A stretch of DNA of 42,502 nucleotides from an uncultured bacterium (GTDB lineage: Bacteria > CAIJMQ01 > JAADFP01 > CAZSGC01). The position numbers and the translations under genes are program-made. The stretch spans positions 30,649 through 73,150 of the forward strand of contig CAZSGC010000001.1 of the NCBI GenBank assembly GCA_964606225.1, written 5' to 3'. Of the stretch, positions 1-42,502 are shown one piece after another. Under the pieces are notes generated by a model that was not told where the DNA came from, searched no databases, and was given only the letters and a program-made list of their open reading frames with translations. Numbering within the stretch: the first letter of the stretch is position 1; each line of letters begins with the position of its first letter.

Positions 1-376
1 CTTCTCTACGGGTCTTCTCTATCTCCAGTACCTGATGATATAAGAACTCTGCTTCTTGGAATCTTTTCTCCCTTAAGGCTCTATCTGCTCTCTTAAGTAA
101 AACTCTTATTCTTTCTTCTCTCTCCTTCTCTCTGTAAAAAGCCACTACCCTAAGGTATCTTTTTGCTAAACGATTTTCCGGGTCAATTTCCAGAACTTTC
201 TTAAATTCTTCCTCTGCTTTAGACCAGTTTTTTAGTCTAAGATACGCCTTTCCTAACTCCAAGTGTTCCCGAATATTTTTCTCTTTCTCCTGAGGAAGTG
301 CTGAATTTAGCCACAGGAAAAAGAAACCCCATATAAGTAAAAATACAAAAGGAAATAGAAAGAGTTTTCTCTTCAC
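1..376 (-). CDS. TPR-repeat protein, N-terminal ~125 codons only (gene runs off the left edge). It lies directly downstream of the pilP-like gene and may be a pilotin-like or secretin-associated component.
   Basis: Absent from the ORF track because no stop lies in the window. The reverse complement reads GGAGG, 6 nt, then GTG(376), followed by VKRKLFLFPFVFLLIWGFFFLWLNSALPQEKEK (hydrophobic signal/anchor). A canonical TPR unit follows: HLELGKAYLRLKNWSKAEEEFKKVLEIDPENRLA. The frame stays open to position 1. Confidence 0.5.
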   Translation of the reverse strand, partial: MKRKLFLFPFVFLLIWGFFFLWLNSALPQEKEKNIREHLELGKAYLRLKNWSKAEEEFKKVLEIDPENRLAKRYLRVVAFYREKEREERIRVLLKRADRALREKRFQEAEFLYHQVLEIEKTRRE

Positions 377-377
377 C

Positions 378-917
378 TTATCCTCCTATTTTAAGTTCAA
401 ATTTAGGCTTACCCTCCTTAAAAAGTATTATGCTGGAAGAGGTAATTTTCTCCACTTTCCATCCCTCTACTACATCTCCCTCCTTAACAAAATAGGTCCT
501 TCCCGTCCTCTTATTCTGGATGGTAGCAATCAGTTCCCCAATCTGCATCAAACCGGTACATACCAGATCCATCCTCTCTTCAGTCTTAGGGGTTTCTCCA
601 GGAGTAGGGGTAACCGTAGGTTCAGGAGGAGTAAAAGGAGGAAGGGGAGCAAAAGGATTACGGGAAAGAATTTCTCGGTAATAGGTAAAAGGACGAGGGG
701 AAAGAAAAGCAAGATAAGTCTCATCTCCTACATTTTTATTTACCGTCTCCGGATCCCATCTTACCTGAGGCTTCAGACCTAACTCTAAAGCGGAGGGGTT
801 AAGAGTCCTTGCCCAGGTATTGTAAAGCCTCCATCCCAATGTCATCCAGCAAAGTAAAATTAACCAGAGAATTACTTTTTCATAATTATCTCTCATCCAT
901 AGAAGAAAAGTTCGCAT
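378..917 (-). CDS. PilP-like pilus assembly protein (membrane-anchored, Pro/Thr linker, C-terminal beta domain)
   Basis: ORF 378..938. The ATG at 917 is preferred over the TTG at 938: it follows the upstream TAA stop by 1 nt, and a GGAG lies upstream. The protein has a TM anchor (VILWLILLCWMTLGW) and a linker PFAPLPPFTPPEPTVTPTPGETP. The C-terminus GRTYFVKEGDVVEGWKVEKITSSSIILFKEG resembles PilP/GspC-HR-type domains. It sits after the pilO-like gene. Confidence 0.6.
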   Translation of the reverse strand: MRTFLLWMRDNYEKVILWLILLCWMTLGWRLYNTWARTLNPSALELGLKPQVRWDPETVNKNVGDETYLAFLSPRPFTYYREILSRNPFAPLPPFTPPEPTVTPTPGETPKTEERMDLVCTGLMQIGELIATIQNKRTGRTYFVKEGDVVEGWKVEKITSSSIILFKEGKPKFELKIGG

Positions 918-918
918 A

Positions 919-1797
919 TTAAATCTTGCTCCACTCAATGTAGGAAAGAGAAAGGGTAACTTTTAGGATTCTTTCTGGAGAAGCAGATTCCTTTTTTTCC
1001 TCCCTATTTATCTCTTCTCTCCTTTCCGGTATTCTTCTTCCCCTCTCTACCTTCATCCTTTCCCTTTCCTCTACCCTCCTCTCTTCTGCTCCAGTAAATT
1101 TTTCTCTCTCTGTACTTTTAGTTGCTTCTTCAGATTCTATCCCTAACCCCTCCACCAGAATAAATCTTTCCTTACTATTCTCTAACTCTAAAAGCAACTT
1201 GGTTAGAGACAATAAATCACAATTGAAAGTTAATGTCAAGGGAGTTTTTTCATAAAGAGAGGAACTTCTCCTTTCTCGCTTTCCACCTTCCTCTCCAAAG
1301 GTAATAGAGGAAATTTCTTTAATGCCCGAATCTATGCATTTCTTTAGCAACCATTCCACCAGATATAATCTCTTAAGAAGCGCAGGTACTTCCTTCTCCT
1401 CAGGTAAAGAGTCAGTTACTCCCAAGTCTTGAGGAATGGTAGCCTGATTAAGAGAAGCGTATCTCTCTAATTCTTCCTGAGTATTGTAGAAGGTCTCTAA
1501 GTAATAGAGGGAAGGATTCTGCTCCGAAGGTATCTCTATCTTAACTTCTCTATAGAGAGCAGACCTTACCTTCTTATACTCCTCTTCTAAAATCTGATTT
1601 CCTCTCTTTAAAGCCTCTATCAGTTGAGGAGAAGGCGGCCCTTCAGGGACTGAATAGTAACTCTTTACTTGTTCCATCTTCTCCTCCAAGGTTTTTTCTA
1701 CCTCTCTCTTCTTAATAAGAAAGGGACGAGCTACCACCAGATAAATTACCAATAAAACTATCACAAATCCAGCAGGAAATAACAATATTTTTCTCAT
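919..1797 (-). CDS. PilO-like (GspM-like) bitopic pilus alignment protein with a charged low-complexity insertion
   Basis: ATG at 1797. A single N-terminal TM (ILLFPAGFVIVLLVIYLVVA) is followed by a coiled-coil-like segment. The gene lies between the pilMN fusion and the pilP-like gene. The family call rests on architecture and synteny, not on a diagnostic motif. Confidence 0.55.
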   Translation of the reverse strand: MRKILLFPAGFVIVLLVIYLVVARPFLIKKREVEKTLEEKMEQVKSYYSVPEGPPSPQLIEALKRGNQILEEEYKKVRSALYREVKIEIPSEQNPSLYYLETFYNTQEELERYASLNQATIPQDLGVTDSLPEEKEVPALLKRLYLVEWLLKKCIDSGIKEISSITFGEEGGKRERRSSSLYEKTPLTLTFNCDLLSLTKLLLELENSKERFILVEGLGIESEEATKSTEREKFTGAEERRVEERERMKVERGRRIPERREEINREEKKESASPERILKVTLSLSYIEWSKI

Positions 1798-1800
1798 TTT

Positions 1801-3546
1801 TTATGAGGTCTTAACATATACTCGCAGAGTAAACTCTACCTCTCCTCCCTCCCCCCTTTGCACATTTTCCAGAACCACATCTATAAATAGAGGAGATGCT
1901 TTCAAGCGGGTAATATATTCATCTACTCGTGGGAAGGACTTGGCTCTCCCCCTAAGATAAAGGGTCTCTCCAGAAACTTTCCTTCCTCTGCCCCTTCTTA
2001 TAGGAGATGGGGGGAAGGTTGTTTCTGCTCTCCTTCCTCGGGAAGAAGGAACAGGGCTTAGGTTTCTTCTTTCCTCACCTGGTAAGGCTCTTTTCCTCAC
2101 TACCGGTGCCTTTTCTCTTTCTGGAATCGCTCGCCTCTCCATAGTAATTTCCCCTTCCCCCGTACTCTGGGTAGTCTTCCCTAAGGAAAGAATATAAATA
2201 TCTGAAGGAGTCAGGTGAGATATCTCTCTCAATAAATCAGACCAAAAAGTCCTCTTCGCCAGTATCTTTTTAACTTCAGTAAGTCTATTCTCAAGATTCC
2301 CTCTCTCCTTTTTCAATTTCTCTATCTCTGGTAAATAGGGTTTGAACTCCTCCATTATGGCCTCAACTCTCTGAAGTTTAAGTCTGGTGATGGTATAGTC
2401 TTGATAGGCAAAAGTAGAGAAAGTAACCCCCACTATAGGAATCAGGATGGAGGAGAGAACAAAGTAAGGCATCTTTCTCTGTAAAGATTTCTTACCAGTA
2501 ATTACCGGAGGGAGAAGATTTATCTCTACAGGAAGAGAGACCAGCCCCCGCAGAGCGAGCCCTATACTTACCGAATATAGAGAATCCTCTCCTATCTGTG
2601 AAGGCTCAACTTTAAGATTTACCCAAGGATTTACTTCTATAACTTCACTCTTGAAGGAATCATAGAGAAATTTATGAAAACTCTTAAGGGTGGAGAGCCT
2701 GCCACTTAAAAATATTCTTTCAAAAGTGGTGACTTTCTCCACCTGAGAGAGATAATAATTCATGGTTCTCTTAATCTCGGTAGCCAGGTCTTCCCAAATC
2801 CCTCTTACCCACTCCTCCCCTTTCCCAGAGAAAAGAAGATTCTCTGCCTCTTGGTAATCTGCTCCTGTCTCTCTCATAATTTCCCTTAACATATTTCTTT
2901 CCCCTATGGGTATAGAACGAGTGAAAGCCAGCGCCTGTCCATTCTCTATCATAATATCAGTAAAGTTCCACTCTACAGAGAGAACAATGTTTATCCCCGC
3001 TTCAGGAAGTAAATTATTGAAAACCAGACAATTATGGAGGGAAAGAACGGAGACATCCACAATATCCGGTTCCAGTCTGATGGAGGCTTTAATCTGGTCC
3101 ACAATACCTTCCACCATCTCCTGCTTTACTGCTGCCATCATGACTTCTAAAGACTTGGTCTCTTTCTCTATAGGAGAGGCAAGTTGGTAACCCCACACCA
3201 CCTCTTTTAAAGGAAAAGGTATCTGCTGTTGCACCTCATATCCTACAATCTGTCTTACCTTAGCCTGAGGTACGGGAGGTAATCTCAACCTCCGAACAAA
3301 AGCAATCTGCCCCCCTAATCCTGCCACCAGAATGCTCTTTCTATAATCGATTCCTTCCAGAGAACGGGCTAATGCTTCTCGGAAGGCAGCCTCTCTCTCT
3401 TCCTTATCCTTTACATCTCGGGGAAGTATACGGGAACGGACATCCAGAAGGACAATATCTTTTCCTCTCTTCTCCAGTCTTACCAGATTTATTCTATCTG
3501 CAGAGAGGTCAATACCAATACAAGTCTTACCTTTGGTAGCAAACAT
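1801..3546 (-). CDS. PilM-PilN fusion protein (actin-like ATPase-fold PilM domain, TM segment, periplasmic PilN-like domain)
   Basis: The N-terminus CIGIDLSADRINLVRLEKRGKDIVLL is the typical PilM/FtsA-like phosphate-1 strand. After roughly 350 aa of cytoplasmic domain comes a TM segment (PYFVLSSILIPIVGVTFSTFAY), then a coiled coil and an alpha/beta C-terminal domain ending EVEFTLRVYVK. Confidence 0.8.
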   Translation of the reverse strand: MFATKGKTCIGIDLSADRINLVRLEKRGKDIVLLDVRSRILPRDVKDKEEREAAFREALARSLEGIDYRKSILVAGLGGQIAFVRRLRLPPVPQAKVRQIVGYEVQQQIPFPLKEVVWGYQLASPIEKETKSLEVMMAAVKQEMVEGIVDQIKASIRLEPDIVDVSVLSLHNCLVFNNLLPEAGINIVLSVEWNFTDIMIENGQALAFTRSIPIGERNMLREIMRETGADYQEAENLLFSGKGEEWVRGIWEDLATEIKRTMNYYLSQVEKVTTFERIFLSGRLSTLKSFHKFLYDSFKSEVIEVNPWVNLKVEPSQIGEDSLYSVSIGLALRGLVSLPVEINLLPPVITGKKSLQRKMPYFVLSSILIPIVGVTFSTFAYQDYTITRLKLQRVEAIMEEFKPYLPEIEKLKKERGNLENRLTEVKKILAKRTFWSDLLREISHLTPSDIYILSLGKTTQSTGEGEITMERRAIPEREKAPVVRKRALPGEERRNLSPVPSSRGRRAETTFPPSPIRRGRGRKVSGETLYLRGRAKSFPRVDEYITRLKASPLFIDVVLENVQRGEGGEVEFTLRVYVKTS

Positions 3547-3553
3547 ATAAACT

Positions 3554-3582
3554 ATTTTAGAACATTATTGTGGGAAAGTAAA
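3554..3582 (-). promoter_or_regulatory. Sigma-70-type promoter for pilMN-pilO-pilP, predicted to give a leaderless or near-leaderless transcript
   Basis: The minus strand reads TTTACT(3582..3577), a 17-nt spacer, TAAAAT(3559..3554), 7 nt, then ATG(3546). There is no Shine-Dalgarno between the -10 box and the ATG. Confidence 0.5.
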
Positions 3583-3604
3583 AATCGTGGGAGAAAGTCT
3601 TCTA

Positions 3605-6600
3605 TTACCTTCCCTCCTTCCAGAACCAGAATCTACGCGGAGGAGAAGGAACTTCTTCCCAGGGAGAAGGTTTACGATATACCCAACTCTGTATGTCTGT
3701 ATCGGACTTGTCAGGTTCTGCAGGATAATAAACTTCCACCAAAAAGGAGTAACTATTGTCGGGTAAAAGTTCTTCGGTAGTATTGTCACCGTAGGTAAGG
3801 GTACCTTCCCATATATTAGGATTGGTGCTAACCTGCCATTTGAAGTCATAGTTGAGAGCAACTTTGCCTTCCGGTTTATATAAATAACATTTATACTCGT
3901 GGGCTCCACTTCCTCCCCAACTTCTCCAAGTAAAGGTTACCACATCTTCCTGAGAAATTCCAGCCGGACCTTCTATAATCTCTACATGAGGTAGGTCACT
4001 CTCTATCCACCAGTAATAGGTATTACCTCCTATACCTCGTGTTTCTTGAGTCTCATAATTCCCTGCCTTATCCATATATCTTACTTTGAAGGCATAGGCT
4101 CTCCCCGGGGTGAGATTGGTGTAAGAAGTAGAGAGGTAACTATCACCCTCTACAAAATCACTCCAACCCAAATCCTTTCCTTCCAGCATCCATCTCACCA
4201 GCCAGGTGTCAGAAAGACTCTCTCCGGTTATTTGATTGGCAGGGTCGTAAGAACTCCAGGTAAAGGAGGCGGAAGTAGAGGAAGAACTGGCAGTGGTTTC
4301 AACTATGGAAGTTACCATAGGGGTAGTATCCACCTGAATCTTTATTCCCGTATCAGAGGTAATCACCTCATTCCCTGCTCGGTCATATATACGAAATCTT
4401 ATACGGTTAAAATCCCGGGATTCCATCTGGAAGAGAGCGGTATCTACCTGCACTACCTCCTCTACATTAACCGCTCCCTCAAAACCAGAAGGTAAGGTTA
4501 TATAATCCTTCTGCCACTCTCCCCAGTAAAATTTTTTGTTGAGGGTATCGTAAAGGTAAAGAGAGTACATGGGAGGGCTATCAGAGAGGGTGGTCTCATT
4601 AAGACCAGAGCAGTCATTAACACTGGCTCCCAGATTTACATCAGGATTTTTGTCTATTACCTTGATTCTCACCCCAGGGGTTCGAGAAACTGTCCAGGTA
4701 TCCTGAGAGTTCTCCACCCAGGTAAAAGCCCGGTTAAGTAAATCAGTAGGGTAATCGTAAACAGGATAGACTTCGGAGTAATAAACTTCCGGAGTTTCTT
4801 CCACCACTACGGGAGGGGCAGTATCTTTCAGGAGAAAGAGGAGAGAAGAATCTCCCCCATCATCCTCAGGGATACTATAAGAAGGAGGAGGAATCTCCTC
4901 ATTACCTGCATTGTCAGTGGCTCTTGCTTCAATGGCGTAGCCACCTTCGGTGGGAGGATAGAAAACATACTGCCACTGGGAGTAATCTCCTCTACCACTG
5001 GTATCCTCCACCAGTTCCCAGGTTCCCCACTCGTATTGACTCTCATTTTCCGGCCAGGCTCCTCCCTGATTACGTCTCCCAGTTCTTATCCTCACCACAT
5101 CGATTCCGGTAGGATAAAGAACGCTATCATAAGCCACACCACTCACTTTTACCGGCAAAGTATTCTGAGCATTGAAGATGTAAACGGTTCTGCCATCTAA
5201 CTGGATAGGGAAAAGACCGGTATCCGGAGTAGAAGAATCCCGAGGCGGGACGTTAATTTCGGTGAAGGGAGGTTCCACATCTACATAAATACTCTGGAAA
5301 TTTATCACCACCTCTTTCAGTACCGGACTTACACTACTCTGGGAAGTCTTAAGGAAAGGACGATACTGGAGATACCGGGAGATAGGATGGACTCTCACTT
5401 CATCAAAGTAAGCCTGGCTACTGGTGTAAAGAGAAAGGTTAGAAGGGGTAAAGGTGGGATTGTTGATACGCCCATACCCCACATCCTGAATATTCACCGT
5501 TATAGCCTCATCTCCCTGAAAACTCCATCTTTTCCAGTTCACAAGATACCTTTCTCCAGAGGTGTAAGTACCCAGGAAGGAAGAATCCTCCACCACTCCA
5601 TCATTGATATACTGAAGATACACTTCTCCATTCTCAAAATAGACCAGATATCCGGTATCTCCAGAAACTTCCTCCAGAGGACCAAAGGTTTGATTGGAGA
5701 TAGCGGATACAGTTTTACCACTTATAGGAGTTACCCAGTGGTAAAGGGAAAAATACTCTTCTATCTCTTTCTGAGAGGTTACACCTGTAGGGGTGGAAGC
5801 GGTAATCTCCAGATGGAGATTTACCTCCTCAATCCCGGAGACCTCACCCCACCTACTCCAGAGACTCCCATCCAGGGTATCATCGTTAAAACTATCCCGC
5901 CACCTCACTATGTACTCCTCCCCTCCTTTCACTCCGTAAGCGTAGGGAGGAGACCACCTTCCATCTATATCTGTATCGGAGAGGGGAGTATCGGAGTCCC
6001 GGGTATATAAGATGATAAATCTCCTCAAAGCATGGGAAGTGATAAGAGGCTCGGAAAGAGCGCCCTGAGAAATCTTCACCAGGTCTATCTTCCCAGAAAA
6101 TCCTTCCGTGCTTCCGCCCAGGAAAAGGGAGGGATTACCCGGGTAAAGGATGTCTCCTTCCGCAAAGGTGTTGGTGTATTTGGGAATACCGTCCACATAA
6201 AGGATTAAATTATTCCCCCCGTAAGTAAAGGCAAGATGGTACCACTCAAAGAAAGAGAAAGCATCGGGATCAGTAGCCGTGTAGGAGCCTGTGGAAGTAT
6301 AAATCTTTACCTGGAAATGACCAGAACTGTCCGTACCCAGCCACCACCCTGAGTTCTGACCATCTCCCATAGAGAGAATACTTTGAGCCGTGGAAGAGAC
6401 TGTGGGATATACCCAGCATTCCACAGTGAGAGTTCTCAAAGCCAGAGAGGAGGAGTAGGGAACTTCCACGTAATCTCCAGAAGAAAAACTTAAAGACCAG
6501 TGAGTAGGATACTCTCCCTCATAGGTCCAGGTGGCTCCCCAAACATTCCCATGATTATCAAAACCTGAGGAATCCAGAGCAGTATCCGCATTCCCCCCCT

Positions 6601-6928
6601 CATCCAGATACCATAGCCCTCGGGTATAGATGTCCTTTTTAACCAAGAAATCCTCACCTTCCCAGGAAATTTTTTCCCAGATGACCGGAACCTGTGCATC
6701 TCTCCAGGAGGAGAAGAGAATTCCCGTATCCGGATAAGAGACTCCATTCCACTCTAAGTAAAGGTCTCCAGGAACGGTATCTCCATCTACGTTTTCTGCC
6801 CACCAGTAGTAACTGGTAGCCTGCCAGAGGAGTTGGGAATCCCCTCCTGACCAGTCAGTTTGTGTCCAGGCGAAGAGAAGTAGAGGAGAGAGAAAAAGAA
6901 GTGTGAGGAAAAATTTACATTTTTTCAT
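3605..6928 (-). CDS. Large secreted LamG (Laminin_G_3 / concanavalin-A-like) plus tandem Ig/Fn3-like repeat protein. It is a candidate pilus-associated adhesin or cargo.
   Basis: Sec-type signal MKKCKFFLTLLFLSPLLLFA|WTQ. The LamG signature spans about aa 105-290 (DSSGFDNHGNVWGA..LSFSSGDYVEVPYSSSLALRTLTVECWVYP..WYHLAFTYGGNNLILYVDGIP). At least three beta-sandwich modules end in D-x-AGN (ATDNAGNEE, IYDRAGNEV, YMDKAGNYE). There is no pilin-like N-terminus. Confidence 0.8.
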   Translation of the reverse strand: MKKCKFFLTLLFLSPLLLFAWTQTDWSGGDSQLLWQATSYYWWAENVDGDTVPGDLYLEWNGVSYPDTGILFSSWRDAQVPVIWEKISWEGEDFLVKKDIYTRGLWYLDEGGNADTALDSSGFDNHGNVWGATWTYEGEYPTHWSLSFSSGDYVEVPYSSSLALRTLTVECWVYPTVSSTAQSILSMGDGQNSGWWLGTDSSGHFQVKIYTSTGSYTATDPDAFSFFEWYHLAFTYGGNNLILYVDGIPKYTNTFAEGDILYPGNPSLFLGGSTEGFSGKIDLVKISQGALSEPLITSHALRRFIILYTRDSDTPLSDTDIDGRWSPPYAYGVKGGEEYIVRWRDSFNDDTLDGSLWSRWGEVSGIEEVNLHLEITASTPTGVTSQKEIEEYFSLYHWVTPISGKTVSAISNQTFGPLEEVSGDTGYLVYFENGEVYLQYINDGVVEDSSFLGTYTSGERYLVNWKRWSFQGDEAITVNIQDVGYGRINNPTFTPSNLSLYTSSQAYFDEVRVHPISRYLQYRPFLKTSQSSVSPVLKEVVINFQSIYVDVEPPFTEINVPPRDSSTPDTGLFPIQLDGRTVYIFNAQNTLPVKVSGVAYDSVLYPTGIDVVRIRTGRRNQGGAWPENESQYEWGTWELVEDTSGRGDYSQWQYVFYPPTEGGYAIEARATDNAGNEEIPPPSYSIPEDDGGDSSLLFLLKDTAPPVVVEETPEVYYSEVYPVYDYPTDLLNRAFTWVENSQDTWTVSRTPGVRIKVIDKNPDVNLGASVNDCSGLNETTLSDSPPMYSLYLYDTLNKKFYWGEWQKDYITLPSGFEGAVNVEEVVQVDTALFQMESRDFNRIRFRIYDRAGNEVITSDTGIKIQVDTTPMVTSIVETTASSSSTSASFTWSSYDPANQITGESLSDTWLVRWMLEGKDLGWSDFVEGDSYLSTSYTNLTPGRAYAFKVRYMDKAGNYETQETRGIGGNTYYWWIESDLPHVEIIEGPAGISQEDVVTFTWRSWGGSGAHEYKCYLYKPEGKVALNYDFKWQVSTNPNIWEGTLTYGDNTTEELLPDNSYSFLVEVYYPAEPDKSDTDIQSWVYRKPSPWEEVPSPPRRFWFWKEGR

Positions 6929-6955
6929 CTTTTTCGCCTTCCCTTTAACAAAAAG

Positions 6956-6971
6956 GGCAAATTATTTGCCA
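6956..6971 (-). promoter_or_regulatory. Sigma-54 (-24/-12) promoter match upstream of the LamG gene; the same sequence can also be read as a weak hairpin
   Basis: The minus strand reads TGGCAA-ATAAT-TTGCC against the consensus TGGCAC-N5-TTGCA, with exact GG/GC spacing. The predicted +1 is near 6945, giving a 17-nt leader AAGGGAAGGCGAAAAAG before ATG(6928). Confidence 0.5.
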
Positions 6972-6986
6972 ACCTTCTCAATATTC

Positions 6987-9884
6987 TCACCTCTCGTAAA
7001 CGCAATCAATCCGGTATTCTCCCAGGATTTCGTCTGCTCCCTCATCATATTTTCCGTCTCCATCCGTATCCCTCACACTTCTACCTGTAACTTTTATCCG
7101 GAAGAGATTAGAGCGGACAGTAACCAGGTTGGAAAGGTGAGAGAAAGTCTGGCAGGCTTTGCTTAAATCCCCCCAGTAATTCTCCAAAACATAGAGCAAT
7201 TTCCCAGTACTATCCAGGGGACCTTGAGTATCTATATAATTCCTTATATACTGAGCCAGAGAACTGTCTACGTTCGGAAGAGCCTCCAGGACAACTTTAT
7301 CCGCAGTATTAATATTTATCCTCCCGTAGACACGGGGTAGAGGGGCTAATACCACTCCATCAAAGTAAGCGTCGGAAGCACCAGGGGGCTTTCTTACCGT
7401 TATCTGAAGATATACCTCTCCTTCCTCTCTACTTTCGTTGGGGTCGGCAATCCAGACCTCTCCGTAATACCCCATTCCATCGGGTCCTGGATTTACCAGT
7501 ATTTCCGGATAATCCTTTACCCAGGTATCCACCTTCACCAGAAGGGGAACATCTTCCTTACCCAGGATATAAAGGGAGTAAAGGGCGGTATCTGGAGAGA
7601 TTCTCTCTGAAAAACCCCATCCCCATGTCCCTGCACTTTCAGAGTTAGTGTAGTAATAGTCGGTAAGGAAAGGAGGAGAGGCAGGATAGGAATCCCCCCA
7701 TCCATTATCGTAATAACTGGAATATTCTGCCTCCAGTCTCTGGCAGGTTACGGTGAATCTATCCGCTATGCGAACCAGCAGGAGGTCTTTCTGAGAGGGG
7801 TCTGTTTCATCTGTAAGCACTTCCTCTATCCTCTTCCAGGAGTCATTTTTCCCTATGGCTCCTTTTACTTTATATAACTCCCCCACGGAGGCAAAGGGGC
7901 GGTTTTTTACGATTATTTTGTCTAAATCCACAGAATTTACCCCTGTATTTTGTTGACCCGGTGTCCCTTGAGGCTGAATCCCCCTATCCTCATCCTCTAC
8001 TCCGCTCAATAGTCTATTTCTCCAGTTCTCTACGGGGTCAGGGAGAGTTGGGTCTTTCTTCTCTAAGGCAGTGAAGAGGATAACCGAATCCCCTGCATCA
8101 CTCTCCTTAGGGAAGAACCAGGCTCTACATACCACTCTCCCTTCCTCATCCCGAACAATTACCGTATCTCCTTTATCCGTAGCATCCTGTGGAGGAGAGA
8201 CAGAGTCCCATCTATTAGAGGAAAAATCCAAGGCATGGTCTCCCACTCCTCCCCATTCCAAGGATACTAAAGGAGTATCTTCCTTCGGAGTATCCCCCCA
8301 CAGTCCCGTATTATCTCCCCAGCCTGATTCAAAGGAAGTCTGGTCATTATCCCTTCTTTCCGGAGAAGAGTTATCCTTGCGGTCCACCAGAAGGAGATAA
8401 CTTCTTGCAGGAAAGGTAGTTCCCAGAGGGATAATTCCCCGGGATACCGGACCACTTTCTCCCACCACCTCCACCGTCCAGAGACTTAAGTCAATATCCT
8501 CCTCACTTAAGTTTAAAAGTTCTATATACTGGGACTGCTGGGAGAGGATGATAAAGAAAAAGGAGGCAGGGATTCCATCGTTTACATCCTGTAAGGTGAG
8601 GGAAAGTTGTCCAGTAGTGATGTCTACATTTCCCTTATCCTCGAGGTCTATAGCATAAGGAGGGGTGGAAGAGGGGGTAAAGGAACCCAGGAAATTGCCG
8701 TTTACGGTTACATTCACCTCTCCCAGACCACTGGGGTGACAGTATATCCTCAGATAGTACTTGCCATTATTAATATTTCCCCAGGTCCAGTTAGCAGAAT
8801 CTCCCGTATTATTGGAGTAAATCTCTCCCATCGGAGGACCCCACCCATTATCGTAAATACTGGCTCTCACCCCTCTAAACTTCCCCCAGGTCCTGGGCAT
8901 TACCTCATTTATCTGAACATCCTCCACACCGTATATATCTTCTCCGGTATCCGGATTTATAAAGTGGGTGGCGTAGTGGTTTCTATCCCGGTAATCGGCA
9001 ATGTTAGCAGAGAGTTGAAGAGCAGTATCGGGATGAATACCTTCCTGAACCAGGACGGTATCCACCACTACGGGTTCTGCCAGATTTAAGTTAATACGGT
9101 TTAAACCAGAATCATCCATATCCAGGTCAAAGGAGTAGAGGGTTATATAGGGTTGTATCTGGCTAAAAATATCCTCTCCCACAGCCTTCTTCACCTCATC
9201 CAGGCTCAAGAAAGGAGTATCGGAGTTCACCTCACCTGCAGACGGAGGATAGGGACTCCATACTACCAGTTCATCCGGCTCGTCAAAACCCTCACCCGGT
9301 TCATCAATAGAGTCATCTCCATCATTATCTATCCCATCATTCTCCAGGAGGACATTATCTCTATCATCATCGTAATTCTCTTCTCCAGGTCCAGGTCCCT
9401 CCCGGTAATAGATAAGATTATTTGCCACGGTATCGGGAGAAGGAATTCCCAGAGCAGTTAAAAAATCGACTAAACTTATCTCAAAAGTAGTCCATCCTTC
9501 ATTCTGCCTGTCTCCAGCAATGTTTAAGTTAATCTTCCCTGCTTCGTCTTCTATTTTAATCTTATAGGCTCCCACCAGATTTCCATTATCATCTTTTACA
9601 TCTTCCCAGTCTTCTGCCTGATAGATTTCATCTAACCACTCATCTCCAGGACCATCGTATTTGTTATCTTCTAAGTCCTTCTCCAAAGCGCTAATAGCTA
9701 AGTTTACCCCTGCCTGAGCAATGGAGGAAGCCTTTACCTCTCCTAAGTAATTGAAGGAAGCCTCCTCCTCCATCCTCATCTGATAGGAGAAGGAAGCGGC
9801 TAAAGCAGAGAGGATAGCCATTATGGATATGGCTATTATCAGAGCCATGCCCCTTTTATCCTCTAAGCAAAGAATTCTTTTCAT
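6987..9884 (-). CDS. Giant GspK/PilX-like minor pseudopilin (965 aa) with large insertions
   Basis: The N-terminus KRGMALIIAISIMAILSALAASF is a GspK-type hydrophobic segment without Glu5. The motif YKIKIEDEAGKINLN is present, along with two iNxN-type helix-hairpin units (LNRINLNLAEP..ANIADYRD and GRININTADKVVLEALPNVDSSLAQYIRNY). The C-terminal TVRSNLFRIKVTG is also GspK-like. The start ATG overlaps the upstream stop (ATGA). Confidence 0.75.
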   Translation of the reverse strand: MKRILCLEDKRGMALIIAISIMAILSALAASFSYQMRMEEEASFNYLGEVKASSIAQAGVNLAISALEKDLEDNKYDGPGDEWLDEIYQAEDWEDVKDDNGNLVGAYKIKIEDEAGKINLNIAGDRQNEGWTTFEISLVDFLTALGIPSPDTVANNLIYYREGPGPGEENYDDDRDNVLLENDGIDNDGDDSIDEPGEGFDEPDELVVWSPYPPSAGEVNSDTPFLSLDEVKKAVGEDIFSQIQPYITLYSFDLDMDDSGLNRINLNLAEPVVVDTVLVQEGIHPDTALQLSANIADYRDRNHYATHFINPDTGEDIYGVEDVQINEVMPRTWGKFRGVRASIYDNGWGPPMGEIYSNNTGDSANWTWGNINNGKYYLRIYCHPSGLGEVNVTVNGNFLGSFTPSSTPPYAIDLEDKGNVDITTGQLSLTLQDVNDGIPASFFFIILSQQSQYIELLNLSEEDIDLSLWTVEVVGESGPVSRGIIPLGTTFPARSYLLLVDRKDNSSPERRDNDQTSFESGWGDNTGLWGDTPKEDTPLVSLEWGGVGDHALDFSSNRWDSVSPPQDATDKGDTVIVRDEEGRVVCRAWFFPKESDAGDSVILFTALEKKDPTLPDPVENWRNRLLSGVEDEDRGIQPQGTPGQQNTGVNSVDLDKIIVKNRPFASVGELYKVKGAIGKNDSWKRIEEVLTDETDPSQKDLLLVRIADRFTVTCQRLEAEYSSYYDNGWGDSYPASPPFLTDYYYTNSESAGTWGWGFSERISPDTALYSLYILGKEDVPLLVKVDTWVKDYPEILVNPGPDGMGYYGEVWIADPNESREEGEVYLQITVRKPPGASDAYFDGVVLAPLPRVYGRININTADKVVLEALPNVDSSLAQYIRNYIDTQGPLDSTGKLLYVLENYWGDLSKACQTFSHLSNLVTVRSNLFRIKVTGRSVRDTDGDGKYDEGADEILGEYRIDCVYER

Positions 9885-10609
9885 CTTAAATAAACCACCA
9901 TTTCCTGTTTTATCTCCCCTTTACCTTTCCCCTCTCCGTATTCTGCAGTGATAGAAATTTCCACTTTTGTGGGAAGCCGGTATCTTTTGGAGTCAGTATC
10001 TGCTTCTCCCCAACTTTCATATTCACTCTCCCCTTCATAAAACCTAACCCTAAAATCCGTTATATGAAGAGCAAGTTCATAATTTCCCCATACCGGAATA
10101 GTGGAGTGAAAAGGTCCACTGGGTTCAAATCCTCTATCAGGGGTGGATGGAGAAGGATAATTGGGAAGAAGGGGAGAGGGAGAATCTCTCTCTGCCCGGT
10201 AAATAAGGTTTCTCTTCCTTCCCCCGGACCAGTAAATGCTCTTATAATGGCAGTAGATTATCTGCTTTCTACCCTTCTCTTCATCGGGAACAACAAACTC
10301 CATATAGGAGTACTCTTTTCCCTGATAGGTAGTTTTCCCTCCTACAAAGAATACATCTCCTCTTCTAAAAACTTGAGGGTCTAAGGCATTCTTTAAATCT
10401 TTCCTCAGATAATCCAGAGCAGCCCGTGTGTTCACATATACCTGAGCAAGATTTATCCCCTTCCGGGAGGAGAGAAGGCTTCCCTGAAATATGAGGTAGA
10501 AACTACCTCCAATAATACTCAGGATAGCCACGGTTACCATCATCTCCACCAGAGTAAATCCCTTCCCAGAAGGAATTTTTCTAAGGCAGAACATCTCCAT
10601 AGTCCTCAT
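9881..10609 (-). CDS. Minor pilin with a prepilin-type N-terminal cleavage/methylation motif (GspJ/PilW-like by position)
   Basis: The N-terminus reads KIPSGKG|FTLVEMMVTVAILSIIGG. At 242 aa it precedes the GspK-like gene with a 4-nt overlap. The true start may be one of the internal Met codons at 10600 or 10594. Confidence 0.6.
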   Translation of the reverse strand: MRTMEMFCLRKIPSGKGFTLVEMMVTVAILSIIGGSFYLIFQGSLLSSRKGINLAQVYVNTRAALDYLRKDLKNALDPQVFRRGDVFFVGGKTTYQGKEYSYMEFVVPDEEKGRKQIIYCHYKSIYWSGGRKRNLIYRAERDSPSPLLPNYPSPSTPDRGFEPSGPFHSTIPVWGNYELALHITDFRVRFYEGESEYESWGEADTDSKRYRLPTKVEISITAEYGEGKGKGEIKQEMVVYLR

Positions 10610-11057
10610 AAAAGGGGTTGGAAATATAACTTACTATCACATCTGAACGCTCCCTCTCTCCTACCGTCCAGGTTACCTTTAAAAACACCTTCTGGAGAAC
10701 ATCCGCAGGTTTTTGGGGGTCATCTTCCAGTTTTAGTTCTGCACTAACTTCTCCTGAGGAGAGATAAAGAGAATAGGCACCATGGTATTTCTTCCAAAGT
10801 TCATAGTATCCAACACCATTATAGTTAGGATTCACATTCCCATACTCATCTATATCTCCCGGGTCATATATGAAAACTGCATATCTTAATTTATTGAGAG
10901 CATCACTAACTACTGTTCCCACCTTACTGAATTCTGCGGCTCTCTCTGAAGACCTTAAACCCATAGGGAAGAGATGAGCAATAGCCAGAATCCCCACCGA
11001 GAGTATAACCAAAGATATTACCACTTCCAGGAGTGTTAGCCCTCTTTCATTCCTCAA
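10581..11057 (-). CDS. Minor pilin, prepilin-type N-terminus (GspI/PilV-like by position and size)
   Basis: The N-terminus reads MRNERG|LTLLEVVISLVILSVGILAIA. The protein is 158 aa and overlaps both neighbouring genes. Confidence 0.6.
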   Translation of the reverse strand: MRNERGLTLLEVVISLVILSVGILAIAHLFPMGLRSSERAAEFSKVGTVVSDALNKLRYAVFIYDPGDIDEYGNVNPNYNGVGYYELWKKYHGAYSLYLSSGEVSAELKLEDDPQKPADVLQKVFLKVTWTVGERERSDVIVSYISNPFYEDYGDVLP

Positions 11058-11607
11058 TTACTACCCCCCGAAATTCTTTAATTCTAACCCTCCCTGTGGA
11101 ATGGAGCACTTTTATCTGGGCAGTGTATCCCTTGGAAAGGTCCTTTAATACAATGATGGCGTTATTTCTCGCCTCCCCTTTTCGGTTAAACTCCACCACA
11201 TAAAGTTGAGAATTATAAGTGCTTTCTCCAGGCTTGGCCAGACCATTTCTGGTATCCAATTTGGACTCCGGGCTGGAGGTATCTATAATTATGCGGGGAG
11301 GGAGTCTCTTCCATCCTCCGATACTTCCCTCCGCAATATTGTAAACCTCCACTGCTGACCAGAGAGCCTGGTAATCAGTATAGAATACTGCCATATTGTA
11401 GAACTCCTCGTCTGGAGGGGTGGGTTTAGTTATGGCTGCCTCCCGGGCACTTCTTAAGGCAGACATAACATCATAACATCCCTGGCGGAGTCGGGAAGTT
11501 ATGAAGAAATTCCTGAAGGTGGGGAGAGAGGCTATTACCAGAATGGAGAGAATAGCCACCACCACCATTATCTCTATTAAAGTAAATCCTCTCCTTAAAA
11601 CTCTCAT
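11047..11607 (-). CDS. Minor pilin, prepilin-type N-terminus (GspH/FimU-like by position)
   Basis: The N-terminus reads MRVLRRG|FTLIEIMVVVAILSILV. The protein is 186 aa and is the first gene of the H-I-J-K-type series. Confidence 0.6.
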   Translation of the reverse strand: MRVLRRGFTLIEIMVVVAILSILVIASLPTFRNFFITSRLRQGCYDVMSALRSAREAAITKPTPPDEEFYNMAVFYTDYQALWSAVEVYNIAEGSIGGWKRLPPRIIIDTSSPESKLDTRNGLAKPGESTYNSQLYVVEFNRKGEARNNAIIVLKDLSKGYTAQIKVLHSTGRVRIKEFRGVVIEE

Positions 11608-11609
11608 AA

Positions 11610-12113
11610 TCAGTAATACTGCTCCCAGGATTTATTCACATCCCAGTTGTTAATATCGTCTTTGTTGGTAGAAGAGTTTCCTGTATCTCTGTCTTTTCCT
11701 TTAGAGTAAATATAATAGTCTAAGTCTGGTATATCCGTAATGGGTATACCCGTCTCATTACTCAGATTATTTTTTCTGTTTGCTCCCCCAAAGAACCTGT
11801 AGGGATTCCCCCAAGGGTCGTTTCCAATTCCTTTTATATAAGGACCAGACCAGTTCCCTCCCTGGTCCTGAGTTAAGGCTGTCTCCACCACAGATATATC
11901 ACCATTCACATCCCCAAAGTATCCACCCATATCGTGTTCATACATGGAGATGGCGGTCTCCAGAGCAGCAATCTCTGCCTCTACTCGAGCCATCTTTGCC
12001 CGGTCAATTCTGCGGGCTAAATTGGGAAGGAGAATTCCCGCCAGAAGTATAATTATCCCCACCACCACCATAAGTTCAGTAAGGGTAAAACCTTTTTTGT
12101 TTATCCCCTTCAT
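11610..12113 (-). CDS. GspG/PulG-type (pseudo)pilin, candidate major subunit 2
   Basis: The N-terminus reads MKGINKKG|FTLTELMVVVGIIILLAGILLPNLARRIDRAKMARVEAEIAALETAISMYEHD, and later DPWGNPY. This is the typical GspG N-terminal helix and core. A GGAGG lies upstream of the ATG. Confidence 0.8.
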   Translation of the reverse strand: MKGINKKGFTLTELMVVVGIIILLAGILLPNLARRIDRAKMARVEAEIAALETAISMYEHDMGGYFGDVNGDISVVETALTQDQGGNWSGPYIKGIGNDPWGNPYRFFGGANRKNNLSNETGIPITDIPDLDYYIYSKGKDRDTGNSSTNKDDINNWDVNKSWEQYY

Positions 12114-12127
12114 AACTTTCCTCCTTT

Positions 12128-12505
12128 CTAAAATTTAATAGTCTCCGAATACTTAACTTTCCCCGAATAATCGGTAGCCTGAATGACATAATAGTTGGAA
12201 TAAAGAGAGTATATATACTCACCTTTCCACGGGGAGGGGGGAATTTCTCTACTTAAGTAAGGATGCTCTCCTGAAGTGAGGTAAGAGAGAGAGGGAGGAA
12301 AAACTTCATTATCTATCTTATACAAGGTAAGGGAACGGATAAGGATCTCAATATCCGCCTTCGCCTTAGCCAGTTTGGCTTTCTCCATCTGTTTAAGAAA
12401 ATTAGGAAGCATTATACCAGCCAGAAGAATTATTATGGAGATAACCACCATTAACTCTATAAGGGTAAATCCCTTTTCTCTTTTCTCACTCTTAACTTTC
12501 ATCAT
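12128..12505 (-). CDS. GspG-type (pseudo)pilin, candidate major subunit 1 (start revised from 12529)
   Basis: The N-terminus reads MMKVKSEKREKG|FTLIELMVVISIIILLAGIMLPNFLKQMEKAKLAKAKADIEIL. The tracked start at 12529 abuts the -12 promoter element. AGGAGGG immediately precedes ATGATG at 12505/12502. Confidence 0.75.
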   Translation of the reverse strand: MMKVKSEKREKGFTLIELMVVISIIILLAGIMLPNFLKQMEKAKLAKAKADIEILIRSLTLYKIDNEVFPPSLSYLTSGEHPYLSREIPPSPWKGEYIYSLYSNYYVIQATDYSGKVKYSETIKF

Positions 12506-12529
12506 CCCTCCTCTTTCCTTTATAAACAC

Positions 12530-12545
12530 TGCAATTTTTGTTCCG
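12530..12545 (-). promoter_or_regulatory. Sigma-54 (-24/-12) promoter match for the pilin / minor-pilin operon
   Basis: The minus strand reads CGGAAC-AAAAA-TTGCA, with GG and GC at consensus spacing. The predicted +1 is near 12519, giving the leader AGGAAAGAGGAGGG before ATG(12505). It lies directly downstream of a sigma-54-dependent regulator/kinase pair. Confidence 0.55.
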
Positions 12546-12610
12546 GACTCTGATAAACATTTGGTGATGGTAGATAGAGAATTCTTTCCTTCATGACTGT
12601 GATATATACA

Positions 12611-13672
12611 TCACACTTTGGCGGGTAAAATCACCTCAAAAGTGGTCCCTTTACCCACCTCACTGCTAACTCTTATATCTCCTTTAAACCTCTTTATCAG
12701 AGCATAACTGATAGCCAGTCCCAAGCCAAATCCTTTTTCTTTAGTGGTAAAGAAAGGGTCAAAGATAAATTTAAGGTTTTCTTGAGGTATCCCAGGACCG
12801 GTATCCTGAAAGTAGAGAGAAACTCTCCGCTCGTCCTTTCTTCCCCAGATACGGATTTCCCCTTCTTCCATAGCCTCTAAGGCATTGTTAATTATATTGA
12901 GGAACACCTCCCTTAACCTCTCCTTATTTCCAGAGACGGGAGGTAAATCCGAAGATAAGTTATTTTCCACTCTCACTTTCTCTAACTTGCCCTCTTCCTC
13001 AAGACCTTTTAGAATCTCTCCCACCAGAGTAACCGCATCCACCCATTCTACTGGAATTTCCTGGGAAGTCTTGGAGTATTCCAGAAGGGAGGTGGCAATT
13101 TCGTTAATTCGGGCTACCTCTCTCTCAATCTGCTCCAGTTGTTCTATAACCTTTTCTCTCCCTATCTGGGAAGAAGTCCCTTCTAAAGAATTGCGAATAA
13201 GATAGGAGGAAGTCCTTATGATGGAGAGAGGATTCCTTATCTCATGCACCACTCCTGCTGCCATCTTAGCCAGAGAAGCAAGTTTTTCCTGCTCTATGAG
13301 TTCCATCTGGAGAGAGAGAAGTTCAGACCTAATTTTTCTTAATTCCTCATTGCGAATCCTCAGTTCTTCCTCTAACCTGCGGTTTAACTGAATAATCTCT
13401 CTCTGAGCAGTGAGTAAGGAGGAGGCTACCTCTTCACCTTTAAAGGAAAGGGGAGAGGTACTTCTCAAAAACAAAGTGCGGGATACTCTGGTAAAAGTGA
13501 AGAGCAAAAGGGAGAGAAAGAAACCCAGAAAGAAAAATTCCATACTCCAGAAGAGATTCCTGTAAGGTGGCGGAAGTCTGATAAGAAGAGGGAAAGGAGA
13601 AAGGAGTAGAAGCAAAAGAAGGAGAAATATCAGAAAGTAAAGAAGTTCTCTCCTCTCACTTTTTTCCGACAT
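12611..13672 (-). CDS. Sensor histidine kinase (PilS-like by context): two N-terminal TM segments, coiled coil, HisKA, HATPase_c
   Basis: The H-box is AAGVVHEIRNPLS. The N-box and G-boxes are LNIINNALEAM, FQDTGPGIP and GFGLGLAISY. The gene overlaps the upstream regulator gene by 17 nt. Confidence 0.85.
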   Translation of the reverse strand: MSEKSERRELLYFLIFLLLLLLLLSPFPLLIRLPPPYRNLFWSMEFFFLGFFLSLLLFTFTRVSRTLFLRSTSPLSFKGEEVASSLLTAQREIIQLNRRLEEELRIRNEELRKIRSELLSLQMELIEQEKLASLAKMAAGVVHEIRNPLSIIRTSSYLIRNSLEGTSSQIGREKVIEQLEQIEREVARINEIATSLLEYSKTSQEIPVEWVDAVTLVGEILKGLEEEGKLEKVRVENNLSSDLPPVSGNKERLREVFLNIINNALEAMEEGEIRIWGRKDERRVSLYFQDTGPGIPQENLKFIFDPFFTTKEKGFGLGLAISYALIKRFKGDIRVSSEVGKGTTFEVILPAKV

Positions 13673-15038
13673 CCCTGACTTCCTCAGGATGAATATGATA
13701 AATTCTCATCTTCTCATAAAAGTGTCGGCGAGAAATTCCGGCTTTCTGGCTGGCTTTACTAACATTACCTCTGGTTTCCTTAAGTAGCCTTAATATATAC
13801 TCTCTCTCCGTTCTCTTTCTTACCTCCTCCAAAGTCCCACGGAGATTTTCCTCCCCAGATACCCGATAACCTCTTATCCTCTCCGGAAGGTCCTCCACAT
13901 CAATCACTCTCTCCTCCGCAAGTACAATACATCCCCTCACCACATTCTCCAATTCCCGAACATTTCCAGGCCAGTCGTAACTCTCCAAGTATTTCATAGC
14001 CTGACGGGAAAAGGTTTTTCTCATAGAAGCATCTTTACTCTGGTATTTGTTAAGAAAATGCTCTACCAGAAGGAGAATATCTTCTTTCCTCTCCCTTAAA
14101 GGGGGCAAAGTAATGGAAACAGCGTTTAGACGATAGAAGAGGTCTTCCCGGAATCTCCCCTCTTTCATTTCTTTCTCTAAATCTTTGTTGGTGGCAGAGA
14201 CAATCCTCACATTAACCCGGATGGGCTCGGTACCACCTACTTTGTAAAATTCTCCCTCCTGGAGGAACCTTAAGATTTTCATCTGGACAACAGGAGAGAG
14301 GTCTCCTACTTCATCCAGAAATACCGTCCCTCCATCCGCCACCTCTAATAGACCCTTTTTCCTCTCCATAGCCCCGGTGAAGGCTCCCTTTTCATGTCCG
14401 AATAATTCACTCTCCAGAAGTGTCTCCGGTAGGGCACCACAGTTTACGGTTAGAAACCGTTTTTCTCTTCTGGGGCTTCTTCTGTGTATAGCCCGGGCTA
14501 CCAGTTCTTTTCCTGTACCACTTTCCCCTATCAGCAATACGGAGACATCACTTTTGGCTACTTTCTGTATAAACTCATAAACTTTCTTCATTTTTTCACT
14601 CAACCCTACCAGTTCTTCAAAGCCTCTCTCCTTCTCCAGTTCTTCCTTAAGAAGAGAGACATCTTCCTTAAGTCTTTCATGCTCCAAGGCTCTTTCTATG
14701 GAAATTATCACCTCTTCCGGATTAAAGGGTTTGAGAATATAATCGTAGGCTCCCAAGCGAAGAGCCTGAATGGCGGTCTCCATACTACCGTAAGCAGTTA
14801 TTATGATAAAGGGAATTCTCCATCCTTCCTGACGAAGTTTCTCCAGGAATTTAGTGCCTTCCATATCCGGGAGTTTGAGGTCACTCAGCACCAGATGGGG
14901 AGAAACCTTACGGATTTCTTTCCAAGCAGAGTTAGCCTTATCAAAGGGATAAACCTTGTATCCTTTAGATTCCAGAAGGATGGATAGATTTCTGCTCAGT
15001 ACTTTATCATCTTCCAGGAGGAGGATTCTATACTTCAT
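13656..15038 (-). CDS. Sigma-54-dependent response regulator (NtrC family, PilR-like by context): REC, AAA+ and Fis-type HTH domains
   Basis: REC motifs are LLLEDD and SDLKLPDMEG. Walker A is GESGTGKELVARAIH, the sigma-54 contact loop is GAFTGA, and the C-terminal HTH is GNVSKASQKAGISRRHFYEKM. ATG at 15038 is preferred; the tracked start at 15041 is the adjacent in-frame TTG. Confidence 0.9.
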   Translation of the reverse strand: MKYRILLLEDDKVLSRNLSILLESKGYKVYPFDKANSAWKEIRKVSPHLVLSDLKLPDMEGTKFLEKLRQEGWRIPFIIITAYGSMETAIQALRLGAYDYILKPFNPEEVIISIERALEHERLKEDVSLLKEELEKERGFEELVGLSEKMKKVYEFIQKVAKSDVSVLLIGESGTGKELVARAIHRRSPRREKRFLTVNCGALPETLLESELFGHEKGAFTGAMERKKGLLEVADGGTVFLDEVGDLSPVVQMKILRFLQEGEFYKVGGTEPIRVNVRIVSATNKDLEKEMKEGRFREDLFYRLNAVSITLPPLRERKEDILLLVEHFLNKYQSKDASMRKTFSRQAMKYLESYDWPGNVRELENVVRGCIVLAEERVIDVEDLPERIRGYRVSGEENLRGTLEEVRKRTEREYILRLLKETRGNVSKASQKAGISRRHFYEKMRIYHIHPEEVRDVGKK

Positions 15039-15046
15039 CAATCTTA

Positions 15047-15075
15047 ATTATAAAGGGAAAGGGTAGAGACTGCAA
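15047..15075 (-). promoter_or_regulatory. Sigma-70-type promoter for the pilR/pilS-like operon, predicted to be leaderless
   Basis: The minus strand reads TTGCAG(15075..15070), a 17-nt spacer, TATAAT(15052..15047), 8 nt, then ATG(15038). No Shine-Dalgarno is present. Confidence 0.55.
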
Positions 15076-15095
15076 AAAGTAGGGTTTAGAGAACC

Positions 15096-16355
15096 TTAAT
15101 GAATCATGGTGGCGATTCTTATCAAAGGAAGGAAAAGCGAAATTACAATAAAGCCCACTATCACACCCATAAAAACAATCAGCAGAGGCTCCAGAATAGA
15201 GGCTAATCCCTCCACAGCGGTATCCACTTCCTCATCATAAGTATCTGCTACTTTAATAAGCATAGTGTCCAAGGCTCCCGTCTCTTCTCCTACATCCACC
15301 ATGTTCACCACCAGGGGAGGAAATACCTTGGCTTCCTCTAAGGGTTTGGCTATACTTTCTCCCTCTCGAATAGAATCATGAACTCTTACCATAGCCCGGG
15401 AGATTACTTCATTACCCGATGTTTCCTTAACAATAGCCAGAGCCTGTAAGATAGGAACTCCACTATTAATCAATGTCCCCAGAGTCCGTGTAAATCTGGC
15501 AATAGCACTTTTGAGAAATAGAGGGCCAAAGATAAAGAGTTTAAGTTTTACAAAATCTATTAAGTATCTACCTTTCTGAGTACGGTAGATGAGTTTGAAA
15601 GCCACGAAGAGGAAAATTAAGGCAGCAATTCCATAATACCACCTGGTCTTAACCAAATCTGAGGCAGCGATAAGGATTCGGGTAGGAAGAGGAAGGTTTG
15701 CCCCCACTCCTCCAAATTCCTCAAACATTTTCTTGAATATAGGAATAATATAGGTAATTATGAAGGTCACAATACCGGAGGCTACTACTGCTACCACCAC
15801 CGGATATATCATGGCTCCTTTAATCTTCCTTCTTAAGGAGGCTTCCTTCTCCATAAACTCAGCAATTCGGGAAAGCACTACTTCCAGAACACCTCCCACC
15901 TCTCCAGCCTTTACCATATTTATATAAAGTTTAGAGAAGGTCTCAGGATGCTTGGCTAAAGCCTCAGAAAAAGTACTACCTCCTTCTATATCTTCTATTA
16001 AATCGGTAATGATATTCTTTAAAGGTCCTGGTTTAGCCTGCTCCCGGAGTACATTCAAACTCCTCACCAAAGGCAATCCAGCATCAATAAGAGTAGCCAG
16101 TTGCCTGGTAAATTCAGTTAACTCTTTAGTCTTTACCCGGGTTGTAAGACCGGGTATCTTTATCTCCATCTGGAGGCTTAAACCCTTAGCCTCCTTTTTC
16201 TTCCCTGCTACAGGAACTCTCTGTTCTTTGATTCGGGTGGGGAAGTAACCCATCTCTCTTATCTGAGAGGCAGCCAGATTTACATTATCTGCTTCTATAG
16301 TGCCCTTAACCTCTTTACCCTGATTGTTCAGTGCCACGTAAGTATAAACGGGCAT
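15096..16355 (-). CDS. pilC: Type IV pilus / T2SS inner-membrane platform protein PilC/GspF
   Basis: The 419-aa protein has duplicated GspF-type repeats (LTEFTRQLATLIDAGLPLVRSL and IARFTRTLGTLINSGVPILQAL) and three TM segments. GGTGAGGAG lies upstream of the ATG. Confidence 0.9.
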   Translation of the reverse strand: MPVYTYVALNNQGKEVKGTIEADNVNLAASQIREMGYFPTRIKEQRVPVAGKKKEAKGLSLQMEIKIPGLTTRVKTKELTEFTRQLATLIDAGLPLVRSLNVLREQAKPGPLKNIITDLIEDIEGGSTFSEALAKHPETFSKLYINMVKAGEVGGVLEVVLSRIAEFMEKEASLRRKIKGAMIYPVVVAVVASGIVTFIITYIIPIFKKMFEEFGGVGANLPLPTRILIAASDLVKTRWYYGIAALIFLFVAFKLIYRTQKGRYLIDFVKLKLFIFGPLFLKSAIARFTRTLGTLINSGVPILQALAIVKETSGNEVISRAMVRVHDSIREGESIAKPLEEAKVFPPLVVNMVDVGEETGALDTMLIKVADTYDEEVDTAVEGLASILEPLLIVFMGVIVGFIVISLFLPLIRIATMIH

Positions 16356-16377
16356 CTCTCCTCACCCCCTCTATCTT

Positions 16378-18096
16378 TTATACATAACCAGTGGTTTCTC
16401 TAACCACTTCTTCAATAGTAGTAATCCCTCTAAAAATCTTATCCAATCCATCCTTCCTCAGAGTTCTCATCCCATACTTGAGAGCAATCTCTCGAATTTC
16501 TCCCGCAGAGGCTCTCTCCACCACCGCCCTTCTTAACTCCTCATTCATTACCAGAATTTCAAATATTCCCGTTCTCCCCGCATATCCAATATTATTGCAG
16601 GCAGGACATCCTCTACCTCTATAAAACTTATGCTTCTTAGCCTCTTCTCTACTCATCTCCAGAAGTTCCAGCTCTTCCGGAGAGGGCTCATACTCCTCCT
16701 TACAGTAATTGCATATCACCCTAACCAATCGCTGGCTTATCACTGCTTCCAGAGTAGAACTTATCAGAAAAGGCTCCACTTCCATATCCACCAGTCGGGT
16801 TACTGCAGAAGGTGAATCATTGGTGTGAAGAGTGGAGAAGACTAAGTGTCCGGTGAGGGAAGCCTGGATAGCCATCTCCGCAGTCTCCAAGTCTCTTATT
16901 TCTCCCACCAGAATAATATCCGGGTCTTGGCGAAGGATATGCCTTAAGGTAGTGGCAAAGGTCAACCCTATCTGGGGTTTTACCTGAACCTGAATAATTC
17001 CTTCAATATCATACTCTACCGGATCTTCCACAGTGATAATCTTTACCTCAGGAGAGTTTATCTCTCTTAAAGCAGCGTAGAGAGTGGTAGTCTTCCCACA
17101 TCCTGTAGGACCAGTAACCAGAATTATCCCATTGGGTTTATGGATAAGTTTCCTCACTATCTCCAGGTCTTCCTCACATAACCCCAGTTTCTCCAGAGGA
17201 AGCATTAAGACGCTTTTATCCAGCACCCTCATCACTACACTCTCTCCAAAAACGGTAGGCACGGTGGAAACTCGCAAGTCTATCTCTCTTCCTCCCATGT
17301 GGAGGGAAATTCTTCCATCCTGAGGAAGTCTCCTCTCGGCAATGTCCATATCTGCCATTACCTTAATTCTGGTGGTCACAGCCAAAGCAAAGTGTTTGGG
17401 AGGAGGAACCATCTCATAGAGCACCCCATCCACTCTATATCTTATCCGGAACTGGTCTTCAAAAGGCTCAAAGTGAATATCACTGGCTTTATCCTTTATA
17501 GCCTGAATAAGAACCAGGTTAAGAAGTTTAACCACCGGGACTTCATGAGCCAGTTGTTCCAGGGTCTCCACATCTTCCACTTCCTCCGGAGTTTCTTCCA
17601 GGGGAGCCGCCTCTGCTTCTAAAGTTTTAAGAAGGTCTTCCACTGTCTCCATCTCTGCCCCATAAAGACGGTCAATAGCCTCATTAACTGCCTGTTCATT
17701 ACTTATCAGCCCCTTCACCTCACAATCCAGAAGGAACCTCAAATCATCCAGAGCCTGAACATTCAGGGGGTCTCCCATGGCCACCACCAGAGTATCTCCT
17801 TCCATCCTTACAGGGACAATCTTGTAGGCTTTAGCCAAGGGACCGGGTACTTTTTCCAGAAGTTGAGGACTTACTTCCACCTCGGAGAGGTCTATCTCCT
17901 CCATTCCTGTCTGGGCACCTAAGACAGAGAGTATATCCTCATCAGTGACAAATCCCATCTCCACCAGGACTCGACCCAGCAACTTTCCACTCTTTTTCTG
18001 TTCCTCCAAGGCTTGCTCAAGTTGTTTTTCCGTTATAAGTCCTCTCTCCAGAAGCAAGGTGCCCAGTTTCTTTCTCCCTACTGCTTTCTCCTTCAC
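16378..18096 (-). CDS. pilB: PilB/GspE-family extension ATPase, copy B, with an intact MshEN-type N-terminal motif pair
   Basis: Walker A is GPTGCGKTTT, the Asp box is PQDGRI, and the His box is GHLVFSTLHTND. The tetracysteine motif is CNYC..CPAC. The GTG start at 18096 overlaps the pilT stop (GTGA) and is preceded by GGAGGGGAG. Confidence 0.9.
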   Translation of the reverse strand: MKEKAVGRKKLGTLLLERGLITEKQLEQALEEQKKSGKLLGRVLVEMGFVTDEDILSVLGAQTGMEEIDLSEVEVSPQLLEKVPGPLAKAYKIVPVRMEGDTLVVAMGDPLNVQALDDLRFLLDCEVKGLISNEQAVNEAIDRLYGAEMETVEDLLKTLEAEAAPLEETPEEVEDVETLEQLAHEVPVVKLLNLVLIQAIKDKASDIHFEPFEDQFRIRYRVDGVLYEMVPPPKHFALAVTTRIKVMADMDIAERRLPQDGRISLHMGGREIDLRVSTVPTVFGESVVMRVLDKSVLMLPLEKLGLCEEDLEIVRKLIHKPNGIILVTGPTGCGKTTTLYAALREINSPEVKIITVEDPVEYDIEGIIQVQVKPQIGLTFATTLRHILRQDPDIILVGEIRDLETAEMAIQASLTGHLVFSTLHTNDSPSAVTRLVDMEVEPFLISSTLEAVISQRLVRVICNYCKEEYEPSPEELELLEMSREEAKKHKFYRGRGCPACNNIGYAGRTGIFEILVMNEELRRAVVERASAGEIREIALKYGMRTLRKDGLDKIFRGITTIEEVVRETTGYV

Positions 18097-19157
18097 ACTC
18101 TCCCCTCCACTTTTGCCTGAATCTCTTCCGGATTCTGAGCCCTTATCATCATATCCTCATAAGTTATAACTCCCTTGGAGTAAAGTTCATAGAGATGCTG
18201 GTCCAAGGTTCTCATTCCATACCGGGCTCCTGTCTGAATAAAGGAGGTTATACGATAAGTTTTCTTCTCCCTTATCAAACTCTGGATAGCAGGGATGGCT
18301 ACCATTATCTCAAAGGCAGCTACCCTTCCTTTCCCAGAGGCACGGGGAAGTAATTGCTGAGAAATTACCGCAATCAAATAGGAAGATACCTGAACCCTTA
18401 TCTGTTCCTGTTTCTCAGCAGGGAAAGCATCAATGATTCTATCCACTGTCTGAGCAGCACCTGTAGTATGAAGAGTGGAGAAAACTAAATGTCCGGTCTC
18501 AGCAGCCAGAAGAGCAGCCTCAATGGTATTTATATCTCTCATCTCCCCTACCATCATGACATCAGGGTCCTGTCTTAATCCCCTTATAATAGCCTCGGCA
18601 AAGGAAGGCACATCTACTCCCAGTTCTCGCTGAGAGACAATCCCTCTTTTATGCTCATGGTAGTATTCTATGGGGTCTTCTATGGTTAAGATATGACAAT
18701 CCCGCTGGGTATTAATATAATCAATCATAGTGGCTAAGGTAGTGGTCTTTCCACTTCCCGTAGGACCGGTAACCAGTATAAGTCCACGAGGACGATAGAG
18801 AAGTTCCTTGATTTTTTCCGGTAAACCAATTTCTTCAAAGGTAAGAAGTTTATAAGGAATAAGCCGCATGGCTATACTGATTCTTCCCTTCTCCCGGTAC
18901 ACGCTTACCCGGAAACGAGCCAGGTCTCCAAAAGCAAAACCGAACTCCGTCCCTCCCACCTCTCTCACCTTCTGCTGGTGAGGAGGAGAGGTTATACTCT
19001 TCATCATTCTCTCCGTATCTTCAGGAGTAAGAGGCTCGTAATCCAGCACATCCAGTCTTCCATCTATCCTTAATACCGGAGGTTTGCCCACCACTAAATG
19101 AAGGTCGGAAGCATTTCTCTCCACCACTAAACGCAGTAGTTCTCCTATCTCCAGCAT
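18093..19157 (-). CDS. pilT: PilT twitching-motility (retraction) ATPase
   Basis: The 354-aa protein has no N-terminal GSPII_E_N domain. Motifs include ASDLHL, GPTGSGKTTT, RGLRQDPDVMMVGEMRD and GHLVFSTLHT. AAGGAG lies 9 nt upstream of the start. Confidence 0.9.
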   Translation of the reverse strand: MLEIGELLRLVVERNASDLHLVVGKPPVLRIDGRLDVLDYEPLTPEDTERMMKSITSPPHQQKVREVGGTEFGFAFGDLARFRVSVYREKGRISIAMRLIPYKLLTFEEIGLPEKIKELLYRPRGLILVTGPTGSGKTTTLATMIDYINTQRDCHILTIEDPIEYYHEHKRGIVSQRELGVDVPSFAEAIIRGLRQDPDVMMVGEMRDINTIEAALLAAETGHLVFSTLHTTGAAQTVDRIIDAFPAEKQEQIRVQVSSYLIAVISQQLLPRASGKGRVAAFEIMVAIPAIQSLIREKKTYRITSFIQTGARYGMRTLDQHLYELYSKGVITYEDMMIRAQNPEEIQAKVEGRV

Positions 19158-19158
19158 T

Positions 19159-20877
19159 TTAGACTACTCCTTCTACTACATCCTGCTGGGTTACTCTTAT
19201 TACTTCTTCCACCGTGGTAATCCCCCGATAGGCTTTTACCCACCCATCTTCCCTTAAAAGCTTCATCCCCTCTTGCCGAGCCATTTCTCTTATCTCATAA
19301 CTGGTGGCTCTCTGTAAAATCATCCGGCGAATGTTTTCGCTCACTACCAGAAGTTCAAATATTCCCGTCCTTCCCCTGTATCCAGTCATGTTACACTCTG
19401 AACATCCTCTTCCCTTCACGAAGTTGGCTCCCTCAAGAGTACCCATTACCGCCTCTACTTCTCTCAGGACCTCATCAGGTGGAGTAACTGGCTCCTGACA
19501 CTTGGGACATACTTTTCTCACCAATCTTTGAGCCAGAACTGCCTGCACAGCAGAAGCAACTAAGAAGGGTTTAATTCCCATATCTATCAATCGGGTCACT
19601 GCACCTGCAGCATCATTGGTATGGAGGGTAGAGAAAACCAAATGACCGGTTAAAGCAGCACGGATGGCTATCTCCGCGGTCTCTGTATCTCTAATCTCTC
19701 CCACCATGATAACATCGGGTGCCTGCCTTAAGATGGAACGAAGAGCAGAAGAAAAGGTAAGTCCAATCTGAGGTTTGACCTGCAATTGATTGATACCAGA
19801 AAGTTGATACTCTACCGGGTCTTCAATGGTAATTATCTTCCTATCCGGTAAGTTTAACTGGTTTAATACTGCATAGAGAGTAGTGGTCTTTCCACTTCCT
19901 GTAGGACCGGTTACCAGGATAATTCCATTAGGTAGATTTATTACTCTCTGCCATCTATCCAAATCTTCTTCCAGAAAGCCCAGTTCAGTGAGGCCATAAA
20001 GAAGACTGGATTTATCCAGAATTCTCATCACCACACTCTCTCCATGAATCCCAGGGAGAGAAGATACTCGCAGGTCTAACTGTCTACCCAATACATTTAC
20101 CATTATCCTTCCATCTTGGGGAAGTCTCTTCTCAGCAATATCCATACCTGCCAGAATCTTAATACGGGAAATCACCGCTCCTTCCAGTCTCTTAGGAGGA
20201 GCAGGGACTTCATGAAGAACACCATCTATACGGTATCTTATGCGAAGGCGGTTAGCTAAAGGCTCAACATGTATATCACTGGCCCGGGCTCTGAAAGCCT
20301 CCAAAATTAATAAACTCACCAATCGAATTATGGGTGCCTCTTCTGCAAGTTCTACTTCCTCTACCTCTGTAGCAGTTCCCTCGGCAAAACTTATGTCCTG
20401 CTCGGTCAACTCCTCCAAAACTGTATCTATGGTTTCTTCTTCCACCCCATAGAATCTGTTTAAATACTGATTTACCTCTCTCTCTGAAGCAAGTACTGCC
20501 TTTATCTTACAACCAATCATCCTCTCCAGATTATCTAATCCCAGAAAATCCAGGGGGTCAGAGAGAGCCACGGTTAAAACTCCATCTTTTAACTCTAAAG
20601 GAATAATTTTGTGTTTTCTGGCTATGGGAGCAGGAACCTTGGCAATAACGTCAGAGTCTGGATGATAATCAGAAATTTTAACCGGAACTAAGCCAAAGTG
20701 GACACTTAAGGCTTTGGTGAGATCTTCCCGGCTAATATACCCCATCTTGACAAGAACATCACTTAACCTCTCTCCGGTTTCTTCCTGCTCTCTTAAAGCG
20801 AATTCTAACTGTTCTTCAGTAACCAGACCGATATTGACTAAAATCTCCTTCCACAGTTCCTGCTCTCGGTTTCCCAT
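19159..20877 (-). CDS. pilB: PilB/GspE-family extension ATPase, copy A
   Basis: Motifs include GPTGSGKTTT, PQDGRI, GHLVFSTLHTND and CPKC..CSEC. The protein is 572 aa, the same length as copy B. The start lies 11 nt after the pyrG stop and has GAAGGGGA upstream. Confidence 0.9.
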   Translation of the reverse strand: MGNREQELWKEILVNIGLVTEEQLEFALREQEETGERLSDVLVKMGYISREDLTKALSVHFGLVPVKISDYHPDSDVIAKVPAPIARKHKIIPLELKDGVLTVALSDPLDFLGLDNLERMIGCKIKAVLASEREVNQYLNRFYGVEEETIDTVLEELTEQDISFAEGTATEVEEVELAEEAPIIRLVSLLILEAFRARASDIHVEPLANRLRIRYRIDGVLHEVPAPPKRLEGAVISRIKILAGMDIAEKRLPQDGRIMVNVLGRQLDLRVSSLPGIHGESVVMRILDKSSLLYGLTELGFLEEDLDRWQRVINLPNGIILVTGPTGSGKTTTLYAVLNQLNLPDRKIITIEDPVEYQLSGINQLQVKPQIGLTFSSALRSILRQAPDVIMVGEIRDTETAEIAIRAALTGHLVFSTLHTNDAAGAVTRLIDMGIKPFLVASAVQAVLAQRLVRKVCPKCQEPVTPPDEVLREVEAVMGTLEGANFVKGRGCSECNMTGYRGRTGIFELLVVSENIRRMILQRATSYEIREMARQEGMKLLREDGWVKAYRGITTVEEVIRVTQQDVVEGVV

Positions 20878-20888
20878 TTTCCCCTTCT

Positions 20889-22526
20889 TTAAATTATAAC
20901 TCTTTTTCCTCTCAAGTCAATCCCTTTTTTCCGAGCCAGAGAAGCAGTAATAAATTCCCGAAAAAGAGGATGAGGAGCAGTAGGTTTAGATTTGAACTCT
21001 GGATGAAACTGGCACCCTACAAACCAGGGATGACCCGGTATCTCTATTGCTTCTACTAATCTCTGGTCAGGAGAGACTCCGGAGGGAAGGAGACCTTTCC
21101 CTTCCAGAAGAGGTCGGAATTTTGGGTTTACTTCGTATCGATGTCTATGTCTCTCCACCACCATATCCCTTCTATAAGCGGAGTAGAGCAAAGAATCTCT
21201 CCTTATCTTGCATGGATATCCACCCAGGCGCATAGTCCCACCTTTATCCTTTATCTTCTTCTGCTCCGGTAAAAGGTCAATAACCGGGTAAGAGGTATGA
21301 GGGTCAAATTCTGAGGAATTGGCTCCCTTTAACCCGCATACATTCCGAGCAAATTCTATTACCGCGCACTGCATACCCAAGCATATCCCCAGAAAAGGAA
21401 TTCCTTTTTCTCTGACTACCTGAATAGCCCTTATTTTACCTTCAATCCCTCTTTCCCCAAACCCTCCTGGGACCAGAACTCCATGGACGGATTGGAAAAG
21501 TTTCTCCGGGTTTTTACTCTTCTCCACCTCCTCTGCATCTATCCATTCTATCTTCACCCTGGTTTTATTAGCCAGACCTCCATGTTGAAGAGCCTCTATT
21601 ATACTCTTATAGGCATCTCTTAAGCGAATGTATTTGCCTACCACTCCAATTACCGTCTCCTCTTTAAGATTTTTCATCTCTTCCACCATTTTTTGCCACT
21701 GGGATAAGTCATTCCTTCGAGCAGTTAAGGAAAGGTATTCCAGGATAAGTCCAGTGAGATTTTGTTTATCAAATATTAGAGGAATTTCATAGATACACTC
21801 TACATCTATAGCCTGAATAACTGCTCTATCCTCCACATTGGTAAAGAGGGCTATTTTATTCTTGATTTCCTGGCTAAAAGGTTTTTCTGTCCGACAGAGA
21901 AGAATATCCGGTTGAATCCCTATCTCCCGAAGCCTCTGAACAGAATGCTGAGTAGGTTTGGTCTTTGTCTCCCGGGCTGCCTTAATATAAGGGACAAGAG
22001 TAAGATGAATATAAATCACATTTTCTCTGCCCACTTCAAACTGAAATTGACGTATGGATTCCAGAAAGGGAAGGCTTTCAATATCTCCCACCGTGCCCCC
22101 TATCTCCACAATAGCCACATCTACCTCCGGATCACGGGTAATTTTTTTAATCCGGAACTTTATCTCATCGGTAATATGAGGGATTACCTGTATGGTCTTA
22201 CCCAAGTACTCCCCTTTTCTTTCCTTCATTATTACTGAGTAATAAATCTGACCACTGGTAACGTTATTATCCTGGGAAAGAGTTGCTGAGGTAAATCTTT
22301 CATAATGTCCTAAATCCAGGTCTGTCTCTGCTCCATCCTCAGTTACATACACTTCCCCATGTTGAAAAGGGCTCATAGTTCCAGGGTCTACATTTATATA
22401 AGGGTCAAACTTAAGAAAGGTTACCCGAAATCCCCGACTCTCTAAGAGTCTACCGATGGAAGCGGCTGCAATTCCCTTACCTAAGGAAGAAACCACACCG
22501 CCAGTTATAAAAATATACTTACACAC
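20889..22526 (-). CDS. pyrG: CTP synthase
   Basis: The N-terminus reads [23 protein letters not shown], followed by [12 protein letters not shown]. The glutamine amidotransferase motifs are GICLGMQ and HRHRYE. The GTG start overlaps the kdsB stop. Confidence 0.97.
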
Positions 22527-23266
22527 TAACCCTGTTTTACAAGATGCTTTTTTAATCTTTCTAAATCTTCCAGGGTATCCACTCCTATGGAATCACGGGA
22601 AGAGAAAACCACCTTTATCCGATAGCCATTTTCCAGAACCCTTAACTGCTCCAGTTTTTCCTTCTCCTCCAACTCAGAAACAGGCAGATTACCTAAGAGA
22701 GTTAGGAAACCTTTTCTATAAGCATATATTCCCAAGTGTTTCAAAAACTCCACTTTTTCCCTTTTTTTTCGATAATAAGGAATAGAGGCACGGGAAAAAT
22801 AAAGGGCAAATCCTTCCTTATCCACCACCACCTTAACCACATCAGGGTTATTATAATCTTCCTCATTCTGAGAAGGAAAAGCTAAGGTTATCATATGAAT
22901 CTCTGAGGAAGAAGAAATTTCTTCCAGCATGGCTTCCACAGACTTATTATCTATACAGGGCTCATCTCCCTGGAGATTAAGAACCACATCTTCATCTTTA
23001 AGAGAGAGTTTTTCTGCTGCCTCCCCTACCCTGTCTGTACCCGAGTGATGATAAGGAGAAGTCATAATAGCCTTTCCTCCTATATCTTGGACGGATTTTT
23101 TTATACGTTCATCATCGGTAGCCACCCAGATTTCCTCTATCCCTCTTATCCTTTTAGCATTCTCATATACCAGTTGAATAAGAGTCTTATCTCCTATGGG
23201 AAGAAGAGGCTTGCCAGGAAGACGTTGAGAATGATATCGCGCAGGAATTATACAAATTTTCCTCAT
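22526..23266 (-). CDS. kdsB: 3-deoxy-manno-octulosonate cytidylyltransferase (CMP-KDO synthetase)
   Basis: The N-terminus [16 protein letters not shown] is typical, followed by VATDDERI and NLQGDEP. Confidence 0.9.
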
Positions 23267-23322
23267 TACCCCTAAAGTGTAGCCCCCACCTCTTCACTTC
23301 CCCATTCCTACATTCTCATTAG

Positions 23323-23397
23323 TGTCCCCTGGGGGATTTGAACCCCCGTTCCCAGATCGAAAGTCTGGTATCCTAGGCCGGGCTAGATGAAGGGGAC
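23323..23397 (-). tRNA. tRNA-Glu (anticodon UUC), 3' CCA not encoded
   Basis: The minus strand folds by hand into a cloverleaf: GTCCCCT TC ATCT..GGAT A CCAGA CTTTCGA TCTGG GAAC GGGGG TTCAAAT CCCCC AGGGGAC A. The acceptor stem has 7 bp, and the anticodon and T stems have 5 bp each. Confidence 0.9.
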
Positions 23398-23403
23398 ATC
23401 CCG

Positions 23404-23476
23404 TGGGGCATGCAGGAATCGAACCTGCGACTCACGGCTTAAAAGGCCGTTACTCTACCAACTGAGTTAATGCCCC
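23404..23476 (-). tRNA. tRNA-Lys (anticodon UUU), 3' CCA not encoded
   Basis: The minus strand folds into a cloverleaf with all stems Watson-Crick: GGGGCAT TA ACTC AGTTGGTA GAGT A ACGGC CTTTTAA GCCGT GAGTC GCAGG TTCGATT CCTGC ATGCCCC A. Confidence 0.9.
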
Positions 23477-23483
23477 TTTTTTA

Positions 23484-25830
<2,347 letters not shown>

Positions 25831-25839
25831 ACGCGGGTA

Positions 25840-25868
25840 ATTTTAGTAAATTATTTTAAGAGTGTCAA
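25840..25868 (-). promoter_or_regulatory. Sigma-70-type promoter for the icd-like/purA unit, predicted to be leaderless
   Basis: The minus strand reads TTGACA(25868..25863), a 17-nt spacer, TAAAAT(25845..25840), 9 nt, then ATG(25830). No Shine-Dalgarno is present. Confidence 0.6.
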
Positions 25869-25873
25869 AAAGG

Positions 25874-26884
25874 TTAAAGAGTATTCAGTTTTTTCTTTAT
25901 TTCCTGAATCTCTTTTAGTAAGGAAGGGAGACGGGGAAGGGAAGCCTTTATCTTCCTCTCCTCTTTATGGTCACGGGCAGGATATCCAGATACAAAAGAG
26001 TGAGGAGGTATATCCTTAGTAACTACCGAACGGGCAGCTACTTTCACGCCTTCACCAATAGTCAGGTGGTCACAGACTCCTACCTGTCCTGCCAAAATCA
26101 CACCATCTCCAATCTTGACACTTCCAGAAATACCTACCTGTGCCACAATAATACAGTTTTCTCCAATGGTGACATTATGAGCAATCTGCACCAAATTATC
26201 TATCTTGGTGCCCCTCTTTATCCAGGTCTTCCCCAGGGTGGCTCTATCTATAGTCACGTTGGCTCCTATCTCCACCTCATCCTCAATTATCACCGTGCCC
26301 AGATGAGGAATCTTATGGTATCTGTTATTCTCCTCATAATATCCAAATCCCTCACTCCCAATAACGGTTCCACTCTCAATAACCACCTTATTTCCGATAA
26401 CTACTCTCTCCCCTATGGTTACACGGGGATGAATAAAAGTCTCTTTTCCAATAATAGCCTTCTTCCCAATGTAGGTGTGAGCAGATATAACCGTCTTTTC
26501 TCCAATTCTCACTCCTTCTTCTATAACTGCATAGGCTCCAATGGAGACACCTTTACCAATCTCCACATTCTTACCGATAACTGCAGTAGGATGAATCTGA
26601 TCTTCTTTCTTTTCCTCTTTAAGAAGATTCAAAATCTTAGCCACTGCGGAGTAAGGGTTATCGGCGCGAATCATGGGTTTACCGTTTTCGGGGAAATTTT
26701 TATCTACAATAATGGCAGAGGCACGTGTCTTAAAAAGCAAAGGTAAGTATTTATGGTTAACACAGAAGGTTATATCTCCCTCCTTTGCCTCTTCTAAGGA
26801 GGCTACCCCTTTAATTACTACTTCGGGGTCACCTACAACTTCTCCCCCTACCAGTTTAGCCAGCTCTTTTAACTTTATCTCCAT
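25874..26884 (-). CDS. lpxD: UDP-3-O-acylglucosamine N-acyltransferase (start revised from 26983)
   Basis: From Met34 of the tracked ORF, the sequence MEIKLKELAKLVGGEVVGDPEVVIKGVASLEEAKEGDITF aligns with the canonical LpxD N-terminus. A left-handed beta-helix hexapeptide-repeat region follows. Confidence 0.9.
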   Translation of the reverse strand: MEIKLKELAKLVGGEVVGDPEVVIKGVASLEEAKEGDITFCVNHKYLPLLFKTRASAIIVDKNFPENGKPMIRADNPYSAVAKILNLLKEEKKEDQIHPTAVIGKNVEIGKGVSIGAYAVIEEGVRIGEKTVISAHTYIGKKAIIGKETFIHPRVTIGERVVIGNKVVIESGTVIGSEGFGYYEENNRYHKIPHLGTVIIEDEVEIGANVTIDRATLGKTWIKRGTKIDNLVQIAHNVTIGENCIIVAQVGISGSVKIGDGVILAGQVGVCDHLTIGEGVKVAARSVVTKDIPPHSFVSGYPARDHKEERKIKASLPRLPSLLKEIQEIKKKLNTL

Positions 26885-26897
26885 CAAATTTTGTTTT

Positions 26898-26913
26898 TGC
26901 AACTTATATGCCA
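26898..26913 (-). promoter_or_regulatory. Sigma-54 (-24/-12) promoter match immediately upstream of lpxD
   Basis: The minus strand reads TGGCAT-ATAAG-TTGCA against the consensus TGGCAC-N5-TTGCA. The predicted +1 is near 26887, only about 3 nt before ATG(26884). No Shine-Dalgarno is present. Confidence 0.55.
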
Positions 26914-26995
26914 AAGTCTCTAACCCTCCCTTCTTCAGGCTTTTCAGTCTAAAAACCAGGATAAAATGTAGAATTTTTTCCACAAAAGTGTGGTA

Positions 26996-28357
26996 TTAAC
27001 GGAAACTCCTGGGGTCAATATTGAGTTTTCTTAACTTCAGGTAGAAATTCTTTCTATCCATCCCTATCTGGCGGCAGGCTTTAAGGATATTTCCTCTCGT
27101 TTTCTTTAGAACTTCCACTATAAACCTTCTATCAAACTCCTCTAAGGTTTTTCTCTTAGCCTCCCGGTAACTGGAGAGAGAAAGGGAGACTTCTCTTTCT
27201 TCAGGGATGGAGAAGACTCTATCATCCAGATAAGGGGAATCACTCAAAACTATGGCTCTCTCCACCAAGTTTTCCAGTTCTCTAACATTTCCTGGCCAGT
27301 GATAGTTCATTAATTTTTTTAAGGCTGTCTGAGTGAGACCCTTAATTTCTTTCCCCATCTCCTGAGAGTAAATTTTAATAAAATGTTCTACCAGTACCGG
27401 AATATCTTCCTTCCGTTCCCTTAGAGGAGGGAGATAGATGGGAAAGACATTCAACCTGTAGTAGAGGTCTTCCCTAAAACTTCCTTCCTGAGTAGCCTCC
27501 GCCAAATTTCGATTGGTAGCAGCAATTACCCTTACATCCACAGAGTAAGTGGTATTACTTCCCAGAGGCTCAAACTCTCTGGTCTCCAGAAATCTCAGGA
27601 GTTTAGCCTGCAATCCCAAAGAAAGAGAAGAGACCTCATCCAGGAAGATAGTCCCTCCCTCAGCCAGATGAAATTTCCCTTTCTTATCCTTGACTGCTCC
27701 GGTAAAGGCTCCTTTACTGTGCCCAAATAGTTCGCTCTCCAGCAGGTTCTCAGGTATAGCTGCACAGTTAACTACCACATAAGGTCTTTTTCTCCTGGGA
27801 CTTAACATATGAATGGCTCTGGCTACCAGTTCTTTACCTGTTCCAGTCTCCCCTTGAATAAGAACAGTAGTCCTTTCCGGAGCTACTTTCTCTATCAAAC
27901 GAAACACTTTCTTAATAGCCTCAGATTTCCCCACTATGCGGGTTCTACTTTCTCTAAAGAGTTCTTCTCTCAGGAGAAGGTTCTCTGTCTCCAATCGTTT
28001 AATTCTCAGAGCCTTATTTACAATCTCCCCTACTTCTTCCAGATTGAGGGGTTTGGTTATATAATCAAAGGCTCCTTTCTTCATAGCCTTTACCGCAGTC
28101 TCCACAGTAGCGTAAGCGGTAATAAGTATTACCTGGGTGGAGGGATAATTCTCCTTGGTCTTTTCCAGTATGGTAAGCCCATCTACATCCGGCATCTTAA
28201 GGTCGGTAATTACTACATCAAATTCTTCCTTTCCCATCTCCCTTAGAGCCTCTTCTCCGGTAGTGGCAGTCTTTACCCGGTGTCCCTCTTCTTCCAGTTG
28301 AATCTGAAGAAGACGGGTTATCTTGACCTCATCATCAATTACCAGAATTCTTCCCAT
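26996..28357 (-). CDS. Sigma-54-dependent response regulator (NtrC/AtoC family)
   Basis: REC motifs are VIDDE and TDLKMPDVDG. The AAA+ and sigma-54 contact motifs are GETGTGKELVARAIH and GAFTGA. The C-terminal HTH is GNILKACRQIGMDRKNFYLKL. Confidence 0.9.
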   Translation of the reverse strand: MGRILVIDDEVKITRLLQIQLEEEGHRVKTATTGEEALREMGKEEFDVVITDLKMPDVDGLTILEKTKENYPSTQVILITAYATVETAVKAMKKGAFDYITKPLNLEEVGEIVNKALRIKRLETENLLLREELFRESRTRIVGKSEAIKKVFRLIEKVAPERTTVLIQGETGTGKELVARAIHMLSPRRKRPYVVVNCAAIPENLLESELFGHSKGAFTGAVKDKKGKFHLAEGGTIFLDEVSSLSLGLQAKLLRFLETREFEPLGSNTTYSVDVRVIAATNRNLAEATQEGSFREDLYYRLNVFPIYLPPLRERKEDIPVLVEHFIKIYSQEMGKEIKGLTQTALKKLMNYHWPGNVRELENLVERAIVLSDSPYLDDRVFSIPEEREVSLSLSSYREAKRKTLEEFDRRFIVEVLKKTRGNILKACRQIGMDRKNFYLKLRKLNIDPRSFR

Positions 28358-28359
28358 TT

Positions 28360-30033
28360 TTACTCTTGAGGGAAAATTAGATGAAAGGTAGTTCCCTTCC
28401 CTACTTCACTCTCCACCTTTATCTCTCCTCCATGAGCCTCTACAATCTTACTGACAATAGAGAGCCCTAAACCTGTCCCCCCTTCACGGGTGGTAAAGAA
28501 GGGGTCAAAGATTTTGGAGAGCATCTCTTGAGGAATACCTGTCCCCGTATCCCTCAAAATGATATTTACCCTGCCATTAAGAGAGAACAAATCTATCTCA
28601 ATCCTTCCTCCTTCCGGCATAGCCTGAATAGAATTAAGGAGAAGATTAAGAAACATCTGTTGAAACTGTTCAGGGTCTACCTCCACTGGAGAGAGAGGAT
28701 GTTGATAATTTTTTATTATCTGAATACCTCTCTTCTTAAATTCGCCCTGAAGTAGATTAAGTATTTTCTCCATAAGACCTTCTAACTCCACATTTCTTTT
28801 CTTGGGTACAGGGGTCCTGGCATACTGAAGGAAATCGTTAACTACCCGATTAAGTCTCTCCGACTCTTCCACAATGAAAAAGAGAAGTTCTTTCTTCCTC
28901 TCTTCTGTTAAATTTGCCTTTTTCAGCATCTGAGCAGAATTTTTAATAATTCCCAAGGGATTTCTTATTTCATGGGCAATGGTGGCAGCAATCTCTCCTA
29001 AGGTTATGAGTCTTTCACTCTTTCGCAATTCTTCCTCCACTTCCCTCATCTTCTTTAGTTGTTGGGCCATCAAATTAAAAGCCTGAGCCAGCCTACCAAT
29101 CTCGTCCTTTGTTCTTACCGGAATAAACTGGTCCAGATCCCCTTCCGCAATGGCTCGCGCTCCTTTGGTAAACTCTTTAATGGGTCTCACTACCCCTTTA
29201 GCCACCACATACCCTAAAGCAGCTGCTATAAAGAACCATAGAAAAAGGAAAAAGGGAAGGAACCGTTTCCAGACCACGGGGAAGGTATAACTGCGAGGGA
29301 ACCCCAGAATTACCATGCCCAGTATCTTGCCCTCTTCTCCCACCAAAGGCTTAAGATAAAGGGCATATGGTCGTTCTTTCAGAATCCCATAAGGCTCATA
29401 AAAAGATTGATGCTCTAAGAGTACCCTTCTTACTGCTTCCTGGGAGACTCTCACATCCCGAATCCATCTATCAGGAAGAGGGAGAGCACTTTCCTCTCCC
29501 ACTTTTTGATAAATTCTCACCTCCAGCCCCACATTCTGGGAGAGATTATGGGCAAACCTGTCTCCCAGAATATAGCCGGTAATAATTCTTCCCCAGATTT
29601 CTCCTCCCACCTCTACAGGTATTACTGCTCCCGCGATTAGTGTTTTTAAGTCTTCCATCTCTATCCGGATTATCCTTTTACCTTTTATGGGGCTCTTTCC
29701 TCCCATTACCAGTATCACATCCACAGGAAACTCTACCTTGAACTTAGCCAGGAGTGAGGATACCTTCTCCTCATCCTGAGCAATTAAAGCCTCTTTAAAT
29801 CCTGGCTCCTGAAGCAGTATTTTCCCTATAAGGTAGGCTTTTTTCTCCATCTCCACCACTGCATTATCTACCACTTTACCTGCTTGCTCTAACCTTCCCT
29901 CAATTTCCTTCTCCAGACGTACAGAGACCCAACGAGTAGTTATAAGGAAGGAGAGAATAAGGGGAGAAAGGGCTACTATTACAAAGGCTATTATTAGTCT
30001 ATTCTCCAGCCTTAAAGGGAAAATTTTCCTCAC
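28360..30033 (-). CDS. Sensor histidine kinase with a ~230-aa periplasmic domain, HAMP, HisKA and HATPase_c (start revised from 30558)
   Basis: A GTG at 30033 gives VRKIFPLRLENRLIIAFVIVALSPLILSFLI (TM1). The second TM is FLPFFLFLWFFIAAALGYVVA, HAMP is PIKEFTKGARAIAEGDLDQ, and the H-box is AHEIRNPLG. The upstream 175 codons of the tracked ORF are antisense to the cca gene. Confidence 0.85.
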   Translation of the reverse strand: MRKIFPLRLENRLIIAFVIVALSPLILSFLITTRWVSVRLEKEIEGRLEQAGKVVDNAVVEMEKKAYLIGKILLQEPGFKEALIAQDEEKVSSLLAKFKVEFPVDVILVMGGKSPIKGKRIIRIEMEDLKTLIAGAVIPVEVGGEIWGRIITGYILGDRFAHNLSQNVGLEVRIYQKVGEESALPLPDRWIRDVRVSQEAVRRVLLEHQSFYEPYGILKERPYALYLKPLVGEEGKILGMVILGFPRSYTFPVVWKRFLPFFLFLWFFIAAALGYVVAKGVVRPIKEFTKGARAIAEGDLDQFIPVRTKDEIGRLAQAFNLMAQQLKKMREVEEELRKSERLITLGEIAATIAHEIRNPLGIIKNSAQMLKKANLTEERKKELLFFIVEESERLNRVVNDFLQYARTPVPKKRNVELEGLMEKILNLLQGEFKKRGIQIIKNYQHPLSPVEVDPEQFQQMFLNLLLNSIQAMPEGGRIEIDLFSLNGRVNIILRDTGTGIPQEMLSKIFDPFFTTREGGTGLGLSIVSKIVEAHGGEIKVESEVGKGTTFHLIFPQE

Positions 30034-30042
30034 TATGTTGTA

Positions 30043-30051
30043 ATTATACCA
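30043..30051 (-). promoter_or_regulatory. Extended -10 promoter element for the kinase/regulator operon, predicted to be leaderless
   Basis: The minus strand reads TGGTATAAT (TGn plus TATAAT, 30051..30043), 9 nt, then GTG(30033). The -35 region is poor (AAGAAT), which is consistent with extended -10 usage. Confidence 0.5.
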
Positions 30052-30114
30052 CACTCTGAGAGTATATTCTTTCGGTAGAAATTTTCCCCCGATTAAGTTA
30101 AACTCCTTTAGGAA

Positions 30115-31506
30115 ATGAAAGAGGGAGAGATTTTTAAGAAAATTTATGAGATTTTTGGAAAAGAGAAGGTAGAGATCTACTTGGTAGGGGGGGCAGTGAG
30201 AGATACTCTTAGAGGTGAGGAAATAAAGGATATTGATTTTGCCACTCCTGTAGAGCCTCCTCGTATAAAGAAGATACTGAATGGGGCAGGAATAAGGACA
30301 TATCCTGTAGGATGGGAATTTGGGACAGTGGGAGCTGTGATAGGAGGGAAAGAAGTGCATATTACCACCTACCGAAGAAAAGAAAAGTATAAACCAGGGG
30401 ACCGCAAGCCAGAGGTGGAGTTTGGAGGAAGTATTGAGGAAGACCTCAGGAGAAGGGATTTCACCATCAACGCTATGGCTCTTACCCCGGAAGGTAAACT
30501 TATTGACCCCTTTGGAGGGAGGGAAGACCTGGAGAAGGGAATAATACGCACACCTCAAGACCCTGATGATTCTTTTCAGGATGACCCTTTAAGAATGCTT
30601 AGAGCCTTCCGCTTTCAATCTCAACTGGGTTTTAAGATAGAGAAGAACACCTTTGATTCTATCAAAAGAAACGCTTTCCGGGTGATGATTCTTTCCAAAG
30701 AAAGAATACAGATGGAGATGAACAAACTCCTGGTGGGTAAGTTCGTAGAAAAGGCTCTCCTTAATCTTATGAACTCCACCCTTCTCAATTACTTCCTTTA
30801 TGAACTTTATCCCCTCAAAGATCTGCACCAGAGTATCCAGGAACATCATAAAGATGTGTGGAAGCATACTGTAAGAGTGGTAGGTAATACTCCACCGGAG
30901 GAAGTATTGAGATGGGCAGCTCTTCTACACGATATAGCCAAGCCTTATGTGAGAAGTGTAGAGCAGGGAGAGATTCATTTTTATAGGCACGAAGACTTGG
31001 GAGCGGAGATGGCTTTCCATATCCTTACCCGGCTGAAATTTCCTAAGAAAATGGTTAAGGAAGTGGCTTTCTTAGTAGCCAAACACATGAGACCTGCTCT
31101 TTACCGTTCAGAATGGACGGATAGTGCAGTGAGAAGATTCATCAGGGAGATGGGAGAGCGATTGGAAAAAGTCATGACTCTGGCTAAAGCAGATATTACT
31201 TCCTATCGCCCGGAGAGAGTGAGAGAAAGACTCAGGCTACTGGAAGAATTATCTTCCAGAGTTGAAAGACTGCTCTCGGTAAGGGAAGTTACCTGTCCGG
31301 TAAATGGTTTTGAAATTATGGAAAGATTCTCCCTTAGCCCTGGACCTTTGATTGGTAAGATTAAATCTCTCCTCTTGGAAGGGATACTTAACGGAGAATT
31401 ACCTGAGACTTCAGAAGACAAAGAAATTTATTTCCAATTTATAGAAAAGAAACTACCCTCCTTACTTGCTAATGATATCTGTGGAGAGAAGAAGGAACAA
31501 AAGTAA
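30115..31506 (+). CDS. cca: CCA-adding enzyme / tRNA nucleotidyltransferase with an HD domain
   Basis: The Pol-beta nucleotidyltransferase motif is YLVGGAVRDTLRGEEIKDIDFAT, followed by RRDFTINAMA. The HD domain motif is ALLHDIAKP. Confidence 0.85.
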   Translation: MKEGEIFKKIYEIFGKEKVEIYLVGGAVRDTLRGEEIKDIDFATPVEPPRIKKILNGAGIRTYPVGWEFGTVGAVIGGKEVHITTYRRKEKYKPGDRKPEVEFGGSIEEDLRRRDFTINAMALTPEGKLIDPFGGREDLEKGIIRTPQDPDDSFQDDPLRMLRAFRFQSQLGFKIEKNTFDSIKRNAFRVMILSKERIQMEMNKLLVGKFVEKALLNLMNSTLLNYFLYELYPLKDLHQSIQEHHKDVWKHTVRVVGNTPPEEVLRWAALLHDIAKPYVRSVEQGEIHFYRHEDLGAEMAFHILTRLKFPKKMVKEVAFLVAKHMRPALYRSEWTDSAVRRFIREMGERLEKVMTLAKADITSYRPERVRERLRLLEELSSRVERLLSVREVTCPVNGFEIMERFSLSPGPLIGKIKSLLLEGILNGELPETSEDKEIYFQFIEKKLPSLLANDICGEKKEQK

Positions 31507-31518
31507 AAGGAATCTTTG

Positions 31519-31544
31519 CCTCTTCTCAAAATTTAGAGAAGAGG
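31519..31544. terminator. Perfect 9-bp hairpin between the convergent cca and isomerase genes; possible bidirectional terminator
   Basis: The arms are CCTCTTCTC(31519..31527) and GAGAAGAGG(31536..31544), separated by the loop AAAATTTA. No clean U-tract follows on either strand. The right arm and loop overlap the stop of the minus-strand gene. Confidence 0.4.
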
Positions 31545-32351
31545 GGTGAGGATTCTTATAGCCCTCTTAATATCCCTTATCTGCTGAGGACCAGTAATCT
31601 CTCTCTCTATAGTTATGGGACCCTTAAATCCTTTCCTCTTGAGTCTGGGGATAAGAAGTTTAAAGTTCACCCTCCCCTCTCCCAAGGGAACTTCCTTTCC
31701 CAGATATTCGTCTCTATTAGGCCATAATCCATCCTTGGCATGCATCCCTCTCACCCACTCTCCAAAAATCTCTATCGCATCTAAGGGATTAGCCATCCCA
31801 TAAAGAATGAGATTGGCAGGGTCTAAATTTATCCCTACATTCTCCATTCCCAGATCCAGAATGGTTCTCCTTAAAGTGGAAGGTAACTCCTGACCCGTTT
31901 CAAAACAGAAAACCTGCCCGTTTTTAGCACAGTGTTGAATAAATTCTCTCATTACCGGTAAAAAACTTTTATAAATGGGGTCCTCCTCATCATCAGGAAT
32001 AAACCCCACATGGCAAGTAATGGAATTTACCCCCATATCTCTCACCATATTGGAAAATTCTTTTGCCAGTTTTAGTCTCCTCTCCCGATAAGCGGGAGGG
32101 ATAAAACCCATAGTGGAAGGACCATCTTTAAGGTTGAATACCTGTCCTTCAAAGAGAAGAAAGAAAGAGGAAATTTCTACTCCTTCTCTATCCGCACATT
32201 TTCTTATAAACTCGGGGTCAAATTTACCCACCATTCTCTCTGCCACCGCACTTACCTGACATGTAGGTATCCCCAGTCTTCTCACTTTTTCAAAGGCTTG
32301 GGAGGGGTCTCTGCTCAGACTTACAATTAATCCCAGTTTTAATTTAGCCAT
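31533..32351 (-). CDS. Sugar phosphate isomerase/epimerase (xylose-isomerase-like TIM-barrel family)
   Basis: The 272-aa protein shows the typical family pattern (ITCHVGFIP, CFETGQE, GINLDPANL, HAKD, ITIERE). Its substrate is unknown. Confidence 0.7.
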   Translation of the reverse strand: MAKLKLGLIVSLSRDPSQAFEKVRRLGIPTCQVSAVAERMVGKFDPEFIRKCADREGVEISSFFLLFEGQVFNLKDGPSTMGFIPPAYRERRLKLAKEFSNMVRDMGVNSITCHVGFIPDDEEDPIYKSFLPVMREFIQHCAKNGQVFCFETGQELPSTLRRTILDLGMENVGINLDPANLILYGMANPLDAIEIFGEWVRGMHAKDGLWPNRDEYLGKEVPLGEGRVNFKLLIPRLKRKGFKGPITIEREITGPQQIRDIKRAIRILTPLL

Positions 32352-32359
32352 GACCAGAT

Positions 32360-32388
32360 AGCATAATTTAAAAGAGAAAATTTTTCAA
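32360..32388 (-). promoter_or_regulatory. Sigma-70-type promoter for the isomerase gene, predicted to be leaderless
   Basis: The minus strand reads TTGAAA(32388..32383), a 17-nt spacer, TATGCT(32365..32360), 8 nt, then ATG(32351). Confidence 0.55.
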
Positions 32389-32432
32389 GCCTTTGGGGTA
32401 TTACTTATTCCAAACTTCTATCAATCGCTATT

Positions 32433-32461
32433 TTGACAGAACTTTCTATCTTCTGTATTAT
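32433..32461 (+). promoter_or_regulatory. Sigma-70-type promoter for the plus-strand acylphosphatase / MBL / trkH unit
   Basis: The plus strand reads TTGACA(32433..32438), a 17-nt spacer, then TATTAT(32456..32461). An ~80-nt leader ends in GGAGAATC before ATG(32548). Confidence 0.6.
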
Positions 32462-32547
32462 CAAGATGACCGCAGAGAATGACTCAAGTTTAGCAGACCT
32501 TTGAATTGCAAAGAAAAGAGAAATTAAGGTAAAATCTTTGGAGAATC

Positions 32548-32844
32548 ATGGTGGCTAAAGAGAAGAAAGAAAAGGTAAGGGTTCATCTTCTCATCTCTGG
32601 GTTAGTGCAGGGGGTATTTTTTCGTTCTTATATGCAGAGGGAAGCACGAAGTTTGGGTCTTACAGGATGGGTTAAGAATAGAGGGGATGGAAAGGTAGAA
32701 GCAGTGGTGGAAGGGGAAAAGAAAGCCGTGGAGAAAATTATTCAGTGGGCTCATAGAGGTTCTCCCATGTCCAGAGTGGAGAAGGTGGAGGTAAGGTGGG
32801 AAGAGTACTTAGGTGAATACGATACCTTTTTTATAACCTATTAA
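32548..32844 (+). CDS. Acylphosphatase
   Basis: The 98-aa protein carries the signature [45 protein letters not shown]. Confidence 0.85.
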
Positions 32845-32851
32845 TATAATT

Positions 32852-33616
32852 ATGGTCAGCCTAACTTTCCTGGGTACTGGAGGAGCTCGCATAGTTGTTT
32901 TCAAACAAATTCGTGCTTCGGGAGGAGCATGGTTTGACGTGGAAGGGACTCAGTTTCTCTTAGACCCTGGTCCAGGCTCCTTGATAAGGTCACTGGAGAG
33001 GAAACTGAATCCCACCAAACTTTCTGGAATAATCCTTTCCCATCGTCATCTTGACCATTCAGCAGATATAAACACCATGATAGAAGCCATGACGGAAGGA
33101 GGATTTAAGAAAAAAGGTATAGTATTTGCTCCTCGCGATGCTTTAGAAGAGGACCCGGTTATCTTGAAGTATGTGCGGGGATATGTGGAGAGAATAGAGA
33201 TTTTAGAGGAAGGCAAAGAATACTTCCTCGGGAAGGTAAAATTCTCCACACCTTTACGCCATATTCATGGAAATGCTGAGACTTATGGTTTTATCTTTGA
33301 TCTCTCCGGATATAAACTCTCCTGGATAACCGATACTCGCTATTTTGATAAACTGGCTTCCACCTACAAAGCAGAGATTATGATTTTTAACATGGTAAGA
33401 CTTCTTCCCTCTCATCTTGACCATCTATGTAAAGAGGATGTAGAGAAAATTCTTAAAGAAGATAAACCCCGCCTTGGAATTATTACCCACTTTGGGATGA
33501 GTGTGCTTAGAGCAAATCCCTGGAAAGTAGCTAAAGAAATGGAAGAGAATACCGGGGTGAAGGTAATTGTGGCTAAGGATGGAATGGAAATTAAAATGGA
33601 GGAATTACTGGGGTGA
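32852..33616 (+). CDS. MBL-fold metallo-hydrolase
   Basis: The HxHxDH motif is present as HRHLDHSAD. The N-terminus FLGTGGA is also typical. Confidence 0.75.
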   Translation: MVSLTFLGTGGARIVVFKQIRASGGAWFDVEGTQFLLDPGPGSLIRSLERKLNPTKLSGIILSHRHLDHSADINTMIEAMTEGGFKKKGIVFAPRDALEEDPVILKYVRGYVERIEILEEGKEYFLGKVKFSTPLRHIHGNAETYGFIFDLSGYKLSWITDTRYFDKLASTYKAEIMIFNMVRLLPSHLDHLCKEDVEKILKEDKPRLGIITHFGMSVLRANPWKVAKEMEENTGVKVIVAKDGMEIKMEELLG

Positions 33617-35352
33617 AAGGAACCCCATCTTTATATTTTAACCGTTTTCTTTACTTTCTGACTTTTCTCACTTTCACCATCCTGGTAATAGAGTATGGAT
33701 TCTCGCTGGATTCTCTCACTCTCCAAGTTTTTCACTATCTTCAATTATCCTTTGCTCTAATTTTTCTCTTAGAGTTTCTTTTCCTATGGATAAGAGAAGG
33801 ATTAAATCTTAAGACTCTAAGAAACAACCTGGCGGAAACCGCTCTCCTTATCCTTTTGGTGATAATGTTTCTGCTTTACAGCTGGCTAATTAATAGTGGC
33901 AAAATTATAGGATTCCTGGAGAGGACCCATCACTTTACTCCCCAAACAGGCTATCTTATCCCTATACAGATATACCTGAGTTTCAATATTCTCCTTAAAT
34001 TAATCGGAATTCATAAATCCTTAATTTATCTACGATTAAAGCCAAGTCAGTTAGTAATTATCACTTATCTGGCTATCATCATAGTAGGGACCCTGCTTCT
34101 CTCCCTCCCCCGGGCTACCGTAAAGGAGGGAGTAAGTTTCATTAACCGGCTCTTCACTGCCACTTCGGCTACCTGTGTTACTGGACTTACAGTAGTGGAT
34201 ATTTCTAAAGTTTTTTCCACCTTCGGGCAATGCATTATCCTGCTTTTAATCCAGATAGGCGGATTAGGATTGATGACCTTTGTCTCTTTCTTTGCTCTGA
34301 TTCTGGGAAAAGGGATGGGAATGAGAGAAAGAGCGGTTCTTAAGGATGTGCTGGATTACGAGATGATGGGAAGGTTGGGAAGACTTATAATGACAATGCT
34401 CCTTACCACTTTTTTCTTAGAAGCAGTGGGAGCAGGTATCTTAACTCTCTTCTTCCATCATTACCTTGCCAATCCCTTAAAGTCTTTTTACTACGGTATT
34501 TTTCATGCTGTATCCGCCTTCTGTAATGCAGGTTTTTCCCTCTTTACCAATAGTTTTCAGGATTTTCAGGACAAGTTAGGTTTTAATCTCACCATCACCA
34601 CCCTCATCATCCTGGGAGGATTAGGATTTCTGGTAATTCAGGACTTTATGCGTTTTCTTTATAGAAAAATTAAAGGAGAATTTGTGCGTCTTTCCCTCCA
34701 TTCTCGCTTAGTTCTGCTTACCACCCTCTCCCTCCTGGTGGTAGGGACTTTTCTTTTTCTTCTTCTGGAGAAGCGAAACATATTACCTCACCAACCTGGT
34801 AAGGCGCTTCTGGCTTCCTACTTCCAATCCGTTACTGCCAGAACTGCTGGTTTCTCTACGGTGGACATATCCTTGCTTCGGGAACCCACCTATCTCCTTC
34901 TCATCTTTCTCATGTTCATAGGAGCCTCTCCCGGCTCCACGGGGGGAGGAATTAAAACTTCCACCTTTGCTGTGCTTCTATTTACTATAATCTCTTACCT
35001 TCAGGGAAAGGAAAAAGTGGAGATATCTCGTCGAACTCTTTCTTCTTTTTTAGTGCATAAAGTTCTGGCTATTGTCTCCTTTTCTTTAAGTGTAGTCTTC
35101 CTCTCCACTTTTCTTCTGCTCATTACCGAGAAGTTAGCCTTTACTCAGATTCTCTTTGAAGTAATCTCAGCCTTCGGAACCGTGGGACTATCTACAGGAA
35201 TAACCCCTTCTCTTTCTCCCGCGGGGAAATTGATAATTCTGGCTACTATGCTGGTAGGAAGGATAGGTCCTCTCACTCTTGCTTTAGCCTTGGGTCCCCG
35301 AACTAAAAAGGTAAAATATACTTATCCGGAAGAGAAGGTAATTGTTGGATGA
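33613..35352 (+). CDS. TrkH/KtrB-family K+ transporter with an N-terminal ~140-aa, 4-TM extension
   Basis: Four pore-loop glycine motifs are present: SATCVTGL, CNAGFS, ARTAGFS and FGTVGLS. The GTG start overlaps the MBL stop (GTGA). Confidence 0.85.
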   Translation: MKGTPSLYFNRFLYFLTFLTFTILVIEYGFSLDSLTLQVFHYLQLSFALIFLLEFLFLWIREGLNLKTLRNNLAETALLILLVIMFLLYSWLINSGKIIGFLERTHHFTPQTGYLIPIQIYLSFNILLKLIGIHKSLIYLRLKPSQLVIITYLAIIIVGTLLLSLPRATVKEGVSFINRLFTATSATCVTGLTVVDISKVFSTFGQCIILLLIQIGGLGLMTFVSFFALILGKGMGMRERAVLKDVLDYEMMGRLGRLIMTMLLTTFFLEAVGAGILTLFFHHYLANPLKSFYYGIFHAVSAFCNAGFSLFTNSFQDFQDKLGFNLTITTLIILGGLGFLVIQDFMRFLYRKIKGEFVRLSLHSRLVLLTTLSLLVVGTFLFLLLEKRNILPHQPGKALLASYFQSVTARTAGFSTVDISLLREPTYLLLIFLMFIGASPGSTGGGIKTSTFAVLLFTIISYLQGKEKVEISRRTLSSFLVHKVLAIVSFSLSVVFLSTFLLLITEKLAFTQILFEVISAFGTVGLSTGITPSLSPAGKLIILATMLVGRIGPLTLALALGPRTKKVKYTYPEEKVIVG

Positions 35353-35540
35353 GGCTTAAAGGAAAGTTACGGTAATGGAAGGGAATCAGCCGGATTGGAA
35401 ATAGGTTTAAGAAAGAGGCTGATGAATTAAGGAGCAAAAGTGATAAAATGGGAGGAGGCAATACTTTGAAAGAATCTATTCCCTTTATGAAGAAGAGAGG
35501 AAAGGGAAAGATTACCTTCCCCTTGACTTCCATGGCTATT

Positions 35541-35565
35541 GGACGGTTACGGAACCGGTCCTTTT
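35541..35565 (+). terminator. Terminator-like hairpin with a T-run in the trkH / M42 spacer
   Basis: The sequence GGACGGTT-ACGG-AACCGGTCC forms a 4+4-bp stem with one bulged G, followed by TTTTGGG. It lies about 190 nt downstream of the trkH stop. Confidence 0.3.
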
Positions 35566-35602
35566 GGGATTAATGTAAATGGGCTTAGTTTAGGAGGGAA
35601 AG

Positions 35603-36664
35603 ATGAGGGAAGAATCTTTAAAATTCTTGAAAAGATTAATCCAGACTCCTTCCCCTTCGGGGTATGAGGTGAGTATCCAAAAAATTATCCAGGAAGAACT
35701 TTCGGAAATCTGTGAGGAAGTAAGGAGAGATGTTCTGGGGAATGTAATAGGGGTGATAAATAAAGAAGGTAAGCCTCGGATAATGCTAGCAGGACACTGT
35801 GATGAGATTGGTCTTATGGTCAAATATATCTCCGAGGAAGGCTTCATCTACTTTACCCCTATAGGAGGGGTGGACCCCCATATCCTTCCTGGGAGGAAGG
35901 TTTATATTCATACTGGTAAAGGTAGAGTCACGGGGGTGATAGGTAGAAAACCTATACACCTTCTGGAAGAAGAGGAGAAGAAAAAAATTGAGAAGATAGA
36001 GAAGATGTGGATAGATATTGGAGCAAAGAGTAAGGAAGAAGCCTCTGAGAGAGTTTCTATAGGAGACCCCATTACCTTTGCCGAAGAACTGGAAAATCTT
36101 ACTGAAGACATTCTGGCAGGAAGAGGTTTTGACGACCGGATAGGGGCTTTTCTTATGGTGGAGATTATGAGGGAACTGGCGGAAGAAAAAATATCTGCCT
36201 CCCTTTTTGGAGTATCTACAGTACAGGAAGAAGTGGGACTTAGAGGTGCCAGACCCTCTACTTATGCTATTCATCCAGATATTGGTATCTGCTTGGAGGT
36301 GGGATTTGCCACTGATTATCCAGAAGTAAATAAGAAAAAGTTAGGAGAATATTTCTTAGGAGAAGGACCTCTTCTATCCCGGGGACCAAATATTAACCCG
36401 GTTCTCTTTGAACTCCTTACCCAGGTGGCGAAGGAAGAAGGGATTAAGATCCAAGTGGTAGGAGAACCCAGAGGCACAGGAACCGATGCCAATGTGATGC
36501 AACTTTCTCGGGAAGGAGTGGCAACCTGTCTGGTGAGTATTCCTTTAAGATATATGCATACTCCCGTGGAATTGCTTTCTCTTAAAGATGTTGAGAATAC
36601 TTTAAAACTGATAACTTCTTTCCTGAAAAGACTTTCTCCAGAAGTGGATTTGAGACCCAGATAA
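35603..36664 (+). CDS. M42-family metallopeptidase (FrvX/CelM-type aminopeptidase)
   Basis: Motifs include LIQTPSPSGYE, MLAGHCDEIG, GRGFDDRIG, VQEEVGLRGA and GTDA. GGAGGG lies upstream of the ATG. Confidence 0.85.
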   Translation: MREESLKFLKRLIQTPSPSGYEVSIQKIIQEELSEICEEVRRDVLGNVIGVINKEGKPRIMLAGHCDEIGLMVKYISEEGFIYFTPIGGVDPHILPGRKVYIHTGKGRVTGVIGRKPIHLLEEEEKKKIEKIEKMWIDIGAKSKEEASERVSIGDPITFAEELENLTEDILAGRGFDDRIGAFLMVEIMRELAEEKISASLFGVSTVQEEVGLRGARPSTYAIHPDIGICLEVGFATDYPEVNKKKLGEYFLGEGPLLSRGPNINPVLFELLTQVAKEEGIKIQVVGEPRGTGTDANVMQLSREGVATCLVSIPLRYMHTPVELLSLKDVENTLKLITSFLKRLSPEVDLRPR

Positions 36665-36677
36665 ATGGCAAGGAGAG

Positions 36678-37244
36678 ATGAAAAGAAAAATTGAAGAGAT
36701 ACTTAAAGAAAGTATCCGGGTAAAAGAGAAAATGTTATCTCAAGTAGAGGATATCCTGAGGATAACTCAATTTTTTCTCTCCACTTTGAAGAGAGGAGGA
36801 AGGATTCTTCTTTTCGGCAATGGAGGCTCTGCAGCAGATGCACAGCATATTGCAGGAGAACTGGTGGGCAGGTTCAGAAAGGAAAGAAAAGGAATTCCTG
36901 CTCTTGCCCTTACCGTGAACCCTTCTATCCTCACCTCTGTAGGCAACGATTACTCCTTTGAAGAGATTTTTTCCCGACAGATAGAGGCAATAGGGAGAAA
37001 AGAAGACCTGGCAGTGGGTATCTCTACTACTGGAAATTCACCTAATGTGATAAAGGGAATACTCAAAGCCAAGGAACTGGGCATGAAGACAGTGGGACTT
37101 TCCGGAGGAGAAGGAGGAAAACTTAAAGAGGTAGCAGATTTTACCTTGATAGTTCCTTCCAAGGAAACTCCCCGGATTCAGGAAGTTCATATCACCATAG
37201 GACATATTATCTGCGAACTGGTGGAAGAGGGGTTAGAGTCTTAA
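36678..37244 (+). CDS. gmhA: D-sedoheptulose-7-phosphate isomerase (SIS domain)
   Basis: Motifs include FGNGGSAADAQHIAGELVGRF, ALALT, SVGNDYSFE and ISTTGNSPNV. Confidence 0.9.
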   Translation: MKRKIEEILKESIRVKEKMLSQVEDILRITQFFLSTLKRGGRILLFGNGGSAADAQHIAGELVGRFRKERKGIPALALTVNPSILTSVGNDYSFEEIFSRQIEAIGRKEDLAVGISTTGNSPNVIKGILKAKELGMKTVGLSGGEGGKLKEVADFTLIVPSKETPRIQEVHITIGHIICELVEEGLES

Positions 37245-37577
37245 CTCCTCCCACTTTCCGATAATCTCTTCTACAGGAAGTAAAAGAAGAAAGCCGGTTT
37301 CTTCTTTCTCAAAATCAATGTTTTCCTCTCTCAAGATGGAGACCAAATCCTCCACTTTCTCCTTATCCTCCACCAGAGCCAGGATAATGCGATTATGTGT
37401 TCTTCCTTTTCGTGCAAATTGCCTTAAACCGGCAAAAATAGGCACTTCATGCATCAAAATATCGGTAATACGGGTGGATTCAATCACCGAGGCTCCCAGA
37501 ATCCCTGCTTCCACCATAGCAGAGAGAACCTGGTCTAAGAATTCTTCCCGATTAAGTATCACCAGTAATAACTTCAT
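37233..37577 (-). CDS. Small PII-like (double beta-alpha-beta) protein of unknown family, cotranscribed with the antiporter
   Basis: The 114-aa protein shows the pattern KLLLVIL / EEFLDQVLSAMVEAG / GASVIEST / 26-aa loop / NRIILALVE / KEKVEDLVSILREE / GFLLLLPVEE. The family assignment comes from the secondary-structure pattern only. Confidence 0.4.
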   Translation of the reverse strand: MKLLLVILNREEFLDQVLSAMVEAGILGASVIESTRITDILMHEVPIFAGLRQFARKGRTHNRIILALVEDKEKVEDLVSILREENIDFEKEETGFLLLLPVEEIIGKWEELRL

Positions 37578-37594
37578 AAGGTCATCCTATTTTA

Positions 37595-38806
37595 TCACAC
37601 ACCCTCTCTTATCTCTCCAGCCTTATAAAGTGACTTTCTGGTCATTATGGGACCCACAATCTCAGTTATGACCGTAGTGAAGAGAAGAATATTTATTACC
37701 AGTTTGGCTAAATTCTCTCCTGCCACTCCAAAAGAGGAAAAATCCTTCTCCACTACTACAGCCAGAGCAATAGCTACTCCTATCTGAGGCCAGAGACTGA
37801 ATCCCACATACTTTCTCACCACTGGAGGAGCCTTAGCCATTTTTGCTCCCAGAGAGGCTCCTCCCACCTTACCCAGCATCCTGGCTCCAGTATAAACCAA
37901 ACCCAGCCATCCAATAGTGGGAAGTAGGGAAACCTCCAGTTTAGTTCCTGCTAAAAAGAAGAAGGCAGCAATTATGGGGAATCCTGCCAGATTCAGAGTA
38001 TCCATACATTGCACAAACCTACGAGTATGTCCCAGATTGCTTCCCACAAAAGCCATAACCATAATGGAGAGAAGTTCGGAGAGATGAAACTGGTGGGCAA
38101 GACCTTCCACAAGTAAAATCATTCCCACAAGTAAAGTAAAATTTTGGGTTCGTTCTCTTACCCGGGTAAAGAAAAAACCTAAAATTACTCCTCCTCCTAA
38201 TCCCAGGACAATGGAACCCATTATTTCCTTTAAAGGAACTAAAAAAGCAGAAGAGAAACTTAAAGGAATTCCAGCCAGAAAAACCTTGGCTAAGGAAGCA
38301 GCAAAACCATAAATAATTAAAGCAATAGCATCATCACTCCCCACCACTCCTAAGATAGTAGTGGTAAGGGGACCCCGAGCCCGGTATTGATTTATCACCG
38401 CCACCGTAGCAGCAGGAGCAGTAGCAGAAGCCACAGCTCCCAGAATAAGAGCAGTATAAATCTTCTCCTTCATAAACATCATGAAGATAGTGACCAGTAA
38501 AAAGGCAAAGAAAGATTCCAAAAGGGCAATACATAAAATGCTCTTTCCCAACCTTCTGAGTCGAGTAATATGAAGTTCTCCCCCGATAAGGAAAGAGATT
38601 ATTCCTAAAGCCAAATCATTGAGGATACTTACTCTTTCCACCGCCTGGGGACTTATGAGATTAAAGAAAGATTTACCCAGAAGAACTCCCATTATCACGT
38701 ATCCGGTAACCATGGGAATACGGAAACGGTTTATAAGGTTTCCCCCCAGAAGAGCGAAGAGAACAGCAGAGCCGATTATAGTTAGAACACTAATCTCTCC
38801 CCACAT
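37595..38806 (-). CDS. Cation:proton antiporter (CPA2 / Na_H_Exchanger family), membrane domain only
   Basis: The 403-aa protein is hydrophobic throughout, with about 11-12 TM segments. Motifs include MVTGYVIMGVLLGKS, LIGGEL and FFFLAGTKL. There is no C-terminal KTN/RCK domain. Confidence 0.8.
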   Translation of the reverse strand: MWGEISVLTIIGSAVLFALLGGNLINRFRIPMVTGYVIMGVLLGKSFFNLISPQAVERVSILNDLALGIISFLIGGELHITRLRRLGKSILCIALLESFFAFLLVTIFMMFMKEKIYTALILGAVASATAPAATVAVINQYRARGPLTTTILGVVGSDDAIALIIYGFAASLAKVFLAGIPLSFSSAFLVPLKEIMGSIVLGLGGGVILGFFFTRVRERTQNFTLLVGMILLVEGLAHQFHLSELLSIMVMAFVGSNLGHTRRFVQCMDTLNLAGFPIIAAFFFLAGTKLEVSLLPTIGWLGLVYTGARMLGKVGGASLGAKMAKAPPVVRKYVGFSLWPQIGVAIALAVVVEKDFSSFGVAGENLAKLVINILLFTTVITEIVGPIMTRKSLYKAGEIREGV

Positions 38807-38811
38807 AAAAA

Positions 38812-38826
38812 TCCTTTCGGAAAGGA
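38812..38826 (-). terminator. Short hairpin with a T-run after the ligase gene; weak intrinsic-terminator candidate
   Basis: The minus strand reads TCCTTT-CCG-AAAGGA followed by TTTTTATG. The T-run runs directly into the antiporter start codon. A TAAAAT lies 23 nt upstream of that ATG. Confidence 0.3.
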
Positions 38827-38845
38827 AGTATTTTACTCCTGTCTT

Positions 38846-40540
38846 CTAAGAATTGCCACTTTCCAGTCCTTCGGATGGAAAAAGGTAACCCTGAACCCTC
38901 TCTTCTATTCTCCCTTTATATCGGAATTGCTGGTGGTAAAGTTTTTTCAAAGTCTCTAAGGTATCTGCTTCTTCAGGAATCTTATCCTCCCTTATCCTTT
39001 CTATGCGAGCAAACCTTAAAGCAAATCCAGAAGGGTAATGGGGGCTCTTCTGAATTTCATTAAAACTTACCTCCACCACCACCTTAGGTTTAACTATTAC
39101 TTTACCCCCCTCTTCCTTTATCTTGAGAGAAAGAAGAGTAGCGGTTATTTCTTCAAATTCTTTATCGGAAAGCCCCTTAAAAGTTTTACCCACAGGTAAA
39201 AATTTCCCTTCTTCAGTTCTTACCCCTAACTGGAAATCAGAAAGCCACCTTCTCCTTCTTCCATGCCCCCATTCAGCGGATATAATTACCAGGTCTAAGG
39301 TTAAGGTGGGCTTAACTTTTAGCCATAATTTACCCCTGATACCAGGAATATAGGGGCTATCCCATTTCTTAACCATTAATCCCTCATGACCTTCTTTTAT
39401 AGACTCTTCCAGTAATCTTTCCCCTTCTTCTACACTCTTTATCTTTACAGAACTTGCCAGAGGAAAAGGAAGATTCAGTTGGGAAAGAATCTCTCTCCTT
39501 TTCCAGTAAGGCTCTTTAAAGAGTGGTTTTCCTTCCAGCATCAAAATATCAAAAAGATATAACTCCACAGGTATCTCCTGGGCTATTCTTAAGACACTCT
39601 TCTTCTCCTGAAATCTTCTCATCAATTGCTGAAAAGGGAGAGGTTTACCTTCTATTCCTTTCCCTATCACTTCTCCTTCCACCACAAACACAGAATCCAC
39701 TTTCTCTATCTTATGGATTATTTCGGGAAGATAAGGGGTGACCTCTTTCCGGTGACGGGAGAAAATCCTCACCTCTCCTTCTCCCTTGTGAACCTGAACT
39801 CTTACTCCATCCAGTTTATACTCTACAAAAACCTTCCCCTGATGATATTGGAAGGCTTCTGATAAAGAATGAGCAGTATCCGCCAGCATGGGGTAAAAAG
39901 GAGTGAAGAGAGTAAATTTGTGCTCCTTTAAATTTTCTGGATGATGGAGAACCAGACCAGCAATTTCCTCCAAAGGCTTACCTTGAAGGATCAATTCCTC
40001 TACCTCCTCCCTCTTCACCTTTCCTATACGAAGGAGAGCCTCTTTTATTAATCCCTCCTTCACTCCATGCCTCATCTCCCCTATCAGATTTTTTATCAGA
40101 TACTTTACCTCTAAGGGAGAGAGAAGGGAGATAAGTTCAAGGAGTCGCTCTTTCTTTCTCTTCTGGGAGGATTCTCCTTCTATCCGGGCAATTTCCTTCA
40201 ATGCCTCATAAATCTCTCCCACGGTAAAAGATGAAGGAGGGTGAGGATATCTCTGGCTTCTCACTTCATAAACCGCTTCTCCAAAATCTCCTTTCTCTTT
40301 AAGAATTCTCCAAAATTCCTCATTTCCAAATAGCTGATAAAGGGTAGCCTCTCCCAGGAAAGATTTTAACTCAGGATGAGAAAAGGGCTTACCCAGAAGA
40401 AGAACAATCCCTGCACTCACTTCCTCCTCATTTAAGTTTTTAAGGAACTGCACAATCTTTTCTATCTTCTTATTCCTTTCCCTTATACCCTGAAGTTCCT
40501 CACAAACTTGAGCCAACTGGATAAACTTCAAACCACCCAT
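38846..40540 (-). CDS. ATP-dependent DNA ligase, three-domain (DBD, adenylation, OB) archaeal/eukaryal Lig1-like type
   Basis: Motif I is EYKLDGVRVQVH and motif III is VVEGEVI. Motif IV is EGLMVK and motif V is WLKVK. An N-terminal ~220-aa DNA-binding-domain-like region is present. Confidence 0.9.
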   Translation of the reverse strand: MGGLKFIQLAQVCEELQGIRERNKKIEKIVQFLKNLNEEEVSAGIVLLLGKPFSHPELKSFLGEATLYQLFGNEEFWRILKEKGDFGEAVYEVRSQRYPHPPSSFTVGEIYEALKEIARIEGESSQKRKKERLLELISLLSPLEVKYLIKNLIGEMRHGVKEGLIKEALLRIGKVKREEVEELILQGKPLEEIAGLVLHHPENLKEHKFTLFTPFYPMLADTAHSLSEAFQYHQGKVFVEYKLDGVRVQVHKGEGEVRIFSRHRKEVTPYLPEIIHKIEKVDSVFVVEGEVIGKGIEGKPLPFQQLMRRFQEKKSVLRIAQEIPVELYLFDILMLEGKPLFKEPYWKRREILSQLNLPFPLASSVKIKSVEEGERLLEESIKEGHEGLMVKKWDSPYIPGIRGKLWLKVKPTLTLDLVIISAEWGHGRRRRWLSDFQLGVRTEEGKFLPVGKTFKGLSDKEFEEITATLLSLKIKEEGGKVIVKPKVVVEVSFNEIQKSPHYPSGFALRFARIERIREDKIPEEADTLETLKKLYHQQFRYKGRIEERVQGYLFPSEGLESGNS

Positions 40541-40610
40541 ATCCCCTCATTTTATAATATCTTATCCATGGTTGGAAAAGGGGATAAAATCTGGTAAGTT
40601 AGTCACAAGG

Positions 40611-42047
40611 ATGGGTAATTTGAATCTACACTTAGCAGGTGGTTTTGATGAGAGAAAAATAGAGGAAATAGTTGGTGGTGCCATAAGAGTTCTTGAGAAG
40701 ACAGGAATGGTTCTTGAGCATGAGAAGGCACTGAAGATGCTATCTGATATAAAGGGGATAAAGGTAAAGAATAAAAAAGTTCTCTTCAGTGAAGAAATAT
40801 GTAGAGAGTATCTTGAGAAATACAAAAAGGATGAGAGGAATCGCTCTCCACATAGAAAATTCAAACTGGAAGGTCCATGGAGCGCATTTTATTTTCTTGA
40901 CCCTAAGACACAGGATATAAGACCTGCTACCAAAGAAGACTTAAGATACTCCCTCCGTTTGCTTGAAGGGCTGGATATATATAGGAATGTTGCACCTCTC
41001 CAGGCAACCGATCTCCCTAAGGAGATCAAGGCTGTAACCGAATGCAAAATTGTTATTGAGAATGCACCAAGAACAGGAATGGCACCTCTTACTAACAAAC
41101 AGGATATAGAAACTGTGTATGAGATGTGTCAGGTTGTGGGTAGAAAACCGCCTATATGGAGCACAGAGATAACCATAAGTCCACTTAGACTAAATCCTGA
41201 GGCAATTGACCTTGTTCTTGAGTTTCTTGATAAGGGAATGATAATAGAAGGTGAACCAGGACCAATGATATCAGCAGGTTCAACAGGACCACTCCAATGT
41301 CCAGCATTCTTTATCCAGGGTCTTGCTGAATGGCTTGGTGGGTATATAGTTCTTCAATCTCTCAGTGGAGGTAAACTGGGTAATAATCCAGATTTTGCAA
41401 CTGTTTTTAATGGAGGATTAAGATTTGAACCAATCCATTTTGATATGAAGTATGCATCTCCAGCATTTGGTTCTGCAGAGTCTGTGATACTAAGATTCCT
41501 TACAAGACAGATATTCAGATATCTTGGTGGTGACCCCACGATAGGAGGTTCTATGCGGACAACCTCAAAATCCATAGATGCTCAGTGTATAGCGGAACGT
41601 TCCATGAACTGTCTCATAGAAGCACTGGATGGAGTAAAAGTATATGTAGGGGCTGGTATGCTGAGTATAGATGAGGCTTTCAGTCCTGAACTTGCAGTCA
41701 TAGATTCAGAAATTATAAAGTATGTGAAGAGAGTAACTGAAGGGATAGAGTATAAAGAAGGGATGGATGAGGCAGTTGAACTTATCTTGAGGGTCTCCCC
41801 TCAAGGGACATATCTAATGGATAGAACCACAGTTGAAAACTTTAGAAGATTCTTCTGGGATCCTGAAATTTTTGAACATACAACATTTGCACAATGGAAT
41901 GAGAAGGGAAGACCTGCTCTTAGGGAAAAAGTAAGACAAAAGATGGATGAAGTGATAAAGAGTTACTCTTTTAAACTTGATGAGAAAAAGCAGAAAGAAA
42001 TAGATAGGATCTACCACTCATATCTCAAGGAAAAGAGGGTATGCTAA
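40611..42047 (+). CDS. MttB-superfamily (trimethylamine methyltransferase-like) protein, non-pyrrolysine type
   Basis: The ~480-aa protein has an N-terminal pattern typical of MttB family members: IEEIVGGAIRVLEKTGMVLEHEKALKMLSDIKGIKVKNKKVLFSEE. ATG at 40611 is preferred over the tracked TTG at 40572. A TATAAT lies at 40553..40558. The call rests on motif-level recognition only. Confidence 0.55.
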   Translation: MGNLNLHLAGGFDERKIEEIVGGAIRVLEKTGMVLEHEKALKMLSDIKGIKVKNKKVLFSEEICREYLEKYKKDERNRSPHRKFKLEGPWSAFYFLDPKTQDIRPATKEDLRYSLRLLEGLDIYRNVAPLQATDLPKEIKAVTECKIVIENAPRTGMAPLTNKQDIETVYEMCQVVGRKPPIWSTEITISPLRLNPEAIDLVLEFLDKGMIIEGEPGPMISAGSTGPLQCPAFFIQGLAEWLGGYIVLQSLSGGKLGNNPDFATVFNGGLRFEPIHFDMKYASPAFGSAESVILRFLTRQIFRYLGGDPTIGGSMRTTSKSIDAQCIAERSMNCLIEALDGVKVYVGAGMLSIDEAFSPELAVIDSEIIKYVKRVTEGIEYKEGMDEAVELILRVSPQGTYLMDRTTVENFRRFFWDPEIFEHTTFAQWNEKGRPALREKVRQKMDEVIKSYSFKLDEKKQKEIDRIYHSYLKEKRVC

Positions 42048-42051
42048 TTCT

Positions 42052-42502
42052 TTACTTGAATTGGGGCAAAAATTCCTTTGAGTTAACCAATAACTCCTCA
42101 AACATCTTCTCCGCTTTCTCAGGAGGAATTGCCTGAGGGTCAAGCATAAGGGCTTGAAGGGCAATATTTCGGTCACCTTTTACACCTGCATCTACTACCA
42201 ATTCCTGCCAGGCAATTATCCTCTCAAGGTGCCCTTTCAAAACTAAAGGTGCCTCTCCCATATAAACTGGTCTTACACCAAAAGAATTGGTAACACCTTC
42301 AACCTCTAAAATTGCTGTAACAGGAAGATTACTAACTGCACCCTGGTTAGGAATATTGACTATATGAATATGTCTTTTACCAAGAGCAATGGCTTCTATT
42401 AGTTTACCCAAAGATTCTAAACTGGCTAAAGATTCTCTTTCTTGAGGGAGAGTAACTTTATCCAAAAATTCTTTAAAATCTTTCATTACTGCTTCTCTAC
42501 TT
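42052..42502 (-). CDS. Glycoside hydrolase family 4 (alpha-glucosidase / 6-phospho-glucosidase type), C-terminal part only; the gene probably continues beyond the right edge
   Basis: The sequence HIVNIPNQGAVSNLPVTAILEVEG..VRPVYMGEAPLVLKGHLERIIAWQELVVDAGVKGDRNIALQALMLDP matches the GH4 C-terminal domain. Full-length GH4 enzymes are about 440 aa. Confidence 0.7.
   Translation of the reverse strand, partial: SREAVMKDFKEFLDKVTLPQERESLASLESLGKLIEAIALGKRHIHIVNIPNQGAVSNLPVTAILEVEGVTNSFGVRPVYMGEAPLVLKGHLERIIAWQELVVDAGVKGDRNIALQALMLDPQAIPPEKAEKMFEELLVNSKEFLPQFK

Follow-up and report, generated by a model that had tools for sequence, protein, structure and literature searches.

The stretch of DNA analysed here (the window; 42,502 nucleotides from an uncultured bacterium) carries a cluster of pilus-like genes that an earlier note described as an atypical type IVa pilus (T4aP) machine, mixing T4aP hallmarks with a pseudopilin series in the style of type II secretion systems (T2SS). 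This raises the question whether the locus is an oddity, a T2SS or a conserved kind of pilus, and what role its two giant distal proteins could play. The open reading frame list and searches against Pfam and NCBIfam recover all of the 17 listed genes on the minus strand, with correct coordinates and strong family matches, the identities of H, I, J, K, PilO and PilP being based on scores that all lie below curated cut-offs. The genes and associated elements are the following:

20889..23266, minus: pyrG and kdsB, context genes directly upstream of pilB1
19159..20877, minus: extension ATPase paralog B1, 572 aa (T2SSE, 478 bits, and MshEN; Walker A GPTGSGKTT)
18093..19157, minus: PilT retraction ATPase, 354 aa (TIGR01420, 459.7 bits, cut-off 319.1)
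16378..18096, minus: extension ATPase paralog B2, 572 aa (T2SSE, 472 bits, and MshEN; Walker A GPTGCGKTT)
15096..16355, minus: PilC/GspF platform protein, single copy (T2SSF twice, 233 bits)
15047..15076, minus: sigma-70-like match upstream of the regulator pair (TTTGCA-18-TATAAT, 10/12)
13656..15041, minus: NtrC-family sigma-54 activator response regulator, PilR-like by context (Response_reg, Sigma54_activat, HTH_8)
12611..13672, minus: membrane histidine kinase, PilS-like by context (HisKA, HATPase_c; meets no specific equivalog)
12530..12545, minus: sigma-54 -24/-12-like element CGGAACAAAAATTGCA upstream of pilin 1
12128..12505 (or 12502), minus: GspG-type pilin 1, 124-125 aa from ATG (T2SSG; TIGR01710, 63 bits, below cut-off)
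11610..12113, minus: GspG-type pilin 2, 167 aa (T2SSG; TIGR01710, 92.1 bits, above the cut-off of 88.85)
11047..11607, minus: GspH/FimU-like minor pilin, 186 aa (N_methyl; family matches below cut-off)
10581..11057, minus: GspI/PilV-like minor pilin, 158 aa (N_methyl; TIGR02523 pilV, 36.5 bits, cut-off 52.2)
9881..10609, minus: GspJ/PilW-like minor pilin, 242 aa (N_methyl; T2SSJ, E 0.003)
6987..9884, minus: giant GspK/PilX-type minor pilin, 965 aa (NF037980, LTD, HHH_3)
6956..6972, minus: sigma-54 -24/-12-like element TTGGCAAATAATTTGCC upstream of the LamG gene
3605..6928, minus: secreted LamG/Ig-domain protein, 1107 aa (Laminin_G_3 at residues 149-294, Y_Y_Y, Big_3_2)
3554..3582, minus: sigma-70-like match upstream of pilMN (TTTACT-17-TAAAAT, 9/12)
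1801..3546, minus: PilM-PilN fusion, 581 aa (PilM_2 and PilN, both above Pfam cut-offs)
919..1797, minus: PilO/GspM-like bitopic protein (Amuc_1100_fam, E 6e-7, 29 bits, cut-off 180)
378..938, minus: PilP/GspC-HR-like protein, start codon uncertain (weak matches; assigned by its position after PilO)
2..376, minus: TPR region from the N-terminus of a TPR-secretin (PilQ/GspD-like) fusion, truncated at the window edge (TPR_2, TPR_1)

Conservation of the locus and its regulatory elements

A synteny comparison with related genomes reveals the same design elsewhere. The order kdsB(-pyrG)-pilB1-pilT-pilB2-pilC-sigma-54 regulator-kinase-G-G-H-I-J is also found in a close relative (L030/L032), in Omnitrophota (L036) and in Ratteibacteria (L038), and synteny is conserved in further loci (L004, L014, L015, L018, L035). 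The block that comprises the giant K, a secreted Ig/LamG protein, the PilM-N fusion, PilO, PilP and a TPR-secretin is recurrent in Omnitrophota: it is present in L009 and L012 and appears again in L040, chosen as a prospective test. The ATPases of the close relative are about 83-86% identical to those of the window, its K and LamG proteins about 43-47%, and the K family is also found in Aerophobetes and in one Planctomycetes MAG. The five departures from textbook loci (paralogous PilBs around PilT, unequal pilins, the giant distal proteins, the PilM-N fusion and motor genes directly behind kdsB-pyrG) do not make this locus an exception; they are typical of the lineage and kept in gene order across relatives. 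The locus is a real T4aP-like machine, ordinary in kind, and an undescribed conserved variant.

The gap between pyrG and pilB1 is indeed of 11 nt (AGAAGGGGAAA). The kdsB-pyrG-pilB1 adjacency is kept in L032, L034 and L035, and kdsB directly adjoins pilB1 in Omnitrophota L036 and Ratteibacteria L038. Genes for tRNA-Lys and tRNA-Glu are located just upstream of kdsB.

The position of the sigma-54 response regulator is conserved in relatives and that of the histidine kinase in L004, L030, L036 and L041. The -24/-12 element proposed ahead of the first pilin gene holds up, CGGAACAAAAATTGCA having counterparts at the same place in L036 (TGGCATAAGAGTTGCT), L004 (TGGCATAAATGTTGCT) and L030/L035 (GGGAATAGAATTTGCT). 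In the second proposed sigma-54 element, TTGGCAAATAATTTGCC is -24/-12-like and a similar TGGCATGGAAATTGTT precedes the LamG ortholog of L030; TTGGCAAATAATTTGCC also forms a 6-bp hairpin followed by CTTTTTGTT, possibly a weak terminator. The proposed sigma-70 units, pilRS and pilMNOP, do have promoter-like matches upstream, but such matches are no commoner than in shuffled sequence (25 found versus 27.4 expected), so that both units are only plausible.

A probable pilus rather than a secretion system

A T4aP-type machine is indicated by PilT, by PilB-like ATPases that carry MshEN at the N-terminus, by PilM/N/O/P-like proteins and by the sigma-54 regulator pair, and the pilins and minor pilins form a T2SS-style GspG-H-I-J-K-like set, both as initially described. 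Two ATPases of equal length do flank PilT, which carries an AIQSLIRE motif read from the sequence. They are 52% identical, and PilB genes split into two orthologous clades, B1 and B2. Orthologs of B1 are 81-85% identical in P0041 (source name Ca. Calescamantes) and P0047 (source name Caldiserica), and homologs at 66-67% identity are P0055 (named Ratteibacteria) and P0059 (named Omnitrophica). Going by the names of the closest B1 orthologs alone, the window's lineage is probably Calescibacteriota-like. The MshEN c-di-GMP motifs are canonical in the B2 clade and degenerate in the B1 clade, and the Walker A differences are also clade-specific. To judge from these sequences, B1 and B2 are ancient paralogs.

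The two G-type pilins do differ in size. The 133-aa frame of pilin 1 that starts at GTG is merely the longest one; the gene is called with 124 aa on the identical contig L001 and, as the first gene after the sigma-54-like promoter, encodes a candidate major pilin. Pilin 2 has a DPWGNPY motif and a C-terminal extension. The GspH/FimU-like protein matches Verru_Chthon cassette protein D (34 bits) and gspH (32 bits), both under cut-off, and the GspJ/PilW-like protein matches gspJ (E 2.4e-5, under cut-off), its assignment resting partly on position.

In the PilM-N fusion, PilM_2 covers residues 11-334 (98.6 bits) and PilN residues 524-577 (34.8 bits). The fusion is present as claimed but is hardly a departure: it has its own NCBIfam family, Amuc_1101 (184 bits, under the cut-off of 650), and its architecture is that of the T2SS protein GspL (PMC4471445). 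Fused orthologs of 506-559 aa, each followed by a PilO ortholog, are found in L009, L012, L030 and L040. The PilO-like protein is distantly related to Akkermansia Amuc_1100 and also matches GspM (E 2e-5) and T2SSM_b (E 0.0014). The PilP-like protein, with orthologs in L012 and L030, consists of an N-terminal TM helix, a Pro-rich linker and a C-terminal beta domain, and its matches to GspC_delta (E 4.8e-5) and pilP_fam (E 0.0036) are far under cut-off. The TPR fragment is collinear with residues 33-124 of a 1151-aa TPR+Secretin protein (40% identity, E 3e-17) encoded after PilP in L030, and in Omnitrophota L009, L012 and L040 the gene at this place encodes a TPR-secretin of 818-1038 aa. As Omnitrophota have the whole block from K to the TPR-secretin, the gene cut at the left edge corresponds to the N-terminus of a secretin. 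The window, previously said to lack a secretin, thus holds part of one; neither the secretin body nor a prepilin peptidase lies inside it.

Could the machine be a T2SS driving a pseudopilus piston, with the LamG protein as a secreted substrate encoded alongside? In NCBIfam the two ATPases score above the equivalog cut-off for GspE, 630.25 (B1, 645.7 bits; B2, 665.9 bits), and not above that for PilB, 675.65 (639.3 and 658 bits), but they carry MshEN and, among solved structures, are nearer to PilB/PilF than to GspE, about 100 bits above EpsE (for B2, 574-576 bits with Geobacter PilB versus 446-451 bits with EpsE). The platform protein scores 425 bits with PilC models and 410.6 with GspF, all slightly under equivalog cut-offs. 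The G-H-I-J-K order, pilin 2, which passes the GspG equivalog model and is closest to solved GspG structures (nearest 5WDA), the GspL architecture and the weak GspM and GspC matches favour a T2SS, against which stands a PilT gene kept between two extension ATPases across phyla. Moreover, the K of T2SS bears its own terminal strand (PMC13533445) and that of the window does not, and it would be surprising for a substrate to end in the motif that K paralogs have at their C-terminus, as described below. In Omnitrophota genomes annotated with TXSScan, T4aP were reported for nearly all (Seymour et al. 2023, PMC10066038). A T2SS appears quite improbable.

The giant K subunit and its proposed LamG partner

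The K subunit matches the GspK model NF037980 (72 bits over residues 11-303) and contains inserted beta-sandwich domains of the lamin-tail type (LTD), an HhH/SAM-like domain (HHH_3 at residues 855-899) and a C-terminus matching that of Verru_Chthon cassette A. Its N-terminus, read from the sequence, is prepilin-like (G|MALII) without Glu5. The family includes 24 homologs, among which Pfam matches to T2SSK and T2SSK_1st occur. The AF2 model of one member, P0009 (pLDDT 72, pTM 0.63), has XcpX 6UTU_C (E 7e-4) and GspK 3CI0_K (E 2e-3) as best PDB fold matches (probability 0.99 each); the model of the window's own K is of low confidence (pLDDT 58, pTM 0.30). These data show that K is a GspK/XcpX homolog enlarged through inserted beta-sandwich domains.

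By its sequence the LamG protein starts with a Sec-type signal peptide, and it ends in PPRRFWFWKEGR. A profile search yields about 50,000 matches, almost all covering the LamG domain alone, and only 3 full-length homologs (47-49% identical). Its body can scarcely be aligned with the Omnitrophota Ig proteins encoded downstream of K, but its C-terminal motif is common to these proteins and to the C-terminal extensions of some K proteins. Indeed, K proteins either carry their own short aromatic C-terminal strand (e.g. ...PLKIKYYKE; cis type) or stop just before it, at ...ER (trans type), like the K of the window (...CVYER). Counting loci with a fully visible downstream region and a partner gene, a K ending in ...ER is followed by a signal-peptide Ig/LamG gene in the window, L030, L003, L009, L011, L012 and L040, the partners ending in RRFWFWKE, RRFWTWEE, PFRFWK(K/E)E, PIRYYKKE or EIKIWKIE. 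The K proteins with the extra stretch (PLKIKYYKE, PIKIKYYRE, PVRIRYYRE, PIKVRYFRW) have no such partner gene. One trans-type K, that of L004, lacks an adjoining partner. Of the 1255 open reading frames of at least 100 aa in the set of loci covered by this count plus the window, only 13 have the motif within their last 14 residues, and all 13 encode K or the next protein downstream, a specificity that is partly circular, as the short motif was defined by a regular expression written after the sequences had been seen. The model of P0009 shows residues 734-741 (KIKYYKEI) as a paired beta-strand that comes after the two strands with which the window's K ends.

This pattern fits the published rule of beta-strand addition, in which the terminal strand is supplied in trans by PilC/PilY1 (as predicted for MshQ) and in cis by GspK/CpaL (PMC13533445), and a precedent exists in the ConA-like lectin modules that Streptococcus sanguinis PilC carries at the T4P tip (PMC9934059). 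By analogy, the LamG protein most likely docks on the giant K as a non-homologous analogue of PilY1. The earlier note was right that a signal-peptide LamG protein follows a giant K; what it described as standing in place of a PilY1-type protein should rather be seen as a functional analogue of PilY1/MshQ. No homologs of these two proteins were found in any characterised T4aP locus.

Two other roles for these proteins have to be weighed. The LamG/Ig proteins might not be pilus components at all, their shared C-terminus being a sorting or anchoring signal (e.g. for the outer membrane or a surface layer) and their adjacency to K incidental. Giant surface proteins often contain LamG domains, the bodies of the partners barely align, and the sigma-54-like element or hairpin may separate the LamG gene from K transcriptionally. 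Nevertheless, seven independent loci keep such a gene between K and pilMN although the protein body is replaced, and the motif is found at K's own C-terminus exactly where the partner is missing, modelled there as a strand of the K pilin domain. The lack of a pilin-like N-terminus would suit a sorted protein, but PilY1 is likewise a Sec-dependent non-pilin protein. A sorting signal is thus unlikely. In Thermus, among other bacteria, T4aP also serve DNA uptake, and the pilus could primarily be one for competence, in which K would be the DNA receptor at the tip by virtue of its helix-hairpin-helix domain; the K family profile matches ComEA (8DFK, 8DSS) and the HhH repeats of EEPD1. However, the same region aligns to GspK/XcpX of T2SS (5VTM), as part of the GspK fold, no ComEA, ComEC or DprA gene is seen within the window, and a lectin-type partner suggests adhesion. 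DNA uptake as the primary function seems very improbable; it is compatible with the adhesin reading rather than exclusive of it.

Proposed model of an adhesin-tipped pilus

We therefore favour, as fairly probable, a single envelope-spanning T4aP-like machine with an adhesin at its tip, of a design conserved in Omnitrophota, Ratteibacteria and the window's lineage. The following model can be proposed. As its counterparts do in T4aP and T2SS, the H-I-J-K complex would prime the filament and occupy the tip. The window's K would lack the last strand of its pilin-domain sheet, which the extreme C-terminus of the LamG/Ig protein (PPRRFWFWKEGR) would fill in trans, thereby locking this protein onto the tip as a lectin-type adhesin, the role played elsewhere by PilC/PilY1 and probably by MshQ. 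Retraction of the adhesin-loaded fibre by PilT would then lead to attachment or pulling. More speculatively, motif inspection suggests that B2 could be a c-di-GMP-gated motor and that B1 may act independently of c-di-GMP or serve the second pilin; with either role of B1, two modes of extension would be combined in one machine. Several phyla of uncultured bacteria have this uncharacterised pilus design in common, and the LamG protein has the look of a novel type of adhesin for the pilus tip, one that would plug into the giant K.

Gene content and family assignment of the locus

All genes between position 1 and about 31,000 of the window are carried by the minus strand, and ORF calling with Pfam and NCBIfam searches confirmed almost to the letter the inventory proposed in the earlier note.

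Genes of the pilus locus and its upstream flank (positions, strand, product)
23322-23476, minus: tRNA-Lys(TTT) and tRNA-Glu(TTC), located after purA and immediately before kdsB-pyrG-pilB1
22526-23266, minus: kdsB
20889-22526, minus: pyrG, followed by an 11-nt gap before pilB1 (AGAAGGGGAAA)
19159-20877, minus: ATPase B1, 572 aa
18093-19157, minus: PilT (TIGR01420)
16378-18096, minus: ATPase B2, 572 aa
15096-16355, minus: PilC/GspF (T2SSF)
13656-15041, minus: NtrC-type sigma-54 response regulator (RR)
12611-13672, minus: histidine kinase (HK)
12128-12505, minus: GspG-type pilin 1
11610-12113, minus: GspG-type pilin 2 (passes the TIGR01710-type GspG equivalog)
11047-11607, minus: prepilin, H position
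10581-11057, minus: prepilin, I position
9881-10609, minus: prepilin, J position
6987-9884, minus: GspK-like protein (giant K), 965 aa
3605-6928, minus: signal-peptide LamG/Ig protein (LamG protein), 1107 aa
1801-3546, minus: PilM-PilN fusion, 581 aa
919-1797, minus: PilO-like protein
378-938, minus: PilP-like protein
2-376, minus: TPR gene, truncated at the window edge

The rest of the window carries housekeeping genes and neither a secretin nor a prepilin peptidase was found there; no PilD was detected among the scanned ORFs of at least 90 aa of the window, and the locus contains no tandem repeats of note. The earlier note described a window devoid of secretin whose left edge cuts a TPR gene. 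The gene is indeed cut, but it most likely encodes the N-terminus of the secretin itself, because the fragment is collinear (40% identity, E 3e-17) with residues 33-124 of an 1151-aa protein that follows PilP in a close relative (L030) and carries TPR repeats, then Secretin_N and Secretin domains; only the TPR N-terminus of the window ortholog lies inside the window. For a leftward extension of the contig, exact-protein look-ups with PilO (two start variants) and K gave no match, the look-up with PilMN retrieved two contigs that both end inside pilO, and a metagenome scan with PilP retrieved only a 1-kb identical contig. Identical copies of the locus exist in two independent assemblies (ENA k141_255143 and Logan SRR7517633_89806), whose ends are at most about 50 bases apart inside the PilO-like gene (window about 1066-1112); the C-terminal part of the PilO-like protein encoded there is Glu/Arg-rich and a tandem repeat search there was negative.

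A few genes upstream, adjoining lpxD, the window encodes a further sigma-54 response regulator of 453 aa, together with a histidine kinase of the HAMP type (26996-30558), homologues of which are found near the locus in the relatives L032 and L035, arranged differently relative to it. The longest ORF of this kinase (28360-30558, minus strand, 732 aa from TTG) overlaps by about 440 nt a convergent-looking ORF for a CCA-adding enzyme/poly(A) polymerase (30115-31506, plus strand); its true start is probably further downstream, the L032 and L035 orthologs being 556 aa long. The right part of the window encodes a 564-aa DNA ligase of the ATP-dependent (archaeal/eukaryotic) type (38846-40540) and an MttB-family methyltransferase homolog (40572-42047).

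The family scores bear out the mixture of T4aP and T2SS characters claimed in the earlier note. PilT, the retraction ATPase, reaches 459.7 bits with TIGR01420 (cut-off 319.1). Both PilB-like extension ATPases that flank it, B1 and B2, pass the GspE equivalog (cut-off 630.25; B2 665.9, B1 645.7 bits) and narrowly miss the PilB equivalog TIGR02538 (cut-off 675.65; B2 658.0, B1 639.3 bits). Their closest solved structures are T4aP motors, i.e. Geobacter PilB (524-576 bits), Thermus PilF (540-544) and Myxococcus PilB (507-545), above the T2SS ATPase EpsE (420-451), a margin partly due to the c-di-GMP-binding N-domain (MshEN) common to the T4aP proteins and to B1 and B2. The PilC protein matches Pfam T2SSF (233 bits) and falls below the PilC equivalogs (425 and 424 versus 700) and GspF (410.6 versus 424). 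Pilin 2, the nearest solved structures of which are GspG, passes the GspG equivalog (92.1 bits, cut-off 88.85), whereas pilin 1 (63.1 bits) is below this cut-off. The class III signal peptide (N_methyl) was detected in five pilins, with cleavage motifs that read G/FTLIE, G/FTLTE, G/FTLIE, G/LTLLE and G/FTLVE (the slash marking cleavage). The other subunits score below the equivalogs for GspH (32 bits versus 80), GspJ (24 versus 64.85) and GspK (72 versus 130, though the fold of K matches XcpX/GspK); the I-position pilin has no significant match to GspI and scores 36.5 versus 52.2 with PilV. PilM_2 and PilN exceed their Pfam cut-offs but on one fused polypeptide (TIGR01175, 121.5 bits versus 133), PilO and PilP have sub-threshold matches only, GspM (24 versus 60) and GspC_delta (23 versus 150) are not reached, and no NCBIfam model gave a GspL match. 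The names H, I, J, K, PilO and PilP therefore designate proteins that are below curated cut-offs and were partly assigned from gene order.

A T2SS (GspD-M) would account for the GspE-level scores of both ATPases, the GspG-type subunit, the G-H-I-J-K order, the XcpX/GspK-like fold of K and an alignment complex in which fused PilMN is built like GspL, with PilO as the counterpart of GspM and PilP as that of the GspC HR domain (Berry and Pelicic 2015, PMC4471445). Such a system would be expected to have a K subunit with its own terminal strand and no retraction ATPase, whereas K ends here in ...CVYER, without this strand, and PilT is present; the MshEN domain of the ATPases, the sigma-54/two-component pair inside the locus and the failure of the GspL, GspM and GspC models also depart from T2SSs. 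With the T4aP machines of M. xanthus, P. aeruginosa and Geobacter, the locus shares extension and retraction ATPases, a PilC-like platform, PilM/N/O/P-like alignment proteins with a probable secretin, a pilin promoter of the sigma-54/PilSR type, a set of four core minor pilins after which a Sec-exported non-pilin of about 1100 aa is encoded (as FimU-PilVWX and PilY1) and a K-type pilin whose terminal beta-strand is apparently given in trans (PMC13533445). It differs from them by its two conserved PilB paralogs for a single PilC, its GspG-type pilins, a K about three times larger with LTD/beta-sandwich inserts, a partner with LamG and Ig domains and no match to the beta-propeller or vWA domain of PilY1, the PilM-PilN fusion, the long TPR N-terminus of the secretin and the missed PilB equivalog. 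Taken as a whole, the locus encodes a T4aP-like machine, known in kind, in a conserved variant without earlier characterisation; confidence in its identity and in its conservation is high.

A -24/-12 element (12530-12545, CGGAACAAAAATTGCA) lies upstream of pilin 1 and has clear counterparts before the first pilin gene in L036 (TGGCATAAGAGTTGCT), L004 (TGGCATAAATGTTGCT) and L030/L035 (GGGAATAGAATTTGCT). In line with the sigma-54 pilin unit proposed in the earlier note, this predicted element and the adjacent NtrC-type regulator support a PilSR-like sigma-54 control of the pilin genes. For the sigma-54 unit proposed for the LamG gene, an element with a near counterpart in L030 does exist (6956-6972, TTGGCAAATAATTTGCC), but this site is at once a hairpin with T's behind it, which makes the promoter and terminator readings inseparable. 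In the same way, sigma-70-like matches are found before the regulator pair (15047-15076) and before pilMN (3554-3582), where sigma-70 units had been proposed, but such matches are not enriched (25 observed versus 27.4 in shuffled sequence) and were therefore not used as evidence for operon boundaries.

Conservation in candidate phyla and the two extension motors

The features presented in the earlier note as atypical are, judging from synteny in relatives, rather the norm for a group of candidate phyla. A close relative (66-kb ENA contig; loci L030 and L032) matches the window gene for gene and in gene order (IDH-purA-kdsB-pyrG-B1-PilT-B2-PilC-RR-HK-G-G-H-I-J-K-LamG-PilMN-PilO-PilP), with 83-86% identity to the window for the ATPases and 43-47% for the K and LamG proteins. 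In Omnitrophota GCA_018824485.1 (L036), the order is thyA-kdsB-B1-PilT-B2-PilC-RR-HK-G-G-..., and in Ratteibacteria GCA_028715665.1 (L038), thyA-kdsB-B1-PilT-B2 is followed by the contig end; pilT therefore lies between two PilB genes in relatives too. The PilT-B2-PilC-...-K order recurs in L004, L014, L015, L018 and L041, while the Omnitrophota loci L009, L012 and L040 carry, in order, K, a secreted Ig-domain protein, the PilMN fusion, PilO, PilP and a TPR-secretin. The Omnitrophota T4aP loci thus have the two halves of the window locus, kdsB-pilB1-pilT-pilB2-pilC-RR-HK-G-G-... and K-Ig-PilMN-O-P-secretin, but in several of them (L009, L012) these form two blocks at separate sites, their partner is an Ig protein of about 600 aa without LamG, and L036 and L038 have an F-type ATPase beside the locus that the window lacks. 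The closest named PilB1 orthologs (85% and 83% identity) come from MAGs labelled Ca. Calescamantes and Caldiserica, names which suggest that the window lineage is probably Calescamantes/Caldiserica-like; a literature search on Calescamantes pili found nothing specific.

The pyrG-pilB1 junction of 11 nt is peculiar to the window, the gaps of relatives being 80-230 nt. The gene kdsB (CMP-Kdo synthetase) is directly upstream of pilB1 in Omnitrophota and Ratteibacteria, with pyrG in between in the window lineage, which places an LPS gene next to the pilus motor genes in all of them (window 20878-23266; L032 7570-10000; L036 9167-10000; L038 9013-10000). In the sections of Seymour et al. 2023 that deal with pili (PMC10066038), Omnitrophota genomes annotated with TXSScan are described as having T4aP in nearly all cases, often beside an unusual F-type ATPase; neither the dual PilB nor the giant K or its partner appears in these sections. 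An ATP-synt_ab gene (F/V-type ATPase catalytic subunit) about 8 kb upstream of the motor genes in L036 (1-1804) and L038 (1-1309), absent from the window, agrees with the 'symbiotic F-type ATPase next to T4aP' association described in that study (PMC10066038).

The PilM-PilN fusion is present in L030 and in the Omnitrophota loci that hold the PilMN block. Its best NCBIfam match is the Amuc_1101 family (184.1 bits, cut-off 650) and the PilO-like protein reaches 29.2 bits (cut-off 180) with Amuc_1100; these scores are far below the cut-offs, so both proteins are distant relatives, and not members, of the Amuc_1098-Amuc_1102 cluster of Akkermansia muciniphila. That cluster resembles the window locus by its fused PilM-like protein of about 600 aa, its protein at the PilO position and the secretin (Amuc_1098) that ends the block but, as described, has no motor, pilin or K genes (PMC10688800). 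In L012, tandem secretin genes follow PilP, one for a TPR-secretin of 818 aa (18255-20711) and one for a shorter secretin of 503 aa (20713-22224).

B1 and B2 share 52% identity. In a neighbour-joining tree, they fall into two clean orthologous clades, each with the window, its relatives and Omnitrophota/Ratteibacteria sequences (65-83% identity inside the B1 clade, 52-86% inside the B2 clade, about 50% across clades). Therefore, the duplication is older than the split of these lineages and both copies were kept. Both proteins retain the Walker A motif (GPTGCGKTT in the B2 clade versus GPTGSGKTT in the B1 clade) and two CxxC pairs. The B2 clade has the canonical MshEN half-motifs xLGxxLLExGLIT...QLxxALxEQ and LLGRxLVxxGxV...DILxxLxxQ, whereas those of the B1 clade are degenerate (ELWKEILVNIGLV... 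and RLSDVLVKMGYIS...ALSVH); both ATPases still pass the generic MshE-related c-di-GMP domain model (70.7 and 60.8 bits). On these motifs, B2 might be a c-di-GMP-gated motor and B1 might be regulated differently or serve the second pilin, a division of labour that is doubtful at present. Since there is a single PilC, the two motors must share the platform, and the pilB1-pilT-pilB2 triad raises the question of how two extension motors share one machine. Some published accounts report species with several PilB genes.

The giant K subunit and its proposed secreted partner

The N-terminus of K reads as prepilin-like (G/MALII) and is devoid of Glu5, an absence typical of GspK/PilX. The GspK match of K spans residues 11-303; K also matches a lamin-tail domain and has an HhH/SAM-like region, and its last 50 residues match protein A of the Verru_Chthon cassette (TIGR02596/TIGR02600), the protein D of which resembles H. 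The K family comprises at least 24 proteins of 640-1400 aa from Omnitrophota, Aerophobetes, Ratteibacteria, one Planctomycetes MAG and unclassified MAGs. The predicted structure of the window K is of low confidence (pLDDT 58, pTM 0.30) and its Foldseek matches (toxin pores, GH2 enzymes), with TM below 0.15, were discarded as meaningless. The model of a shorter family member, P0009 (pLDDT 72, pTM 0.63), was used instead; its best PDB matches are XcpX (6UTU_C, E 7e-4) and GspK (3CI0_K, E 2e-3), both with a probability of 0.99, followed by lamin Ig-fold domains. According to this model, K is predicted to be a genuine tip pilin of the GspK/PilX type whose large size comes from inserted beta-sandwich modules.

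In relatives, small four-helix-bundle genes (23S_rRNA_IVP/bAvd-like, 112-121 aa) directly flank the giant K gene on either side (L030 9639-10004 and 13325-13663; L041 14248-14613); in L004 (about 6400-6790), one separates the kinase gene from the first pilin gene. Diversity-generating retroelements (DGR) have bAvd as their accessory protein; no reverse transcriptase was seen in the relative loci that carry these genes, and the window has no bAvd-like gene. In L009, a gene inserted between giant K and its Ig partner (13174-14910) encodes a Wzz/GNVR chain-length-determinant-like protein that ends in a PilZ (c-di-GMP-binding) domain.

Besides a Sec signal peptide, the LamG protein carries a Laminin_G_3 domain (149-294) and Ig-like domains. 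Its position after K, its size and its signal peptide resemble those of a PilC/PilY1-type tip adhesin, and neither Pfam nor NCBIfam gave a match to the PilY1/Neisseria PilC family for this 1107-aa protein. Full-length homologs are rare, with only three (47-49% identity) among 5.8 billion clusters. An exhaustive profile search with the LamG family yielded about 50,000 matches, nearly all due to the generic LamG domain of giant proteins, with only 2 full-length representatives and 2 fragments, and no new partners. MshQ, the non-pilin of the MSHA pilus, is annotated as LamG-domain-containing; a literature search on MshQ and LamG found nothing specific. By BLASTP, the LamG protein and the Omnitrophota Ig proteins show no significant similarity apart from the C-terminal residues and a single weak stretch of Ig-like sequence. 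The two groups are therefore not considered as one family but as positional/functional analogues with a common terminal motif.

Although their bodies are not alignable, the proteins downstream of K have similar extreme C-termini.

C-termini of the secreted partners encoded downstream of K (locus, terminal residues)
Window: PPRRFWFWKEGR
Three close homologs: PPRRFWFWEEGK, PPRRFWTWEEGD, PPRKFWLWEEGD
L009: KKRPFRFWKKE
L011, L012: KKKPFRFWKEE
L003: KQPIRYYKKE

All the K proteins encoded upstream of such partners stop abruptly at ...[IVF]x[FY]ER (trans-type K). The remaining ones (Aerophobetes L008, L010, L016, P0008 and P0009; the Planctomycetes MAG L020; Ratteibacteria L015 and L018; the Omnitrophota MAG L014; and others) run 12-20 residues past the equivalent ...DR (cis-type K), and most of these extensions resemble the ends of the partners (...GAHPLKIKYYKEIN, ...GKNPIKIKYYREL, ...GGLPVRIRYYREIYEE, ...SVDPIKVRYFRWMTE); none of their loci has a secreted Ig/LamG gene after K. 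In the P0009 model, the additional residues 734-741 (KIKYYKEI) form a paired beta-strand that comes after two strands equivalent to the end of the window K. A regular expression for the motif, applied to the last 14 residues, retained 13 of the 1255 ORFs of at least 100 aa from the window and the loci examined by then, all 13 being K proteins or proteins just downstream of K, but it was written after inspection of the data, so that this count measures specificity and is no unbiased test. Two further loci with a trans-type K served as a prospective check. In L040 (Omnitrophica GCA_016930485.1), the gene after that of K (...IETIIER) encodes an Ig protein of 591 aa with a signal peptide and the C-terminus ...QEGEIKIWKIE, and PilMN-PilO-PilP-TPR-secretin come next; in L041, a signal-peptide gene downstream of K is cut by the contig end. 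One exception is L004, which has a trans-type K without an adjacent partner.

This pattern is the one that Ellison et al. (PNAS 2026, PMC13533445) described. T2SS GspK and Tad CpaL complete the K sheet in cis, with a last strand of their own, whereas in T4aP the ~10 C-terminal residues of PilC/PilY1 supply it in trans, as MshQ is predicted to do in the MSHA pilus; the terminal strand licenses the assembly of the tip complex and anchors the adhesin against retraction forces (PMC13533445). The V. cholerae MSHA cluster (mshE... mshDOP-mshQ) shares with the window an extension ATPase with a c-di-GMP-binding MshEN domain and a large non-pilin (MshQ, ~1200 aa) directly after the I-J-K homologs (PMC13533445), but the window protein has no detectable sequence relation to the MshQ family model, and the window locus has a PilT gene, two ATPases and a giant K. 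The cis-type giant K proteins have the topology of Caulobacter CpaL/TadG, a large (~600 aa) minor-pilin-like tip protein with a big middle region between a pilin-like N-domain and the C-terminal strand that completes its own sheet (PMC13533445); Tad pili belong to a different T4F class, and this likeness is one of topology. ConA-like lectin modules are not without precedent at T4P tips, one having been characterised in S. sanguinis PilC (PMC9934059).

Since the K-family pattern corresponds to the published cis/trans arrangement, the LamG protein is proposed as an analogue of PilY1/MshQ that would act as a tip-bound lectin-type adhesin. Its docking at the tip as an adhesin appears reasonably probable. 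The cis/trans complementarity within the K family is the most interesting result of this analysis and gives the LamG/Ig proteins a specific candidate role.

Joint reading of motors, K subunits and partners

Taken together, motors, K subunits and partners can be tentatively read, with somewhat limited confidence, as a distinct and ancient subclass of T4F machines, with repeated cis/trans switching and a new class of tip adhesins. This subclass would be common to Omnitrophota, Ratteibacteria and a Calescibacteriota-like lineage, its K family being also found in Aerophobetes. Two non-redundant extension motors, one c-di-GMP-gated and the other not, would work with one retraction motor on a single platform, together with a GspL-like fused PilMN and a modular giant K subunit. 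Within this one K family, the licensing strand would have switched repeatedly between cis and trans, the trans strand being carried by interchangeable, fast-evolving secreted Ig/LamG adhesins.

If so, the Ig/LamG proteins would be a new, PilY1-independent class of pilus-tip adhesin, and the switching within the K family would be a natural experiment in support of the beta-strand-addition model. Attachment or predation, the lifestyles proposed for Omnitrophota and for other small-celled bacteria without cultured members, are considered to depend centrally on type IV pili (PMC10066038). Should the LamG/Ig proteins prove to be strand-docked tip adhesins, the host- or surface-contacting molecules of several candidate phyla would thereby be identified, and the 2026 cis/trans licensing model would extend to a non-PilY1 family with both states in one K family. 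A simple rule for searching metagenomes for tip partners would also follow, namely to look for a K protein that stops at ...ER and for a protein encoded after it whose C-terminus is an aromatic strand rich in K/R.

What the first reader, a model, noticed from the sequence alone, without database searches (positions are those of the whole stretch)
3605..6928. 1107-aa secreted LamG plus Ig/Fn3-repeat protein occupying the PilY1 slot, with its own sigma-54 promoter
In T4aP loci the H-I-J-K-type minor pilin genes (FimU-PilV-PilW-PilX) are classically followed by pilY1, a large tip adhesin with a C-terminal beta-propeller. Here that position holds a protein with a different make-up:

- a cleavable Sec signal;
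- a Trp-rich N-terminal segment (WTQTDWSGGDSQLLWQATSYYWWAEN);
- a clear Laminin_G_3-type jelly roll at nt ~6059..6616;
- a second jelly-roll-like region (WRDSFNDDTLDGSLWSRWG);
- at least three Ig/Fn3-like modules ending in D-x-AGN.

I recognise no propeller signature, no vWA motif and no pilin-like N-terminus. The C-terminus (PPRRFWFWKEGR) matches no sorting signal I know of (PEP-CTERM, T9SS CTD or LPXTG).

The protein could be a non-homologous functional replacement for PilY1, acting as a tip-displayed lectin-like adhesin. Alternatively it could be a dedicated secretion substrate if the machine works in T2SS mode.
Basis: partly seen in the sequence, partly recalled or inferred. Interest (0 to 1): 0.7.

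Follow-up and report, generated by a model that had tools for sequence, protein, structure and literature searches.

The report
Secreted lectin protein partnered with pilus tip
In an uncultivated bacterium's type IV pilus operon, the position normally held by the tip adhesin PilY1 is taken by an unrelated secreted protein with two sugar-binding-type domains on an Ig-like stalk, part of a small new family that nearly always sits next to a giant tip pilin gene behind a sigma-54 promoter.

Summary
The ORF at 3605..6928 (- strand, 1107 aa) is a real gene with these parts:
- a Sec signal
- a Trp-rich mature N-terminus
- a Laminin_G_3 jelly roll
- a second, CBM66/DUF1080-like jelly roll
- four Ig/FN3-like modules
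- an unusual C-terminal tail

No pilin signal, vWA domain, PilY1 propeller or known sorting signal was detected.

It lies between a 965-aa GspK-like giant minor pilin and pilMN, inside a T4aP-type operon (pilB-pilT-pilB-pilC-pilR/S-like, G, G, H, I, J, K).

The family is small. It has two clades that share about 27% identity. In eight distinct loci spanning both clades, the gene directly follows the K-like gene. A sister group of paralogs sits in a glycosyltransferase context with no pilus genes nearby.

Most members, linked to pilus genes or not, carry a sigma-54 -24/-12 element upstream. The major pilin gene carries one too.

The N-terminal heads vary in domain content. The roughly 420-aa C-terminal stalk, its tail, and above all the mature N-terminal peptide WTQTDWSGGDSQ are conserved.

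Best reading: a non-homologous PilY1 analogue, or a TcpF/CofJ-like cargo, that docks on the K-like tip pilin and presents lectin domains. This is inferred, not shown.

The parts
3605..6928 (-). Gene for the 1107-aa secreted LamG + CBM66-like + Ig/FN3-stalk protein (the target)
   Evidence: ORF and translation. Homologs at 47-52% identity.
6869..6928 (-). Type I (Sec) signal peptide, aa 1-20, with predicted cleavage LFA|W
   Evidence: Only hydrophobic segment in the protein. The cleavage context is conserved in 15 family members.
6824..6868 (-). Conserved mature N-terminal peptide WTQTDWSGGDSQLLW (aa 21-35); candidate docking or export peptide
   Evidence: Most conserved 14-mer between the two clades: 75% identity against a mean of 27%. 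Among the 291 proteins fetched, it occurs only in family members and always directly after the signal peptide.
6026..6610 (-). LamG / ConA-like jelly roll (aa ~107-301)
   Evidence: Pfam Laminin_G_3 E 1.5e-24. PDB profile hits to 4qvs, 5hon and pappalysin. AF2 pLDDT about 90; Foldseek TM 0.76 to 5hon.
5384..5905 (-). Second jelly roll, CBM66/DUF1080-like (aa ~342-515)
   Evidence: Family profile matches levanase chains 4azz/4b1l (CBM66 by my identification) at E 2e-5, mapping to aa 378-511. PF06439 hits 5 of 18 members. AF2 predicts beta strands with pLDDT 50-70.
4889..5287 (-). Ig-like module 1 (aa ~548-680), ending in ATDNAGNEE
   Evidence: Big_3_2 and Big_13 hits. D-x-AGN motif at aa 672.
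4349..4852 (-). Conserved stalk module 2 (aa ~693-860) carrying KDTAPP, DKNPD, NDCSGLNE and YDRAGNE
   Evidence: Several of the segments most conserved between clades lie here. D-x-AGN motif at aa 849.
4004..4327 (-). FN3 / Y_Y_Y-type Ig-like module 3 (aa ~868-975)
   Evidence: Pfam Y_Y_Y E 8e-8 and a weak fn3 hit. PDB 1k85 FnIII hit maps to aa 924-965. D-x-AGN motif at aa 953.
3668..3997 (-). Ig/FN3-like module 4 (aa ~978-1087)
   Evidence: AF2 pLDDT about 70, all beta. FN3con PDB hit maps to aa 994-1072. This module recurs as a repeat in giant Ig-repeat proteins.
3608..3649 (-). Conserved C-terminal tail PSPPRRFWFWKEGR (aa 1094-1107)
   Evidence: The pattern P-x-x-P-x-[KR]-[FY]-W...E-x-x at the C-terminal carboxylate is kept in all three subtypes. 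There is no adjacent TM segment and no known sorting HMM hit.
6955..6971 (-). Sigma-54-type -24/-12 element TTGGCAAATAATTTGCC, about 30-45 nt upstream of the ATG
   Evidence: An equivalent element is conserved upstream of the gene in L001, L003, L004 and L005. It is a perfect consensus match in L009, L010, L011, L013 and L015.
6987..9884 (-). Giant GspK-like minor pilin (965 aa), the proposed docking partner
   Evidence: NCBIfam GspK E 5e-20, HHH_3 and LTD hits. Lies directly upstream of family members in both clades, with full-length homology of 29-30% identity (E 7e-93 and 2e-103).
9881..12529 (-). Pilin genes: J-like 9881-10609, I/PilV-like 10581-11057, H-like 11047-11607, GspG-like 11610-12113 and 12128-12529 (real start about 12504)
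   Evidence: N_methyl, T2SSG and TIGR hits. Start codon read.
12531..12547 (-). Sigma-54-like GG-N10-GC element CCGGAACAAAAATTGCA upstream of the first pilin gene
   Evidence: The orthologous pilin gene in L011 has a perfect TGGCAT-N5-TTGCT.
12611..15041 (-). PilS/PilR-like histidine kinase (12611-13672) and sigma-54-dependent response regulator (13656-15041)
   Evidence: Pfam and NCBIfam hits.
15096..20877 (-). PilC (15096-16355), PilB/GspE-like with MshEN (16378-18096), PilT (18093-19157), second PilB/GspE-like (19159-20877)
   Evidence: pilT_fam scores 459.7 bits against a 319.1-bit cutoff. The GspE and PilB models and the c-di-GMP motif also hit.
378..3546 (-). PilM-PilN fusion (1801-3546), PilO/GspM-like (919-1797), PilP/GspC-like (378-938)

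Best explanation
The gene encodes a Sec-exported, non-pilin accessory adhesin of a retractile type IVa pilus. It fills the role that PilY1 plays elsewhere but is not homologous to PilY1.

Proposed mechanism:
1. The gene is transcribed from its own sigma-54 promoter, probably under the PilS/PilR-like pair in the same operon and together with the major pilin gene.
2. The protein is exported by Sec, and the signal peptide is cut at LFA|W.
3. In the periplasm, a conserved part of the protein docks onto the priming/tip complex built around the giant GspK-like minor pilin encoded just upstream. Candidate docking parts are the near-invariant mature N-terminal peptide WTQTDWSGGDSQ, the roughly 420-aa Ig/FN3 stalk and its C-terminal tail.
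4. Pilus extension carries the protein through the secretin.
5. At the tip, the variable head (LamG plus a CBM66-like jelly roll) binds a glycan or surface ligand.

Shown:
- the domain make-up and the signal peptide
- the absence of detectable PilY1, vWA and pilin features
- the conserved K-like/family gene pair
- the conserved sigma-54 elements
- the pattern of a variable head on a conserved stalk and termini

Inferred:
- docking on the K-like pilin
- tip display
- lectin activity
- PilR dependence
For: 1. Operon position. The gene lies between the GspK-like pilin gene and pilMN, in a locus that carries a PilT-family retraction ATPase scoring above its curated cutoff.

2. Conserved gene pair.
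- Clade 1: the K-like gene is immediately upstream (in three loci with a small 23S_rRNA_IVP gene between) in the window, L001, L003, L004 and L005; pilMN follows the family gene in L001, L002 and L004.
- Clade 2: the K-like gene is also upstream in L011/L012, L016 and L018 (with partial ORFs ending at the same place in the duplicate contigs L019/L020). These K-like proteins align over their full length with the window's K-like protein (29-30% identity, E 7e-93 and 2e-103).
- The family proteins of the two clades share only 22-29% identity in the stalk.

3. PilY1-like layout. The head holds 1 to 3 or more LamG domains, with or without DUF2341, or a different jelly roll in P0031. The C-terminal module and tail are conserved. 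PilY1 is defined by the same layout (PMC7541494, PMC8833165).

4. Co-regulation. Strict sigma-54 motifs occur 10 times in 314 kb of fetched DNA, against 0.5 expected. Nine of the ten stand in front of family genes or the major pilin gene. Related elements lie upstream of the window's gene and of the clade-1 genes.

5. Terminal peptides. The mature N-terminus is the most conserved segment between clades, at 75% against a mean of 27%. In T4b pili, TcpF and CofJ dock on the tip minor pilin through exactly such an N-terminal peptide (PMC10120004, PMC6048534).

6. Precedent for the head. A ConA-like lectin plus an Ig module at a T4P tip is a proven adhesin design in S. sanguinis PilC (PMC9934059).

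7. No PilY1-family protein is encoded anywhere in the 42.5-kb window.
Against: - One group of paralogs (P0070, P0174, P0175, P0177, P0183) lies in a conserved context of DUF1015, GT1, Bac_transf, epimerase and opp genes, with no pilus genes within 10 kb. The family therefore does not need physical linkage to pilus genes.
- No interaction was modelled or measured. AF2 gave a poor model (mean pLDDT 35, then 49), so the stalk fold rests on HMM matches and a hidden unusual fold cannot be strictly excluded.
- Only 42.5 kb of the genome is visible, so a true PilY1 could be encoded elsewhere.
- The pilins are GspG/H/I/J/K-like, and both assembly ATPases score above the GspE cutoff. A secretion mode is therefore plausible.
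- The -12 element is TTGT rather than TTGC in four clade-1 loci.
- L016 and L018 have no promoter of their own in front of the gene.
Confidence: 0.5

Rival explanations
1. The protein is a dedicated exoprotein. The machine pushes it through the secretin, either in T2SS mode or as T4P-dependent secretion like TcpF. It is then released, or sticks to the cell surface or substrate as a soluble lectin or bridging factor, and is not a stable tip component.
For: - The protein has a Sec signal and no membrane anchor.
- The pseudopilins are GspG/H/I/J/K-like, and one GspG-like protein scores above the TIGR01710 cutoff.
- Both assembly ATPases score above the GspE cutoff.
- Unlinked paralogs with the same termini and the same sigma-54 promoter look like a set of substrates sharing one signal.
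- TcpF and CofJ show that a terminal peptide can act as an export signal read by a tip pilin (PMC10120004, PMC6048534).
Against: - A PilT-family retraction ATPase and PilM/N/O/P point to a true retractile T4aP.
- The protein has no enzyme or toxin domain, only binding-type modules.
- This reading overlaps heavily with the best explanation, because both use docking on the tip pilin. It differs only in whether the protein stays on the tip.
Confidence: 0.22
2. The protein is a cell-surface or envelope lectin-type adhesin. It is co-regulated with the pilus as part of a sigma-54 surface-attachment regulon, but it reaches the surface by another route and never touches the pilus. The adjacency to the K-like gene reflects shared regulation only.
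For: - Paralogs sit next to glycosyltransferase, sugar-transferase and epimerase genes, which suggests an envelope or polysaccharide function.
- The sigma-54 promoter is kept even away from pilus genes.
- LamG/DUF2341 giant surface proteins are common in uncultivated lineages.
Against: - Immediate adjacency to the K-like gene has persisted across two clades that diverged to about 27% identity. That is hard to explain by co-regulation alone when the gene has its own promoter.
- No known surface-anchoring or alternative secretion signal is present: no PEP-CTERM, LPXTG, T9SS CTD, lipobox or TM segment.
Confidence: 0.2
3. The protein is a periplasmic or outer-membrane structural accessory of the machine, for example a secretin-associated or alignment component, and not an adhesin.
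For: - It is encoded between the pilin genes and pilMNOP.
- It has a conserved C-terminal module.
Against: - The number and type of lectin-like head domains vary, which is typical of adhesins and not of core machine parts.
- Paralogs exist outside pilus loci.
- In L011 the gene is not followed by pilMNOP.
Confidence: 0.05

Closest known systems
PilY1 / Neisseria PilC (T4aP tip-associated adhesin and priming factor)
   Same: - Type I signal peptide and no pilin helix.
- Large size.
- Encoded right after the PilX/GspK-type minor pilin.
- A poorly conserved adhesive N-terminal part on a conserved C-terminal part (PMC7541494, PMC8833165).
- Stand-alone paralogs also occur for PilY1/PilC (from my own knowledge of Neisseria pilC1/pilC2).
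   Different: - No PilY1 domain (PF05567) or beta-propeller. The C-terminal part is a chain of Ig/FN3-like modules.
- No Dx[DN]xDGxxD calcium motif in the protein; one is present in the K-like pilin instead.
- No vWA domain.
TcpF (V. cholerae TCP) and CofJ (ETEC CFA/III): T4b-pilus-dependent exoproteins
   Same: - Sec-exported, non-pilin proteins encoded in the pilus operon.
- They bind the tip minor pilin through a short terminal peptide that doubles as the export signal (PMC10120004, PMC6048534).
- Here the mature N-terminal peptide is by far the most conserved segment.
   Different: - No sequence similarity was found; the PDB sequence searches returned no such chain.
- The machine is T4a-like, with PilT and PilMNOP.
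- The protein is 3 to 6 times larger and is built of lectin and Ig modules.
- Binding to the tip pilin is untested.
Modular minor pilins with lectin modules (S. sanguinis PilC; CofB H-type lectin)
   Same: A ConA-like lectin plus an Ig-like module is presented by a T4P tip complex for glycan binding (PMC9934059).
   Different: In those proteins the modules are fused to a pilin moiety with a class III signal. Here the modules form a separate protein with a class I signal.
LamG / ConA-like and CBM66 / DUF1080 carbohydrate-binding jelly rolls
   Same: Domain-level membership is supported: Laminin_G_3 scores above its cutoff, Foldseek gives TM 0.76 to AbnA domain 4, and the family profile hits the levanase chains 4azz/4b1l (CBM66 by my identification).
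   Different: The ligand is unknown. These folds also mediate protein-protein binding. No catalytic domain is attached.
T2SS substrates encoded next to their secretion genes (e.g. pullulanase PulA; from my own knowledge)
   Same: The protein is Sec-dependent and its gene sits beside a GspG-K-like pseudopilin set.
   Different: The machine has PilT and PilMNOP. T2SS substrates have no known conserved linear terminal signal, whereas this family has two conserved termini.

Membership tests
PilY1 / PilC family | Type I signal peptide, soluble periplasmic precursor | tested here: met
   N-terminal n/h/c regions. This is the only hydrophobic segment, at aa 4-24.
PilY1 / PilC family | Conserved C-terminal PilY1 domain (PF05567) forming a modified beta-propeller | tested here: not met
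   - No PF05567 hit in the protein, in its sub-regions at E <= 1, or in 18 relatives.
- The PDB sequence and profile searches list no PilY1/PilC chain.
- The Foldseek top 50 are all LamG-type folds.
- The C-terminal region matches FN3, Big_13 and Y_Y_Y modules.
- Caveat: the AF2 model of this region has low confidence.
PilY1 / PilC family | EF-hand-like Dx[DN]xDGxxD calcium site in the C-terminal domain | tested here: not met
   A regex scan finds none in the protein. DTDGDGKYD occurs in the K-like pilin at aa 939.
PilY1 / PilC family | Gene adjacent to the PilX/GspK-type minor pilin gene; role in the priming/tip complex | tested here: inconclusive
   Adjacency is met in 8 distinct loci. A role in the tip complex cannot be tested with these tools.
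Type IV (pseudo)pilins, including modular pilins | [quoted passage not shown] | tested here: not met
   No N_methyl or TIGR02532 hit, whereas the five neighbouring pilins all hit. Sequence reading agrees.
TcpF / CofJ-type T4P exoproteins | Encoded in the pilus operon, Sec signal, not a pilin | tested here: met
TcpF / CofJ-type T4P exoproteins | Disordered N-terminal segment of the mature protein binds the tip minor pilin and serves as export signal | not testable with these tools
   Suggestive only. The N-terminal peptide is the most conserved segment and has low pLDDT. No multimer modelling was available.
TcpF / CofJ-type T4P exoproteins | Sequence or fold homology to TcpF or CofJ; a T4b-type machine | tested here: not met
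   No TcpF or CofJ chain is listed in the PDB searches. The machine is T4a-like, with PilT and PilMNOP.
LamG / ConA-like lectin superfamily (domain level) | Laminin_G_3 HMM above the gathering score and a jelly-roll fold | tested here: met
   87.3 bits against a 27.6-bit cutoff. pLDDT about 90, with TM 0.76 and rmsd 3.6 A to 5hon.
CBM66 / DUF1080 (PF06439) jelly roll (domain level) | HMM match of the second jelly-roll region | tested here: inconclusive
   The family profile hits levanase 4azz/4b1l at E 2e-5, mapping to aa 378-511. PF06439 hits 5 of 18 relatives. The window protein alone gives no Pfam hit there.
Known C-terminal sorting signals (PEP-CTERM, LPXTG, GlyGly-CTERM, T9SS CTD) | Recognised HMM, or a motif plus TM helix plus basic tail at the C-terminus | tested here: not met
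   NCBIfam gives no such hit at E <= 0.01. There is no hydrophobic segment near the C-terminus. The tail ends in ...RRFWFWKEGR.
Diversity-generating retroelement target (considered because bAvd-like genes flank relatives) | A reverse transcriptase nearby and a TR/VR repeat pair | tested here: not met
   No RT is listed among the called genes. No TR/VR-like repeats were found in the window, L001, L013 or L014.

The most novel reading that the evidence does not exclude
This family is the first T4a-pilus counterpart of the TcpF/CofJ system. A set of sigma-54-controlled lectin cargo/adhesin paralogs, some in the pilus operon and some elsewhere, all carry the same mature N-terminal peptide (WTQTDWSGGDSQ) and the same C-terminal tail. 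These act as a portable address read by a giant GspK-like tip pilin. One pilus could then display or export interchangeable heads, and PilY1 would be dispensable in these lineages.
Probability: 0.25. Interest if true: 0.75.

Novelty: new variant of a known kind. Interest (0 to 1): 0.55.

Why it matters
PilY1 is treated as the near-universal non-pilin partner of T4aP minor pilins for priming, adhesion and surface sensing. A lineage in which an unrelated lectin/Ig protein holds that place would show that the tip-adhesin role has been filled more than once.

The family would also give a natural set of variable heads on a constant docking module. This could be used to study how non-pilin proteins are recognised by the tip complex and carried through the secretin.

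The two conserved termini and the conserved partner pilin make the recognition question directly testable by multimer modelling, pull-downs and peptide swaps.

The finding also assigns a function to a family of large hypothetical LamG proteins from uncultivated bacteria (Caldisericota-related and unclassified MAGs).

Tried and rejected
1. AF2 on the 4-sequence alignment gave mean pLDDT 35. An 18-sequence alignment improved only the LamG domain and the last Ig module, to mean pLDDT 49. The stalk fold therefore rests on HMM evidence.

2. The metagenome scan used the conserved stalk alignment. The tool chose a very degenerate pattern and returned only 3 weak Ig-like loci (L006-L008), which I did not use.

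3. The search for homologous proteins with the 422-aa stalk profile returned only proteins under about 800 aa and missed the family itself. This looks like a length effect in the candidate stage. A full-length profile worked.

4. Terminator reading of the palindrome GGCAAATAATTTGCC plus T-run at 6956-6970. I rejected it as the main reading, because the homologous upstream regions keep the TGGCA-N6-TTG element but are not palindromic.

5. Translational coupling in L011, where the called start overlaps the K-like gene by 11 nt. I withdrew this claim. The conserved signal peptide starts about 50 codons further in, and a sigma-54 motif lies between the two genes.

6. DGR idea, raised by the bAvd-like small genes upstream of relatives. 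No RT and no TR/VR repeats were found.

7. Known sorting signals and a PilY1 calcium motif. None were found.

8. The literature search for LamG plus type IV pilus plus minor pilin found no paper in the library.

Full report
**The object**

The ORF at 3605..6928 on the - strand encodes 1107 aa. It starts with a classical Sec signal, MKKCKFFLTLLFLSPLLLFA|W. This is the only hydrophobic stretch in the protein. There is no prepilin motif.

Sequence-profile evidence gives the following order of parts:
- A conserved Trp-rich mature N-terminus, WTQTDWSGGDSQLLW.
- A Laminin_G_3 jelly roll. Pfam places it at aa 149-294 with E 1.5e-24. A family profile against PDB extends it to about aa 107-301.
- A second jelly roll at about aa 342-515. 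Through the family profile it matches the Bacillus levanase chains 4azz/4b1l (which I recognise as the CBM66 module) at E 2e-5, mapping to aa 378-511. In 5 of 18 relatives it also matches PF06439.
- Four Ig/FN3-like modules. The hits are Big_3_2, Big_13, Y_Y_Y at E 8e-8, and FN3 in PDB. Three of the modules end in D-x-AGN, at aa 672, 849 and 953.
- The tail PSPPRRFWFWKEGR.

AF2 was confident only for LamG (pLDDT about 90) and moderately confident for the last module, even with 18 sequences. Foldseek then returned only LamG-type folds; the best superposition was AbnA domain 4, with TM 0.76.

The following were not found in this protein or in any of 18 relatives:
- a PilY1/Neisseria_PilC domain
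- a vWA domain
- a propeller family
- a pilin motif
- a known C-terminal sorting domain

There is also no EF-hand-like PilY1 calcium motif.

**The setting**

All genes from 378 to 20877 lie on the - strand and form a T4aP-type locus:
- pilB/gspE-like with an MshEN c-di-GMP motif
- pilT, where pilT_fam scores 459.7 bits against a 319.1-bit cutoff
- a second pilB/gspE-like gene
- pilC
- a sigma-54-dependent response regulator and a histidine kinase
- two GspG-like pilins
- H-like, I/PilV-like and J-like minor pilins
- a 965-aa GspK-like giant minor pilin with an LTD insert, an HHH motif and a DTDGDGKYD site
- the target gene
- a PilM-PilN fusion
- PilO/GspM-like and PilP/GspC-like genes

A TPR-containing ORF runs off the left edge of the window. 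LpxD and KdsB genes in the window indicate a diderm organism. No PilY1-family gene is present in the 42.5 kb.

**The family**

In a search of 5.8 billion proteins, only three full-length close homologs appear, at 47-52% identity. Two further loci come from genome contigs, one of them a Caldisericota MAG.

An exhaustive HMM search with the non-LamG part found 572 hits. Nearly all of them are repeats of the FN3/Ig module in giant proteins. A handful share the whole architecture. A profile search then defined a second clade, P0070, P0095 and P0174-P0184, with members of 1364-2046 aa.

The two clades share 22-29% identity in the last 430 aa and 27% on average over all aligned columns.

- The heads differ. 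They hold one LamG in the window clade and two or three, sometimes with DUF2341, in clade 2. P0031 has a different jelly roll.
- The constant parts are the second jelly roll, the roughly 420-aa stalk, and a C-terminal tail of the form P-x-x-P-x-[KR]-[FY]-W...E-x-x at the C-terminal carboxylate. The tail reads PPRRFWFWEEG in clade 1, DPVKYWREESE in clade 2 and KPIKFWREMTE in P0031.
- The most constant part of all is the mature N-terminus. FAWTQTDWSGGDSQ is the most conserved 14-mer between clades, at 75% identity. Among the 291 proteins fetched, it occurs only in family members and always directly after the signal-peptide cleavage site.

**Genomic linkage**

In clade 1 the K-like gene is upstream, with a small 23S_rRNA_IVP gene in between in L001, L004 and L005. 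This holds in the window, L001, L003 (where the upstream ORF ends ...GEYQLNTIYER, like the window's K-like protein), L004 and L005. pilMN follows the family gene in L001, L002 and L004.

In clade 2, P0179 follows pilC, the sigma-54 regulator, the kinase, G, G, H, I, J and a 989-aa K-like gene (L011/L012). P0180 and P0181 also follow a K-like gene (L016 and L018; the duplicate contigs L019/L020 carry only partial upstream ORFs ending at the same place). These K-like proteins align with the window's over their full length, at 29-30% identity with E 7e-93 and 2e-103.

The K-like/family pair has therefore stayed adjacent while both partners diverged to under 30% identity.

Against this, five clade-2 members (P0070, P0174, P0175, P0177, P0183) lie in a different conserved context: DUF1015, GT1, Bac_transf, the family gene, epimerase, oppBC and PilZ. 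No pilus gene lies within 10 kb of them. By stalk identity they form their own group, separate from the pilus-linked group of P0179-P0182. P0177 (unlinked) and P0179 (linked) come from the same metagenome sample. P0095 has a third downstream context, and its upstream region is missing.

**The promoter**

The window has TTGGCAAATAATTTGCC at 6955-6971, in the 58-nt gap before the ATG. Taken alone this is not significant: 12 matches at up to 2 mismatches against 12.3 expected. It is also a palindrome followed by a T-run, so it looks like a weak terminator.

The same position in L001, L003, L004 and L005 carries TTGGCAT-N5-TTGT, and there it is not a palindrome. Clade 2 carries a perfect consensus, TTGGCACGAAAGTTGCT, before the gene in L009, L010, L013, L015 and L011. 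In L011 it lies just after the K-like stop codon.

Across 314 kb of fetched DNA, the strict motif occurs 10 times against 0.5 expected (L012 duplicates L011, so these are 8 distinct sites). The ten hits are as follows:
- Six are before family genes.
- One is before the IVP-plus-family gene pair in L014.
- Two are before the major pilin gene of L011/L012.
- One is in the window at 26913, next to a second sigma-54 activator.

The window's first pilin gene also has a GG-N10-GC element. L016 and L018 lack a promoter of their own; there the gene starts 8 nt after the K-like stop codon.

It also ties the unlinked paralogs to the pilin regulon by inference.

**How it most likely works**

*Shown.* The protein is a Sec-type exported, soluble, all-beta protein. 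It has two carbohydrate-binding-type jelly rolls on an Ig/FN3 stalk. Its gene is paired with the giant GspK-like tip pilin gene and sits behind a sigma-54 promoter.

*Inferred.* The protein docks in the periplasm on the minor-pilin priming complex and rides to the pilus tip, where the jelly rolls bind a glycan or surface.

Three precedents guide this inference:
- PilY1 has a type I signal, a variable adhesive N-terminus and a conserved C-terminal domain that contacts the minor pilins (PMC7541494, PMC8833165).
- TcpF and CofJ are operon-encoded Sec-dependent proteins. A disordered N-terminal peptide of the mature protein binds the tip minor pilin and serves as the export signal (PMC10120004, PMC6048534).
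- S. sanguinis PilC carries an Ig module plus a ConA-like lectin at the tip and binds glycans (PMC9934059).

I put about 0.5 on stable tip or pilus association and about 0.2 on release as an exoprotein. About 0.2 goes to a co-regulated surface lectin that never touches the pilus, and about 0.05 to a structural accessory.

**Comparison and novelty**

The protein is not a member of the PilY1 family, because the defining domain was tested and not found. It is not a pilin, and it is not homologous to TcpF or CofJ. At domain level it belongs to the LamG/ConA-like superfamily.

As a system it is a new variant of a known kind: a non-pilin partner of the T4P tip complex. It is built from different parts, and it has two conserved termini that match no known sorting signal.

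The library holds no paper combining LamG, type IV pilus and minor pilin.

**Limits**

- The structure model is poor outside the LamG domain.
- Only part of the genome is visible.
- Linkage was sampled in about 15 loci.
- No interaction test was possible.

Noticed in passing
L001 3453-3818 and 7139-7477; L004 817-1191; L005 3327-3701; L013 9543-9890; L014 9402-9758: Small genes of 112-124 aa of the 23S_rRNA_IVP / bAvd-like four-helix-bundle family sit directly upstream of family members. This is seen both in pilus-linked loci and in glycosyltransferase-context loci. The window has none. No RT and no TR/VR repeats are present, so this is not a DGR, and the recurrent association is unexplained.
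   Followed up: partly
window 6987-9884 (-): The K-like minor pilin is very large, at 965 aa. It has a GspK-like N-terminal part, a lamin-tail-domain insert (aa 451-585), an HHH motif (aa 855-899) and an EF-hand-like DTDGDGKYD site at aa 939. Its C-terminus resembles Verru_Chthon cassette protein A (TIGR02600). This suggests that the PVC 'cassette' proteins are giant GspK-type pilins.
   Followed up: partly
window 26899-26913 (-): A near-perfect sigma-54 motif, TGGCATATAAGTTGCA, lies at the start of the lpxD ORF (25874-26983). It is immediately downstream of a second sigma-54 response regulator/histidine kinase pair (26996-30558). lpxD may really start further in and may be sigma-54 controlled.
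   Followed up: no
window 16378-20877 (-): Two paralogous PilB/GspE-type assembly ATPases, both with the MshEN c-di-GMP-binding motif, flank a single PilT gene. Both score above the GspE cutoff and just below the PilB cutoff. This fits a machine with two extension modes.
   Followed up: no
window 1801-3546 (-) and 919-1797 (-): PilM and PilN are fused into one 581-aa protein that resembles the Akkermansia Amuc_1101 family. The next gene weakly resembles Amuc_1100 and GspM.
   Followed up: no
L009, L010, L013, L014, L015 (family gene at ~10001 in each): The unlinked paralogs share a conserved neighbourhood: DUF1015, a GT1 glycosyltransferase, a Bac_transf sugar transferase, the family gene, sometimes HicAB, an NAD epimerase, oppB/C and a PilZ protein. 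This hints at a link to polysaccharide synthesis or protein glycosylation, and to c-di-GMP.
   Followed up: partly
L014 6549-6647 and 14178-14276; L015 ~9890-9955 and ~10030-10100; L009 ~9870-9910 and ~10085-10125: Short repeated intergenic elements flank the family genes in clade-2 loci. One is a GC-rich 99-nt repeat at 89% identity in L014. L015 and L011 carry a roughly 65-nt element with the inverted repeat CCCCCTT(C/T)GAAGGGGG on both sides of the promoter. The gene caller read these elements as N-terminal extensions of P0177, P0179 and P0184.
   Followed up: no
window 1-377 (-): After the PilP-like gene, an ORF with a signal-like N-terminus and TPR-like repeats runs off the left edge of the window. 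It could be a pilotin (PilF/Tgl-like) or the N-terminus of the secretin.
   Followed up: no
window protein aa 60-106, 302-335 and 506-545: Three segments flanking the two jelly rolls resemble the split strands of a single beta-sandwich seen in many large surface proteins. They are DTGILFSSWRDAQVPVIWEKISW, FIILYTRDSDT...WSPPY and PISRYLQYRPFLKTSQSSVSPVLKEVVINF. The LamG and CBM66-like domains may be nested insertions into that sandwich. This is based on reading the sequence and on conservation only.
   Followed up: no

Follow-up and report, generated by a model that had tools for sequence, protein, structure and literature searches.

An oversized GspK-type minor pseudopilin with nested lamin-tail and jelly-roll insertions in an uncultured bacterium

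Why is the GspK-like gene of this locus so long, and what could its additional domains do? The window analysed here is a stretch of 42,502 nt from an uncultured bacterium, and all positions refer to it (Table 1). The K-type gene is a single, uninterrupted ORF for 965 amino acids. Its ATG overlaps the stop codon of the upstream J-like gene by 4 nt, and the two are translationally coupled.

A GspK-type subunit in a type IV filament operon

HMM matches, predicted fold and gene order all identify the 965-aa protein as a GspK-type minor pseudopilin. NCBIfam T2SS_GspK matches residues 11–303 (E 5e-20) and the start of Pfam T2SSK matches residues 856–878, with K-family scores in both databases below the trusted cut-offs. 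Among 24 homologues, Pfam T2SSK is found in 11 and T2SSK_1st in 9, and one relative is named GspK by NCBI. In Foldseek, the AF2 model (pLDDT 75.5, pTM 0.75) matches XcpK with probability 1.0 and a TMt of 0.45 over 285 columns. At +5, the N-terminus (KRG/MALIIAISIMAIL) carries I and so lacks Glu5, as the earlier note had read; in E. coli K-12 GspK (RG/VALLI), E is likewise missing there. Residues 8–73 are modelled as a helix, and the family HMM places residues 1–73 on E. coli GspK residues 2–84 (E 4e-13). Two strands follow (94–97 and 103–113), leading into DEAGKINLN (113–121), in which N119 and N121 are nearly invariant in the family.

The C-terminus provides two further pilin strands, 927–938 and 952–964 (pLDDT >87), with SNLFRIKVTG at residues 925–934; the C-terminus of TIGR02600 matches residues 914–965 (E 2e-9). 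This terminal beta-hairpin is modelled confidently in cis. The terminal strand of GspK and CpaL is, as a rule, in cis (PMC13533445), and the fit to this rule supports the K-type identity of our protein. Together with the absence of Glu5 and the gene order G-G-H-I-J-K, these observations bear out the earlier proposal of a K-type tip pseudopilin.

The gene sits in a complete type IV filament operon. The upstream pseudopilin genes, which overlap or are tightly spaced, match NCBIfam gspG, gspH, pilV and gspJ. The motor and regulation genes encode two GspE/PilB-like ATPases with an MshE-type c-di-GMP motif, PilT, GspF/PilC, a sigma-54 response regulator and a histidine kinase, and the platform genes match the NCBIfam Amuc_1101 and Amuc_1100 families. 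With GspG-like majors, PilM-N/PilO, a putative TPR-secretin, two extension ATPases with c-di-GMP motifs and PilT for retraction, the machine is of the PVC/Omnitrophota kind. LpxD and KdsB are encoded nearby, which indicates that the host is diderm. The 1107-aa protein encoded downstream matches Pfam Laminin_G_3 (E 1.5e-24), Y_Y_Y and Big_3_2. It has an orthologue at the same position in loci L001, L003 and L005, shares a C-terminal PPRRFW[FT]W with that of L001, and is a candidate non-pilin tip partner.

Table 1. Features of the K-type protein and its operon, with positions in the window
Feature	Residues	Nucleotides	Strand	Remark
K-type (GspK/PilX-like) minor pseudopilin gene		6987..9884	-	965 aa, nested inserts
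Short leader (MKRILCLEDKRG/M), N-terminal hydrophobic helix lacking Glu5, long alpha-1	1-73	9666..9884	-	
Pilin beta-strands 1-2, ending DEAGKINLN (iNxN motif 1)	94-121	9522..9605	-	
Helix pair of putative repeat unit 1 (...ANNLIYYREG)	122-163	9396..9521	-	
Acidic loop, two tandem DxDxDG/EF-loop-like motifs and E-G-x-D-E-P-x-E	164-221	9222..9395	-	
ComEA-like helix-hairpin-helix, putative unit 1 second half (PFLSLDEVKKAVGEDIFSQIQPYITLYS)	222-262	9099..9221	-	
RINLN (iNxN motif 2) and helix pair of putative unit 2, ending NIADYRDRNH	263-305	8970..9098	-	
Connector and LTD beta-strand 1 (GVEDVQINEVMP)	306-332	8889..8969	-	
Predicted CBM6/35/36-like jelly-roll module 1, between LTD strands 1 and 2	333-450	8535..8888	-	
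Rest of lamin-tail domain	451-620	8025..8534	-	Pfam LTD, splice test, fold matches
Linker and putative unit 2 second half (NRPFASVGELYKVKGAIG... helix-hairpin)	621-700	7785..8024	-	
Predicted CBM6/35/36-like jelly-roll module 2, paralogue of module 1	701-850	7335..7784	-	
RININ (iNxN motif 3) and ComEA-type HHH_3 of putative unit 3	851-920	7125..7334	-	
Final two pilin beta-strands (SNLFRIKVTG..., ...EYRIDCVYER) joined by DTDGDGKYDEGAD loop	921-965	6990..7124	-	
Upstream pseudopilin genes		9881..12529	-	Pfam N_methyl, T2SSG, T2SSJ
Two GspG-like pseudopilin genes		12128-12529, 11610-12113	-	
H-like pseudopilin		11047-11607	-	
I/PilV-like pseudopilin		10581-11057	-	
J-like pseudopilin		9881-10609	-	
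1107-aa Sec-signal protein, LamG (concanavalin-like), Ig-like, Y_Y_Y/fn3		3605..6928	-	Downstream of K gene
Assembly platform and outer-membrane part		1..3546	-	Pfam, NCBIfam, L001 gene table, frame translation
PilM-PilN fusion		1801-3546	-	Pfam PilM_2 and PilN
PilO/Amuc_1100-like protein		919-1797	-	
186-aa protein		378-938	-	
TPR protein start		about 376 to 1	-	Cut by window edge; TPR-secretin in syntenic locus L001
Motor and regulation genes		12611..20877	-	NCBIfam, ORF list; same order in L001

Repeat scaffold and acidic loop of the cap

The cap domain appears to consist of three repeats, each with an iNxN motif, a helix pair and a ComEA-like helix-hairpin-helix. The motifs are KINLN (117–121), RINLN (263–267) and RININ (855–859), and not two as had been counted from the sequence. 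In hhalign, the first halves of the repeat units, including the unit 1 helix pair (helices 138–144 and 150–162), match one another with probabilities of 88–96%. For the second halves, two of the three comparisons give 90–93% with large alignments and 34–49% with 8-sequence alignments (90% and 34% for unit 1 against unit 2), and units 2 and 3 show no similarity to each other (3% and 2%). Controls of first against second halves give <2%.

Matches to known structures fit this arrangement. Positions 230–258 of the family A2 profile, which we place on residues 222–262 by a residue correspondence that we infer, match ComEA 8dfk_A (E 2e-5) and 2duy_A, and the family HMM puts the same residues on the ‘ELRQIKGI’ region of E. 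coli GspK. The first half of unit 2 (helices 271–280 and 285–299) aligns with the E. coli ‘SIADYIDVDD’ helix and is followed by the insertion point; residues 621–700 are kept in 79 of 170 relatives. Unit 3 matches Pfam HHH_3 (E 8e-8, 32.7 bits, above the cut-off of 27) and the PDB profiles of ComEA and XcpX.

The most conserved element of the family is the acidic run (residues 169–205, nt 9270–9380). It had been assigned to an insert of ~600 aa; it is rather the inter-hairpin loop of repeat unit 1, and the same loop position carries the lamin-tail insertion in repeat 2. The segment is found in 133 of 170 family proteins. Its two motifs span D172–D183 and D186–E198, and D172, D183, D186, N187, D194, E198, G199 and E205 are nearly invariant (about 130–175 aligned instances). 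A strict loop pattern, D-x-[DN]-x-[DN]-G-x-x-[DE], expected 0.03 times per shuffled protein, occurs in 113 of the 133 acidic segments and in 27 of 108 C-terminal hairpins. In the 965-aa protein, only the C-terminal DTDGDGKYDEGAD loop (residues 939–951, nt 7032–7070) matches it; the acidic run has D191 at position 6, where the family consensus DxDxDG has G. Hence, the DxDxDG-type spacing claimed for both loops holds for the C-terminal loop and, strictly, not for the acidic run.

The AF2 model gives the acidic loop a pLDDT <50 and predicts disorder there. Behind the ‘IADYID’ helix of E. coli K-12 GspK, a short run of acidic residues, DVDDSPRFHGAEDSFY, occupies a similar place, but in the HMM alignment this helix falls on helix 294–303 of the second repeat, and a one-to-one match with the acidic run is not established. 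GspK and XcpX bind Ca2+ at two canonical sites and one extra site, with a Kd of 26 uM (PMC6211770). We propose that the acidic segment is a putative metal site that probably binds Ca2+ and rigidifies the cap.

Nested insertions in a large family

The extra mass, previously described as one insert, is two separate nested insertions. The first contains a lamin-tail domain (LTD) that is really split. Its first strand includes VQINEVMP (323–330), with N326 and E327 invariant. Pfam LTD matches residues 451–585 (E 5.6e-5), which include QYIELLN... (452–473), IPLG...LLLV (485–500, nt 8385–8432) and a low-confidence loop of about 65 aa (501–570). In silico removal of residues 333–450 raised the Pfam LTD score from 26.0 to 38.2 bits, above the cut-off of 34.3, and extended profile coverage from 23–103 to 6–103; a control prefix scored 28.0 bits. 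Foldseek matches the tails of lamin A/C and B1 (TMt 0.63 and 0.56), and Pfam LTD is matched by 19 of 24 homologues. The earlier note had anticipated both the split and the interruption by another beta-rich module, and all of the motifs it quoted are present within a few nt of where it placed them.

The interrupting module (pLDDT 92.1), which contains GKYYLRIY... (374–400), is a predicted jelly roll. Foldseek matches it to 7ehg, 1ux7, 1w0n, 2vzp and 8j3y with probability 1.0 and TMq up to 0.73, and the fold resembles CBM36, CBM35, CBM6 and MiXBM at 11–20% identity (E 1e-5 to 1e-3). There is no Pfam or PDB sequence match and no sequence-level CBM membership; the jelly rolls are CBM6/35/36-like by similarity of predicted fold only. 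Jelly rolls of the CBM6/35/36 type have non-lectin roles too. The second module is homologous to the first (hhalign probability 98.3%, E 2.6e-14; BLASTP E 3e-5). The “further beta-rich sequence” noted earlier and the module that interrupts the LTD are two homologous predicted jelly rolls. Module 2 is found in 80 of 170 relatives, and jelly-roll modules occur in 1–3 copies among relatives.

The protein had been described as “three-fold oversized”, but such a length is not exceptional. It is one member of a large and undescribed family from uncultivated bacteria, with 318 clusters at E<=1e-30, many of 900–2500 aa and mostly in Omnitrophota-like metagenome-assembled genomes. In NCBIfam, TIGR02600 (1296 model positions) already covers a very large protein with a K-type C-terminus. 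Across the family (640–2500 aa), the insertion site is constant and the content is variable, which fits the modular-pilin concept (PMC8179133). The 965-aa K-type subunit extends this idea.

Proposed function, alternatives and known systems

What would such a cap do? The reading we favour, with some confidence, is a tip subunit that caps itself and, stabilised by Ca, also acts as an adhesin for glycans or surfaces. The protein would be the K-type capping subunit of the filament machine. Its pilin part (N-terminal helix without Glu5, two N-terminal and two C-terminal strands) would, like GspK/PilK, join the I-J dimer, prime assembly and reach the distal tip, with the last strand supplied in cis as in T2SS GspK. 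The cap would be the alpha-domain that lies atop the filament in GspK structures. The inter-half loop of repeat 1 would bind Ca2+ through its acidic segment, which is about 45 aa long and carries a pair of DxDxDG-type motifs; the same loop of repeat 2 would hold the lamin-tail Ig-like sandwich, itself host to a CBM6/35/36-like jelly roll, with the second copy between repeats 2 and 3. The filament tip would then display two lectin-like modules and one LTD, which may bind polysaccharide or a cell-surface glycan, and retraction by PilT would draw the cell to the surface so bound. A possible second, non-pilin tip component is the LamG protein encoded next to it. As a caveat to the surface-adhesin reading, GspG-type majors could mean a short periplasmic endopilus, not a surface pilus.

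An alternative is that the three ComEA-like units, possibly aided by the LTD, bind extracellular dsDNA at the tip. PilT retraction would then carry this DNA to the secretin, leading to natural transformation; such a role has been proposed for ComZ of Thermus and for minor pilins at the pilus tip in Vibrio. ComZ is a precedent, a DNA-binding tip pilin with a large inserted domain (PMC6561018; discussed in PMC8179133). The HHH_3 match reaches E 1e-20 in relatives and recurs in 20 of 24 homologues, PDB profiles match ComEA (8dss, E 8e-6; 8dfk, E 2e-5), JGI names one relative ‘DNA uptake protein ComE-like’, and PilT is present in the operon. However, helix-hairpin units belong to every GspK alpha-domain, where they are not known to act on DNA. 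The G-x-G hairpins are degraded here (LPNVD and VGEDI, against the consensus LPGxD and VxGIG), the protein is strongly acidic (17.5% D+E), a poor fit for a DNA ligand, the window shows neither comEC nor comEA, and the inserted modules resemble carbohydrate binders. We consider a DNA receptor unlikely.

It is similarly improbable that the filament is a periplasmic endopilus piston of a type II secretion-like system, in which the enlarged K cap would touch the secretin gate or cargo and the LamG/Ig protein, with its Sec signal peptide, would be a secreted substrate and not a tip partner. The majors match gspG (TIGR01710, 92.1 bits, cut-off 88.85), the NCBI name GspK and the cis terminal strand point to T2SS, and the ATPases score above the GspE cut-off, but almost equally as PilB. 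GspC, GspL and GspM were not found; a PilM-PilN fusion, a PilO-like protein and the PilT retraction ATPase are present instead. Moreover, about 540 extra residues of lectin-like domains have no obvious periplasmic role, and hugely variable insertion content among relatives is typical of surface-exposed binding modules.

The inserts could instead be structural spacers or shields without a specific ligand, blocking further subunit addition or protecting the tip, for example, with the acidic loop a solubility feature and not a metal site. Ligand-binding residues could not be identified in the inserts, which is consistent with this reading, as are the absence of sequence-level CBM family matches and the predicted disorder of the acidic loop. 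Nonetheless, near-invariant D/N/G positions with EF-loop spacing in >130 instances indicate a defined site, and jelly-roll duplication and shuffling resembles adhesin evolution; we regard spacers as very unlikely. There is next to no chance that a frameshift or assembly artefact joined two genes, despite the unusual length relative to the 327-aa E. coli GspK: an independent ENA assembly yields the same 965-aa protein with 2 substitutions, orthologues with 43–48% identity are collinear from end to end (one in a fully syntenic operon), with the inserts conserved, in about 25 clusters the match runs unbroken over the full profile, and the K-type strands that complete the pilin sheet come after the inserts.

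Among the systems closest to our putative adhesin is GspK/XcpX (PDB 3CI0, 5VTM; NCBIfam NF037980; Pfam PF21687 and PF03934). Shared features are a leader ending in Gly, a hydrophobic helix without Glu5, a helical cap, with iNxN motifs and helix-hairpin units, that breaks up the pilin sheet, a ‘...DY.D’ helix followed by an acidic loop (GspK and XcpX bind Ca2+), a last strand in cis and a gene after I and J. GspK/XcpX have about 330 aa, with two iNxN motifs read in the E. coli K-12 sequence in place of three predicted repeats; the longer acidic loop with two motifs, the LTD and two CBM-like modules, sub-cut-off HMM scores and a machine with PilT and PilM-N/PilO in place of GspC/L/M set our protein apart. 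ComZ (Thermus) and CpaL/TadG (Caulobacter Tad pilus) similarly have a large domain inside a pilin fold that the chain finishes C-terminally, and a proposed tip location with ligand or surface sensing. The middle part of CpaL (about 470 aa) is partly dispensable for assembly (PMC13533445). However, ComZ and CpaL/TadG belong to another filament class, and their inserts differ from ours: a beta-solenoid in ComZ, an unrelated middle region in CpaL. Ours lie within the repeats of a K-type alpha-domain, with a jelly roll nested in the LTD.

Verru_Chthon cassette protein A (TIGR02600, about 1300 aa; cassette proteins B–D) is also very large, lies beside prepilin-type genes in the PVC group and has the K-type C-terminal strands. 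The neighbouring H- and I-like genes weakly match cassette proteins D and B. In our protein, the TIGR02600 match is confined to the final 52 residues, at 36 bits against a cut-off of 332, and the middle domains are not shared. The LTD scores above the Pfam PF00932 cut-off once the nested module is removed, and its predicted fold matches the lamin A/C and B1 tails; it differs in its interruption after strand 1 and in its extra loop.

PilY1, PilC and MshQ are non-pilin tip adhesins that are similarly large, tip-associated and modular. In PilY1, a 9-residue Ca2+ site of the DxNxDGxxD type reportedly controls pilus dynamics (attributed to Orans et al.), and the DTDGDGKYD loop here has the same spacing. 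The downstream LamG gene is in an MshQ-like position (PMC13533445). The K subunit described here has no beta-propeller. PilY1, PilC and MshQ attach through a C-terminal strand that they donate to PilK, whereas in our protein the putative binding modules are part of the K subunit, and this subunit retains a terminal strand of its own.

The K protein and its operon

The K gene is a single uninterrupted ORF of 965 codons, and there is a 4-nt overlap between its start codon and the stop of the gene upstream. The product is a GspK homologue rather than an equivalog, since the NCBIfam T2SS_GspK model (NF037980) matches residues 11-303 at E 5e-20 but with 72.2 bits against an equivalog cut-off of 130. 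Pfam T2SSK (PF03934) matches only with its start, at residues 856-878 (15.3 bits, cut-off 24.2), and the protein scores below the curated cut-offs of NF037980, PF03934 and PF21687. HHH_3 is above its Pfam cut-off at residues 855-899. Among 24 homologues, Pfam detects HHH_3 in 20, T2SSK in 11 and T2SSK_1st (PF21687) in nine (the last two at E<=1e-3), and PilX_N in three. The K protein begins MKRILCLEDKRG/MALIIAISIMAIL (slash, cleavage), a short leader ending in Gly and then a hydrophobic helix. The cleavage region, KRG/MALIIAISIMAILSALAAS, has Ile and no Glu at +5, as is typical of GspK; the N-terminus of E. coli K-12 GspK, RG/VALLI, has the same pattern. Indeed, the N-terminus of the K protein aligns with residues 2-84 of E. 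coli GspK (E 4e-13).

The AlphaFold2 model, built on a 24-sequence alignment (pLDDT 75.5, pTM 0.75), has a long N-terminal helix, strands at 94-113, helical units, and final strands at 927-938 and 952-964 (pLDDT >87). The strands at 94-113 and 927-964 flank the helical units, giving a pilin beta-sheet interrupted by an alpha-domain as in K subunits, and Foldseek aligns the model with XcpK (9a1f_T, from the XcpGHIJK filament model; prob 1.0, TMt 0.45, 285 columns). The GspK-like termini described in an earlier note are thus confirmed by profile and by model. Since the model contains the two final strands, the last strand of the pilin sheet is predicted to be supplied in cis, as Ellison et al. 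described for T2SS GspK and CpaL (PMC13533445); T4aP PilK, in contrast, receives this strand from PilY1/PilC (PMC13533445). A PDB search by sequence with the de-inserted core (residues 1-306 joined to 849-965) gave no significant match; only the family profile reached XcpX and ComEA.

The earlier note had considered that the ORF might be a fusion produced by a frameshift. This is ruled out: an independent ENA assembly encodes the same 965-aa product with two substitutions, orthologues at 43-48% identity are collinear with it from end to end, inserts included, and about 25 clusters match the whole family profile in a single stretch. All the motifs quoted previously are present, within a few nucleotides of where they had been placed.

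The K gene lies in a tightly packed minus-strand operon, listed in transcription order in the table below. Its two extension ATPases are paralogous and score above the GspE cut-off and slightly below the PilB cut-off. A relative's locus (L001) has an operon with identical gene order, including the sigma-54 response regulator/histidine kinase pair, in which the last gene encodes a TPR-secretin. The K gene follows the G, H, I and J genes, as a GspK gene does, in the window and in L001, and partly in many other loci; in relatives' loci it normally precedes a further large gene, with PilM-N and PilO coming after that one. The window's filament machine contains no GspC, GspL or GspM and has PilT and a PilM-N/PilO platform instead. 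In style it is a PVC/Omnitrophota type IV filament system, and the family matches of the PilM-PilN fusion and the PilO-like protein link the operon to a PVC-type pilus-like gene cluster. The presence of LpxD and KdsB among the flanking housekeeping genes indicates that the organism is a diderm. Its CTP synthase is 65-69% identical to those of the nearest named relatives (Omnitrophota, Firestonebacteria and Poribacteria).

A second pair of genes for a sigma-54 regulator and a HAMP kinase lies ~12 kb further on. Four 35-nt direct repeats (71-74% identity to the reference copy) and one 105-nt pair sit at the 5' ends of pseudopilin genes; they are the shared coding sequence of the N-terminal methylation site and helix, not a mobile or regulatory repeat.

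Genes of the filament operon, neighbouring features, and segments of the K protein (nt, window coordinates; aa, residues of the K protein)
Feature	Position	Strand	Remarks
Two GspE/PilB-like ATPases	16378-18096 and 19159-20877 nt	-	N-terminal c-di-GMP-binding motif of the MshE type in both, E 6e-20 and 8e-17
PilT-family ATPase		-	Between the two GspE/PilB-like ATPase genes
GspF/PilC		-	
Sigma-54 response regulator and histidine kinase	12611-15041 nt	-	Inside the operon, between GspF and the pseudopilin genes
Two GspG-like pseudopilins, then H-like, I/PilV-like (10581-11057 nt) and J-like (9881-10609 nt) minor pseudopilins		-	
K protein, 965 aa	6987..9884 nt	-	After the J-like gene
LamG protein, 1107 aa	3605-6928 nt	-	Sec signal, LamG (E 1.5e-24), Ig-like and Y_Y_Y/fn3 domains
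PilM-PilN fusion	1801-3546 nt	-	Best NCBIfam match: Akkermansia muciniphila Amuc_1101 family, E 5e-54, below cut-off
PilO-like protein	919-1797 nt	-	Best NCBIfam match: Akkermansia muciniphila Amuc_1100 family, E 6e-7, below cut-off
186-aa protein		-	After the PilO-like gene
TPR protein, start only		-	Last operon gene in the window, cut by its edge
Second sigma-54 regulator and HAMP kinase	26996-30558 nt	-	
Direct repeats	10528-12503 nt		
Repeat 1	112-262 aa		Acidic loop (164-221) between a and b halves
Repeat 2	259-305 and about 650-700 aa		LTD enclosing jelly roll 1, at the equivalent a-b loop
Jelly roll 1 (module 1)	333-450 aa		
Jelly roll 2 (module 2)	701-850 aa		Between repeats 2 and 3
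Repeat 3	851-926 aa		

Domains nested in the cap

The helical part of the K protein is built from repeats. The earlier note had recognized iNxN helix-hairpin units and counted two; there are three, with iNxN motifs at residues 117-121, 263-267 and 855-859. In each repeat, an "a" half consists of iNxN and two helices, the last a "...(Y/D)YR" helix, and a "b" half, after a loop, is a ComEA-like "PF.s..EL..V.G" helix-hairpin. Comparison of a halves with hhalign supports their homology at the level of sequence profiles, with probabilities of about 96% (E about 1e-9) for large family alignments and of 88, 88 and 58% for clean eight-sequence alignments; controls of a against b gave below 1% and below 2%, respectively. 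For the b halves, unit 1 against units 2 and 3 scored 90 and 93% with the large alignments and 34 and 49% with the eight-sequence ones, which is suggestive of homology. Between units 2 and 3, b-half similarity was absent with both alignment sets (3% and 2%).

It is in and between these repeats that the additional domains are placed. Across the family the insertion site is conserved and its content is variable. The relatives P0114, P0152 and P0162-P0166, which are 2095-2492 aa long, carry several copies of the acidic loop and large regions matching none of the segments that we defined; they indicate that more inserted domains, of unknown kind, exist at this site or close to it.

The insert of repeat 2 is a lamin-tail domain (LTD) that is itself split, as the earlier note had proposed. 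In the native protein, Pfam LTD (PF00932) matches residues 451-585 from profile position 22, with 23.9 bits against a gathering cut-off of 34.3. We removed residues 333-450 in silico, joined the flanks and rescored. Residues 451-620 alone gave 26.0 bits (profile positions 23-103); joined to residues 314-332, they gave 38.2 bits (positions 6-103), which is above the cut-off and covers most of the profile. Joining the unrelated neighbouring stretch 296-313 instead gave only 28.0 bits (positions 20-103). Strand 1 (VQINEVM) is therefore parted from the rest of the domain by residues 333-450. Furthermore, Foldseek aligns the full model with the Ig-like sandwiches of the lamin A/C tail (3gef_A; prob 1.0, TMt 0.63) and the lamin B1 tail (2kpw; TMt 0.56). 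Pfam LTD is matched by 19 of the 24 homologues, and N326 and E327 of "INEV" are invariant. The K protein thus contains a bacterial LTD that accommodates an entire domain between its first strand and the rest.

What interrupts the LTD had been described as a beta-rich module, with further beta-rich sequence following. The beta character stands, but the two are homologous jelly rolls resembling CBM6/35/36: modules 1 and 2 match each other as single sequences (BLASTP E 3e-5) and as position-defined family alignments (hhalign probability 98.3%, E 2.6e-14), and some relatives have three copies. At the sequence level they belong to none of the CBM6, CBM35 and CBM36 families; searches with 34 module sequences against Pfam, and with a profile against the PDB, returned nothing better than E about 2e-3, in scattered unrelated families. 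Modelled alone with the 34 sequences, module 1 is a beta-jelly roll (pLDDT 92.1), the fold of CBM6, CBM35 and CBM36. Its structural neighbours are 7ehg, 1ux7, 1w0n, 2vzp, 2w3j and 8j3y (prob 1.0, TMq 0.57-0.73, E 1e-5 to 1e-3), the best being MiXBM (7ehg, TMq 0.73), and they include CBM36 (1ux7), CBM35 (2vzp) and CBM6 modules. Hence, the likeness of module 1 to these modules is one of predicted fold alone. The jelly-roll nature of the modules also explains why the full model matches GH2 N-terminal domains. We consider these jelly rolls to be a new, un-annotated domain family.

Acidic loops and calcium

No part of the family is better conserved than the long acidic run, which is present in 133 of 170 proteins. 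It had been placed in the large insert; the run exists, but it sits in the a-b loop of repeat 1. Its consensus is P-G-x4-D-D-[DN]-x-[DN]-N-x-[IL]-L-x-x-D-G-[ILV]-D-N-[DN]-[GA]-[DN]-G-x-[IV]-D-E-x-x-E-G-[IV]-[DN]-[ED]-P-x-E-[FY], with most D, N, G and E positions above 85-95% identity (130-175 instances). This reads as two tandem EF-loop/DxDxDG-type motifs, D172-D-[DN]-x-[DN]-N-x-[IL]-L-x-x-D183 and D186-N-[DN]-[GA]-[DN]-G-x-[IV]-D194-E. AlphaFold2 models residues 164-221 at pLDDT <50.

The D-x-D-x-D-G-type spacing noted earlier holds across the family: D-x-[DN]-x-[DN]-G with a downstream acidic ligand is conserved in relatives, and the strict nine-residue pattern occurs in 113 of the 133 acidic segments (expectation, 0.03 per shuffled protein). 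In the K protein's own second motif, position 6 (residue 191) is D in place of Gly. A second loop, DTDGDGKYD, joins the last two pilin strands and fits the strict motif fully. The motif is found in 27 of 108 C-terminal hairpins of relatives, and a loop of this type only in the four closest of eight aligned full-length relatives. We take the likeness of DTDGDGKYD to the PilY1 Ca2+ site to be one of spacing only.

In E. coli GspK, the "SIADYID" helix is followed by a brief acidic segment, DVDDSPRFHGAEDSFY. We considered a one-to-one correspondence between the acidic loop and the canonical GspK Ca2+ sites, and dropped it: the family HMM aligns the E. coli "SIADYIDVDD" helix with the repeat-2 helix NIADYRDRNH (294-303), not with that of repeat 1. 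Hence, our claim is limited to an equivalent loop position within a repeated unit. Because GspK and XcpX are established Ca2+ binders, with two canonical sites and a third (XcpX Kd 26 uM; PMC6211770), Ca2+ binding by the K protein can reasonably be inferred.

A family of putative modular tip subunits

A profile search of 1.84 billion representatives found 15,416 relatives of the K protein at E<=1e-3 (ordinary K subunits included), 3,038 at E<=1e-10 and 318 clusters at E<=1e-30. This large family occurs chiefly in candidate phyla that have hardly been studied by experiment: in species-representative genomes, full-length relatives are mostly from Omnitrophota MAGs and single-cell genomes, and others are from bins labelled Planctomycetia, Ratteibacteria, TA06, Auribacterota and UBP3. 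The protein had been regarded as three-fold oversized. Its size as such is not exceptional, since many of the best 150 relatives are 900-2,500 aa long, one relative is already named GspK by NCBI, and the NCBIfam model for Verru_Chthon cassette protein A (TIGR02600) already has 1296 positions. That model matches the C-terminus of the K protein, aligning only residues 914-965 with profile positions 1200-1253 (36 bits against 332). Apart from size, repeat number, the place of the acidic loop and the nature of the beta modules, the earlier interpretation was largely right. Our literature searches turned up no paper in which GspK or pilins are mentioned alongside a lamin-tail domain, none on "Verru_Chthon cassette", and nothing relevant on Omnitrophota pili.

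Two observations concern gene neighbourhoods. In a distant Omnitrophota relative (loci L002/L058, 13115-14989), the K-like gene is not part of a filament operon on the fetched stretch; it comes after housekeeping and restriction-modification genes and before a gene for a 624-aa Ig-like protein. From this arrangement, the K gene and the big downstream gene may at times move together, independently of the machinery genes. In L001, small genes for 23S-rRNA-IVP/bAvd-type four-helix bundles flank the K-like gene on both sides (9639-10004 and 13325-13663); the window has no such genes. bAvd proteins occur alongside diversity-generating retroelements, but neither the K gene nor the LamG gene of L001 takes part in a template/variable repeat pair, and the only repeats are in the TPR region of the secretin.

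What is the function of a K subunit with such inserts? By analogy with GspK/PilK, a capping subunit of the filament whose alpha-domain lies outermost (Korotkov and Hol 2008, as cited in PMC8179133 and PMC13533445), the K protein would expose its inserts at the filament tip. It is most likely a Ca2+-stabilised tip adhesin for a polysaccharide or cell-surface glycan, on a filament for which PilT would supply retraction. Three rival explanations are less likely. The inserts might be ligand-free spacer domains. A periplasmic T2SS-like piston with the LamG protein as its cargo is weakened by the presence of PilT and PilM-N/O and by the absence of GspC, GspL and GspM. A DNA receptor, which the ComEA-like hairpins might suggest, is weakened by the degraded G-x-G of these hairpins and by a content of 17.5% acidic residues.

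The LamG protein may be a second tip component. It ends PPRRFWFWKEGR and its L001 orthologue ends PPRRFWTWEEGD, and the two sequences have a C-terminal PPRRFW[FT]W motif in common. As a sign of tip partnership this motif, seen in two sequences only, is a lead and not evidence. PilY1, PilC and MshQ use a conserved extreme C-terminus for beta-strand addition to PilK; the K protein, in contrast to that PilK, has its own terminal strand. Nor is the K protein a PilY1/PilC itself, these being non-pilins with a C-terminal beta-propeller that donates a strand to PilK: it has a pilin N-terminus and its own terminal strands, and Pfam and NCBIfam give no match to PilY1 or propeller families.

A more general scheme is possible, though we think it rather unlikely. 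The a-b loop of each K-cap repeat would be a general plug-in site, loaded across several hundred Omnitrophota-like and other uncultivated lineages with varied cassettes (LTD, one to three CBM-like jelly rolls; proteins to about 2,500 aa). The K cap, not a PilY1-type partner, would be the pilus adhesin, and the adjacent invariant double Ca2+ loop would serve as switch or brace; host-attached ultra-small bacteria would use this organelle to recognise and reel in a partner cell.

Among modular K-type tip minor pilins, the K protein has a new architecture, and its family is large and uncharacterised. Current models of type IV filaments stand, and the K protein provides a concrete, expressible and testable candidate attachment determinant of poorly known phyla. 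Simple pilus fibres are known to gain specific binding functions in two ways, through separate tip adhesins (PilY1/PilC) or as modular pilins in which an extra domain is attached to the pilin itself. The family of the K protein represents a third layout, in which domains of a binding type are nested in the cap domain of the K subunit, the one that initiates assembly and comes to lie at the extreme tip, with a constant insertion site, variable content and a nearly invariant Ca-loop-like element adjacent to them.
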